A stretch of DNA of 64,000 nucleotides. Source: Mizuhopecten yessoensis. Its lineage: Eukaryota. Under the pieces are notes generated by a model, which worked only from the letters and a program-made list of their open reading frames with translations, was not told where the DNA came from and ran no database searches. Numbering within the stretch: position 1 is the first letter of the stretch; each line of letters opens with the position of its first letter. Positions 1-64,000 of this stretch are shown piece after piece. Location of the stretch: assembly GCF_002113885.1 (NCBI RefSeq), contig NW_018406484.1, positions 281,179 to 345,178 of the forward strand, in the 5' to 3' direction. The translations under genes were made by a program, and so were the position numbers.

Positions 1-2173
1 GAAATGAACAAGTGTTGATTTGTGAAGAAAGAAAATAGAATGTGTTTCATGTATTGTGGGTTGTAGCTGGGGCAGCCCATCTCCAGACGACCCACGAATG
101 ATGCATGCATGCCTGGGTTATTAGATGTATATATATATAAAAAAGAAAAAAAATGATATACGTAGCCGAAAAGCCATCGCATTGGTTATTCCTTTGTTTA
201 AATCCAAAATATATATTGTGGAGTGATAACATCAGAAGCGTCTGGTGCAGTTTAACAATATTCATACATGTAAAAGCCTGAAAGTTTTAAAGTAATAAGA
301 GAGAAATATTCATTCAGCCCTCAGTAAGTATCGGATAAGGCTATTTAAAATCGTTTCCATTAGGTTGAGATTTGCTCATCTCGCCCCCGTGGGGGTAAAG
401 AGTCTATTAATCTTTCATGGGAGTTCCAAATGGGGTATGTAAGTTTTACGAGACACACACAGCCTTCGTGAGTGTTCAGCATGGAATACATCTTCTTTTT
501 ACCACATGTAAAGATGGCAAAACGTTGTTTATGACCGTCCTCAACTTATCAACGGCATGTCCCTGAAGTCTATGACGTAACATATACTGTCCTAATATTC
601 ACATCCTAATTGAAGTACCTATGACGTCGTTATCGTTCAGTCAAAATGCAAATTAACCACAGTATGACATTGTAACTATAAAACCCTTCAAAATGTAGAT
701 GACATTAATATTAGCTATGATCCATGGCCGACGTGTTGACGTTATAATTGACATTCCCTTGAAGATTGTTGTTCTCTTAATTATACAAGCATAAATGAAA
801 CATACGATTATTAAAACAAAATGCTGAATATGGAAGAAGAATATATTTGAGAAAAAATAACTTTAAAAAGGTTTTTGTATAAGCATTGAACTGGTGTCAG
901 TTTACATACATTTGCAATGTTTAACACGTGATAAAATAACATCATGGACATATTCATTGCAAAACAAAAGAGTGAAAAAGTGTTCAGCAGCTACAATCAG
1001 GCTGCCGTAGAGAGGCACGAGAGAATCGTGTCATTCTATAGGGGTCAAAGCTTGGTCAACCTTCAGATTCAGGTATTATGAGTTGGGAAACTTTCATTTT
1101 ATGTTCAGTCATGTTCAGTTACTTCTTATAATCTATATTGCATGTGTCTGAGGAAAGTCTAACTTCCACCCTCCACCCCTATATTTTAACACTGGTACAA
1201 AATAATAGCATTTTCGATGTACAGGCCTTATATAAACTTAATAAACAAATACGAAAGGACTTTTACTCGTGAATGTTACACTGTTCGGGTTTTTCTATCA
1301 TTCTATCAGTGTTATAGGGAAAAAGTCATGACGTGACGTCAAACTCAAATTAAGTGGGAAATGCACGAATGGTTTCCAATGGACGCATAACGCCTGAGGG
1401 AACTGGTAACCATAGCAAACACGATAGTGTTCCCGCCTAAATGTCTGCTTCGCCATTCGGTAAAACTGTGTTTAAAATTCGTCCTGGCAAAAAAAGTACT
1501 CAAAGAGGTGATTTGTTTCTGTTTTTAACGTTTATATAAAGATCAAATGCATCGTTTTAACAGTTCTAACATATTCCATGATGTTTATCTCTAGTGCACC
1601 CTGGGGAATATGTTTCAAAGTGTTATGATATTGCATAGCATCATTAATGTTTAAAAGCCATTTCAATCCTTAATAATTAAAAAAAATGCATTTAACAACG
1701 ATCGATAATGATGGAATATCACAACAAACTAGCGTCCTTGAAATAAAAAGTAGTGGAAGATTTTCTCAAAATCGGCAGCCATTTTCTGTGAAATGTATTT
1801 GAAATGAAGATCAGTAATGTCGTTTTCGTACAGGAGTTCGAAGAAGTTAAGGAAAAATACTAAAACCCTTTGTCAATTCATCGCTTTGTGTAAGGTAAAG
1901 AAGACATACTTCTATTTTTTGCAGCCATTGCAAGATTGCTGAACGTCAGCCTATTTGGTCGTTAACATAGACGTGGGTAAAGTGTGGGGTCAAGGAAGAC
2001 GTTTGGCGTTTGGATATCCCAAATACACAACAGTTGCTTCTTCGGGCCGATGTGTTGGTCAGTCACGATTCTTTTTACAGACTTACAATACTAATTTGAA
2101 TATGTGTTACTATCTGGTTACATAATTGACGAACAATAGGACACGAAAAGTCTATATATTATTTCCCCATCAG

Positions 2174-2242
2174 ACCTATCGCGGAGGGACACACTAGCAC
2201 GGAAAGAAAACCTATCGCGGAGGGACACACCAGCACGGAAAG
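2174..2242. repeat. Short tandem duplication (ACCTATCGCGGAGGGACACAC..GCACGGAAAG x2)
   Basis: Two adjacent near-identical copies. Confidence 0.85.
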
Positions 2243-2299
2243 CTACTGAATGAGACTAATTTCCCACGTGAATTACACGTCTGTGTTTGCACGACGCCA

Positions 2300-4745
2300 A
2301 AAGCTTAATTAACTGTAGCAATGTACGGTCCTGGAGTCGACCACTATTGTGTAAGACCAGCACTCTTGTGTTGACATATTTGTTTGTGTAACACATGATT
2401 GATAAAGTTGTGTACAACGATTGCTGTTGTGTTGTTGACGTTGTGTAGAACTTCATATAGTTATTTGTGTACAACTATTGCTGTTGTTTTGTTGTAGTTG
2501 TGTAGAACTTGATATATTTATTTTTGTACAGCTATTGCTGTTGTGTTGATGTAGTTGTGTAAAACTTCATATAGTTATTTGTGTAGAACTATGGCTAAAT
2601 ATGGCTATGGTTTTAACAAACTTGTTTTTGAGGAACAATTATTATTGTTTGATTCCTTCGTCTGTGTTTAGTACCGCTATTGTTTTTTTTATATGTTAAT
2701 TTGTGTTCTAAAACCATGTAGAACTATTGTTATTGTTTTTGAAATATTTGTATAGCACTTGATAACTCTGTTTGTGTAGAAGTTGATGTATTTGTTTGTG
2801 TAGAAGTTGATGGATTTGTTAGTGTAGAAGTTGATATATTTGTTTGTGCGGAAGTTGATGTATTTGTTAGTGTGGAGGTTGATGTATTTGTTTGTGTAGA
2901 AGTCGATGTATTTGTTTGTGTGGAAGTTGATGTCTTTGTTTGTGTAGAAGTTGATGTATTTATTTGTGTGGAAGTTGATGTATTTGTTTGGGTAGAAGTT
3001 GATATATTTGTTTGTGTGGAGGTTGATGTATTTGTTAGTGTGGAAGCTGATGTATTTGTTTGTGTAGAAGTTAATGTATTTGTAAGCTGTTTGGATACAA
3101 TATTAAATACATTTGTTATCCTTCATTTTGTATTCAAGGTTTCATCGTAGGTATTTCATTTTGGACTTTGTCAAAGGCGTTTGCCAATATCCAATATAAA
3201 AATGTCTATTATGGTATTGGTTGATGTATTTGTTTGTGTAGAAGTTGTTGTATTTGTTTGTGTGGAAGTTGATGTCTTTGTTTGTGTAGAAGTTGATGTA
3301 TGTGTTTGTGTAGAAGTTGATGTATTTATTTGTGTGGAAGTTGATGTATTTGTTTGCGTAGAAGTTGATGTATTTGTAAGCTGTTTGGATACAATATTAA
3401 ATACATTTGTTATCCTTCATTTTGTATTCAAGGTTTCATCGTAGGTATTTCATTTTGGACTTTGTCAAAGGCGTTTGCCAATATCCAATATAAAAATGTC
3501 TATTATGGTATTGGTTGATGTATTTGTTTGTGTAGAAGGTGATATATTTGTTTGTGTGGAAGTTGTTGTATTTGTTTGTGTAGAAGTTGATGTATGTGTT
3601 TGTGTAGAAGTTGATGTATTTGTAAGCGCTTTGGATCCAGTATTAAATACATTTGTTATCCTTTATTTTGTATTCAAGGTTTCATCGTAGTTATTTCATT
3701 TTGGACTTTGTCAAAGGCGTTTGCCAATATCCAATATAAAAATGTCTATTATGGTATTGGTTGATGTATTTGTTTGTGTAGAAGTCGATGTATTTGTTTG
3801 TGTAGAAGTTGTTGTATTTGTTTGTGTGGAAGTTGATGTGTTTGTTAGTGTGGAAGTTGATGTATTTGTTTGCGTAGAAGTTGATGTATTTGTAAGCTGT
3901 TTGGATACAGTATTAAATACATTTGTTATCCTTTATTTTGTATTCAAGGTTTCATCGTAGTTATTTCATTTTGGACTTTGTCAAAGGCGTTTGCCAATAT
4001 CCAATATAAAAATGTCTATTATGGTATTGGTTGATGTATTTGTTTGTGTAGAAGGTGATATATTTGTTTGTGTGGAAGTTGATGGATTTGTTTGTGTAGA
4101 AGTTGATATATTTGTTTGTCTGGAAGTTGATGTATTTGTTTGTGTGGCAGTTGATGTATTTGTCAGTGTGGAAGTTGATGTATTTGTTTGCGTAGAAGTT
4201 GATGTATTTGTAAGCTGTTTGGATACAATATTAAATACATTTGTTATCCTTCATTTTGTATTCAAGGTTTCATCGTAGTTATTTCATTTTGGACTTTGTC
4301 AAAGGCGTTTGCCAATATCCAATATAAAAATGTCTATTATGGTATTGGTTGATGTATTTGTTTGTGTAGAAGTCGATGTATTTGTTTGTGTGGAAGTTGG
4401 TGTATTTGTTAGTGTAGAAGTTGATGAATTTGTTTGTGTAGAAGTTGATGTATTTGTTTGTGGGGAAGTTGATGTATTTGTTAGTGTGGAAGTTGATGTA
4501 TTTGTTTGTGTAGAAGTTGATGTATTTGTAAGCTGTTTGGATACAGTATTAAATACATTTGTTATCCTTCATTTTGTATTCAAGGTTTCATCGTAGTTAT
4601 TTCATTTTGGACTTTGTCAAAGGCGTTTGCCAATATCCAATATAAAAATGTCTATTATGGTATTGGCAATTCTATTTTGTGCAATGTCATCATTGAATGT
4701 GGTATCACATTTCTACCGTGTTGAAGGCTGTAGATCTGCACGGTT
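2300..4745 (-). mobile_element. Heavily decayed non-LTR retrotransposon RT remnant underlying the compound repeat
   Basis: Minus-strand translation with frameshifts gives DLQ..F..GR.CDTTFNDDIAQN..NTIIDIFILD/ANAFDKV. This resembles the LINE RT segment QHGFR.GRSCETQL...D.....D...LDF.KAFDKV. A weak SG..QG-like trace lies near 2330. Confidence 0.5.
2380..4665. repeat. Compound tandem repeat: 24-bp subunit nested in six ~250-320-bp higher-order units
   Basis: Runs of GATGTATTTGTTTGTGTAGAAGTT alternate with a near-identical ~140-bp block starting near 3083, 3377, 3623, 3893, 4211 and 4529. Subunits degenerate toward 2380. Confidence 0.95.
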
Positions 4746-7169
4746 AGTATTCTTATTGAGCTATTACATCATTTTAAAGAATTACAATGATAAAAGAGGT
4801 CGGCACTGAGATTATGTTATATCCATTTGTGACGTCATAAATCGTGTCGCAATTACAAAAATATAATTCTGTGACATTTGTATACATATAAAAGCACGTT
4901 TTGTGTTAAATATATCTTTATACCTGTTTGTGTGTCAGTGGTTTGAACCGCCTACATACACGACGTAAATCCACGCATAACTGTGACGAGGTTTAATTAA
5001 TTTTCGGTCTCCAACAGCGCCGTACAGACTAATAATAACCAGGGACACTCCCTTCCACGAGATGGTGTAATGACGCATGTCTGTCTTAGGTGACTAAACT
5101 CAAGGCCATGAACCTAAGACCTACAGTCCATGTTGTCTTACTGTTGGAACTACAATCGATTGCTGTCATATCAACCGCATCTACAACGTGTTGTATTCTG
5201 CTGACGGTCATAATGTCAGTTGCTACAAAGTGTGACTTACAGTTTCCAAAAGAGAGCTTTAAATAAATATGAAATATTCAACCATTCTCAATAACTACGT
5301 GCGTTGCCTGAATTCATTAGTCAGTATGATACTGTTGAATATTGAAATCCCACGAAGCATAATGTTTGATTGAAGCGTATAAATGGCTCGGTTTTATAAT
5401 CTTGCGATACAAGTACCACACTTCTCGTCACATCAGGGTGTAGAACAGTTGGTTATAACAATGTGTACATGTACATTGGGGACACTGATATAAATCGATG
5501 AAATATTTATTAGAATAGATGGGGAGGAATTCGTTAGGTTTTTCTATAGAAGACTTGTGTATGAGAAGGCAGGGCCTGGCTAACTGTAATACACATTACT
5601 TATGGTAATGCCAAAAAATGGCATCCCTTTGATTTTAAAAGAGAATAAGTAGAAAGCGATATTGAGTTGTTTTTTTTATTGAAAACGGGGCGAAAAAACC
5701 CTTATTAATTCAAACCGAATGTATTCATATACATTACTTGTGTGCATTGAACTACAGCACCTAAGCTCTCTGTAACCTTATCCAATATCGGTATAATCAA
5801 TATTGTCCTCAATTGATGAACAGTTCACAGACCTCATCGATATTTCTATTTATTGAAATGTACATCTAAGATAATCAATGTATACATGTAGTTATACCAT
5901 TGTCAACCGCGTGGAGTCAATTCTGTAAGTCTGTCCCTTAACACGGAGCCAGATATGTATACACAAGATATACTAATTACAGCTTTAACTTGTGTGTAAC
6001 TCTCGTAGATTATTGATAACAGAAATCAATAATAAGTAATACCTAGCAGAGCATGTATTTTAGTACAATATAGAAGTTGAATTAGTAATCAATAATAAAC
6101 CAGGGTTATCGCCCCTGACGTTAATATGGCGGATTTGTGGTAATTACAACCGATTTGGTGACAAGTTATTGACCGTAACAAGTACATGTATATTGAATTA
6201 TCTGATCCATACAGCGTCCACGCGTGAGTGAGTGAAATATAATGACTGTTTTATCTTTATTAATAAAAAAAACCCAAGAGTATTCCAATATTGAATGTCC
6301 CCAATAGATGAGTTGACACAAACTTGTAGTCTCCTATAGAACCTGAGTAGACACAAACCTGTTACAGTAGTGGGGCTAGGTACAGTTTGAAATGTGCTTT
6401 ATATGATTGGATTCTTTTCACGGAAGCCTCACGTTTTTTAAAGAAGCTTCGTATTTCAGCGCTGTTTTCTAACGATATTCCATACAAACATTAAATACAA
6501 ACTTTGCAAAGGCATCCTGTCGGAGGATGCTTACAAAGTACATCACGTTTGTTTTAAATTGATTAAAATTTGTTGAAACCATGAAACGCAGCATATTGTG
6601 AAACCTTACAATGGACGCTGTGTTGTCATGTGACCAAGAGAGAAAGACCAATCAAAACTGGAATTAATCTTCTTAATCAAATGGTTTTACCATGATCTAA
6701 TTTTCTTCGAGGATACACACACTAAAAATTACCACACCGGAAAAATATATTACAAAAATACCCAACAAATGTTAATGATCTCATAGGTTTATAAATACCC
6801 ACTCACATCAGTCCTGACGTTTAAATGCCAAGTAAAACAACTTGATACAAAGAGTTTAAAAAACAAATCTCTGTACTTCGTTGTATCTGAATATCTGTAT
6901 AATACCGGAATTATATTAAATGCATTGTTATGAGTGGTCAACGTTGAACACATTCTTTCCCTTTATGATTTGTTTTTAATTGGGATGTCTGCACTTGTTA
7001 ACTGCCAATATGCATGGAGCAGTCACCAATGCCCAATTAAAAGCTCTGCCCAGGGAAATATTAAGTGTAGCTGTAAGCTGCAAAGATTCGTTTTATAACA
7101 AATATTTAGAGGTAAGCAACACCATTTTAAGCGATAAAATATATGAGTAGGGAGCAGCTGATGACAAGA

Positions 7170-7320
7170 ATATCTATTTTTAGATGACCTCTTACAGTGT
7201 TTTCTTCGACCCCCATCCCTCCATCGATTGTTTAGGGAACCCCATACAGTTTGTTCTCAGGTCAATAGATTGTTTTTTCGACCCTCCCCCGACCGACCTC
7301 AATCGATTTTTTAAATTACC
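7170..7320 (+). repeat. Dispersed repeat fragment also found at ~9790-9860 (probable DNA-transposon remnant)
   Basis: Shared motifs TCAGGTCAATAGAT, TTTTTAGATGAC and TTTTTCGACCCTCCC occur at both loci. Confidence 0.5.
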
Positions 7321-9351
7321 TTCATTATGCTTGTATCTAAATGACCCATATTTTCCTTGCAAAACTAGATGGGCATATGATAGCGTAGTGATTGTCGATA
7401 TTTAATAAATAAATGATAAGCTGTTTGTCACACAGTGCCATCAGCGTTTGTCGTTGCACCACTGTTCTCATCGCTCGCTCGTAGATAACAAACCGACTGG
7501 CTACAGGACTTTGACTAATGTTATGAGAACATTGTTGGAACTTTCAAACACAATGGTTAAATACAGGATAGGAAAATCTAAAGATAATTGACATTGTCCC
7601 GATAGTAATATACAAAATGGCGGGATAGTCCCGATGGGTTAAATGAGCTTGATTCGATGGAACCACATAGAAATGACTTGATTTTCTGCTCCCATCAACA
7701 ACAGCTGTGAGGTATTTTTTGTGGTATGATACAGAAGACTCTTCTTTACTAAATTATTTATCCAAAGAGGTGACTTAATTGAAAATATAAACGATTGTTA
7801 TGATCAAGTTTGACCTAACTTAGGGTAGAACACAATTATATGTACAAGGGGACAAGTAAAGGTGTTAAATATGAAATACAAATACAACTTTAATGTAGAA
7901 ATGTAAATTTTAAATATATATCAAATACATGATGTACACATGGTATTGCTGCGCTAACTTCCGACAAAAACATGAATGGAAAAAATCAATTTCGTAATTA
8001 ATTCATGGCTGACCATCTGATACGGATGAATAATTCAGCGAACTTTCGTGGTTATTTGCATTAAATACATAACCATATGTAAGGAGGGAACGACAACGTT
8101 TATTTTGTATTCATAATGAACAAGCATAACCTGTACATAACAACCGTAGGACAATGATTCGTGTCATGACATATACTGTCGTTTATTGCAATTACCGTCA
8201 TATTCTAAATAACTTTCCACGTCATATTTTTGCGTTACAACTGTCAATATAATACAAAGAAACAAAATATTTAGCTGCTTTAATGTTTTTGTTCTTTTAC
8301 ATTATTTGGCAAAAAGCGTTGAAATATTATTACAACGAAACAAGAATATATTAGGCATACGGTATATACAGAGAACCTTACTGTAGCTACACTACAGGCA
8401 ATACGCCATCCAATAAATGTATACCGGGTAGGCTCCCCACTACACCTAAATCACCAGTTTACGACCGAATATTTATATAACATATACAGCTGTTTAAAGT
8501 CAATAACAGCAGTCATGTATACGACTTTTTGATAGAGTGAAAAAACTATTGTATCTTGGGAGAACTCGTAATATAAAATATAATTTTCTTCATAATCGTG
8601 AGTAGAATTGAAACTAGAGTAAAATGTGTAAGAGTGAACATTGATTCAGTTATAGACGTGACGATGATAAGTATCCCTGTCGAACTATATGTCACAACAA
8701 ACCAGAATACTTACTGCTTCCGTCAACGGCTGCCTGTCGTATCATGTGTTTTCTCTCCACCATTTTTAGTCACTTCTGGATAAATTGAAAAAACGAAAAA
8801 AATCCAATAAAAATCCGAAAGTTTTGACTATACAAATAATTAATATCTGAATGTTCTTCACATTTTGGTTTTAGTTCCAAAGCAGCGATCCTTGTCTCGT
8901 TTACCTCTGGATCCACACACAAAGGTCTACCGTTCCTACGTAGAACCTGGTTTCAACTGACATCAAAACAAGACATACACGGTACCGAAGAGCAACACTG
9001 CTTCTGAGAAAAAATCGATCGATATAATGCCTGTTACACGCATGCGCCAGTTTTCAGAGTATGTGATCGATGTATTTGGAAACATCGGAGTTTACCACTT
9101 GTGCATTGGAGCTGAAACCGTCAGGCTCGCTCCATTGTTTCTGTGGAGACTGGTACGGTAAAACAACTCTACTGACAAGGGACCGGCGACATTGTCATGG
9201 CAGGAAATCATCGCAGATTTGTTTTTATTTGTGTACACATTTAAAAAAAATCCAATTTGGTATGAGGCAGATTCCAACAAATGAAGCTTTAGAGAGAAAT
9301 GATCACTGGAGCAATATTAACGTGTCAGTGAGGTTTTGGATTGACAGAATC

Positions 9352-9495
9352 ACAAGGACTTCATAATTTGTTACATGTCAACTATGTTTTGACTTAAACT
9401 GATGTGCTCAGTGTAATATTAGACAAGGACTTCATAATTTGTTACATGTCAACTATGTTTTGACTTAAACTGATGTGCTCAGTGTAATATTAGAC
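9352..9495. repeat. Perfect 71-bp tandem duplication
   Basis: ACAAGGACTTCATAATTTG...GTAATATTAG begins at 9352 and again at 9423. Confidence 0.95.
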
Positions 9496-11524
9496 GTTTT
9501 GGGAGTTAAGACCGACTTTCTGTAAACAATGCTATCCGCAATGAGGGTATACACGAGAAAGAAGGAAAAGAGCAACCCTACCTAACTTCCTCTCACAAAC
9601 ATCACATGTCTAGCGGATGTACAAAAAGGCTTGGTACCATTGAAAAGATAGATAATTTTTCTTTCACAAATCTATATCCGGATAGAACGTAACCTCGTTC
9701 AGCGGACATGCCCTCAGTTTCCTCCTAAACACACGTCATTTCGATGTCAATTTTTTCCCAGTCATATTGCCATTTTTGCTTATTTCACGAGGTTGTTTTC
9801 AGGTCAATAGATCGTTTTTTAGATGACTCCAAAAGTTTGTTTTTTCGACCCTCCCTACCGCCCACAATCGCGACGACCTCCATCTCGTTGCCAGATAATT
9901 TCGCGAATCGAAGGGAATTTTCAGGAACAGCACGTGAACCCGATACAGATCAGCACGTCTGGGACCTTTCGGATGCGCACCTTACTGCAAACACAGAAAA
10001 TGTGTTTTTTTGTTTTGTTTCTAGAGTGTTCAGTAACGTTATTATTGTGACCTGCTTCCTCTGCCGATCCTGTTAGCGATGTTTATGGCTATATATATTT
10101 GTGAGGACATGTTTCTGTGTGAACCCAACACTAATGAAAACGGCGTTGTAAACAATTACTGACTTTCCATTGAGGTTTACTCACAAAGAAACCAAAATAT
10201 ATGACGTATTGGTTGGAAATATTTTCTTGCTATCAAGGGCATATTAACAAGAATAATTTCCGGTTTTACTAGAAACTGTGACCAAGATCAATATAAACGT
10301 GTTAACTATGTAAAGGGAAGCAAACAGTCCTCGCTCACAGACCCTTTTATATCAAACTGGGATGTGCTCTCCCAACTAATCTATACTGACCTTGATCTTT
10401 ATAGCTAGACACACACACCATGGATGAAATCTGACAAGGGACCATAACGCATGCACAGACGTTGATACAACGTCGCTATCGTTACCAAGGGAAATATTAT
10501 TGATGAATTATTGATGATATTAGCTCCATTTACACTGCTGCACCGCCATGGTTGTTGCATTGGCATATACATATGGATATTTAATCATACATGTCCCGTC
10601 CCCTGTCACCATGGTACGTCCAAGCCGTGGTATCTAGGCTAAGCCAATTCATGAAATAGAATCAAATAGCCAATACGTTAACACAAGGGAAAATATATAA
10701 ATATGGAATATAACAGGGTATTGTAACATATATCATTATAACAATGGTCCATTATGTCCTAGTCTTGTTATATATAGCTCATACTTACTATATTAAGATA
10801 CAGTGTTACGTACCAAGGCCTGTTCAGGGTATAACCGCACCATTATCTTACTATATGATATATGTACATGTGGTTCGAGTTAGTTAGAAATAAAAACGTA
10901 CATGCACAATTAATTTTGTAATTTGTTAAGGCATTCGTTGCTTTGAAAATAAAATGTGTTTTAAACTAAATGCAAAATAAACATGACTGAATATGCATAT
11001 CTCTTCACATGCAATCCCTGGTAGTCAATAAAAACGCACACATCGTGAATATTGATGAAATATGATGTGCTAAGGGCGATAACTCACAATGACTGACTCA
11101 AGCAAAATAAAGTTTTCAAAGCCCTCCATTTTAAGTACATATAATCAATGTTGATTGTTTTATTTATTTTTATCAGAAAGGTTTTGAAGTATGACAAATT
11201 AGTTCCATTGTATATATACTTTGCTATGGACCTTAACACCTATGTTAACTAAATATATATATATATATAATGAGATATTGTCCTCAGGTTATCTCCTCTA
11301 TTGAATATTTATACGATCTGTATAAGCAAATAGACCGCTACATCCTACACTATCAATAATATTATCAGGCTGAGTGGATAATCGTTTTGTTTCTAGCGCT
11401 CTCTGATAGGATGCGATATTTTGTTTGTTAACAGTGCAGTAGAACGTGTCGACTTACAAACATCAAGGAATACTTATACAAGTATGACGTTATTTTTGTA
11501 TTATACTTTCGTCAATAAAAAACT

Positions 11525-14500
11525 ATGTTACTCAAGGAGAACACTAAATTCTGTATTGATGAGACTCGTCTGACCTCTGTTACACACAGACATGTGTTAC
11601 TCAAGGAGAACACTAATTCTGTATTGATGAGACTAACCTGACCTCTAGTACACACAGACATGTGTTATTTAAGGAGAACACTAACTTCTGTATTGATGAG
11701 ACTAACCTGACCTCTGTTACACACAGACATGTGTTATTTAAGGAGAACACTAACTTCTGTATTGATGAGACTAGTCTGACCTCTGTTACACACAGACATG
11801 TGTTATTTAAGGAGAACACTAACTTCTGTATTGATGAGACTAGCCTGACCTCTGTTACACACAGACATGTGTTATTTAAGGAGAACACTAACTTCTGTAT
11901 TGATGAGACTAGTCTGACCTCTGTTACACACAGACATGTGTTATTTAAGGAGAACACTAACTTCTGTATTGATGAGACTAGCCTGACCTCTGTTACACAC
12001 AGACATGTGTTATTTAAGGAGAACACTAACTTCTGTATTGATGAGACTAGTCTGACCTCTGTTACACACAGACATGTGTTATTTAAGGAGAACACTAACT
12101 TCTGTATTGATGAGACTAGCCTGACCTCTGTTACACACAGACATGTGTTATTTAAGGAGAACACTAACTTCTGTATTGATGAGACTAGTCTGACCTCTGT
12201 TACACACAGACATGTGTTATTTAAGGAGAACACTAACTTCTGTATTGATGAGACTAGCCTGACCTCTGTTACACACAGACATGTGTTATTTAAGGAGAAC
12301 ACTAACTTCTGTATTGATGAGACTAGTCTGACCTCTGTTACACACAGACATGTGTTATTTAAGGAGAACACTAACTTCTGTATTGATGAGACTAGCCTGA
12401 CCTCTGTTACACACAGACATGTGTTATTTAAGGAGAACACTAACTTCTGTATTGATGAGACTAGTCTGACCTCTGTTACACACAGACATGTGTTATTTAA
12501 GGAGAACACTAACTTCTGTATTGATGAGACTAGCCTGACCTCTGTTACACACAGACATGTGTTATTTAAGGAGAACACTAACTTCTGTATTGATGAGACT
12601 AGTCTGACCTCTGTTACACACAGACATGTGTTATTTAAGGAGAACACTAACTTCTGTATTGATGAGACTAGCCTGACCTCTGTTACACACAGACATGTGT
12701 TATTTAAGGAGAACACTAACTTCTGTATTGATGAGACTAGTCTGACCTCTGTTACACACAGACATGTGTTATTTAAGGAGAACACTAACTTCTGTATTGA
12801 TGAGACTAGCCTGACCTCTGTTACACACAGACATGTGTTATTTAAGGAGAACACTAACTTCTGTATTGATGAGACTAGTCTGACCTCTGTTACACACAGA
12901 CATGTGTTATTTAAGGAGAACACTAACTTCTGTATTGATGAGACTAGCCTGACCTCTGTTACACACAGACATGTGTTATTTAAGGAGAACACTAACTTCT
13001 GTATTGATGAGACTAGTCTGACCTCTGTTACACACAGACATGTGTTATTTAAGGAGAACACTAACTTCTGTATTGATGAGACTAGCCTGACCTCTGTTAC
13101 ACACAGACATGTGTTATTTAAGGAGAACACTAACTTCTGTATTGATGAGACTAGTCTGACCTCTGTTACACACAGACATGTGTTATTTAAGGAGAACACT
13201 AACTTCTGTATTGATGAGACTAGCCTGACCTCTGTTACACACAGACATGTGTTATTTAAGGAGAACACTAACTTCTGTATTGATGAGACTAGTCTGACCT
13301 CTGTTACACACAGACATGTGTTATTTAAGGAGAACACTAACTTCTGTATTGATGAGACTAGCCTGACCTCTGTTACACACAGACATGTGTTATTTAAGGA
13401 GAACACTAACTTCTGTATTGATGAGACTAGCCTGACCTCTGTTACACACAGACATGTGTTATTTAAGGAGAACACTAACTTCTGTATTGATGAGACTAGT
13501 CTGACCTCTGTTACACACAGACATGTGTTATTTAAGGAGAACACTAACTTCTGTATTGATGAGACTAGCCTGACCTCTGTTACACACAGACATGTGTTAT
13601 TTAAGGAGAACACTAACTTCTGTATTGATGAGACTAGTCTGACCTCTGTTACACACAGACATGTGTTATTTAAGGAGAACACTAACTTCTGTATTGATGA
13701 GACTAGCCTGACCTCTGTTACACACAGACATGTGTTATTTAAGGAGAACACTAACTTCTGTATTGATGAGACTAGTCTGACCTCTGTTACACACAGACAT
13801 GTGTTATTTAAGGAGAACACTAACTTCTGTATTGATGAGACTAGCCTGACCTCTGTTACACACAGACATGTGTTATTTAAGGAGAACACTAACTTCTGTA
13901 TTGATGAGACTAGTCTGACCTCTGTTACACACAGACATGTGTTATTTAAGGAGAACACTAACTTCTGTATTGATGAGACTAGCCTGACCTCTGTTACACA
14001 CAGACATGTGTTATTTAAGGAGAACACTAACTTCTGTATTGATGAGACTAGTCTGACCTCTGTTACACACAGACATGTGTTATTTAAGGAGAACACTAAC
14101 TTCTGTATTGATGAGACTAGCCTGACCTCTGTTACACACAGACATGTGTTATTTAAGGAGAACACTAACTTCTGTATTGATGAGACTAGTCTGACCTCTG
14201 TTACACACAGACATGTGTTATTTAAGGAGAACACTAACTTCTGTATTGATGAGACTAGCCTGACCTCTGTTACACACAGACATGTGTTATTTAAGGAGAA
14301 CACTAACTTCTGTATTGATGAGACTAGTCTGACCTCTGTTACACACAGACATGTGTTATTTAAGGAGAACACTAACTTCTGTATTGATGAGACTAGCCTG
14401 ACCTCTGTTACACACAGACATGTGTTATTTAAGGAGAACACTAACTTCTGTATTGATGAGACTAGTCTGACCTCTGTTACACACAGACATGTGTTATTTA

Positions 14501-17500
14501 AGGAGAACACTAACTTCTGTATTGATGAGACTAGCCTGACCTCTGTTACACACAGACATGTGTTATTTAAGGAGAACACTAACTTCTGTATTGATGAGAC
14601 TAGCCTGACCTCTGTTACACACAGACATGTGTTATTTAAGGAGAACACTAACTTCTGTATTGATGAGACTAGCCTGACCTCTGTTACACACAGACATGTG
14701 TTATTTAAGGAGAACACTAACTTCTGTATTGATGAGACTAGCCTGACCTCTGTTACACACAGACATGTGTTATTTAAGGAGAACACTAACTTCTGTATTG
14801 ATGAGACTAGCCTGACCTCTGTTACACACAGACATGTGTTATTTAAGGAGAACACTAACTTCTGTATTGATGAGACTAGTCTGACCTCTGTTACACACAG
14901 ACATGTGTTATTTAAGGAGAACACTAACTTCTGTATTGATGAGACTAGCCTGACCTCTGTTACACACAGACATGTGTTATTTAAGGAGAACACTAACTTC
15001 TGTATTGATGAGACTAGTCTGACCTCTGTTACACACAGACATGTGTTATTTAAGGAGAACACTAACTTCTGTATTGATGAGACTAGCCTGACCTCTGTTA
15101 CACACAGACATGTGTTATTTAAGGAGAACACTAACTTCTGTATTGATGAGACTAGTCTGACCTCTGTTACACACAGACATGTGTTATTTAAGGAGAACAC
15201 TAACTTCTGTATTGATGAGACTAGCCTGACCTCTGTTACACACAGACATGTGTTATTTAAGGAGAACACTAACTTCTGTATTGATGAGACTAGTCTGACC
15301 TCTGTTACACACAGACATGTGTTATTTAAGGAGAACACTAACTTCTGTATTGATGAGACTAGCCTGACCTCTGTTACACACAGACATGTGTTATTTAAGG
15401 AGAACACTAACTTCTGTATTGATGAGACTAGCCTGACCTCTGTTACACACAGACATGTGTTATTTAAGGAGAACACTAACTTCTGTATTGATGAGACTAG
15501 TCTGACCTCTGTTACACACAGACATGTGTTATTTAAGGAGAACACTAACTTCTGTATTGATGAGACTAGCCTGACCTCTGTTACACACAGACATGTGTTA
15601 TTTAAGGAGAACACTAACTTCTGTATTGATGAGACTAGTCTGACCTCTGTTACACACAGACATGTGTTATTTAAGGAGAACACTAACTTCTGTATTGATG
15701 AGACTAGCCTGACCTCTGTTACACACAGACATGTGTTATTTAAGGAGAACACTAACTTCTGTATTGATGAGACTAGTCTGACCTCTGTTACACACAGACA
15801 TGTGTTATTTAAGGAGAACACTAACTTCTGTATTGATGAGACTAGCCTGACCTCTGTTACACACAGACATGTGTTATTTAAGGAGAACACTAACTTCTGT
15901 ATTGATGAGACTAGTCTGACCTCTGTTACACACAGACATGTGTTATTTAAGGAGAACACTAACTTCTGTATTGATGAGACTAGCCTGACCTCTGTTACAC
16001 ACAGACATGTGTTATTTAAGGAGAACACTAACTTCTGTATTGATGAGACTAGTCTGACCTCTGTTACACACAGACATGTGTTATTTAAGGAGAACACTAA
16101 CTTCTGTATTGATGAGACTAGCCTGACCTCTGTTACACACAGACATGTGTTATTTAAGGAGAACACTAACTTCTGTATTGATGAGACTAGTCTGACCTCT
16201 GTTACACACAGACATGTGTTATTTAAGGAGAACACTAACTTCTGTATTGATGAGACTAGCCTGACCTCTGTTACACACAGACATGTGTTATTTAAGGAGA
16301 ACACTAACTTCTGTATTGATGAGACTAGTCTGACCTCTGTTACACACAGACATGTGTTATTTAAGGAGAACACTAACTTCTGTATTGATGAGACTAGCCT
16401 GACCTCTGTTACACACAGACATGTGTTATTTAAGGAGAACACTAACTTCTGTATTGATGAGACTAGTCTGACCTCTGTTACACACAGACATGTGTTATTT
16501 AAGGAGAACACTAACTTCTGTATTGATGAGACTAGCCTGACCTCTGTTACACACAGACATGTGTTATTTAAGGAGAACACTAACTTCTGTATTGATGAGA
16601 CTAGTCTGACCTCTGTTACACACAGACATGTGTTATTTAAGGAGAACACTAACTTCTGTATTGATGAGACTAGCCTGACCTCTGTTACACACAGACATGT
16701 GTTATTTAAGGAGAACACTAACTTCTGTATTGATGAGACTAGTCTGACCTCTGTTACACACAGACATGTGTTATTTAAGGAGAACACTAACTTCTGTATT
16801 GATGAGACTAGCCTGACCTCTGTTACACACAGACATGTGTTATTTAAGGAGAACACTAACTTCTGTATTGATGAGACTAGTCTGACCTCTGTTACACACA
16901 GACATGTGTTATTTAAGGAGAACACTAACTTCTGTATTGATGAGACTAGCCTGACCTCTGTTACACACAGACATGTGTTATTTAAGGAGAACACTAACTT
17001 CTGTATTGATGAGACTAGTCTGACCTCTGTTACACACAGACATGTGTTATTTAAGGAGAACACTAACTTCTGTATTGATGAGACTAGCCTGACCTCTGTT
17101 ACACACAGACATGTGTTATTTAAGGAGAACACTAACTTCTGTATTGATGAGACTAGTCTGACCTCTGTTACACACAGACATGTGTTATTTAAGGAGAACA
17201 CTAACTTCTGTATTGATGAGACTAGCCTGACCTCTGTTACACACAGACATGTGTTATTTAAGGAGAACACTAACTTCTGTATTGATGAGACTAGTCTGAC
17301 CTCTGTTACACACAGACATGTGTTATTTAAGGAGAACACTAACTTCTGTATTGATGAGACTAGCCTGACCTCTGTTACACACAGACATGTGTTATTTAAG
17401 GAGAACACTAACTTCTGTATTGATGAGACTAGTCTGACCTCTGTTACACACAGACATGTGTTATTTAAGGAGAACACTAACTTCTGTATTGATGAGACTA

Positions 17501-18706
17501 GCCTGACCTCTGTTACACACAGACATGTGTTATTTAAGGAGAACACTAACTTCTGTATTGATGAGACTAGTCTGACCTCTGTTACACACAGACATGTGTT
17601 ATTTAAGGAGAACACTAACTTCTGTATTGATGAGACTAGCCTGACCTCTGTTACACACAGACATGTGTTATTTAAGGAGAACACTAACTTCTGTATTGAT
17701 GAGACTAGTCTGACCTCTGTTACACACAGACATGTGTTATTTAAGGAGAACACTAACTTCTGTATTGATGAGACTAGCCTGACCTCTGTTACACACAGAC
17801 ATGTGTTATTTAAGGAGAACACTAACTTCTGTATTGATGAGACTAGTCTGACCTCTGTTACACACAGACATGTGTTATTTAAGGAGAACACTAACTTCTG
17901 TATTGATGAGACTAGCCTGACCTCTGTTACACACAGACATGTGTTATTTAAGGAGAACACTAACTTCTGTATTGATGAGACTAGTCTGACCTCTGTTACA
18001 CACAGACATGTGTTATTTAAGGAGAACACTAACTTCTGTATTGATGAGACTAGCCTGACCTCTGTTACACACAGACATGTGTTATTTAAGGAGAACACTA
18101 ACTTCTGTATTGATGAGACTAGCCTGACCTCTGTTACACACAGACATGTGTTATTTAAGGAGAACACTAACTTCTGTATTGATGAGACTAGCCTGACCTC
18201 TGTTACACACAGACATGTGTTATTTAAGGAGAACACTAACTTCTGTATTGATGAGACTAGCCTGACCTCTGTTACACACAGACATGTGTTATTTAAGGAG
18301 AACACTAACTTCTGTATTGATGAGACTAGCCTGACCTCTGTTACACACAGACATGTGTTATTTAAGGAGAACACTAACTTCTGTATTGATGAGACTAGTC
18401 TGACCTCTGTTACACACAGACATGTGTTATTTAAGGAGAACACTAACTTCTGTATTGATGAGACTAGCCTGACCTCTGTTACACACAGACATGTGTTATT
18501 TAAGGAGAACACTAACTTCTGTATTGATGAGACTAGTCTGACCTCTGTTACACACAGACATGTGTTATTTAAGGAGAACACTAACTTCTGTATTGATGAG
18601 ACTAACCTGACCTCTGTTACACACAGACATGTGTTACTCAAGGAGAACACTAACTTCTGTATTGATGAGACTAGCCTGACCTCTCTTACACACAGACATG
18701 TGTTAT
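11525..18706. repeat. Highly homogeneous 69-bp satellite array (~104 copies) with 138-bp dimeric higher-order structure
   Basis: Unit AAGGAGAACACTAACTTCTGTATTGATGAGACTAG[T/C]CTGACCTCTGTTACACACAGACATGTGTTATTT. Only the edge copies diverge further. Confidence 0.99.
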
Positions 18707-18896
18707 CCTGTGCAATACCTACTATCGATAAATCATGAGTCCAAGGTCATTTGTAAATGAAACTGTTTGACCAGGTTGTTTTATAACTATAAGACAAATA
18801 CTGTTGTAAGTCGTATTTGGTACGGTGTTATCTTGTATGTAAATACGTTAACAGTGATAGCCTATAAGAAACTATTCAAGAGATACTGCCTAGCCA

Positions 18897-21800
18897 ATGG
18901 AGTGTACTAAGCTCGTCGCTTTCTGCAGTGTACTTTGTGTTGTGACTGTTGGTGCTGCCGTGGTCCGGAAGGATTACAATTGTGAGTTCCCTACACAATG
19001 GCAGTGCAGTGTGTTTATGGACTCCGGGATGATGATATGGATCCCGGAACAGATGAACGCTTCAGGCACCTACTTCTACGATTACCCAAACCAACAGATG
19101 AGACTTGACGTATCCGGCTTTGCTCTGGGGAATTATCACTTCTCTTTCACATTTATCTGGAAATTTCATGAGGTCGATACATTTTTGAAAAAAATAATGT
19201 TGAATATGATAGTAAGCTGTAAAAATGTTATAGCAAATAGTGAATACACACACTTGTCTACCTTGCTAGATATTGTTTAATATTCGTGTTGCAAACATTG
19301 AAAAGGCACATTTAGATGTATTTAAGGGCAGGGGTGTTATAAAAAAATCTGACGATATTTCAATTATTTTTCTCTAAACAACTCTTACAAATATTGTGAT
19401 TCATTACAGCAAGCAGTTTACACCCTAGACAACAACAACAATACGTGCAGTAGAGAGGAAGATAGCATCGCTGTGTGGAACCAGTGGGCTGGGGTACCGA
19501 GTAAGTAGTGGGCTGGGGTACCGAGTAAGTAGCACCGAGTGTATTGTCTCCCCAGTATCTGATATTGTCTTTTTCTATGATATCGACAAAAAAATAACAT
19601 TTTGACCTAATGTTTTAATGGAGTAATATATTTCCCCTCTCAGTTTTTATCTACTACAGGCTTCAACTTTCCCTAATCCTAACATTTCTTAAAACTCCTT
19701 AACTTGCCTAGCCTTGCATTTCATATCTTTACTAATATGCATCAACTACTTTTACCTCACTACTTCCAATCTTTTAAAAATATATCATTTATTATCTTCC
19801 ATAACACAAATATTTTCCCACGTTTATAGTAAAACTTCTCCCTCGTAACACATCCTAACCGTAAGTCGCATCAATATGTTTATTATTACATCATATTAAG
19901 GGTGGTCGGATGGTGCAGTGGATAGCGCACTTGCCTTTCACCATGGCGACTGGGGTTCGATTCCCCGATCGGACGTGAAAAGGTATGGGGTCACCTGCCC
20001 GACTACGTTAGTTTTCTCCGGGAACTCCGATTCCCTCCCATATTTAGACCCTCCGCGCGCTAACATCCGGGCCAACAAGAGTGATTAATATAAGTTGAAA
20101 TAACTTGTTTCATAATTGTTGTAAAATAAATAAAGTTTATATACATAAATATATATATCATATTAAGCCTTATATACAGCCCTAGATTTTATCTCAAATG
20201 CAAATCATTTGAAGCTGTTGTATAACTCACTAACTTTCCTTGCACTTTGACTTTCCCTGTCCATGATGCTGTCTCCACGTTATAAAATTACTTGACCGTT
20301 GTACGTTCTATGATTTTGTAACTCTTTAACTTTTCCTGGAAACTTTCCTAACCTCAGAATGTTCCTGGTCTCAATGTTTACCCGTTTATTTCCAGGTGAT
20401 GCTGAGGTGACAAGTAATGGTGGTTTAGGCGGTTTCCAGGAGACCGTTTCACAATACACATTGGTCAGGAACGCCGGGGATGCAGACGCTGTGGTGACCC
20501 TCGATGTGAAAATTGGCAAGTACATTTACATAAGGCTTCCTGTGTACTTCACACTAACATTGTCAATTACTGACAATTTACTTGCCAAATTAATCAATCA
20601 ATCAATCAATGAAATTGATGGGAACAGCAATTTGACATAATAAAAACTCAAAACGTACAATATATACAAGCTGAATCAGCGCTTAGGTCAATTTTCCCAA
20701 GTTCTAGGGATAGTTTAATGAATAGATAAGATTCGAACATTAATTGCACGATATCTAAAGACGGAACAAGAAAAAAGTAAATACAATTTGTAGATTAACT
20801 GCAATTTGATGTTTTAGGTAAGCATTTTGGTCTACTATTAATTGTAGAATTGACGAAAAGAAAGTTCGTCATTTGTAAGACAAAGCCTTTGTTGTCGGGT
20901 TTTATCACTACCATTTCTAGGTTTGTCCACTATACACAATATATATTTACTTATAGGTAATATTTGTTCTCCTCTTCGTGTGTCCTTCCAAGACCAACAC
21001 CTGGATCCCATCTCTGGGGAAATGGTTAATTATGAATTCCTGGACACCATGCCGCTCAGTGACTCGAAAGTGTTCAATACCCCGCCTCATTGTGTAAATT
21101 CCACATTAAAGGTAAGTCATAGCTGAGGTAAGAGTAATAAGTAGTGGATGGGTGAGTTGGTCAAACCTGAGGTAAGAGTAATAAGTAGTGGTAGGGTGAG
21201 TTGGTCAAACCTGAGGTAAGAGTAATAAGTAGTGAGTCGATGGGCTAGTCAAAGTTGAGGTAAAAGTAGTAAGTAGTGGGTGGATGAGTCAAAGTTGAGG
21301 TAAGAGCGATAAGTAGGGGGTGGGTAAGTCAAAGCTGAGATAAGAGTAACTAATAGTGGATGGGTTGGTCAAAGCTGAAGTAAGAGTAATAAGTAGTGGG
21401 TGGATGGGTGAGTCAAAGTTGCGGTAATAGTAATAAGAAGTGGGTCGATGTGTTGGTCAAAGCTGAAGTAAGAGTAATAAGTAGTGGGTGGGTAAGTCAA
21501 AGCTGAGGTTAGAGTAATAAGTAGTGGGTTGGTGAGTCAAAGCTGAGGTAAGAGCAATAAGTAGTAGGTGGATGGGTTAGTCAAATTTAAGGTAAGAGTA
21601 ATAAGTAGTAGGTTGGTAAGTCAAAGCTGAGGTAAGAGTAATAAGTAGTGGGTTGATGGGTTAGTCAAAGCTGTGGTAAGAGCAATATGTAGTGGGCCGA
21701 AGGGTTGGTCAAATCTGAAGTAAGAGCAATAAGTAGTAGGTTGGTAAGTCAAAGCTGAGGTAAGAGCAATAGGTAGTGTGTGGATGGGTTAGTCAAATTT

Positions 21801-22670
21801 AAGGTAAGAGTAATAAGTAGGAGGTTGGGAAGGCAAAGCTGAGGTAAGAGTAATAAGTAGTGGGTTGATGGGTTAGTCAAAGCTGTGGTAAGAGCAATAT
21901 GTAGTGGGCCGAAGGGTTGGTCAAATCTGAAGTAAGAGCAATAAGTAGTAGGTTGGTAAGTCAAAGCTGAGGTAAGAGCAATAGGTAGTGGGTGGATGGG
22001 TTAGTCAAATTTAAGGTAAGAGTAATAAGTAGTAGGTTGGTAAGTCAAAGCTGAGGTAAGAGCAATAGGTAGTAGGTGGGTTAGTCAAAGCTGAAGTAAG
22101 AGTAATAGGCAGTAGGTGGGTTAGTCAAAGCTGAGGTAAGAGCAATAAGTAGAGGGTGGATGGGTTAGTCAAAGTTAAGGTAAGCGTAATAAGTAGTAGG
22201 TTGGTGAGTTAAAGCTGAGGTAAGAGTAATAAGTAGTGGGTGGTGGGTTAGTGTCAATTTCATCTGCATCGGACAGTTAGAAAACTAAGTTTGAACACTT
22301 TAACGTATTGCGATTAATCAAAGTAAAACTTGAAGCATTGTTGTTAGAAAAGTACATTGCAACACTTTAATGAATGAAGATGTATCAAAGTAATTCTTTC
22401 AGCAAGGTCTGCTTTACATTTAAAATAAAAATGAGAGAGTTAATGTTATATAATATTGTATTAAAATTACCTCATATGCTGCGGTATTATTATAGTAAAC
22501 ATTTTATAATAACGTATTAATGACTCCATCAAGTGCAGTATCATTGATATGATTTATTGTTGCATTTGTACTCTTCCTGATATATTTTGATCATGTCTTT
22601 CTTTTTATAGGACAACGAAATAGTCAAGAGGTTGCTTCCAAGTCGACACATCGGTATATTCATGGGATGA
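18897..22670 (+). CDS. EPDR: Ependymin-related secreted protein, gene A (5 exons, 233 aa)
   Basis: Exons 18897-19172, 19410-19500, 20396-20515, 20957-21111, 22611-22670 join in frame (702 nt, phases 0,1,1,0). Hydrophobic signal peptide, then ependymin-type motifs CEFPTQW, GTYFYDYPNQQMRLD, FHE-QAVYTLD..TC, WAGVPSDA, CSP, FLD...VFNTPPHC with four conserved Cys. AATAAA at 22678. Intron 3 donor is GC. Family-level symbol only; orthology is not claimed. Confidence 0.88.
19901..20156 (+). mobile_element. tRNA-derived SINE (V-SINE-like core) in intron 2 of gene A, with 11-bp target-site duplication
   Basis: A box TGGTGCAGTGG and B box GGTTCGATTCC. Core TTTTCTCCGGGAACTCCGATTCCCTCCCA resembles the V-domain. 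AT-rich tail. ATCATATTAAG flanks both sides (19890-19900, 20157-20167). Confidence 0.85.
21112..22252 (+). repeat. ~40-48-bp minisatellite beginning at the exon-4 donor of gene A
   Basis: Repeats of GTCAAAGCTGAGGTAAGAGTAATAAGTAGTGGGT.. (about 25 copies). The first copy overlaps AAG|GTAAGTCATAGCTGAG. Confidence 0.93.
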
Positions 22671-24213
22671 CTGTTGGAATAAAATAATTACTTCATATAC
22701 CGAAAGTGATTTGTTTTTTTCTCGCTGATAAGGTTTATACAATTTGCTGTCCGAAACACATGTAGCTACGTGAAGTACCACGGTAATCATTAAACATTGA
22801 ATCATTAAACAAAACAATGATAAAATGACCATAATTATTTGCAAATGGCTCTCAACACTTTTTTCAACATATTTGATATAGAATGATATACATCTCATAA
22901 GAAACGCGATGGAAAATATTGCATTTAAAAATACAACTTTTTCACTCAAAACTTCTTTGATAACAACGTACTGGACTTTCTCGGATGTGGGCGTCATACA
23001 GGAAATTGTATCTCACCTTTTGAGTTTTTATTTGAGTCGGACAATATATGATCTTCATCGCACATAGAACTAAACAATGACAAAAAAGCACACTGAAGCA
23101 CAAACAAAATCGTAATTCTAACTCAAAATCGATGAAACCTGGGCAAAGCATGAATAAATGATAGATTTGCATAAGGACACTTAAAAACACAAAACGAATA
23201 AGACATAGAAGGCAACCGAAACTTCAATCCTTATTTTAGGAAAAAAAAGATAGCGTCCTCAAAGTGGGAACCCTAATAGTGACAAAGAAAAAATACCGAT
23301 ACTTATATCTTTTAAGAGAATATCATATTTTCTGATATATCATGATGTCGACCATTAAAGATACACGCATATGATCGCAACTATTATTGTGTAATTGATA
23401 CAGTATGTCTAAAAGGATCCATCGGTGGTGCTGAGGCCAGGAAGGCGGAAATCCAAATTTATTTAAACTGCTGTTGAAACAGAAGGGGAAGTGCATTTGA
23501 CCCCTTCATTACATGAATATATTTGAAAAAGAAGAGGTTAGCTTCTAATAAATATGAGTATCTATAAATTCATTAAGATGTAATCCTAAGGAAAAAAAGA
23601 AAAAAAAGATACTTTGTCCAAATATGTAAGAATCGCTAGTAGAAGACGACAAAATGTAATGAATTAAGTCAATTGTATCTAGTGTTTGTCAGTAATACAT
23701 TACTATGTCCTTATCATCAAATATTATTCTATTATTAATAACATTATTTTTAGCAGTACATGATATCTCTCGACACCTCTAGGAGTAGGTGCGGAAGTGG
23801 TGTGTATGTGTGTAGTAAAAGCTTAAGGAAATAAATGAACTTGAACTTGAGTAAAGTATGTATATTATATACCAAGCCACAACTCATAAGAGGTCGCTGT
23901 TACTTGATTTCATTTTCAAGACAGTTTATACGATAGGTGTCGAAAGAACTTTCAAGTGATTTAAATATATAACATAATGACGAAATGAATTGAAGAACAT
24001 CGTAAGGTATTTCGTTCTTCTCCCGACAAGTTCTTCGATGAATGCTGCATAAAATGGTAGCAAAACCTAATCGATCAAAAGAGGAAGATAGTTTACCCCG
24101 ATAGAAAATCGCTATGTTGGAGGTAAACTTTTGACACTAAATTGAAAACAAAATTGTCAATCAGGGATACAATCACCATCAATATCAATTTCAGTATATT
24201 TCGTCGTGGCCTT

Positions 24214-24402
24214 TATTCCGTCTTTGCGTATTGCAGAGTTATATTCTCTTGGGAGAAGGAATTGATTGTTACGTCATTGGTTTGTGCGAGAAAATTACGT
24301 CGTTTTCTCAAAAATTGATGACGTTCCCCCTCAAACAAGTGACGTAACAATCAATACCTGCTCCCAAGAGAAGATAACTCTGCAATACGCAAAGACGGAA
24401 TA
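24214..24402. mobile_element. Palindromic MITE
   Basis: Terminal inverted repeats TATTCCGTCTTTGCGTATTGCAGAGTTA / TAACTCTGCAATACGCAAAGACGGAATA, with imperfect pairing continuing inward. TA lies at both ends. Confidence 0.85.
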
Positions 24403-26150
24403 GCGCATTTCACAAGGTTTACAAAAAACAAATAGTTCATACCTACATGGCTGGGAAGCAATTAAATAAGAATATCCGTAAAACATTACTGTGGTGCTGT
24501 TGTATTTGGAGCACGGAAGTATTTCTGTTTCGGCTAACCTGTGGTGAGAGATGTTAAATCGTTGTCGTCGTCGTCCATTTAATTAAAGTAATAATAATAA
24601 ACAAAAATAAAATGATGTAGATATACAACAATTAATATGCTATAAATATTTTAAAAGATCGTTTGTGCTCCAATGTTGAGTAAGATCCGGAAAATACCTT
24701 AAAACCTGAAAAGAGAAGTCATATATCATAATCTAGATAATCAACTAAAAGAATCGGTGGTTACTAAGCACGAGCTAGTTATGCTAGCAACGTGAACACA
24801 TTTTGATAAGTTATCTCATCTTCAGTGGAATGACAAATCAATGAAAACTTATAATTTCACTAGAAAGAATATTTACAAGGTAGCTATCAGGTATGTTGAC
24901 GTCAAAATAATCGTGTTTTGTCCTTGATTCAAGAGCAGATATACTTTATGTCACAGTTTGCTCCATTTATACATATTTATAATGGTGACCGTGACATATA
25001 TACTAGTGATAAACATGTAAATAGGTAATACAATACCAAGTATACGTACTCAGATTACGGCATGATTACGTACAATAATTGCTATAAATAGGAAGTAAGG
25101 GAGCATCTGTCTAAAGTTTAGCTTAGCGACAAAGATAGCCACACAAAGTAAACAATTAAGGCCAAAAGAATAAAAGTTAAACCTAATCCTAAAGATACCT
25201 GTAGTGTATAGCGGAAGGGAAAGGTGGCCATTCATTTGTAAAACCATTCATAATGGTACAACTGTTTGACTACGACAGATAACATATTATTGAACCCCAT
25301 TTTTTTATGTCTGGATATAGTCCAGCTACAAGATTATGGCAAAACTCGGAAAGTGGCAGTCGTCCAGCAGAGCCCACCAGCAGAGTCCATCATCTTTTTG
25401 CGTAAAATAGAAACGCGGAATAATAAGATTTTAATACATCATATAGAAGGAAAAATGCTATCGTATATCTCACCAGTTAAGCATGGGGTATCTAACTTTA
25501 AGTCATGTAATAAAGATACTATCATCATGACATATCTTTTTTTCTTTACCTGACACCAAGAAAAGGCGAATATAGTGAAGTAATACGACTCCTTCCTACG
25601 AGAGTGCTAGTCACCAGAATTGCTGTCAACGGAGGAGAAGGTTTATAGATATGTATGCTACTCTGATTAACTCCTACACAATGTGATTAAAATGAAATAT
25701 GCCGGGATTGTTTTGGCTGTAAAATAAATAGAACAAACAGCGAAAAATCTCAAGTGATAACTTTTTCCTTGCGAGACAGCTCGACGACGAAGGATTGACG
25801 CCAAATAGAATACTGACTGAGTGAATGAATGGTGGACCCAATATCGTTGTCAACAGAAATAGTGATTGATAGGTCGAACTAGATACGAAGTAACTAGAAC
25901 AAATACAATACATTGTCATGGAATAGTGACACTGCAACATCTAAAAACTAACATTACAGTTATACCGAAGAAAATATGTATTCTAGTTAATCGGTACACT
26001 TGTATTGATGATATACATTTTAATATTTGCCCACGTCTCAAAATATTATCTGATTGTCAGCCAATACCTTGACTCCTTTGATACTGTACATACGTATTCG
26101 ATTTAACGATAACTCGGTGATAGGCTAAACCGTTCAGATAGCGTACAAAC

Positions 26151-28900
26151 ATGGACGCTTTCATCAAATGTTTGCTGTTCCTGTCGATCCTTTCAATAAC
26201 AGCAGCAATACTGCAAAATGAAATTGGTGTGCATTGCACATTTCCGCCATCATGGCAAAGCAAGGTTTTCTTTGAATCTGGTGAGTTGATCATGTCTATT
26301 CCAGAACTGATGAATGCTACTGGAACATATTACTACGACTATCCCAGTCAACAGATGAGACTTGACCTCAAGGGTTTGGCATCACTAGGCAACGTGCCGC
26401 TCTCAAATACCTACATCTGGCATTTCAATGAGGTAAGGAATAAAATACATATATGTACCACTTAAATGAGTGTTCTTTTGTTATTAATACATGAAATAGT
26501 CGAAAATGGTACTTTCTTAAAACACGATAATTTGCGGTCTTGTTAATAACAGTTACTTTCCATCTATGCAACAAAGTTTTTGCCAAATCTAAACTCTTTC
26601 AATTTCCTTAAACCTTTGACTCAGACTTTGAGATATTTCAAGCAAGTGGGGCATGCATTTCAATGTTGTAGCTACAATATAACAGTCATGGATTTTCTAG
26701 CTTCTCGAGTTTTTGCTTTTATAATTTCACATAAGATATCATGTCTGACATCGGATTATGTTTTCTATCGATTGTATCAAAGATTTTTGTTTTAAGTTTC
26801 TTTCCAAAATTCGGTTAATGTATAACCTTTATATTAATCCTGTGTGAATGACTAATGGCTTATATACAAGCACGTGATCATAAAATATAACTCGCAAAAC
26901 TTTAAAGTCGTGGTATAAAATAAATTCCGACTATACGATATAATTTAGGATTCTTTTGAAGTCATCACTAATTCAAATGTTCTTTATGTAATGTATTACA
27001 GAGTACAGTATACATTATTGATAACGACAACCACACCTGTACCAAGGACAAGGATAGCGACTACATATGGAACCCATGGAATGGTGTGCCATGTGCGTGT
27101 ATTATTATGGGTTTTTATATACTTGTTTATCTACGGTCAATGTACTATTTACATTTTTCCCGCTGGATCAGTAAAGTAAATGATGCGGTACTTGTTTAAC
27201 TGAATAGCAGATATACATACCAAATTGCGTCACATGGTACATTATTACCAACTACTCATATCGAAATAGATACCAGTGTAAATATATGACGTTATATAAG
27301 AAAATATCCATACGAAGAGTTCAGACATAGCTATAAAGAACATTAAATAATATGTGGGCGTTTCATTTGATTAGCAATCAACATTTGCGATAATCTTTCT
27401 CTGGAACATTTTTCTGATTTGGAAACTATTAACTTCGTATGTTTACCATACGAACATGCATGCTATATTTCAAAAATAAGAAAATGTTATATATATGTCT
27501 TCATATAAAAACAGTGCTAAGCGTGCTTTAGAAGATTTTTACAGGTATGTAAATTTGTAATTTGTGAAACTGTTCGTTCATCAGCAAGATAATTTAAGAA
27601 ATTGTGAAAACTTATCCTCAAGCTGTAGATCCTGTGTGGATTGTTTCTGTATAGAACAATTCTCTGGATGAAGATTCTGTGATAGTGTTTAATATGATAT
27701 TGATGCGTTAACAGTGGACGCCCACTCGGACTGGCATGGTGGTGTAGGGGACTTTCAGCAGATCACAGAGCACTTCACGCTGATCAGGAAGGAACTGTAC
27801 GCTGACGTCATCCTAACGCTAGACGTTAAAGTAGGTAGGTTTGACATGAACAACAGCTTCTTTAATATTTATATGATTTGTGTGGCAACTTATCACTGTC
27901 TCTTTGTAATACTTAGAGGATCTGTTTGTCAATATATCATTTTACCGTCGTGATATTTACACGATATGTCATATCATTGTATTTTTATAATATCTCCAGG
28001 AAAGGTCTGTCCACCTATTCGTTATAACAACCAAGACAAAGACTACGACCCTGCAAGTGGAGCGATAGTCAACTACGAATTCGTGGACCCACAAGACCTT
28101 TCCGACCACAGTGTGTTTACCCTGCCCTCGTTTTGTGCCAGTGCCAAATCTTCACAGGTAAGCTAGATCATACAGATTACGTCATAGGTAAGCTGGTTCA
28201 TACAGGTAACGCCAAAGGTAAATTGGATCATACAAATAAAGACACAGGTAAGCTAGATCAAACAGAGATAACATCACGGGTACGTTTGATCATACAGGTA
28301 ACGTCAAGGGTAGCTTGATACTAAGATAACACCATCGGTAATCTTGACCATTTAGATACAGGTAAGCTAGATCAAACAGAAATTACGTCACAGGTAAGCT
28401 GGGTCATACAGAGATATAACGTCACAGGTAAGCTGGGCCATATAGATCCTCATACAATTTGTCCTTGTATAACAAGAATATCTATACCTGCATGAATCAT
28501 AGTTATTCTCAAAAAGACGAAATACCTCTTATCTTAATATTTATGCTATGATACATAAGTGAAAACTTTAATCGTACTAGTGTTACCTTTCCTTCCTCAG
28601 TAAGAACTTTATCGGGATTTTTGATTCAGTGTTTCATCAATTCCTATTCTTTTTCATCTACCTTGAATTAAGAATTTGTCTGCGTGTTGTGGTTGTAATG
28701 TTATTTCTGTTAGAAAGAAAGTACATTGACATCTGCATCATATACAACTATAAAAATATCAATAAACACTGGGCATATATCTATATTAAGTTTCTGTCTT
28801 GCCCATTTGTGATGTTTGTATGTGTTTATTCGTTTCATAGCACAGCCTAATGGGAAGAAGATCATTCTCTCCGCGGTTCCATCGACTCTTCATGGGATAG
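26151..28900 (+). CDS. EPDR: Ependymin-related secreted protein, gene B (5 exons, 236 aa)
   Basis: Exons 26151-26432, 27002-27092, 27715-27834, 28000-28157, 28841-28900, all GT-AG, 711 nt in frame. Signal peptide, CTFPPSW, GTYYYDYPSQQMRLD, TC, WNGVPLDA, CPP, VFTLPSFC. Ends RRSFSPRFHRLFMG*. Confidence 0.9.
28150..28445 (+). repeat. ~30-bp minisatellite beginning at the exon-4 donor of gene B
   Basis: Repeats of ACGTCACAGGTAAGCTGGATCATACAG that copy the exon end/donor TCACAG|GTAAGC. Confidence 0.85.
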
Positions 28901-31039
28901 AAATGATGAAGAAAAGAAGTTGGGAATGGTTGCGAGGATGTATTAGAGTAGATATAAAACAATACGTATGTAATCTAGAGTGTGTTGAATAACAAGTACT
29001 GAAAAGGTATTATAAATATATAGATGTAGGCATATGTTTATGAATGATTACAGGGATATACCGTTGAAACCAATATTTCCTTTATTGAATGTACGTGATT
29101 TCTGCACTGCCGATTATGTTTCCTTGCTATCCCCATATTCATAGTTCGTTCCAACTGTTCAGTTTGACCACTCGAATTGTTTGGGAAAGCCCCGTTAAAA
29201 ATAGCGCCGATATCGTCACGTGACAGTTTTGAAAAGATGCAGTAAACACAGGTGGTCTGACCGAGATGCGAAGTTTCCAAGGGATCTCCAGAGAGGGGCC
29301 GTCGGGCAACTTATTATCGCACTATGAAATCAATGAATATGATTCCAAGTCTATTATTCATCATCAGAAGTTAATAAGTTAATAATACAAAGTTAATAAT
29401 GTCAATATTCAAATGAAGAAATATTTGTTGGCATCTCGGCATTATTTACAGATACCAGGATACAAGACTAAACACCTTCCCTCAACCATGAGACAACACT
29501 TTCTTAAAAAGGAATATCTTCGGGACGAATATAGCCCTTTTCAAATGTTTTCATTAAATGCATGACTGCATTGGCAGTTATAACAAAGAGAAATGTTTGT
29601 GACATTTTGTTATTACAGCTCATTGTCTTTGACCACTTTATTCCAGACCATGCAGTGCATTCCCACTTTCACTGTTTCATACGCTTTAACACTTCGTAAG
29701 TCATATTAGTCATCAAACACAATAAGTATTTCTGGCAAAGCCAATATATAAGATAATTGAAAATCATATATTTTCAATAATTTACACAGAGATGTAAGCA
29801 CACTTGAAAAGGAACACTTTTTTATGTTAAAATACTTTTCACTGTAGCAATTATTGATTCTCTTGTAATGGGACATTTACTTTTTAACATCACTGTAGGC
29901 ATGGGATATATATATTTTTTTATTTTATCCATGACACAGGGCATGCAAATGTTTAGTAACAGATTCAGTACCTGCAATAATGTTTCCGTAACGTACGTAA
30001 TCCTTGCGCTATTTTTTGACCATTTGGCAACTCTTCGCTTCGTAGCTCAAGCGGTAACGGTTTTCACTCGATATCACTTCCCTCGGCAAGTCATATTGTT
30101 TACAATGAAATGGCGTGCTATGCACATGTGTTAATAGATATGACTCAGAAACAAAACGTTGGTCAGACATGTAGAAATCCCCATAGTTATCTTAAAATTA
30201 TACATTTTTATGAATCTATATAAGAAAATTCCGACTGTCTACAAGGTCATAACAGAAATTTTGCGTAAACGCGATGGTTTATTATAAGATAATTTTGTAA
30301 TAATATTGTTTTCAAGTCCTTGGTTTTCAAACTTCATATAACACAATACAGTTCCAGCACAAACGCAGGCATACACACATAGGGAGATATTAGGAAGGTG
30401 GCATATGACTAGTAGTTAGCGCCTGATAAGGCAGCTCCAGCAATTTCCTCAAAATTGTATTGATTTATGTATATGCTAATTGTATTGAATGTATAAATGG
30501 TATATTTATGTACTGTAAAGCGCTTAAGAATGGCTAGTTCTAGCTAGATAGGGCGCTATATTAAATGTTGTATATCATTTTTATTACAATAAATTTCAAA
30601 AGTATCAACTATGAAGAACAACAATCTTTGTGCTGTGACAAACATCCTAGAATGATTCCTCTATTTTAGATACTGTTAACCACCAACCCAACCCGCCACC
30701 GAAAGTACACGTATTTAAACAGGTCTATTCCATAATCTGGTGATGTGATACCAACGGTTATTCATATAGAACTAGTTATTAGCTGAAGGCTGAGTATCAT
30801 AGCTAATTTACAAAGGATTAACCAATATTTAAGTTTTTGTTCAAATCTATAAAACGCGCATTTTGGTTATTTGAAATATTTTTAATTACATTGGGATGTT
30901 TTGATAATGTGGCAGTTAAAACAGTTTGTTCAACTTTTACAAGCTCGCAACTTAATCTTGAAATAAATGTATAGCGCTCTGTATCATAGTGTTTTGATTC
31001 AAACGGACGTATGATGATAGAAATACAGGTTATTTGTTA

Positions 31040-31423
31040 CATACTTACTTATAAAATGGGTTTTTTGTATGCTATACGACACAATTGCTCTAACCCATAT
31101 CAGCCCTCGCCGTATCACACCCCAAAAGCCATATTAGCTTCCGCCGTATCACACCCCAAAACCGTATCAGCCCTTTCCGTATCAGCCCGCAAAACCCGTA
31201 TCACACCCTATTTGGAAATGTTTCGTTTTTCAATATTTCAAAAGAAAAATAGATCATAAGATAGTAGCTTTTATAAGAAAGTATAATATAAACAGAATAA
31301 AACATGCCCTTTTCCATATCACACCCAGTATCAACCCTCGACCAATATCAGGTCATCGGGCTGATATTGCAGTCTCGGATTGACACTCGGTGTGATATGG
31401 AAAAAGGCATGTATTATTCCCTA
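31040..31423. mobile_element. Non-autonomous element with long internal hairpin, absent from the second duplication unit
   Basis: Inverted arms ACATGCCCTTTTCCATATCACACC.. / ..GGTGTGATATGGAAAAAGGCATGT (31302-31412) and internal CCGTATCACACC repeats. The empty site is at ~42575. Confidence 0.7.
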
Positions 31424-33658
31424 TGTAACACAATTTGAATATAATTGTAATTTTGTTATATCAATGAGGTTAACAGCGGATGTGCTATTAAATGTACAAT
31501 GTAAAACCCAAATGGGCACGATTACACTACAAACACGGGCTCTATCAGTCTATATAAACATCTATTGTCATTTATGTATTTTCAATCGGCCTCATAATAA
31601 CTTCCACTGACTTGCTGTACTTGTTAAACTTAGTACGTCGTGCTCTCGCGATGCGGCAATTCAACCTGACGAGGAAAGTGGTTACACGAATCAAACGTTA
31701 ACGATCCTCTCTATGACTAGCGAGATGTCGTGTACTGCGCGTAAAATGTAGGTATTCAACGACACTTTGTTCATGTATAACATGACATAAAGTGAAAAGG
31801 TAAATGTCCTTATTCATAAGCCTGTGGTAATAAGATTTAATTAACAGGTAATTAAGGCATTACATAAACTGGATTATATAATAAGTTAATGTTGAACTTT
31901 TAAGTCTTCACATAATCAAATAAATAGAAAAATGCAGCAATGTAAGAATATATACCACAAAAATGATCTTTATGCTTTACGTAAATTATAAATGTCATTG
32001 TGTAGTATAAACACTAATATGACGACAGCAAACGGAAAATGCAATTTTGATTATCTGAATCAGGCTTGACCTCGTTGACAATGATTTTTTATCTACAAAT
32101 TTTAATTCAAACAAAATGTCGTTGAGAGGTGAGACTTGGTCTAGATAAATTATAACGACAGGCCAAGATCAGCACACGATAGACGAAATAACTTAACATG
32201 ATACAAACACCATCAAGATAGGAGCCAGGGCAGTTCCTCGTTCTACTATCAATAACAGTTACCTTTACATCACGTAAGTCATGTGATCATATGTTATCAA
32301 AGGAACCAATATGTGTTAGTGTTTAATTAACTAAAGCCGAAATAGAGCACAGTTGGGACCAATCTGGTTCAAGTATATTGAGAAATCTTTTGATAACCAG
32401 TTGTGTTCACATATTTCCTTTTTTGTGATTGTCTTGGTGATCTGTTATAAAAATAAAAATGAATCAATACAAAACGATCCTAAGGTATTTGAATGCCGCT
32501 AAATGTATCAAAGTTACTCACAAAGTATAGTACTTCCGATTGCCATCTCTGATCATGCCCAATACTGATGATGTGGAGTAAGCGCCGGATTTCTCCTACA
32601 TGTTATTGTAGAGGCTTCATGATGTCTTTCATTTTGTTTCCGCGTCCCCTTAGTGGGTATTCTGTACTTTTAATTTAAGATTTGTTTCTTTGTGTGTTGG
32701 AAACGTATAAGAGATATATTTTGTACTTATACGAAAAATCCACATTCATCGAATTTAAACTTTGTTTTTTTTTACAATAAATTTAACACTAGTTGATCAT
32801 GGGGAATAAATTAAACTGTTTTGTTATAAATTAATATAAACATTTTAGAGATTATTGATCTGAAATTAATCAGTATTCCTCTGATTTTTTAAGTTCATAA
32901 AGAAGAGCGAAACAGCTGTATGATGCAATATTATTACTTTTTGGCATACTGTAACATGACAAAATGTTAAAGGCGCAATCACCTTTATGAGTTACGTTCA
33001 TCTTGGCTTTAACTACAATTACAAATTGTATGGTAATTAACCCTTTCTCATGTAATCATACACTTAAAACGTTTAACAGTTATCAAAAATAGTACGTGTT
33101 GTTGAGTTTTTACGCAACAATACAAAAACAAATCTGAAAAACGTCTGGTGAAATTCTCCTTAGTGTTTCGACTTAGTCTGCGTTACAAACCAAGAGCAAG
33201 TTAAGACAGACAGAGAAACAAGGAAATTGTAATAACAGGTGACTTGGAAGTCAGTATAATATACTTATGACAATATATAATCTTATTGTAATAGCAGCAG
33301 ACATACAGCACTCCTCCCTGACGTTGTATTACTGTATGATATATACTTACAGTATGTTTCAAAGGGAGTTAACTCAGGGCTGCAATCCTAAAACTCTTTA
33401 TTGTCCGGAACAATAAAATGTACGTAAACAACAGTGAATTAAAGTTGTTATAATCATTGAATAAATATTGAAAAACAACATATATTGGAACAAACAACAT
33501 TTGCATATTAAGACGTAAATGTGGATTCAATGCATTATGATAAATATACATAGAAAATTAAAATATGACACATTTAAATATGGAATAATTTAATAAAGAT
33601 AAAATATCACGAAATGTTTGAAAATATATAATATCGAGGAATACTTATCTTATCTTCT

Positions 33659-33690
<32 letters not shown>

Positions 33691-33719
33691 GATATTTGTA
33701 TAACCACATAGCACCGTTA

Positions 33720-34971
33720 TAATTAAGTGTCATCTGTGGTCGTCGATTTCAAATAAAGTGTTATCTGTGGGCGTCGATTTCTAATTAAGTGTTACCTGTG
33801 GTCGTCGATGTCTGTTTAAGTGTTATCTGTTGGTCGTCGATGTCTTATTAAGTGTTATCTTTGGTCGTCGATGTTTAATTAAGTGTTATCTGTTGGTCGT
33901 CGATGTCTGATTAAGTGTTATCGGTGGTCGTTGATATCTAATTAAGTATTATCTGTGGTCGTCGCCGTCTAAGTAAGTGTTATCTGTGGGCGTCGATTTC
34001 TAATTAAGTGTTATATGTTGTCGTCGATGTCTAATGAAGTGTTATCTGTGGGCGTCGATTTCTAATTAAGTGTTATCTGTGGTCGTCGATGTCTGATTAA
34101 GTGTTATCTGTGGTCGTTGATATCTAATTAAGTGTTATCTGTGGTCGTCGATGTCTAATTAAGTGTCATCTGTGGTCGTCGATGTCTAATTAAGTGTTAT
34201 ATGTTGTCGTCGATGTCTAATTTAGAGTTATCTGTGGTCGTCGATGTCTAATTTAGAGTTATCTGTGGTCGTCGATGACTAATTAAGTGTTATCTGTGGT
34301 CGTCGATGTCTAATTAAGTGTTATCTGTGGTCGTCGATTTCTAATTAAGTGTTATCTGTGGTCGTCAATGTCTAATTAAGTGTTATCTGTTGGTCGTCGA
34401 TGTCTAATTAAGTATTATCTGTGGTCGTCGATGTCTAATGAAGTGTTATCTGTGGTCGTCAATGTCTAATTAAGTGTTATCTGTGGTCGTCGAAGTCTAA
34501 TTAAGTGTTATCTGTGGTCGTCGATGTCTAATGAAGTGTTATCTGTGGTCGTCAATGTCTAATTAAGTGTTATCTGTTGGTCGTCGATGTCTAATTAAGT
34601 ATTATCTGTGGTCGTCGATGTCTAATGAAGTGTTATCTGTGGTCGTCAATGTCTAATTAAGTGTTATCTGTGGTCGTCGAAGTCTAATTAAGTGTTATCT
34701 GTGGTCGTCGACGTCTAATTAAGGGTTATCTGTGGTCGTCGATGTCTAATTAAGTGTTATCTGTGGTCGTCGAAGTCTAATTAAGTGTTATCTGTGGTCG
34801 TCGACGTCTAATTAAGTGTTATTTGTGGTCGTCGATGTCTAATTAAGTGTTATCTGTGGGCGTCGATGTTTAATTAAGTGTTATCTGTGGTCGTCGATGT
34901 CTAATGAAGTGTTATCTGTGGTCAAGAATGTCTAATTAAGTGTTATCTGTGGTCGTTGATGTCTAATTAAG
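33720..34971. repeat. 31-bp minisatellite (~40 copies) preceded by a T28 tract (33663-33690)
   Basis: Unit AATTAAGTGTTATCTGTGGTCGTCGATGTCT. Confidence 0.97.
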
Positions 34972-36022
34972 ACTGACGAGACACCTACAGCTTCAGTTTC
35001 TATCAGCGTATGGAAAGTAGTGTCTACGGTATAATCAAAGTTCCCTGGCCTCGTATAATCAAAGTTCCCTGGCCTCGTATGATCAAAGTTCCTCTGTCTA
35101 GTTGAATCAAATTTCCATGGTCTCGTATAATCATAGTACTTTGTTCTCGTATAATCAAACCGTCATGGGTTATTGCAGTTCAAGTTCAATGGCCTTTTGA
35201 TACTTAGTTGACTTAAAACTTGCTGGTACGTATGATCACGCCTGACTGAAAACGGTATCCAACTTGGAACCTAGAATTATAAATTTAGTTATCTGGACAG
35301 ATATGGAATGTTAATAACAAAACATATACATGTTAATGGAATGAATGAAATTATAAATCAATAAGTTTAACGTGGATTTGTAGCATGCAACATATTGAAA
35401 GGACGTGCAACTTGTGTTCACTGATAATTATGTAACAATATTCATGTCGAAATATATAGTGTAAAAATGCGCACGAGGTTATATAACAAGTAATAATTAA
35501 AACATGAAACAATGGTTATGGATATATATAATATGTTACTGTGTGGCTGATGACTAAACCTGATCAGATTAATTTGTATTAAAAAAGTGATTCCGAAACA
35601 AACAGCTTTGGAACATAAATTTCTCGGCCTAATGAGAACGTTAAAAATGCTAGTAAGGGGAGGCAAATCTGATATTGTATAAGGATATTCTATCACACAG
35701 GTGGTATGCCAGAATCTATTTCCCATAAACGTTTCCCTGTTAGATTTGTATATTATCACACTAATCAGGGCTTTTAGTGTGAACAATTTTCTCATCGCCA
35801 TTACATGTTTTATCCACGATTTTATCCATGTGCTTGCGATGATACAATTGTTCGAATGACACTGTAAATACAGTAGTGTGGATAAACCGCTTACCATATA
35901 TACTACCTAACATATTCTCTATTAAAATAAAAGTCAGCTAAATTCCATCACTTTCTTTTGACTTCTAGGCCTGTCCCAGTGATAAGTGAATGTTATAATG
36001 ATTAAGTTAATAATGTAATCAT

Positions 36023-36230
36023 GTAAATAGGTAATACAATACCAAGTATACTTACTCAGATAACGGCATCATAACGTAGAATAATTCTGTAAATAGGTAA
36101 TACAATACCAAGTATACGTACTCAGATAACGGCATCATAACGTAGAATAGTTCTGTAAATAGGTAATACAATACCAAGTATACGTACTCAGATAACGGCA
36201 TCATAACGTAGAATAATTCTATAAATAGGG
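36023..36230. repeat. 66-bp tandem repeat (3 copies; ~4 copies at 37802-38070; single copy at ~25018)
   Basis: GTAAATAGGTAATACAATACCAAGTATACGTACTCAGATAACGGCATCATAACGTAGAATAATTCT repeated. Confidence 0.9.
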
Positions 36231-36977
36231 AGTAAGGAAACCTCTATCTAACGTGTACCTTGGCGACGACGACAGCCAAACAATGTAAAGATTATACTGT
36301 GCCGTATGGCCACTTCATCCATTAAGGTGTATCTAAAGTGTGTTCCGAAATATATCGGTACACCACAGAGAACATTAAAAGATGTCCATACATTTGTTAA
36401 CCCTTTATAACGTTACAAATGTTCAACTTTTCTCTACAACAGATACAGTGTAGCATATCCTTAAACTGCAATTTTATGTCAGCAGTGCCAGAACAATTCC
36501 AGCTACACGGTTTCGGCAAAAGTGGTAGTCCATCAGCAGAGTCAACCAGCAGTGCCCACCATCTTTTTGCGTAAAACATAAACATGGAATAATCAGATTA
36601 TAATTCATTATTTCACCAGTTTAGCATGGGGTCTCTTACTTTAAGATATGTAATGAAGGTAATATCATCATTACATATGTTTTACTTCTCTACCTGACGC
36701 CAAGAAAAGACGAAAGTGCTGGTCACCAGAAATGCTGTCAACGGAATACATGAAAGTCGAAGGGTTTTTTATGAATATTGTATATTTTACTCCAAGAAAA
36801 AAAATGATTAAAGTTTATCGGTACACTTTTATCAATGAACTATCATTCTATATTTTATATCTCGAAGTGTTTAATCTGATTGTCAGCAAAATACCCTACA
36901 ACCTCTCATACTGTACCTACGTATTAAATTTAACGATAACTCAGTGATAGGCTAAACAATTCAGATAGCGTACAAAC

Positions 36978-37259
36978 ATGGACGCTTTCATCAAATGTTT
37001 GCTGTTCCTGTCGATGCTTTCAATAACATCAGCACTACTGCAAAATGATATTGGTGTGCATTGTACATTTCCGCCATCATGGCAAAGCAAGGTTTTCTTT
37101 GAATCTGGTGAGGTGCTCATGTCGATACCAGAAGTGATGAACGGTACTGGGACGTATTACTACGACTATCCCAGTCAACAGATGAGATTTGACCTCAAAC
37201 TCCAGGCATCACTAGGCAACGTGCGGCTCTCAAATACCTATATCTGGCATTTCAATGAG
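36978..37259 (+). CDS. EPDR: Intact exon 1 of ependymin-related gene C (first copy; downstream intron cut by N at 37801)
   Basis: 94 open codons ending GAG|GTAAGG, close paralogue of gene B exon 1. The following intron matches 39103-39642 and stops at the single N just before exon 2 would start. Spliced to 39675 it gives a complete 236-aa protein. Confidence 0.75.
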
Positions 37260-38820
37260 GTAAGGAATAAAAACATATGTGAACCACTCAAACGAGTATT
37301 GTTTAGTTATGAATACATGAAATAGTCGAAAATGATACTTTCTTAACACACGATCAGTTGTGTGCATGTAAGCAAGAGCTACTTTGCCTCTATACAACAA
37401 TGGTTTGGCCAAGTCTAAACTCTTTCAATTTCCTCATACCTTTGACGCAGACTTTGATATATTACAAGCAAGTGAGACATGTACTTTAATGGTGTAGCTC
37501 CAATAACAACAATAGATTTTTAGCTTCTCGAGTATTTCCTTTGATAATTTCACATAAGACATCATGTTTAACATAGAATTATGTTTTCTCTCGATTGCAT
37601 CAAAGGTCTATGTTTTAAGTGTCTTTCTAATACAATGTATAAAGGCTATGGGAAACACCGAATATGCCAACTTGTGTGAATGACTGATGGCTAATATACA
37701 AGCACGTGATCATAAAATATAACTCGCTGAAATTTAGAGCCGTGGTATAAAAAAAATCAGACTATACGATATAATTGATGATTCTTGTGTTATAATCACT
37801 NCATTCTGTAAATAGGTAATACAATACCAAATACGTACTCAGATAACGGCATCATAACGTAGAATAGTTCTGTAAATGGTAATACAATACCAAGTATACG
37901 TACTCAGATAACGGCATCATAACGTAGAATAATTCTGTAAATAGGTAATACAATACAAAGTATACGTACTCAGATAACGGCATCATAAGGTAGAATAATT
38001 CTATAAATAGGTAATACAATACCAAGTATACGTACTCAGATAACGGCATCATAACGTAAAATAATTCTGAGTAAGGAAACCTCTATCGAACGGGTACCTT
38101 GGCGACGACGACAGCCAAACAATGTAAAGATTATACTGTGCCGTATGGCCACTTCATCGATTAAGGTGTGTTCCGAAATATATCGGTACACCACAGAGAA
38201 CATTAAAAGATGCCCATACATTTGTTAACCCTTTATAACGTTACAAGTGTTCAACTTTTCTCTACAACAGATAGCATATTCTTACACTGCAATTTTATGT
38301 CAACAGTGCCAGAACAATTCCAGCTACACGGTTTCGGCAAAAGTGGTAGTCCACCAGCAGAGTCAACCAGTAGAGTCCACCATCTTTTTGCGTAAAACAG
38401 AAACGTGGAATAATCAGATTATAATACATCATATAGAAGACGAATGATATCGTTTATTTCACCAGTTTAGCATGGGGTCTCTTACTTTAAGATATGTAAT
38501 GAAGGCAATATCATCATTACATATGTTTTACTTCTTTACCTGACGCCAAGAAAAGACAAGAGTGCTGGTCACCAGAATTGCTGTCAACGGAATACAGGAA
38601 AGTCGAAGGTTTTTTTATGTATATTGTATACATTAATCCAAGAAAATTTGATTAAAGTTTATCGGTACACTTTTATCAATGAACTATCATTTTATATTTT
38701 ATATCTCGAAGTGTTTAATCTGATTGTCAGCAAATACCCTACAACCTCTCATACTGTACTTACGTATTAAATTTAACGATAACTCAGTGATAGGCTAAAC
38801 AATTCAGATAGCGTACAAAC

Positions 38821-41800
38821 ATGGACGCTTTCATCAAATCATTGCTGTTCCTGTCGATGCTTTCAATAACAACAGCACTACTGCAAAATGAGATTGGTGT
38901 GCATTGTACATTTCCGCCATCATGGCAAAGCAAGGTTTTCTTTGAATCTGGTGAGGTGCTCATGTCGATACCAGAAGTGATGAACGGTACTGGGACGTAT
39001 TACTACGACTATCCCAGTCAACAGATGAGATTTGACCTCAAACTCCAGGCATCACTAGGTAACGTGCGGCTCTAAAATACCTATATCTGGCATTTCAATG
39101 AGGTAAGGAATAAAAACATATGTGAACCACTCAAACGAGTATTGTTTAGTTATGAATACATGAAATAGTCGAAAATGATACTTTCTTAACACACGATCAG
39201 TTGTGTGCATGTAAGCAAGAGCTACTTTGCCTCTATACAACAATGGTTTGGCCAAGTCTAAACTCTTTTAATGTCCTCAAACCTTTCACGCAGACTTTGA
39301 GATATTACAAGCAAGTGAGACATGTACTTTAATGGTGTAGCTCCAATAACAACAATAGATTTTTAGCTTCTCGAGTATTTCCTTTGATAATTTCACATAA
39401 GACATCATGTTTAACATAGAATTATGTTTTCTCTCGATTGCATCAAAGGTCTATGTTTTAAGTGTCTTTCTAATACAATGTATAAAGGCTATGGGAAACA
39501 CCGAATATGCCAACTTGTGTGAATGACTGATGGCTAATATACAAGCACGTGATCATAAAATATAACTCGCTGAAATTTAGAGCCGTGGTATAAAAAAAAT
39601 CAGACTATACGATATAATTGATGATTCTTGTGTTATAATCACTAAATAACATATTCTGTATATATGTATTACAGAGTACAGTATACACCATTGATTACGA
39701 CAACCACACCTGTACCAAGGAAAAGGATAGCGACTACATATGGAACCCATGGAATGGTGTGCCATGTGCGTGTATTATTATGGGGTTTTATATATTAGTT
39801 TATCTATATGGTCAATGTACTATTAACATTTTCCACGCTGGATCAGTAAAGTAAATAATGCGGTACTTGTTTAGCTGAATAACAGATGTACATGCCAACT
39901 TATATTACATGGTACATAATTACAATCTACGCATATCGAAATAGATAACAGTGTACATTTATGACCTATTTCATGAAAATATCAATACCAAGAGTTCAGA
40001 TACGATTTGTATCTATAAAGAACATTAAATATATGTGGTCGGGTTGGTTCATTTGATTTTTAATAAAGATTTATTATTATGTTTCTCTTGAACAATTTAT
40101 TTTGATTAGGAAACTATCAGCTTCATTTGTATACCATGCAAACATTTATGTTATATTTCAAAAAGAAGAAAATGTAAAATTTTGTATCACAATGTCTTCC
40201 TTCAAAAAAAGGTGCTACGCTTGCTAAAGAAAATTTGTATATTGAGCAAGACATTTTAACAGGTATCTAAATGTGTAATTTGTGAAATTGTTGTTCATAA
40301 ACAAGATAATATAAGTAATTGTAAACACTTCTATTCACGCTGTTGATCACGTGTGGATTTGTTTCCTGATATAAAACTCGAGCTGCCAAACCCATGAGAA
40401 CAACTCTCTGGGTGAGGAACATGCGATAGTGTTTAACATGATAATGGTACGTTAACAGTGGACGCCCACTCGGACTGGCATGGTGGTGTAGGGGACTTTC
40501 AGCAGATCACAGAACACTTCACATTGATCAGGAAGGAACTGTACGCTGACGTCATCCTAACACTAGACGTTAACGTAGGTACGTTTTGACATTAAGAACA
40601 GTTTCTATAATATTTATATGATCTGTGTGGCTACTTATCATTGTCCTTTGTTATACTTACAGGATCTGGCTGTCAATAGAGTATTGCATCTTTATAATAC
40701 TTGCATGATCTGTCAGCAAACATCATAGTATCTATAATGTTAGCAGGCACTGACTTCTAACATATCATTGTATCCTTATAATATATTCAGGAAATGTCTG
40801 TCCACCTATTCGTTATAACATCCAAGACGAAGACACCGATCGCGCGAGTGGACTGATAGTCAACTACGAATTCGTGGACCCACAAGATCTTTCAGACCGC
40901 AGTGTTTTCATCCTGCCTTCGTTTTGTGCGAATGCCAAATCGTCACAGGTAAGCTGGATCATACATATAACGTCACAGGTAACCTGAATCATACAGAAAA
41001 CGCCACAGGTAAGCTAGATCATACAGGTAACGCCAAAGGTAAACTGGATTGTACAAATAACGCCAGGGGTAAGCTTGCTCATACAGGTAATCTTACAGAT
41101 AAGCTTGATAATAAGATAACACAATCGGTAAGCATGATCGTACAGGTACAGGTAAGCTGGATCATACAGAGATAACGTCACAGAAAAGCTGGGCCATACA
41201 GAGAAATTACGTCACGGGTAAGCTGGGTCATACAGAGATATAACGTCACAGGTAAGCTGGGTCATACAGAGATATAACGTCACAGGTAAGCTGGGTCATA
41301 CAGAGATATAACGTCACAGATATGCTTGATCATACAGAGAAATTACGTCACATGTAAGCTGGGTCATACAGAGATATAACGTCACAGGTAAGCTGGGTCA
41401 TACAGAGATATAACGTCACAGGTAAGCTGGGTCATATATATCCTCATACAATTTTTCATTGTATAGCAAGAATATTTATACCTGCATGCGTCATAGTTAT
41501 TCTCAAAAAGTTGAAATACCTCTTATCTTGATGTTTCTGCAATTACACAAACGTAAAAATGTATTAATCGTACTATTGTAACCTTTCCTTCCTCAGGAGT
41601 TACATTATCGGGATTATTGCTTTAGTGTTTCATCCATTCCTGTTTCTTTTTCATCGACATTTGATTAAGAAGTTGTCTGCGTGTTGTAGTTGTATTGTTA
41701 TATTTGGTAGAAAGAGAGAATATTTACATCTGTATCATATACAAATATAAAAATACCAATGAACTTTGGGCATACAATAATAGTGTGTTTCTGTCTTGCC

Positions 41801-41896
41801 CATTTATGATGTTTGTATGTTTTATTCGTTTCATAGCACAACCCAATGGGAAGAAGAGCATTGTCTCCGCGGTTCCATCGGCTCTTCATGGGATAG
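38821..41896 (+). pseudogene. EPDR: Ependymin-related gene C, complete exon set; this exon-1 copy has a premature stop (null allele, pseudogene or base error)
   Basis: Exons 38821-39102, 39675-39765, 40459-40578, 40791-40948, 41837-41896. Codon 85 is TAA (39073-39075), where the first copy and gene B have TCA. Exons 2-5 are intact with GT-AG and end RRALSPRFHRLFMG*. Confidence 0.65.
40940..41440 (+). repeat. ~30-33-bp minisatellite beginning at the exon-4 donor of gene C
   Basis: Repeats of ACGTCACAGGTAAGCTGGGTCATACAGAGATATA. The array is longer than its counterpart in gene B. Confidence 0.9.
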
Positions 41897-43530
41897 AAAT
41901 GAAGCCATGAGACTTTGTTTAGAAAAGAAGAAATTAGAAATGGTTACGAGCATGTATAAGAGTAGTTATAATACATTACGTTTGTAATCCAAAGTGTGTT
42001 GAATTACAAGTAATGAAGAGGGTATTCTTAATATATATGATAAAAACTTTCTGAGATTATGAACTTGCGAAGGTGCTCATGTCAAAGTATCGGCTAATCT
42101 AAAACCAATAATGTAGTTAATGCACCTATTATGTCTACAATATCATAACAGATGATTTACGTAAACGGGATGGTTCATTATAAGATAATTTTGTAATATT
42201 GTTTTTCAAGTGCTCGTTTTGCTAGTCTGTGTGGTGTGATAAACATCCTAGAACGTCGTAGACTGTTAACCACCCACGAAAGTAAACGTATTCAAACAGT
42301 TATATTCCATACTGTGACGGTGTGATATCAACAGTTATTTATATAGAACTAGTTGTTAGCTGAAGGCTGAGTATCAAAATCTATGAAGGATTTAACCAAT
42401 ACTTCTGTTTGTGTATTTTTTTATAATGGTGGCGGTCAAAATAGTTTGTTCAACTCTAGCTTGTTCAACTCTAGCATGTTCAACTCTAGCTTGCAACTAA
42501 ATCCTGAAATACCTGTATAGCGCTTTGTGTACTAGTGTGTTGATTCAAACGGACGTATGATGATATAAATAAAGGCTTTATAACACCAATTGAATACAAT
42601 GGTATTTTTGTTTTATTTTGTTATTTGTCATTGATTTGTTTATTTGCGATTACGACACAAGAAGAATTAATCGAATATTTCTTGTGTTGTACCTTGTCAA
42701 TACAAAAATCACTTCGAGAATCCCTATTTATAAAACTTACTTAGGGATTCCCATTTTAGTGAAAGAGAAGTCATATTACCGCTATAACAATGAGATTAAT
42801 AGCGGATGCGCTATTTACAATTTATGCAATGTTAAACCCACATGGACAGGATTACACTACATACACGGGTTCTATATACACATCCATTGTCATTAATGTA
42901 TTTTCAATCGGCCTCGAAATTACTTTCACTGACTAGCTTTCCTTGTTAAAATAGTACGTCGTGCTCTCGCCATGAGGCAATACAACCTGACGAGAAAACG
43001 TTAACGAACCTGTCTCTGACTAGCGTGATCGAGAAAAAATCTGCATCTGTACATACAATATTATTTCTGTCGTGTACTGCGCGTACAAAATAGTTATTCA
43101 ATGACACTTATCATATACATGACATCAAGTGAAATGATATAAGACCTTATTTATAAGCATATGGTGATAAAACTATAACAGTTGACTAATGCATTATGTA
43201 AACTAGAGTATATGATCAGTAAATGTTTAACTTTAATTATTCACAGAAGAAAATAGATACATGTAGAAAACGCAGCTTTATAAGAACATCATACTTTCAT
43301 ATTAGTGTTTATACCACACAATGATCTTTATTTTTTATAGCAGAATAATGTGTAAACACGAGTATATGTATAAATATCATCGTGTGGTATAAAACTAACA
43401 TGAGGACAAAAACGGAAATTACTGTTCTGATTATCTGAATCAGGCTTGACCTCGTTGACAAGGATTTTTATCTACAAATTTTAATTCAAACAAAATGTCG
43501 TTGAGAGGTGAGACATGGCCTAGATAAATC

Positions 43531-43805
43531 ATAACGACAGGCCAAGGTCAGCACACGTATAGACGAGATACATCTACAATTAAATTATAACGACAGGCCA
43601 AGGTCAGCACACGTATAGACGAGATACATCTACAATTAAATTATAACGACAGGCCAAGGTCAGCACACGTATAGACGAGATACATCTACAATTAAATTAT
43701 AACGACAGGCCAAGGTCAGCACAGGTATAGACGAGATACATCTACAATTAAATTATAACGACAGGCCAAGGTCAGCACACGTATAGACGAGATACATCTA
43801 CAATA
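43531..43805. repeat. 56-bp tandem repeat (~5 copies; single copy in paralogous unit at ~32150)
   Basis: ATAACGACAGGCCAAGGTCAGCACACGTATAGACGAGATACATCTACAATTAAATT repeated. Confidence 0.95.
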
Positions 43806-44757
43806 AAGATATGAGTCAGAGCAGTACCTCGTTCTACTATCAATAACAGTTATCTTTATATCACGTAAGTCATATGATCATATGTTATCAAAGGAACCCA
43901 TGTATATTAGTGTATATCTAACAAAAATACAAAGCACAGTTAGAAACAATCTGGTTCAAGTATATTTAGAAATATTTTTTATAACCAGTTGTATTCACAT
44001 ATTTTCTTATTTGTGATTGTCTTGATGACTAATTATAAAAATGAAAATAAATCAATACAAAACGATACTTAGGTGTCTGTATGCCGCTAAATGTATTAAA
44101 GTTAATCACATAATTTTATACTTCGGATTGTCTCCTCTGATACAAGAAATGATGCCCAATACTTATGATGTGGAGTGGGCGCCAGATTTCTCCTCCATGT
44201 TATTTTAGAGGCTTCATGATGTCTTTCATTTAGTTTTGGTGTCACCTCAGTTTTATTTAAGATTTGTTTCCTTGTGTGTTGGCAATATTTTCTTATACGA
44301 AAATTCACATCATTCAAATTTCAACTTTCACAATAAATGCAACACTAGTTAATCACAGGAAATAAATTAAACATTTTGTGGTAGATGATAATATATACAC
44401 TTTGAAAATGATTGATTTGAAAATAACCAGTAGTCCTCTAGTTAGTAAATTCATAAATTAAGGGGTTTTACCTACATACCCCTGTTTTTTCAACTTTTGG
44501 TCCATAGAATCATCGATGAGTGCAGGAAGGACGAGCAGCTGTATGATGCAGTGTGACTAATTTGTGGCATACTGTATTATAACAAAATTTTACACGTGCA
44601 ATCACCTATGTGTATGACGTTTATCTTGGCTTAAACTACAATCACAAAATGTATGGTAAATGACCTGTTCTAATGTAATCATACAGTAAAGAGTAAAAAT
44701 CGTTTAACGGTTATAAAAAATAGTACGTGTTGCTTAGGTTTAATGGAACAATGCAAA

Positions 44758-44760
<3 letters not shown>

Positions 44761-44804
<44 letters not shown>
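44761..44804. repeat. (AAC)n microsatellite
   Basis: About 14 AAC units. Confidence 0.95.
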
Positions 44805-45617
44805 AAACAATCGTCTAGTTAGATTCTTCTTAAGTATTTCAACTTAGTCTGCATTATAAAGAACCAGTGAAGACAGACGTTTTTGCGAGTGAAGTAACAC
44901 GGATATCGAAAAAGTGACGTGGAAGTCGGTATAATATACTTATCAACAGGGAATAACCTTACTCTAATAGCAGCAGACATACAGCATCCCTTCCTTGACA
45001 GTAAATTTGTATTACTGTATATACCTACTGTATGATGTAAAGGGAGTCAACTCAGGGCTCCAATCCTGAAACTCTATATATTGGCAAGGACAATAAAATG
45101 TGTAAAAAAAACCAGGAAATAAAAGTGGTTTTAATCATTCAATAAATACTGAAACACAAACATATATTGGAACAACCAACGTTTAAATATGGTAACGTAA
45201 ATGTGGATTAAATTATAATATGTATGCAGTACATACAAATTGAAAAACAATACACAATTAAATATGGAATAATTAAATACAGTAAAATGATCACGAAATA
45301 ATTGAATATATCTTATATGGTAGAATACTATTTCATTTGCATTGGACAACACATGATTATTGTAATTTGTATTGCCACGTACCACCAGTGCAATTACTTT
45401 TTTCTCTGTGTTCATCGATATATTAACAAAACATACACAGTATCAGTGCCTATTAACCTATATAAAGAAGAGTCTACAGTATAAACAAAGTTATTTGGCC
45501 TCGTATAATCAAAGTACTTTGGCCTCGTATAATCAAATTACTTTGGCCTCGTATAATCAAAGTTCCTCTGTCTAGTTGAATCAAAGTTCCCTGGCCTCGT
45601 ATTATCAAAGTACTTTA

Positions 45618-47297
45618 ATCAATGATCATTTCATCAAATTTTATTGACAAGATGTCATAGTCAATTGGATAGAATAACAGGCAAAGCCTATATGAATTAT
45701 CTCCGTCAAATGGCCAAAGTGGAATAAACAATGAGACATAATATTTTAGACATGTTGCAAATGAAAAAATTAACACAAAATAATTCATATTAGCACAAGG
45801 CTTAGGGGAAGTAACTCATGAAGGAAACATCTCACATACCTCATACAAACTTACACACACATACAAGTACATGTACAAATACGTTTATTTCAGCATATAT
45901 ATACACTATCCTAGACAGATTTGGCAGGCTTAGACCAAAAGTCCATGTGCATATATTGCACAGGTCACTGCTACCAACAACTGTTACAATTAAAAACTAT
46001 AAATTCATTTAATACATATAGGGTGTAAATATTTACAATGTCATGATAAGTACACGCAATAGACAGTAGTCATGCTCAACTAGAATCCCCTGGATGTAAT
46101 ACAGAATATATAGTATATTTTTGTTTAACATCATGGTTTTAAGTCATATAAAACTTAAAACGCCGGGATTTTTCCAATAGAAATAGGCACATCATCAAGT
46201 ATTCGTCTATTTGTAAGCCAATCACAATCAGGACAGCCCTGGAGAAGAATTTTCATATCAATGTGATTGTGGTTTCCATAACTATTAAGAGAAGTGAACA
46301 AATTAGTTCTTTGATTATTAAAAATAGGGCATTCCAAAAAGTAATGAGATACTGTTTCATGTTCAGCAGAGCAGGTACAAGCTGGACTATTAGTAAGATG
46401 GTCATGGTGTAAATCATAATTTAAATTACTGCAAGAGTTTCGAAGTTGACATAGAATAATACTTGCTCTTTTGTTACCTTCTGTTTTGAAAATTGAAACA
46501 GATTCACTATCAGAAATAATATCTTTATTCAAATATTTTTGTAATGCTGCAGGAGAGGGAGAATTAAGAAGATCAGAATTTGCGGTGTTAATTGTGCGGC
46601 ACATTTGAGGGAAAAAACTGTCGAAATAGTTATTAGTTCTACATAACGGTGGGTTGAAAAGCTGAGTTTGTCTGAGAGGGTAGGGGTTATCATTTTGATT
46701 ATTAATAAAGGGATTTAAAACATTTTGTAAGTATTGAAGTGTCTGCCAATGCATAATTTTGTACATCAGTTCATTGTATAGTTTGTCATGTGATACCCCA
46801 GAACGAAGACCTGTTATTATCCTAGCTGCTTCTAATTGTACAGATTCAAGAACAACTTTTGCCTGTTGTGTACAATTATCCCAAATAATATTTGCATATT
46901 CCAAAATTGGCTTAATAAATCCCACATATATTTTACTTAATGATTTTCTATTGACTGTAGTTTTGACATGGCGAAGAATATTAAGTCTATTGTAAGCTTT
47001 TTTGAATACATTATGTATGTGCTGTTTCAATGTTGCATCATCTTAAAGTGTAAGTCCTAAGTGTTGATGTGATGATGTGTCTATGATTTGGCTATTTTGG
47101 AAAAATAATGGGATGTGATGGGTGTCTTGTTTTCTAGAAAATATTAGTGATTTTGTTTTACTGGGATTGAACTTAATGTCCCATGTTGTTGCCCATTCAC
47201 CTATGTTAATAAGATCAGTGTTGAGAGATTGTGCGGCCTGTGCTGGGTTATTATCTATAATAACATACAGAGAAGTGTCATCAGCAAAACGTTTAAA
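45618..47297 (-). mobile_element. 5'-truncated, inactivated LINE (CR1/L2-group-like) RT fragment
   Basis: FADDTSLY catalytic motif, W...W.IKFNPSKT and HQHLGLTL. An in-frame stop at 47045-47043 is followed by 291 codons ending in CTC..EHETVSHYFLECP. The 3' UTR has AATAAA (minus strand, ~45645) and a short TGA-type tail. The element is absent from duplication unit 1. Confidence 0.92.
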
Positions 47298-48859
47298 CAA
47301 TCATCCTTGAGTTATTGCAATTCAAGTTCCCTTGTTGTTACGTAAGATCACACCTGAATCAAAACGGTATCGAACTTGGAATCTATAATTATATATTGGG
47401 TTCTCTGAACAGATATTGAATGTTAATAACAAAATATGTACACGTTAACGGAATGAATGAAATTATATATCAATAATTTACAACGTGGATATGTAGCATG
47501 CAGCATATTTAAAGGACATGCAACTTTTCTACGAAGACAGTATGTATGGGGATACAATGTATGTACAGAGTAATGTAATGTTAAATTGTTCACTCACGAC
47601 GACATTCAACATGCAACGCATTATCAGTGTAGCATCATTAAGGGGGACATGAGTTATGTGACATAAATGATCAAATTAATTCATATTTAAGAAGTGATTC
47701 AAAATCCCATGACATTCAACTGTTGGAGCTTTGGAATATAACTTTCTCGACCTAGTGATAACACTAAAAGCGCTAGTAAGGGGAGGTTACTCTGATATAG
47801 TAGAAGGGTTTTATGTCACACAGGAAATATGTCAGAATCTATTCCCCAGTTTCCATGATAGTTTTATAAATAATCCCTATGTGTTTCATCACCAGCAATT
47901 TTCTCATCACCAGCTCGCGGATTTTATACACGTATTAGGAATGAGAAAATTGTTCGAACGACAAACCCTGAAAATACTGTGTGATAAACCATTTATTCTC
48001 TTTTTTGAAAAAGTCAATTAAATCACGTATCTTTCATCTGACTTCAAGGCCTAATGACCACGAATTCACGATCGGTGACAAACGTAAACAAGTTTTCCTG
48101 GGAAGAATATCATTGACCTTAAAATTGTGTAGTGAGTGTTTTTTTTCAAAAAAACAATATGCATGTCAATGACTTCTCAATACGTATGTTAAGGCTAAAC
48201 TAGTGTTGTTATTCTCACAATATTTCTTCAAAATGTTATAATGATTTGTTGACAGACTATTTTCTCAATCAATTCCGAACTCTTTTTGAACTTCTTCTCG
48301 AGTATTCTCATACCGTTTACCCGTAGTAAGCAGTTTATCATGCTGCTGATAAGTGGTACAATATGTATAAAGTAGTATACAGATGAAAAAACGTTTCACA
48401 TCGACTTTCAGAAAAATTAAAAACATTATGTAGTGTGTATTTGATGCAACTTTTATAATGATTATTTGATGAGTTTTTTTAAATCTTCTATTTAAAGAAC
48501 TTGGCCTCTCCATGGAAAACCTCTTGGTTCGATGTGTCAATATTCCAGTCTTGTTATCAGAATGTATAGTGAGTGATATATATCAGTTGCAGCAATATTT
48601 TTACTAAAACCAATGAAAAGAGCAGATGTGATAAAATGACCTCGTAGTAATTGGCAATTAAATTAACTTTTGTCTCGTAGCTTATGCGATTAATAAGAGA
48701 GCAAAATCCCCCCTTCAAAGCCATTAAATCCAACTAGATATTCTCTTTTGAAATAAATCTGTTGCACCCATTGAAATATGTGGGATCTTTATATTTCTTT
48801 CTATTTCTACATGTAATTTCCTTTTATTGCCTAGCACCATACTTGGCAACACCTCACTT

Positions 48860-49195
48860 TTCGTTTTAGTGTTGAGCGTTCGCCAAGTTGAGGAGGCAAT
48901 GGGTTCTGACCCCATGCAAGGTCATTACAAAGTCCTTTAAAATAATAGTTGCTATTCCCTGCTTAACGTTCAGCATTTAGGGTAATGGCAACAACTTGTT
49001 CACCCGTCGTCAATTTAATGTGACCGGGCGTATAAAGTCGCCATTAGATCCGTGCAAGGAGGCAATTACACCAACATACCCTGTCTCCGGCACACATATA
49101 CACAGCCACGCATACACAACACTCATGGAAGCATGTCCTTAAATAACCTTATCTGTTAATAGAACATTAAACAAAATAAAATAAAACCAAACTAA
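48860..49195 (+). mobile_element. Degenerate tRNA-derived SINE (Meta-SINE-like)
   Basis: Decayed B box GGGTTCTGACCCC, core CCCTGCTTAACGTTCAGCATTTAGGG..AATGTGACCGGG, and tail CTGTTAATAGAACATTAAACAAAATAAAATAAAA. Confidence 0.55.
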
Positions 49196-49896
49196 AATTT
49201 GAAAATAATGGAACACCGATTCTAAAATCGTTTTCGAGTCGTGGTTAATTTCTTTTCAGGTTTTCCCATACTGATAACCCGTAAGAAAGAATATACAAAT
49301 GTTAGATGATAAATAGGAGTATGAAATGATAGATAAGCAATTGATATTACATAGTTCAACTTTTATTTCTGGAAATAAAAACATTATTAAAGCTGAGGGT
49401 AATCAACATGTACATATAAGTGTTAGGTGAATGTAGCAGTATAATTAAGCAAAATATAACATCATGTTTATAGGGACTAGTATAAGTAAACTGTATGTAC
49501 AAGTATTGCAATATATTGATGTGAGGGTGTTATTTACCAGATGTGTATGAGGATGAATTATACACTGTGTATACTATCATTTTGTGGTACATCAGTACAT
49601 GTGATGATAGCGGTTTAGTTACTATTAACGAAATGATAATAAAGGGAGATGTATTTGTATTTGATATCAGACTGTAAACGTGACCTAAGTCAGGTTAACT
49701 CCTGTATTAGTGATAAACGTAGATATATGTACAACACTGTATTACTACAGATTTATGTCTGTCTTGTTCATTGTGTAATCTGTTATTATCTACTTCGTGC
49801 TTTCGACATATATGTGTGTTCGTTACAACTGTGAATTGTATTTAAGTTACTTAATATTTCACAGACTCGAACATGTATTTTACCTTAATGAAAAGA

Positions 49897-52312
49897 ATGG
49901 AAGTACTTAATTTCATTCTACTCTTTTCATGTGCTATCATATCGTTACATGTTACTTTAGCAAAAACAAAACAGTTGCAGTGTAACTTTCCAGCCCAATG
50001 GCAAAGCAATGTTTTCTTTGACTTCGAAATGATGCTGGTGGCCACACAACATATCAACGCATCAGGAAGGTTTTATTATGATTACACCAACCAACAGACG
50101 AGATTTGACTTTGCTGGAATAGAGCATGCTGGCAATACTTCTGTAGACTTCACTCTCATGTGGAAGTTTAACGAGGTAAGTACAATGATTTGTCATCTTT
50201 AAGCCTATGCTTACAAATTTGGATACTGTCAGATTACTTTTTCCCCTATAGGACATGTATCAAGCATTCCAGATATTGTAAGAATGTGTTCATTTTAACA
50301 TTAAGTATAGAAATATGTGTAAATCATAACATTAGAATATAATACCTATTAATCAAACTACATACATAACGTATATCTCTTCGGTATAACAGCCAGCGTT
50401 TTACACCGTGGACAACCTCGATAAAAGCTGTGAACGAGAGGATGGTGTCAGTACCTTCTGGAACCAGTGGGAAGGAATACCAGGTAAGTAAAGAGTGTCA
50501 CTTCTGGAGAATTTAATTACAATACCGGGTATGCAGAGGAGTGACTTTTTGAATCAGTGGGAAGATATACAGGAGAAACAGGGAGGGTGTCTAATGGGTT
50601 CACTCGAAAGATATTTATACCGCGTAAATAGGGAGAGTGACTTCTTAAATCAGTTGGAATGAATCAGCGGGAAAATAATTTCAGATTCTACAACCTAATA
50701 TATAAATAAATGATACACCGCTGTCAAGCAATTGTAACGATCTTTGTTAGATAAGGCTTATTATTGAAATGTTGTAAGTAATAACGAATCTTTGTATGAA
50801 CTGATGTCTAATAAATACTTTTGTACTTTACCCATAAACACTTGTGTATTGAGAATCACTATGAATGATTGAATGAACGAAAAACCTTGGTATTTTAGCT
50901 GATGCCTCACCAGAATATTTCGGACGCTTAGGTGGTTTTAACGAAATTGTTGGACAGTACAAATGGGCGGAAAAGAATGCAGGGCCGATGGGAAATGTGG
51001 CAATAACTATGGATGTAAAAGTTGGTGGGTAATAGTGAAAGTCTCTAAATGTCATTACTGTTCCGTTTTTGAGAGAAATATGTTATGCTGTGCAATATTT
51101 TTAAGGTTAAAACAAATGCATGTATAAAAACGAAGGATATTGTGTGACAGGAAAACAAGAGATCTCATCACTGAAAATATGTTAATGACAAACCTGGTTC
51201 ACGAATGTTTATGCATAATCTACACGTTTAAAATGTTTGAAATACTAGTCTAACTTTAATAATCTGTAGTTGCCTAAAATGGTAAATTTGTAACATTTGA
51301 AATAAATGTATAATCATTCTTTCCCTTTCGTTGTATTCTACATATGGTTCGGAACACATAGGACATGGAGTTTAATTTTTTTCTGATTCTTTTGACGATC
51401 AGCACCACTGACGAGTCCTTATTGGGCGAAAAAGCAATATTGTGTATTATTTTTATTTCTTTTTCTTTTCAAATAGGTTCTTCCGTTTCTTTCTGTTTCT
51501 AGTGATATAAAAGCCAAATTTGCCTGATCAATTTGTACCGGTTAAAGGTTTTTGATGATTTGGATCACTTAGAAATGAAATATTATTTGTTCATTCCGTT
51601 GACCACTGATGAGTCCGTCATGGATGAAATGGCCATATGGTACAATCGAATGTTTACTTTGTTTCACTTTCTACACACAGGATTTTCATATAGATATGTT
51701 TCCTTTCTCCGTATAATATTGATTATGTGTTAATTGTTGTAGGTGACGTCTGTTCTCCAGTCCGTTTGACAATGCGAGAATTAAGTAAGATTTCGTATGG
51801 AGCCTTTGCTTATAACTACGAATTCTTAGATATCAGTGACATAAAGAGCCCGAATGTGTTCACGCCTCCCCCGAACTGTCACAACACCACATCATTGGTC
51901 AGTAAAGTGTTTAGCTATATATTTAACTTCATTTCAATGCGTCTGATCTATTTCACGTCTAGTATCTATATCACGTTCCCTACTCTACTCCCTGACCCTG
52001 CTACCATGATAACATGATATAAGTTGTTAACAGCATAAACCGATTATGTTTCTGTTCTCCGCTGGTGGCATAAGAAGAAGATATTAAAATGTTACTGTAG
52101 GCTTATATGTGTACCTACACCAATATACACTTCATGTAGAAAATAACATTGTTTCAAATATATGTTACAATATTATTCTAATCAAATTAAACACGAGCTC
52201 CTGTCATTTAGATATTCAAAGTTATTAAGTAACAAATGTTTCTTTTATGTTTCAGAGACATATCAACAGAATGGTTACCATTCCCAGATATTTTGGTTTG
52301 TTTATGGGATAA
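49897..52312 (+). CDS. EPDR: Ependymin-related secreted protein, gene D (5 exons, ~235 aa)
   Basis: Exons 49897 (alternative in-frame ATGs at 49873/49888)-50175, 50393-50483, 50899-51024, 51743-51897, 52256-52312, all GT-AG and in frame. CNFPAQW, GRFYYDYTNQQTRFD, SC, WEGIPADA, CSP, VFTPPPNC. Ends RMVTIPRYFGLFMG*. AATAAA near 52375. Confidence 0.88.
51403..51444 (+). ncRNA. Degenerate second hammerhead motif
   Basis: CACCA-CUGACGA-GUCC-uuauu-GGGC-GAAA-aagcaa-UA-UUGUG. Spacing is identical to the 51598 motif, but stem III is damaged and stem I has one mismatch. Confidence 0.5.
51598..51645 (+). ncRNA. Minimal type I hammerhead ribozyme motif
   Basis: ACCA-CUGAUGA-GUCC-gucau-GGAU-GAAA-U-GGCC-A-UA|UGGU: intact core boxes, 4-bp stem II, minimal stem III with palindromic GGCC loop, and stem I ACCA/UGGU. 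Predicted cut after 51637. Confidence 0.7.
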
Positions 52313-53273
52313 TTAAATCTTCAATAGCTGGCAATAATCGTTTTCTTGATTTGTCTGCTCCCCCTCTCCACATAAATAAAAACAACTTCTATAGAAAACA
52401 GAGATAATCAATGTTTATTCAGCCATAGTGATCACATACATAATATCAAATGGCTGTGAATACATCATTTCTTGATATTACAGTCATTTTGTATAAACAT
52501 TTAAATAATACCCTATAATACGGTATCTTTGGAAAACAATAAATCTGTGAAATACGTCATTTGAAGTGCTGGCAGAAATTTCCAAAAATAGTATCGTTAT
52601 TTTCTATGTATTTGTTTGCGGTAAGGGCCTCTTCGCAATAGATATGGATATAGATGTTATACGAGGACATCGTCCATCAATGATGGTGCTACTTAGGAGC
52701 TACTTGGAATAAAGCTTGAATGTCACAATCAGAACTTACTTGAAATGCTATCCAGTCATATTAGTTTACCACCGTAAAGAACGAACAAAAAGACGGATAC
52801 AGAATAGAGATCAGAAGTGTTGCATTCAGGAGCACCAAACAGCATATTAATGTTGTTATCTTCGATGTTATCTGCTTATCATAGTTATTGCTTCAGTCAT
52901 AGCGCAAAGGTAATATCATTTTAACCGACGCTAATCGGTTTTTAGCAGGAGCTCAAAATTGAAATTTCAAAAATCCTTCAATTCTAAGTCTGTAGCGGAA
53001 TTGATAGAACACGTTTAAATGGAAGGATGCTGCCTTTGCTAGGTAACATAGCTAATGATTCAAAGAACAACGCAAGAACAATTTGGGTCTGCATGCTTTA
53101 ATATTTAGGTGATTGAATAATAATTGACTGTAATACCACAATCATAGTAAAAAAAATCCGTTCTAAGTTATTACTCGAGCCATGGTAATGCTAATATCAT
53201 GATTACCGAGTGGTCTGATGCTGGATGACTCAGTCAATTCACCACTTAGAAAGTGCTTGATTTCCTCATAACG

Positions 53274-56200
53274 CTAATCCATGACAAAATCAAGGTGTTG
53301 AAATGGTAGGAATTTTCTTGTCTCTTCATTCTGTAAAACAAACACAAAACGCAAGATCATTTAAACAATAACTGGTTGTCTGGATGTAATTATTGTTGAT
53401 ATAATTACAAGTGGCCTCTGGCAAATCCCATAAAACCCGCTAGGGTTATAATAATTAATTACAAAAACAATAATTACATCCAGACAACCAGGTATTTTTT
53501 TATATATACATATTTTTCTTTTTTAAGACATATTCCTACAAAAACCATTTGCCCTGCCTCAAAATACATTTCAGGCGGCAATTTTGTTTGTGTACATATT
53601 TCTACATTGAAACAGGCAGTTGTAATTATAGTCGAGCAGTTGTAATTATAGCCTATATAATTACACTTGCCCTCTTACACTGTTGTAATGGGACGGCGCG
53701 GGGGCAAATGTAAATATACTATTGTAATGATGTAATGATCGTTGAGAGAGTTCTTGTATTATACCGATTTAGAACCATTTACGGTAATGAGATGTAAACA
53801 TGACAGAAATATCTAGGATTCATTATTACAGAAGACCTGTAGGCTTCTTAATCGAGGAGTATAATACATATTCCATTATGTTAATTGTTCTTTGTTTGTT
53901 TGACAGATTAACCATTGATAGAATCAAATCACTAACTTGTAACATCAATTCATTAATTCAAAAAATCCATAACATTAGGACATGCAACACCGTGTATATG
54001 CAACAGTGATGACTTTATTGAGTAGACACTCATAATTTCTTACAATGATATGCATGTGCAAACGGGTTGAGCAACAGGTGTAATACTTATATATATTTAT
54101 CTGTATAAATGAGAACAAGGTAGACTTAGTGTTAAGATTGTATTTATTATATATAGGAACATAGTGTAAATACTGAAGTGTACTAACCATAGACGTGGTG
54201 TTGGTACAGTTGGAAGGTGCTTTGAACACGTCTGGGTTCTTCAGGTTGGTATGATCCATGAATTCATACTGGTACATTACTCCTTCGTACGGGTCGTCAT
54301 GCAAGTCCTGGAACATTACACGGAGGGGAGGGCACCAATCACCTAAATAAACACAAGTGCATTTCTGTCAAAGATTTTGTCAGGTTTAACGATTTGTTTG
54401 AATTATCGCGTATACATTTTATTGAATACATATTCTTCCAGAAAAAGAGGTTCCCCAACAGGTGATAGCCGGTTAACATGTCTATCTTACTCGAGTTAGC
54501 TAATTTTCAAATTGGGTAAAGACACCAGGTTTACCGAGTGTCTTTTATGAATTGAAAATTACCTAAATGAGTAAGATAATCACAATAATCAACTTTCAGG
54601 ATATCGGGGATCCTTTTCCCTCACATCGTTCAGATATTATATCTAGAAAACCAAATATTTCTCTTAGGAATATATTGTTACTAATTCCGATCGGAGAAAC
54701 AATTGCCATGAAATATGACGTCACAATGGAAGATGATGTCGCCAAGCATTGTTACTAGACGACATGACAGGAGGATTGACAAACGAAATAGCGTACAGGG
54801 TGTTACCCACTAGTGGGTAACTTAAAAAGTTCGCTAACCAACTAAAAGAATCCATACATATTTTTTAACACACCCACCAATAAATAAATAAAAACGTGCA
54901 CGCCTACCCATTTTAATCCTCACATAGAAATATCAACGTATACACATCACAACTCTTGTACTAACACTGAAATATCAACTTCCACACGCACACACACTTA
55001 ATTCCCTGAATGAATATATAGATTTCTACTATCTCATTTGAATTTTACAAAAATATCTCCTGACCCCTTTTTTTCTCATATGTATACATTAATTTAATTA
55101 GATTACATATATGTACACATACCCACTTGAACATCCATCACAACACGAATACCATTGTCTGTAGGGGGATCGTCTTTTATATCCAAAACAAATTGTCCAA
55201 CTATTTTTTTAAATCCGCCTATACCTCCAAAGTAGGTGGGATATGATGCAACTGAAAAAAATACAAAGTTTTATTTTTAATCCGATCAAGTTTGACCGAC
55301 TGCTGAAGAATTAGATAATGAAAACGAAATAAATATCATCTCCAGACAGATAGCATGTGAATATATATTCATTTCCAGACTCGATACAAAAATATCACAT
55401 TTTAGAAAAGGATCTAATTGGGATATACGCTACTTTTGGCGTGGTATGATTACTAGCTGTTTAACGGACTCATGCATGCAATGCCTTCCCTGCAAATATT
55501 TCCTTTTTCCATATTTTTGCCCTAGTTTTATCGATTGTAAACTCGAATGTCGTTTACTTCACATTTAGAAACATATTTATTTTATATTTTTTCTTAGGTT
55601 TATGTTTCCCTGTACAGTGTATAATTATGTTATCCTTATAGAGTGAATCAATGATTTATGTTCCATATCATATCCACCAAATACATATGTTCACAAACTA
55701 CATATACTTACGAGGAACACCATCTGATTGTTCTGATACAACATATCAAAAGTGTGGGGAATGCCAACCCACTGATCAACTCTACAATATATATTACTTA
55801 CGGGGAACGCCCTCCCACTGATCCACTTTACAATATGTATTACTTACGGGGAATGCCCTCCCACTGATCCACTCTACAATATATATCACTTACTGGGAAT
55901 GCCCTCTCACTAATCCACACTACAATATATATTACTTACGGTGAATGCCCTCCCACTGATCCATTCTACAATATATATAACTTACGGGGAATGCCCTCCC
56001 ACTGATCAACTCTACAATATATATCCCTTACGGGAAATGCCCTCCCACTGATCCACTCTACAATATATATTACTTCCTGGGAATGCCCTCCCACTGCTCC
56101 ACACTAAAATATATATTAATTACGGGGAATGCCCTCCCACTGATCAACTCTACAATATATATTACTTCCGGGGAACGCCCTCCCACTGATCCACTTTACA

Positions 56201-59200
56201 ATATGTATTACTTACGGGGAATGCCCTCCCACTGATCAACATATATTACTTACGGTGAATGCCCTCCCACTGATCCATTCTACAATATATATAACTTACG
56301 GGGAATTCCCTTCCACTGATCAACTCTACAATATATATTACTAACGGGGAACGCCCTCCCACTGATTCACTTTACAATATGTATTACTTACGGGAATGCC
56401 CTCCCACTGATTAACTCTACAATATATATTACTTACGGGGAATGCCCTCCCACTGATTAACTCTACAATATATATTACTTACGGGGAATGCCCTCCCACT
56501 GATCCACTCTACAATATATATTACTTACGGGGAATGCCCTCCAACTGAACCACTCTACAATATGTATTACTTACAGGGAATGTCCTCCCGATGATCCACT
56601 CTACAATATATATCACTTACGGGAAATGCCCTCCCACTGATCCACTCTACAATATATATTACTTCCTGGGAATGCCCTCCCACTGCTCCACACTAAAATA
56701 TATATTAATTACGGGGAATGCCCTCCCACTGCTCCACACTACAATATATATCAATTACGGGGAATGCCCTCCCACTGCTCCACACTACAATATGTATTAC
56801 TTACGGGAAATGCCCTCCCACTGATCCACTCTACAATATATATTACTTACGGGAAATGCCCTTCCACTGATCAACTCTACAATATATATATTACTTACGG
56901 GAAATGCCCTCCCACTGATCCACTCTACAATATATATCACTTACGGGGAATGCCCTCCCACTGATCCACACTACAATATATATTACTTACGGTGAATGTC
57001 CTCCCACTGATCCATTCTACAATATCTATTACTTACGGGGAATGCCCTCCCACTGATCCACTCTACAATATATATTAATTACGGGGAATGCCCTCCCACT
57101 GCTCCACACTACAATGTATATTACTTTCGGGGAATGGCCTCCCACTGATCCACTCTACAGTATATATTAATTACGGGGAATGTCCTCCCACTGATCGACT
57201 CTACAATATGTATTACTTTCGGGGAATGCCCTCCCACTGATCCACTCTACAATATATATTAATTACGGGGAATGCCCTCTCACTGCTCCACACTACAATA
57301 CATATTAATTACGGGGAATGCCCTCCCACTGCTCCACACTACAATATGTATTACTTACGGGAAATGCCCTCCCACTGATCCACTCTACAATATATATTAC
57401 TAACGGGGAATGCCCTCACATTGGTCCACTCTACAATATGTCTTACTTACGGAGAACGTCTGGTGAATGGTCTATTATACAATGTATCTATATTGCGGGA
57501 AATGCCAACCCACTGATCCACTCTACAATATATATTACTTACGGAGAATGCCCTCCCACTGATCCACACTACAATATATATTACTTCCTGGGAATACCCT
57601 CCCACTGCTCCACACTACAATATATATTACTTCCTGGGAATGCCCTCCCACTGATCCACTCTACAATATATATTACTTACGGGGAATGCCCTCCCACTGA
57701 TCAACTCTACAATATATATTACTTACGGGGAATGCCCTCCCACTGATCCACTCTACAATATGTATTACTTACGGGGAATGTCCTCCCAATGATCCACTCT
57801 ACAATATGTATTACTTACGGGGAATGCCCTCCCACTGCTCCACACTACAATGTATATTAATTACGGGGAATGCCCTCCCACTGCTCCACACTACAATGTA
57901 TATTACTTACGGGGAATGCACTCCCAATGATCCACTCTACAATATGTATAACTTACGGGGAATGCCCTCCCACTGATTAACTCTACAATATATATTACTT
58001 ACGGGGAATGCCCTCCCACTGCTCCACTCTACAATATATATTACTTACGCGGAATGCCCTCCCACTGATCCACTCTACAATATGTATTACTTACGGGGAA
58101 TGTCCTCCCAATGATCCACTCTACAATATGTATTACTTACGGGGAATGCCCTCCCACTGATCCACTCTACAATATATATTAATTACGGGGAATGCCCTCC
58201 CACTGCTCCACTCTACAATATATATTACTTACGGGGAATGCCCTTCCACGGATCCACTCTACAATATATATTACTTAAGAGGAACGCCATCCCACTGATC
58301 CACTCTACAATATATATTACTTACGGGGAATGCCCTCCCACTTATCCACTCTACACTGTATATAACTTACGGGGAATGCCCTCCCACTTATCCACTCTAC
58401 ACTGTATATAACTTACGGGGAATGCCCTCCCACTAATCCGCTCTACACTATATATTACTTACGGGGAATGCCCTCCCACGGATCCACTCTACACTATATA
58501 TTACTTACGGGGAACGCCATCCCACTGATCCACTCTACAATATATATCACTTACGGGGAATGCCCTCTCTCTGTTCCACTCTACAATATATCTTACTTAC
58601 GGGGAATGCCCTCCCACTGAACCACTCTACAATATATATTACTTACGGGAAATGCCCTCCCACTGATCCACTCTATAATATGTGTTACTTACGTTGAATG
58701 CCCTCCCACTGATCCACTCTACCATATATATTACTTACGGGGAATGCCCTCCCACTTATCCACTCTACACTGTATATAACTTACGGGGAATGCCCTCCCA
58801 CTGTTCCGCTCTACACTATATATTACTTACGGGGAATGCAATACCACTGATCCACTCTACACTATATATAACTTACGGGGAATGACCTCCCACTTATCCA
58901 CTCTACACTGTATATAACTTACGGGGAATGCCCTCCCACTTATCCACTCTACACTGTATATAACTTACGGGGAATGCCCTCCCACTTATCCACTCTACAC
59001 TGTATATAACTTACGGGGAATGCCCTCCCACTAATCCGCTCTACACTATATATTACTTACGGGGAACGCCATCCCACTGATCCACTCTACAATATATATC
59101 ACTTACGGGGAATGCCCTCTCTCTGTTCCACTCTACAATATATCTTACTTACGGGGAATGCCCTCCCACTGATTAACTCTACAATATATATTACTTACGG

Positions 59201-61659
59201 GGAATGCCCTCCCACTGCTCCACACTACAATATGTATTACTTACGGGAAATGCCCTCCCACTGGTTCCACTCTACAATATATATTACTTACGGGGAACAC
59301 CATCCCACTGATCCACTCTACAATGGATATTACTTCCTGGGAATGCCCTCCCACTGATCCACTCTACCATATATATTACTTACGGGGAATGCCCTCCCAC
59401 GGATCCACTCTACAATATATATTACATAAGAGGAACGCCATCCCACTGATCCACTCTACAATGTATATTACTTACTGGGAATGCCCTCCCACTGAGTCAC
59501 TCTACAATATATATTACTTACGGTGAATGTCCTCCCACTGATCCATTCTACAATATCTATTACTTACGGGGAATGCCCTCCCACTTATCCACTCTACACT
59601 GTATATAACTTACGGGGAATGCCCTCCCACTGATCCGCTCTACACTATATATTACTTACGGGGAATGCCCTCCCACTGCTCCACACTACAACGTATATTA
59701 ATTACGGGGAATGCCCTCCCACTGCTCCACACTACAATGGATATTAATTACGGGGAATGCCCTCTCACTGCTCCACACTACAATGTATATTAATTACGGG
59801 GAATCCCCTCCCACTGCTCCACACTACAATGTATATTACTTACGGGGAATGCCCTTCCACGGATCCACTCTACAATATATATTACTTACGGGGAATGCCC
59901 TCCCACTGATCCACACTCCACTATATATAACTTACGGGGAATGCCCTCCCACTGATCCGCTCTACACTATATATTACTTACGGGGAATGCCCTCCCACTG
60001 ATCCACTCTACACTATATATAACTTACGGGGAATGCCCTCCCACTTATCCACTCTACACTGTATATAACTTACGGGGAATGCCCTCCCACTGATCCACTC
60101 TACACTATATATAACTTACGGGGAATGCCCTCCCACTGATCCACTCTACACTTTATATAACTTACTGGGAATGCCCTCCCACTGATCCACTCTACACTAT
60201 ATATAAATTACGGGGAATGCCCTCCCCCTGATCCACTCTACACTGTATATAACTTACGGGGAATGTCCTCCCACTGATCCACTCTGCACTATATATAACT
60301 TACTGGGAATGTCCTCCCACTGATCAACTCTACAATATATATTACTTACGGGAAATGCCCTCCCACTGGTTCCACTCTACAATATATATTACTTACGGGG
60401 AACGCCATCCCACTGATCCACTCTACAATATATATTACCTACGGGGAATGCCCTCCCAATGATCCACTCTACACTTTATATAACTTACGGGGAATGCCCT
60501 CCCACTGGTTCCACACCGCATCGATTTGGTAACTTCTCTCACAGAACTTTCCGTCATAATCAATGTAGTAGGTTGCACCCTGAGAAAGAGTAATTGATTA
60601 TAGCATAATTGTCAAGATTAATTAAGAAACGTGATGAATAGGATTACTGTAATTCTAATTACCACACTTGTATAAAACTTATGATTTCAAACGAATGAAT
60701 TAATTGTTATGTAGGTACGAAATGCATTTAGCACACTTTCTTTTATTAGTATTCCGTTTTGTTGAACATTCCAGGTAATACAAGTATATCACATACAAGT
60801 ATAAGCAAAACTGGTTTTCGAATTTCTGTTTCATTATATCAAATTTGAATTTCAGCCAAAATGCAAAAGAGTTACTAAGGACGTACAGTGTTTACCGATG
60901 CATGTGCCTTACACTGTAATACATAAGTATATGCAGCAGTATGCCTATTCCATTGAAAACTTTCAGGTTTTGATTTTCTTAGCCATGTGATCTGCATTTA
61001 AAAAGGTGTTGAATGCTCTGTCTATTATTTAACTTGCAGTATAGAACTGAAGCAGAACAGTTATTCTCTGTGTATCCTTTCAAGGGTGTTCGAGTAAACC
61101 TTACCTTTGTTCATTTTCTGCCCTAGTTTGTAAGTTCAATCACGGTTTTATTGACACTTCGGTGAGTGTTTATTTTGTTTCTGTTTTTCTATTCAACGGT
61201 CGCAAGCAATTTTCGCTTGAAAATTGATACAGGGAAATGTTATTATTCATCTGATCATATATGAATATTTTTACCACGATGATGTAGTGGTTTAAAAACA
61301 CAATTAGTTTAAGTTGCTGTAATAAGACTATTTAAACTCAATGCACCTTACGAATGCGCAATATTCATACAAACCTCATTAAAATGCCACATAAACGACA
61401 CGGTGAAATTTTGTTTGTCCGGATTTTCTTCCACGCCTTTGATGTCTATCCTCATGCGTCTGTTCGGATAATCGTAATAAAATGTCCCGGATCCGTACGC
61501 ATGACCAGACACACCAGACATAAACATCCCGAAGTCTAAAAACACCGTGCTTTGCCATTGCGGAGGAAACTTACATTGCGGATCCTTTGGTTTTGCAAAA
61601 CTACCAAATATAAATATAAGAATGCAGAAAATAATCAAGCTGACTTTGTCCGCCATCAT
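53274..61659 (-). CDS. EPDR: Ependymin-related secreted protein, gene E (5 exons, 238 aa), convergent with gene D
   Basis: Minus-strand exons 61659-61375, 60579-60489, 55251-55123, 54342-54188, 53330-53274, all GT-AG, 717 nt in frame. CKFPPQW, GTFYYDYPNRRMRID, FC, WEGIP, CPP, VFKAPSNC. Ends RKFLPFQHLDFVMD*. Confidence 0.88.
53372..53491. mobile_element. Inverted-repeat (MITE-like) hairpin in intron 4 of gene E
   Basis: CTGGTTGTCTGGATGTAATTATTGTT / AACAATAATTACATCCAGACAACCAG form 26-bp perfect arms. Confidence 0.7.
55755..60514 (-). repeat. 46-bp minisatellite (~100 copies) filling intron 2 of gene E, derived from exon-2 end plus donor
   Basis: Transcribed-strand unit AATATATATTGTAGAGTGGATCAGTGGGAGGGCATTCCCC-GTAAGT versus the real exon end GTGGAACCAGTGGGAGGGCATTCCCC|GTAAGT. 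Confidence 0.97.
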
Positions 61660-64000
61660 TGTCAGACACTAGTGTAGTGATCAGAGTTACGCCAACTTCA
61701 CAGACGTGTGACATGGGTAGGGTATACTGTGGTCGTCCGTATTAGTGTTTTCGGACGATAACACACTTCCACTGATATGATATATGTGACACATATTTAA
61801 TGACTTACTGTTATCTTTTAACGCGCAGATATACGTCATATATTACATGATGGTTTAACGCTTGTGCCATCTATACTGTAATATGATATATATTATTTTG
61901 TTGTGTGGAAGGAAAATATTTCTGTGTTCAATTCCAGAAGAGAAAATAACCCACATTTCATTTTAAAAGACAATATATCTTGTCATGACTCCATCATTTT
62001 ACCGACATTTCATCAGTGTAGAAGAAACTATTAACAAGCGAATTCCCTCCAGTGTACTGTTTGTGAATGGAAACTATGTTTTTGGTAATGATACTCGAAA
62101 TATGACTGCAAGAGATTAATGTGTATGTATGATGTGTCTTAGGATCAAATAACAATGATACACTTACTTCTCAAAACACTTATACTGATATATTAACTGA
62201 TTAGAAATTTAATAGAATCCAATCAAAAGTTATTGATAGCGTTACAGAGTAACTATCACAAATAAAGGCAACCTAGAAATTAGCTTAATAAGAATTTCAA
62301 AATGAACAGATCAATGTGTGTGGTCAGATTAAAAGGAAATGTAAAGGGAACCTCTTAAATATATTAAATAGCATCTAAAAGAAGATTCTTTCTATTTCAT
62401 CTTTGTTAAGTTCGATGGCAAGACCTTCCAGCAGACTGCTGTTATGTCTCAGCAGATATACTGGAGTTCTTGTTCTTGTTTGCATATGAAACCGTATTTT
62501 TCAAAGAGCTTACCAGAAAGGTATTTAAAGCCTTAATGTCACTTTCACGTATATCGACTGTATGCTGTCTTAAGGAAAAAGAAATGTATCGACCACGTCG
62601 ATTGCATATTTTCTACTGAATCTGACATCGAAGACACCACAGCCTCTTTCACATCTGTCGCTTGCCTCGGTCTTTACGTACCATCCACAACATGACCAAC
62701 ATAGACGGCTTACTACTGTATAACGATTTCTGTTAACTTATCGCGAACTTTCTGTTTCTTGAGAGTAGCACCTATGTAGTTGGTGTATTATCCTCATGCT
62801 TGCAATAAACACATGCAATATAATTCTTTACGTGATGGATGAGATAGGCTGACTTTACAATATTGGGTTTATTGAGATAACGGATGATGAATACTATGGG
62901 CACGTTTTATGGTAGCCATCATTAATTTAGTGGGAAATTTTTCTGTTACCTTGTTAACTATCGATAGCGGCGTTTTTTAGTATGCTCATTAGGATGTCTG
63001 GTGGTTTTCTTTCTCGGTTCTCACAAACAGAAAATAAAAACAAACAAAAACAAAACAGGAAATATGGGAGGTGTCAACATTGTGAACAAAAATGAAGCAG
63101 AAGCTGATATACCGTTTCAGATCGCATGTTCTTATTCTCCTTGCAGGTATTAAGGGTCCAAATGTAGATTTGGTGATTACTGACCTATGGTGTCTTATAT
63201 TTGGTGGTGATATAAATATTCTTACTGAAACAATTAAAGGACTGCAAACTTAATTGAACAATTCATGCTATAATGAAGGGGAGATATTTAAAAAAAACAG
63301 TCAATTGGTTTTCAAGCTAGTAATAGACTAGTAATAATTACAATTCTAAATATGGAAATTAATACAGCATAAAGGAGTATGAATACCTTGGAAGCCTAAT
63401 AACCTCAGCTAGTATATTAACACCTTCAGGCCCAATATAGACTATTAGAAGCATCGATAAGGACTATTTTAAACATAAAGTGATGCTATTTGGAATATGA
63501 ACCAATATTAAATATAATCAATTTTTGAACAAAACCAATTAACGAAAGTATGCACTTGTAAATGTAGTTAGAAATAGAGTAATGAATGTACCCTTCGGGT
63601 ATAGCGAGTAAGATATGTTCAAAATTTAGAACTCTAACAAATACTACATATAAAAGCGTTAGCAATGAAAGTGATATACTTTATTTGACTCTGAACATTA
63701 GCAACAATGAAGCTGTCTTTAAATACTTGTAAATTTAGTTAGAAATAGAGTAATGAATGAATAAAATAAAGAGGAATATTTCTTCTTTGATTTTTACCTT
63801 AAGTAGCAAAATAGAAATTTACATATCATGCAGTTTATCCGAGGACCCCAGGCATGTTTTCTGTTTATTCATAAAGCCTTCATTAGTACTATGTCTTCTT
63901 GCAGTACAAATTAAGAATTCAAAATTTTAAATGTCGATGTCCCACTTATGATAAATTCATAGTATTAAAATTGATTCAACATTAGATAAGATGGTTGCTG

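Follow-up and report, generated by a model that had tools for sequence, protein, structure and literature searches.

The stretch of DNA analysed here, a 64 kb window of the Mizuhopecten yessoensis genome (referred to below as the window), carries five adjoining ependymin-type (EPDR) genes, denoted A to E. EPDRs are widespread secreted proteins whose functions are poorly understood. The genes, their fourth exons and the short fifth exons that encode their C-terminal tails (tail exons) lie as follows:

18897..22670 (+): gene A, 5 exons; LOC110451946; placed by tblastn with P0012/P0002, P0012 being 100 % identical over exons 1, 4 and 5
20959-21111 and 22611-22670 (+): in-frame exon 4 and tail exon of gene A; Lys-Arg site, then -GIFMG-stop
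26151..28900 (+): gene B; placed by tblastn with P0014/P0004 and by splice sites
28002-28157 and 28841-28900 (+): exon 4 and tail exon of gene B; Arg-Arg site, then -RLFMG-stop
36978..41896 (+): gene C; LOC110451937; P0019 100 % identical at 36978-37259, 40790-40948 and 41837-41893
40793-40948 and 41837-41896 (+): exon 4 and tail exon of gene C; Arg-Arg site, then -RLFMG-stop
49873..52312 (+): gene D; LOC110444682; P0018; all four introns correspond to GT..AG joints in contigs from three RNA studies
51745-51897 and 52256-52312 (+): exon 4 and tail exon of gene D; single Arg (Asn-Arg), then -GLFMG-stop
53274..61659 (-): gene E; LOC110451939; P0001; joints 53330 to 54188 and 54340 to 55121 in contigs from three RNA studies
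54188-54340 and 53274-53330 (-): exon 4 and tail exon of gene E; Arg-Lys site, then -FVMD-stop, without Gly

Full-length products were taken from the database proteins identical to the exons, and gene B, which has no identical database protein, was treated exon by exon; its last-exon reading frame is 89 % identical to that of gene C, and the splice sites match. For gene C, the copy of exon 1 at 36978-37259 was chosen. The window contains a single N, at position 37801.

Membership of the ependymin family was drawn from the database proteins and from the fold, because an exon-by-exon Pfam scan gave only two Ependymin matches, both weak (E 0.009-0.05). P0019 (gene C), P0018 (gene D) and P0012 (gene A) carry a precomputed PF00811.26 assignment, and a profile search against PDB sequences retrieved EPDR1 at E 4.7e-5. 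In 15 scallop proteins, three of the four cysteines of the conserved pattern (Cys107, Cys168 and Cys210) never vary and the fourth (Cys29) hardly does, and all full-length proteins begin, ahead of the first Cys, with some 20-27 hydrophobic residues, a candidate signal peptide. The AlphaFold2 models (pTM 0.65-0.67) show an EPDR1/LolA-like core, for which Foldseek found human EPDR1 at E 5.5e-10 (about 1e-9). VIA-align gave a Z of 17.2 to human EPDR1 (6e8n) over 179 residues, with VioE and LolA next, and a Z of 16.7 to the sponge carotenoid-binding protein EPD-BCP1. The best explanation is that genes A-E encode secreted EPDR proteins of LolA-like fold, predicted to carry lipid, which form a scallop-only subfamily whose paralogues are 33-47 % identical in exon 4 and 34-47 % identical over the whole protein.

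A previous, sequence-only reading had proposed that each of these genes ends in a separately encoded tail that looks like a cleavable, amidated peptide. The five tail peptides are encoded exactly as it quoted them, and the exon positions were confirmed: in all five genes, exon 5 lies beyond the last ependymin Cys, encodes 18-19 residues and is joined through phase-0 GT..AG junctions. Exon 4 of A-E ends at a GTAAGT-like donor, in phase 0, 6-7 codons past the last Cys, and each tail exon is preceded by a polypyrimidine tract and AG. The same joint between exons 4 and 5 is found in the database proteins P0012 (A, partial), P0019 (C), P0018 (D) and P0001 (E). Three independent studies (X1, X5 and X8) provide transcript contigs with the joints 51896/7 to 52255/6 of D and 53330 to 54188 of E; these contigs give no depth over the rest of intron 4 in D, nor over the portion of E's intron 4 that is free of repeats. 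A raw-read RNA run (X24) gave zero reads on the exons of D or E, its reads falling only at the repeat in intron 4 of E. The predicted last exon is therefore the one used in RNA for D and E, and an alternative last exon was not borne out, either by RNA (D, E) or by database models (A, C, D, E). In a six-frame translation of the whole window, Phe-Met-Gly-stop occurs four times, each time at one of these tail exons, and a rough chance estimate for 64 kb is ~0.2.

The origin of the tail can be read from a comparison with the canonical EPDR genes of the same genome, which stop 1-15 residues past the last Cys, within the same exon. These canonical genes (on contigs C5595, C5283, C5478 and C5488) have in common with the tail-bearing ones PF00811 and a domain end of the form Val/Ala-Phe-x-Pro-Pro-x-x-Cys, but they lack the fifth exon, the basic site and the Gly end. 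Reading on past the donor reaches a stop 4 codons later in A and 2 codons later in B. In M. yessoensis, the tail-bearing subfamily is confined to this cluster and to small duplicate contigs, and its database relatives are all Pectinidae. An exhaustive profile search with exon 4 found only four EPDR clusters, all of them in scallops, and a word-index search with a 12-sequence profile (E up to 10) yielded Pectinidae only among 2390 candidates; a distant tail-bearing relative could have escaped the exon-4 profile, which is short and narrow. The syntenic E-type orthologue of Ylistrum has a frame-broken exon 4, and a search there for the tail found none. An ancestral EPDR that ended just past its last Cys gained a splice donor at that place together with a new fifth exon, and the tail is an addition of the Pectinidae. 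That the tail might be an integral strand or helix of the fold was rejected, given that canonical EPDRs do without it and that its pLDDT is 31-39 in two independent AlphaFold2 models, with cores at 75-90. A literature search on ependymin in scallop or yessoensis returned nothing on the C-terminus, and no published description of the tail was found.

The tails share one layout. A variable linker, which in many cases contains an N-glycosylation sequon, is followed by a basic site, then by a conserved Pro-x-Arg and finally by a Leu/Ile-Phe-Met end with a Gly cap. Column identity is 0.74 for the Phe and 0.72 for the Gly, 0.47 in the body and 0.08-0.12 in the linker. These figures bear on the notion that the tail is functionless, an accident of exon gain kept by descent. 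The gene family is indeed young and tandemly duplicated, and B and C, being near-identical copies, are not independent witnesses. However, the A, B/C, D and F clades are 34-47 % identical, yet the end motif stands at 0.72-0.74 next to an adjoining linker at ~0.1, and it is conserved across four genera, so that a tail without function appears highly improbable.

The terminal Gly is present in A-D and absent from E, which, as had been anticipated, represents the variant without Gly. It is found in 13 of 18 scallop tails; of the other five, two end in Asp, two directly on a hydrophobic residue and one is truncated. The D-type tails of Pecten and Argopecten finish directly on -LFV and -IFI. A basic residue is kept 11-13 residues from the end in 15 of the 18 tails and is missing in three; the site is dibasic in all A and B/C tails, extended to RVKR or RKKR in Ylistrum and Argopecten, and reduced to Asn-Arg in the D and F clades. 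The hydrophobic end stays even where the Gly or the basic site has been lost. The proposed conservation of a basic site and a terminal Phe-Met-Gly holds in so far as the basic site and the Gly recur in orthologues of three other scallop genera, with the losses just described; as for a basic site in all five genes, KR (A), RR (B, C) and RK (E) agree with it, but D has a single Arg and is not dibasic.

Two candidate explanations of this C-terminus were discarded. Tachykinins end in FxGLM-amide in deuterostomes and FxGxR-amide in protostomes, and the loose resemblance to them suggested earlier does not stand, since the tails end in G-I-F-M, R-L-F-M or G-L-F-M and contain neither signature. In a GPI-anchor signal, small omega-site residues and a spacer precede a run of about 10-20 hydrophobic residues; the tail has 18-19 residues in all, with several charges and at most 3-4 consecutive hydrophobic residues.

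The reading put forward at first was that of a two-product precursor. A convertase would cut after KR/RR (after Arg in D), a carboxypeptidase would take off the basic residues and peptidylglycine alpha-amidating monooxygenase (PAM) would convert the Gly, leaving the carrier and a free Phe-Met-amide peptide of 11-13 residues, or of 6 if the conserved inner Arg were also cut. The role of this peptide might be that of a signal or of a short cationic agent of host defence, perhaps transported or presented by the carrier. The fixed position of the basic residue, its dibasic form in all A and B/C tails and the frequent terminal Gly would all be accounted for; no part of the protein is less conserved than the linker ahead of the basic site, which in this respect is like prohormone spacers, and a disordered tail would be accessible. 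In addition, -SSIFM-Gly-Lys-Arg is encoded by the MIP precursor of the same species and YGSLFM-Gly-Lys by its opioid-like precursor, which makes it plausible that the scallop produces -IFM and -LFM amide ends. These MIP and opioid-like precursors (PMC5996578) resemble the tail genes, where these features are putative, in having a signal peptide, basic cleavage sites and a Gly after Ile/Leu-Phe-Met as amide donor, but they are small, unfolded and hold many copies, with Gly followed by Lys/Arg, whereas the EPDR tail is a single copy, ends in Gly-stop and sits on a folded, glycosylated domain of 210 residues, an atypical place for such a peptide.

The rate at which the putative peptide evolves speaks against release as well. 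In a prohormone, the mature peptide would be expected to be the most conserved part; here its rate of change is close to that of the domain. Between genera, 10/12 and 8/12 residues are the same in A-type peptides, compared with about 70 % for the whole protein, the identity of the last four columns ranks 64th of 229 windows, and the residue that would be amidated varies (M/T/V/I). This makes it unlike a receptor-bound neuropeptide. The Gly losses and the lost or weak basic site of the D and F clades point in the same direction. A transcriptome and peptidome of M. yessoensis ganglia described 63 precursors, none of them an ependymin, and reported amidated peptides (PMC5996578); the tail peptides are absent from those precursors and from the LC-MS/MS lists of that study, and a literature search found neither their strings nor LFM-amide in such a sense. 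The proposal of a cleavable, amidated peptide is thus supported by exon usage, flexibility and recurrence in orthologues, and weakened by incomplete conservation, a fast-evolving peptide and absence from the ganglion lists. Judged from the sequence, cleavage and amidation of the tail are plausible; that each paralogue of a LolA-fold carrier, converted in scallops only into a precursor, should release its own short cationic Phe-Met-amide peptide beside the carrier is possible but rather unlikely.

In the structural models, the tail is a flexible extension beyond the fold, so that processing enzymes could reach it. AlphaFold2 gives no confident docking of the tail. If low-confidence residues are included, the tail of the model, up to residue 230, can be overlaid on human EPDR1 as far as residue 222, the end of loop L12, an overlap that involves residues with pLDDT <40 and alignments of only 12-15 sequences. 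In the crystal structure of human EPDR1, L12 forms the rim of the groove and is disordered without ligand, and a Cys88-Cys222 disulfide tethers the C-terminal stretch to loop L4 (PMC6363788). None of the 18 scallop tails contains a Cys, and a C-terminus tethered as in EPDR1 is therefore not found.

The end motif, short, conserved and placed at the very end of a disordered tail, could also serve in sorting or protein binding, for example by directing the protein to a storage granule, to the extracellular matrix or shell, or to a receptor, and be neither amidated nor cleaved. The replacement of Gly by Asp in two lineages, with the preceding residues kept, would fit a role of Gly/Asp as a small cap. 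Nevertheless, we know of no sorting motif of this form, and the Gly of 13/18 tails and the positioned dibasic site would be left unexplained, which makes this option improbable.

The explanation we favour, tentatively and with less than even confidence, yet ahead of the free amidated peptide, is that the tail is retained as a hydrophobic latch, probably amidated, at the lipid groove or a membrane. According to this model, the tail would leave the cell still joined to the EPDR protein, and PAM would convert the exposed -Phe-Met-Gly end of A-D to an uncharged Met-amide, E keeping its free acid. The hydrophobic end and the basic residues may then make contact with the rim of the lipid groove or with membranes, the latch occupying the place that the disulfide-tethered loop L12 has in vertebrate EPDR1, and convertase-rich cells may be able to remove the tail of A, B and C at its KR/RR site. 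Convertase P-domain loci are present in the genome, as is the family of PHM-type copper monooxygenase domains, whose Pfam entry (PF01082) is not PAM-specific. PAM amidates whole secreted proteins that end in Gly, such as Fc fusions and antibodies, also in non-endocrine cells, and hydrophobic penultimate residues aid its binding (PMC4482046). These Fc-peptidyl-Gly fusions and antibodies resemble the scallop proteins in exposing a C-terminal Gly on a large folded PAM substrate, and differ in being engineered or incidental, whereas in scallops the Gly end belongs to a natural gene family that conserves it. The alternative mentioned in the sequence-only reading, in which the segment at the hydrophobic pocket is amidated or removable, fits the observations at least as well as a cleaved peptide does.

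Vertebrate EPDR1/MERP (6E8N, 6E7O, 6JLD) shares with the scallop proteins the LolA-like beta-clam, the conserved Cys pattern and the hydrophobic groove for lipid, and it is secreted, as the scallop proteins are predicted to be. Beyond the conserved Cys, its C-terminal stretch follows the rim of the groove and is mobile when no ligand is bound. Human EPDR1, however, ends at residue 224, two past Cys222, whereas the scallop tail is longer, contains no Cys, has its own exon and runs from a basic site to Phe-Met-Gly. Scallops accumulate carotenoids. Sponge EPD-BCP1 (8I34), one of the closest matches in structure (Z 16.7, rmsd 2.4, 165 residues), shows that invertebrate EPDRs can carry such pigments; its trimmed alignment stops at model residue 211, and the tail has no aligned counterpart. 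Three points weigh against the latch. A positioned KR/RR site, full furin-type RxKR in the B/C-type tails of Ylistrum and Argopecten, together with a terminal Gly is, as a motif, what classically marks an amidated peptide that is released; tails ending on Val or Ile would place a charged carboxylate on the supposed latch; and canonical EPDRs function without any tail.

Whichever reading holds, the cluster documents a clean, datable exon gain, by which an EPDR acquired a processing-type tail that one bivalve family has since retained through tandem duplication. Should the tail be only a sorting or structural element, it still explains the greater length of the scallop cluster's proteins relative to other EPDRs, and it would serve as a caution that motif-based neuropeptide prediction can flag such tails. 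If it is amidated or released, these would be the first EPDRs with a peptide product or an amidated lid, and the tail (on or off, Gly or Asp) would provide an experimental handle on the opening, docking or signalling of the carrier.

The five neighbouring genes for ependymin-related proteins (EPDRs), A to E, were delimited by mapping database proteins onto the window, and each of them consists of five exons.

EPDR genes of the window, from database-protein mapping
18897-22670, forward strand: gene A
26151-28900, forward strand: gene B
36978-41896, forward strand: gene C
49873-52312, forward strand: gene D
61659-53274, reverse strand: gene E

In every one of these genes the terminal coding exon, with a polypyrimidine tract and AG upstream of it, comprises 18-19 codons and encodes the tail: a variable linker, a basic site, an inner Arg and a hydrophobic-Phe-Met-Gly end in A-D, with -FVMD in its place in E. 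The five tail peptides quoted in the sequence-only reading are encoded exactly where it had placed them, and a six-frame translation of the whole window contains Phe-Met-Gly followed by a stop just four times, always at tail exons. The donor that closes exon 4 is GTAAGT-like and lies 6-7 codons past the last conserved Cys; the exon 4-5 joint is therefore in phase 0. Database proteins identical to window exons were found for genes A (P0012, partial), C (P0019), D (P0018) and E (P0001), and all four use the predicted joint; these identities assign the window to M. yessoensis. Gene B, which has no identical protein in the databases, was treated exon by exon. Exon 1 of gene C is present twice (36978-37259 and 38821-39102), with 1.8 kb between the copies; P0019 aligns with the distal copy at 100 % and with the nearer one at 95.7 %, and a TAA is flagged within the genome-search match of the latter.

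Assembled contigs from three runs, belonging to three studies, were aligned to 49800-55300; the RNA nature of these runs is a guess, and the contigs are intron-free. All introns of gene D (including 51896/7->52255/6) and introns 3 and 4 of gene E (including 53330->54188) appear in them as GT..AG joints, so that the exon 4-5 junctions of D and E, whose confirmation in RNA had been proposed, were seen in RNA-type contigs of three studies. In the three runs, intron 4 of D and E had no contig depth outside an unrelated repeat, and a raw-read poly-A run gave zero reads on D or E exons. Intron 4 of gene E contains a multi-copy element (53356-53718) that is deeply covered in every RNA data set; about 80 % of its raw reads continue into unlike sequence, and joints between opposite strands suggest inverted repeats, as in a MITE-like element.

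The products of the cluster are true EPDRs. Pfam PF00811 is recorded for their database proteins, the cysteine pattern is retained, and a family profile searched against PDB sequences matched EPDR1 chains at E 5e-5. AlphaFold2 models of the D product (12 sequences, pTM 0.65) and the C product (15 sequences, pTM 0.67) matched human, mouse and frog EPDR1 with a Foldseek E of ~1e-9 and a VIA Z of up to 17.2, followed by the sponge carotenoprotein EPD-BCP1 (Z 16.7) and then by VioE and LolA. This sponge protein, an ependymin-related blue carotenoprotein (8I34), is one of the best structural matches of the two models (m26bfe68f6637 and mdef27eafff86). Scallops accumulate carotenoids and, taken with the 8I34 match, this makes carotenoid carriage a ligand hypothesis for the cluster.

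When the five exon-4 translations served as the profile of an exhaustive search, four clusters of ependymin-like proteins came back, and word-index searches added further relatives, all from scallops (Mizuhopecten yessoensis, Pecten maximus, Ylistrum balloti and Argopecten irradians). In the M. yessoensis genome, the subfamily profile found only this cluster and a few small duplicate contigs, the cluster comprising A-E and two further members.

Members of the cluster past the window
G000:C3157:345350-349250: gene F (P0005, LOC110451938), starting 172 nt past the window end, tail ending -LFVG
G000:C3157:358209-358367: degenerate exon-4 relic, ~9 kb past gene F exon 4, without the last Cys motif

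A Pfam PF00811 search of this genome showed that four further contigs carry EPDR genes as well; six of their frames stop 1-15 residues past the last Cys, within the same exon, while a seventh runs on and may be spliced. The tail is thus, by these comparisons, an addition specific to this subfamily. Reading through the exon-4 donor in A and B leads to a stop after 4 and 2 codons, respectively, which fits a scenario in which an ancestral stop would have been bypassed once a donor and a new exon arose.

The intron before the tail exon opens, in A and C, with a tandem array whose unit comprises the end of exon 4 and a GTAAG donor; these arrays are of the same kind as one in gene E intron 2. Splicing at an array copy of the donor would shift the reading frame ahead of the tail.

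Tandem arrays of the window
21111-22252: donor-copy array, gene A intron 4, 44 nt x 27, beginning at the last exon base
41148-41436: donor-copy array, gene C intron 4, 34 nt x 8.6, with CAGGTAAGCTGG
2769-4666: nested tandem array, 24/294-318-nt
33720-34971: tandem array, 31 nt x 40
43525-43804: tandem array, 56 nt x 5
11526-18706: 69-nt unit x 104, 98 % identity, ~200 nt upstream of gene A

The last of these has reading frames open on each strand, with a unit of 23 residues, and may be a satellite or repetitive coding sequence; minisatellites are unusually abundant in the region. In Ylistrum balloti, an unannotated E-type gene with a frame-broken exon 4 (L047:16560-16960, minus strand) lies in the same order as in the window (D+, E-, F+). 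The end of its exon 4 plus donor (...NPDVFKTPDNC... then GT) is found three times in tandem; arrays of donor copies are therefore not confined to Mizuhopecten.

Conservation was assessed on 18 tails from four scallop genera.

Column identity along the tail
Linker (first five tail positions): 0.08-0.12
Basic site: 0.49
Inner Arg: 0.64
Tail Phe: 0.74
Terminal Gly: 0.72
Protein body, mean: 0.47

By these figures the end motif is under selection, and that the tail is functionless seems very improbable. The expectation that the terminal Gly and the basic site would be kept in orthologues held in part: Gly ends 13 of the 18 tails, but is replaced by Asp in two (gene E of the window and the Ylistrum B/C type), is missing from the Pecten and Argopecten D-type tails, whose last residue is the hydrophobic one (confirmed on genomic DNA), and from the truncated Argopecten F-type tail. 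All A and B/C tails have a dibasic site, which in two genera is a full RxKR; the D and F types have only Asn-Arg there, and three tails lack the site. Neither Gly nor the cleavage site is therefore absolute. That the tail is left unprocessed and serves for sorting or binding is an improbable alternative. Between genera, 10/12 and 8/12 residues of the A-type peptide are shared, about the same proportion as in the whole protein, and the residue that amidation would modify differs (M, T, V, I); the peptide is thus not conserved in the manner of receptor-bound neuropeptides.

In both models the tail has a pLDDT of 31-39, compared to 75-90 for the core, and is predicted to be unanchored. When its low-confidence residues are kept, its superposition on human EPDR1 extends to residue 222, where loop L12 ends; in the crystal study of the human protein this loop makes up the lipid-groove rim, is tethered by the Cys88-Cys222 disulfide and is untraceable without ligand (PMC6363788). 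This is a weak hint that the tail may lie near L12 and the groove rim; docking of the tail in the pocket, as suggested earlier, is not predicted with confidence by the models.

Convertase P-domain loci are present in the M. yessoensis genome, as is the copper monooxygenase domain family to which PHM belongs, a Pfam family that is not specific to peptidylglycine alpha-amidating monooxygenase (PAM). This species produces amidated peptides, and among its genuine precursors are ones coding for -IFM-Gly and -LFM-Gly ends (PMC5996578). PAM amidates whole secreted proteins ending in Gly, non-endocrine cells included, and its binding is aided by hydrophobic penultimate residues (PMC4482046). Given the enzyme families, the amidated peptides of the species and the action of PAM on whole proteins, an exposed -Phe-Met-Gly on a secretory protein is a credible candidate substrate for PAM, both on an attached tail and on one that has already been cut off. 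Release of a free amide peptide from a two-product precursor is possible but rather unlikely. The cluster genes are not listed in the ganglion transcriptome and peptidome of M. yessoensis, which is weak evidence, as they may be expressed in other tissues. The sequence-only reading knew of no description of such a tail, and among the papers searched there was likewise none on the tail or its peptides.

The tail is a real, conserved and lineage-specific feature. The reading we tentatively prefer, though we place it somewhat short of an even chance, is that the tail is retained and probably amidated, serving at the groove rim, or at membranes, as a hydrophobic latch or contact, and that it may be removable at KR/RR in some cells.
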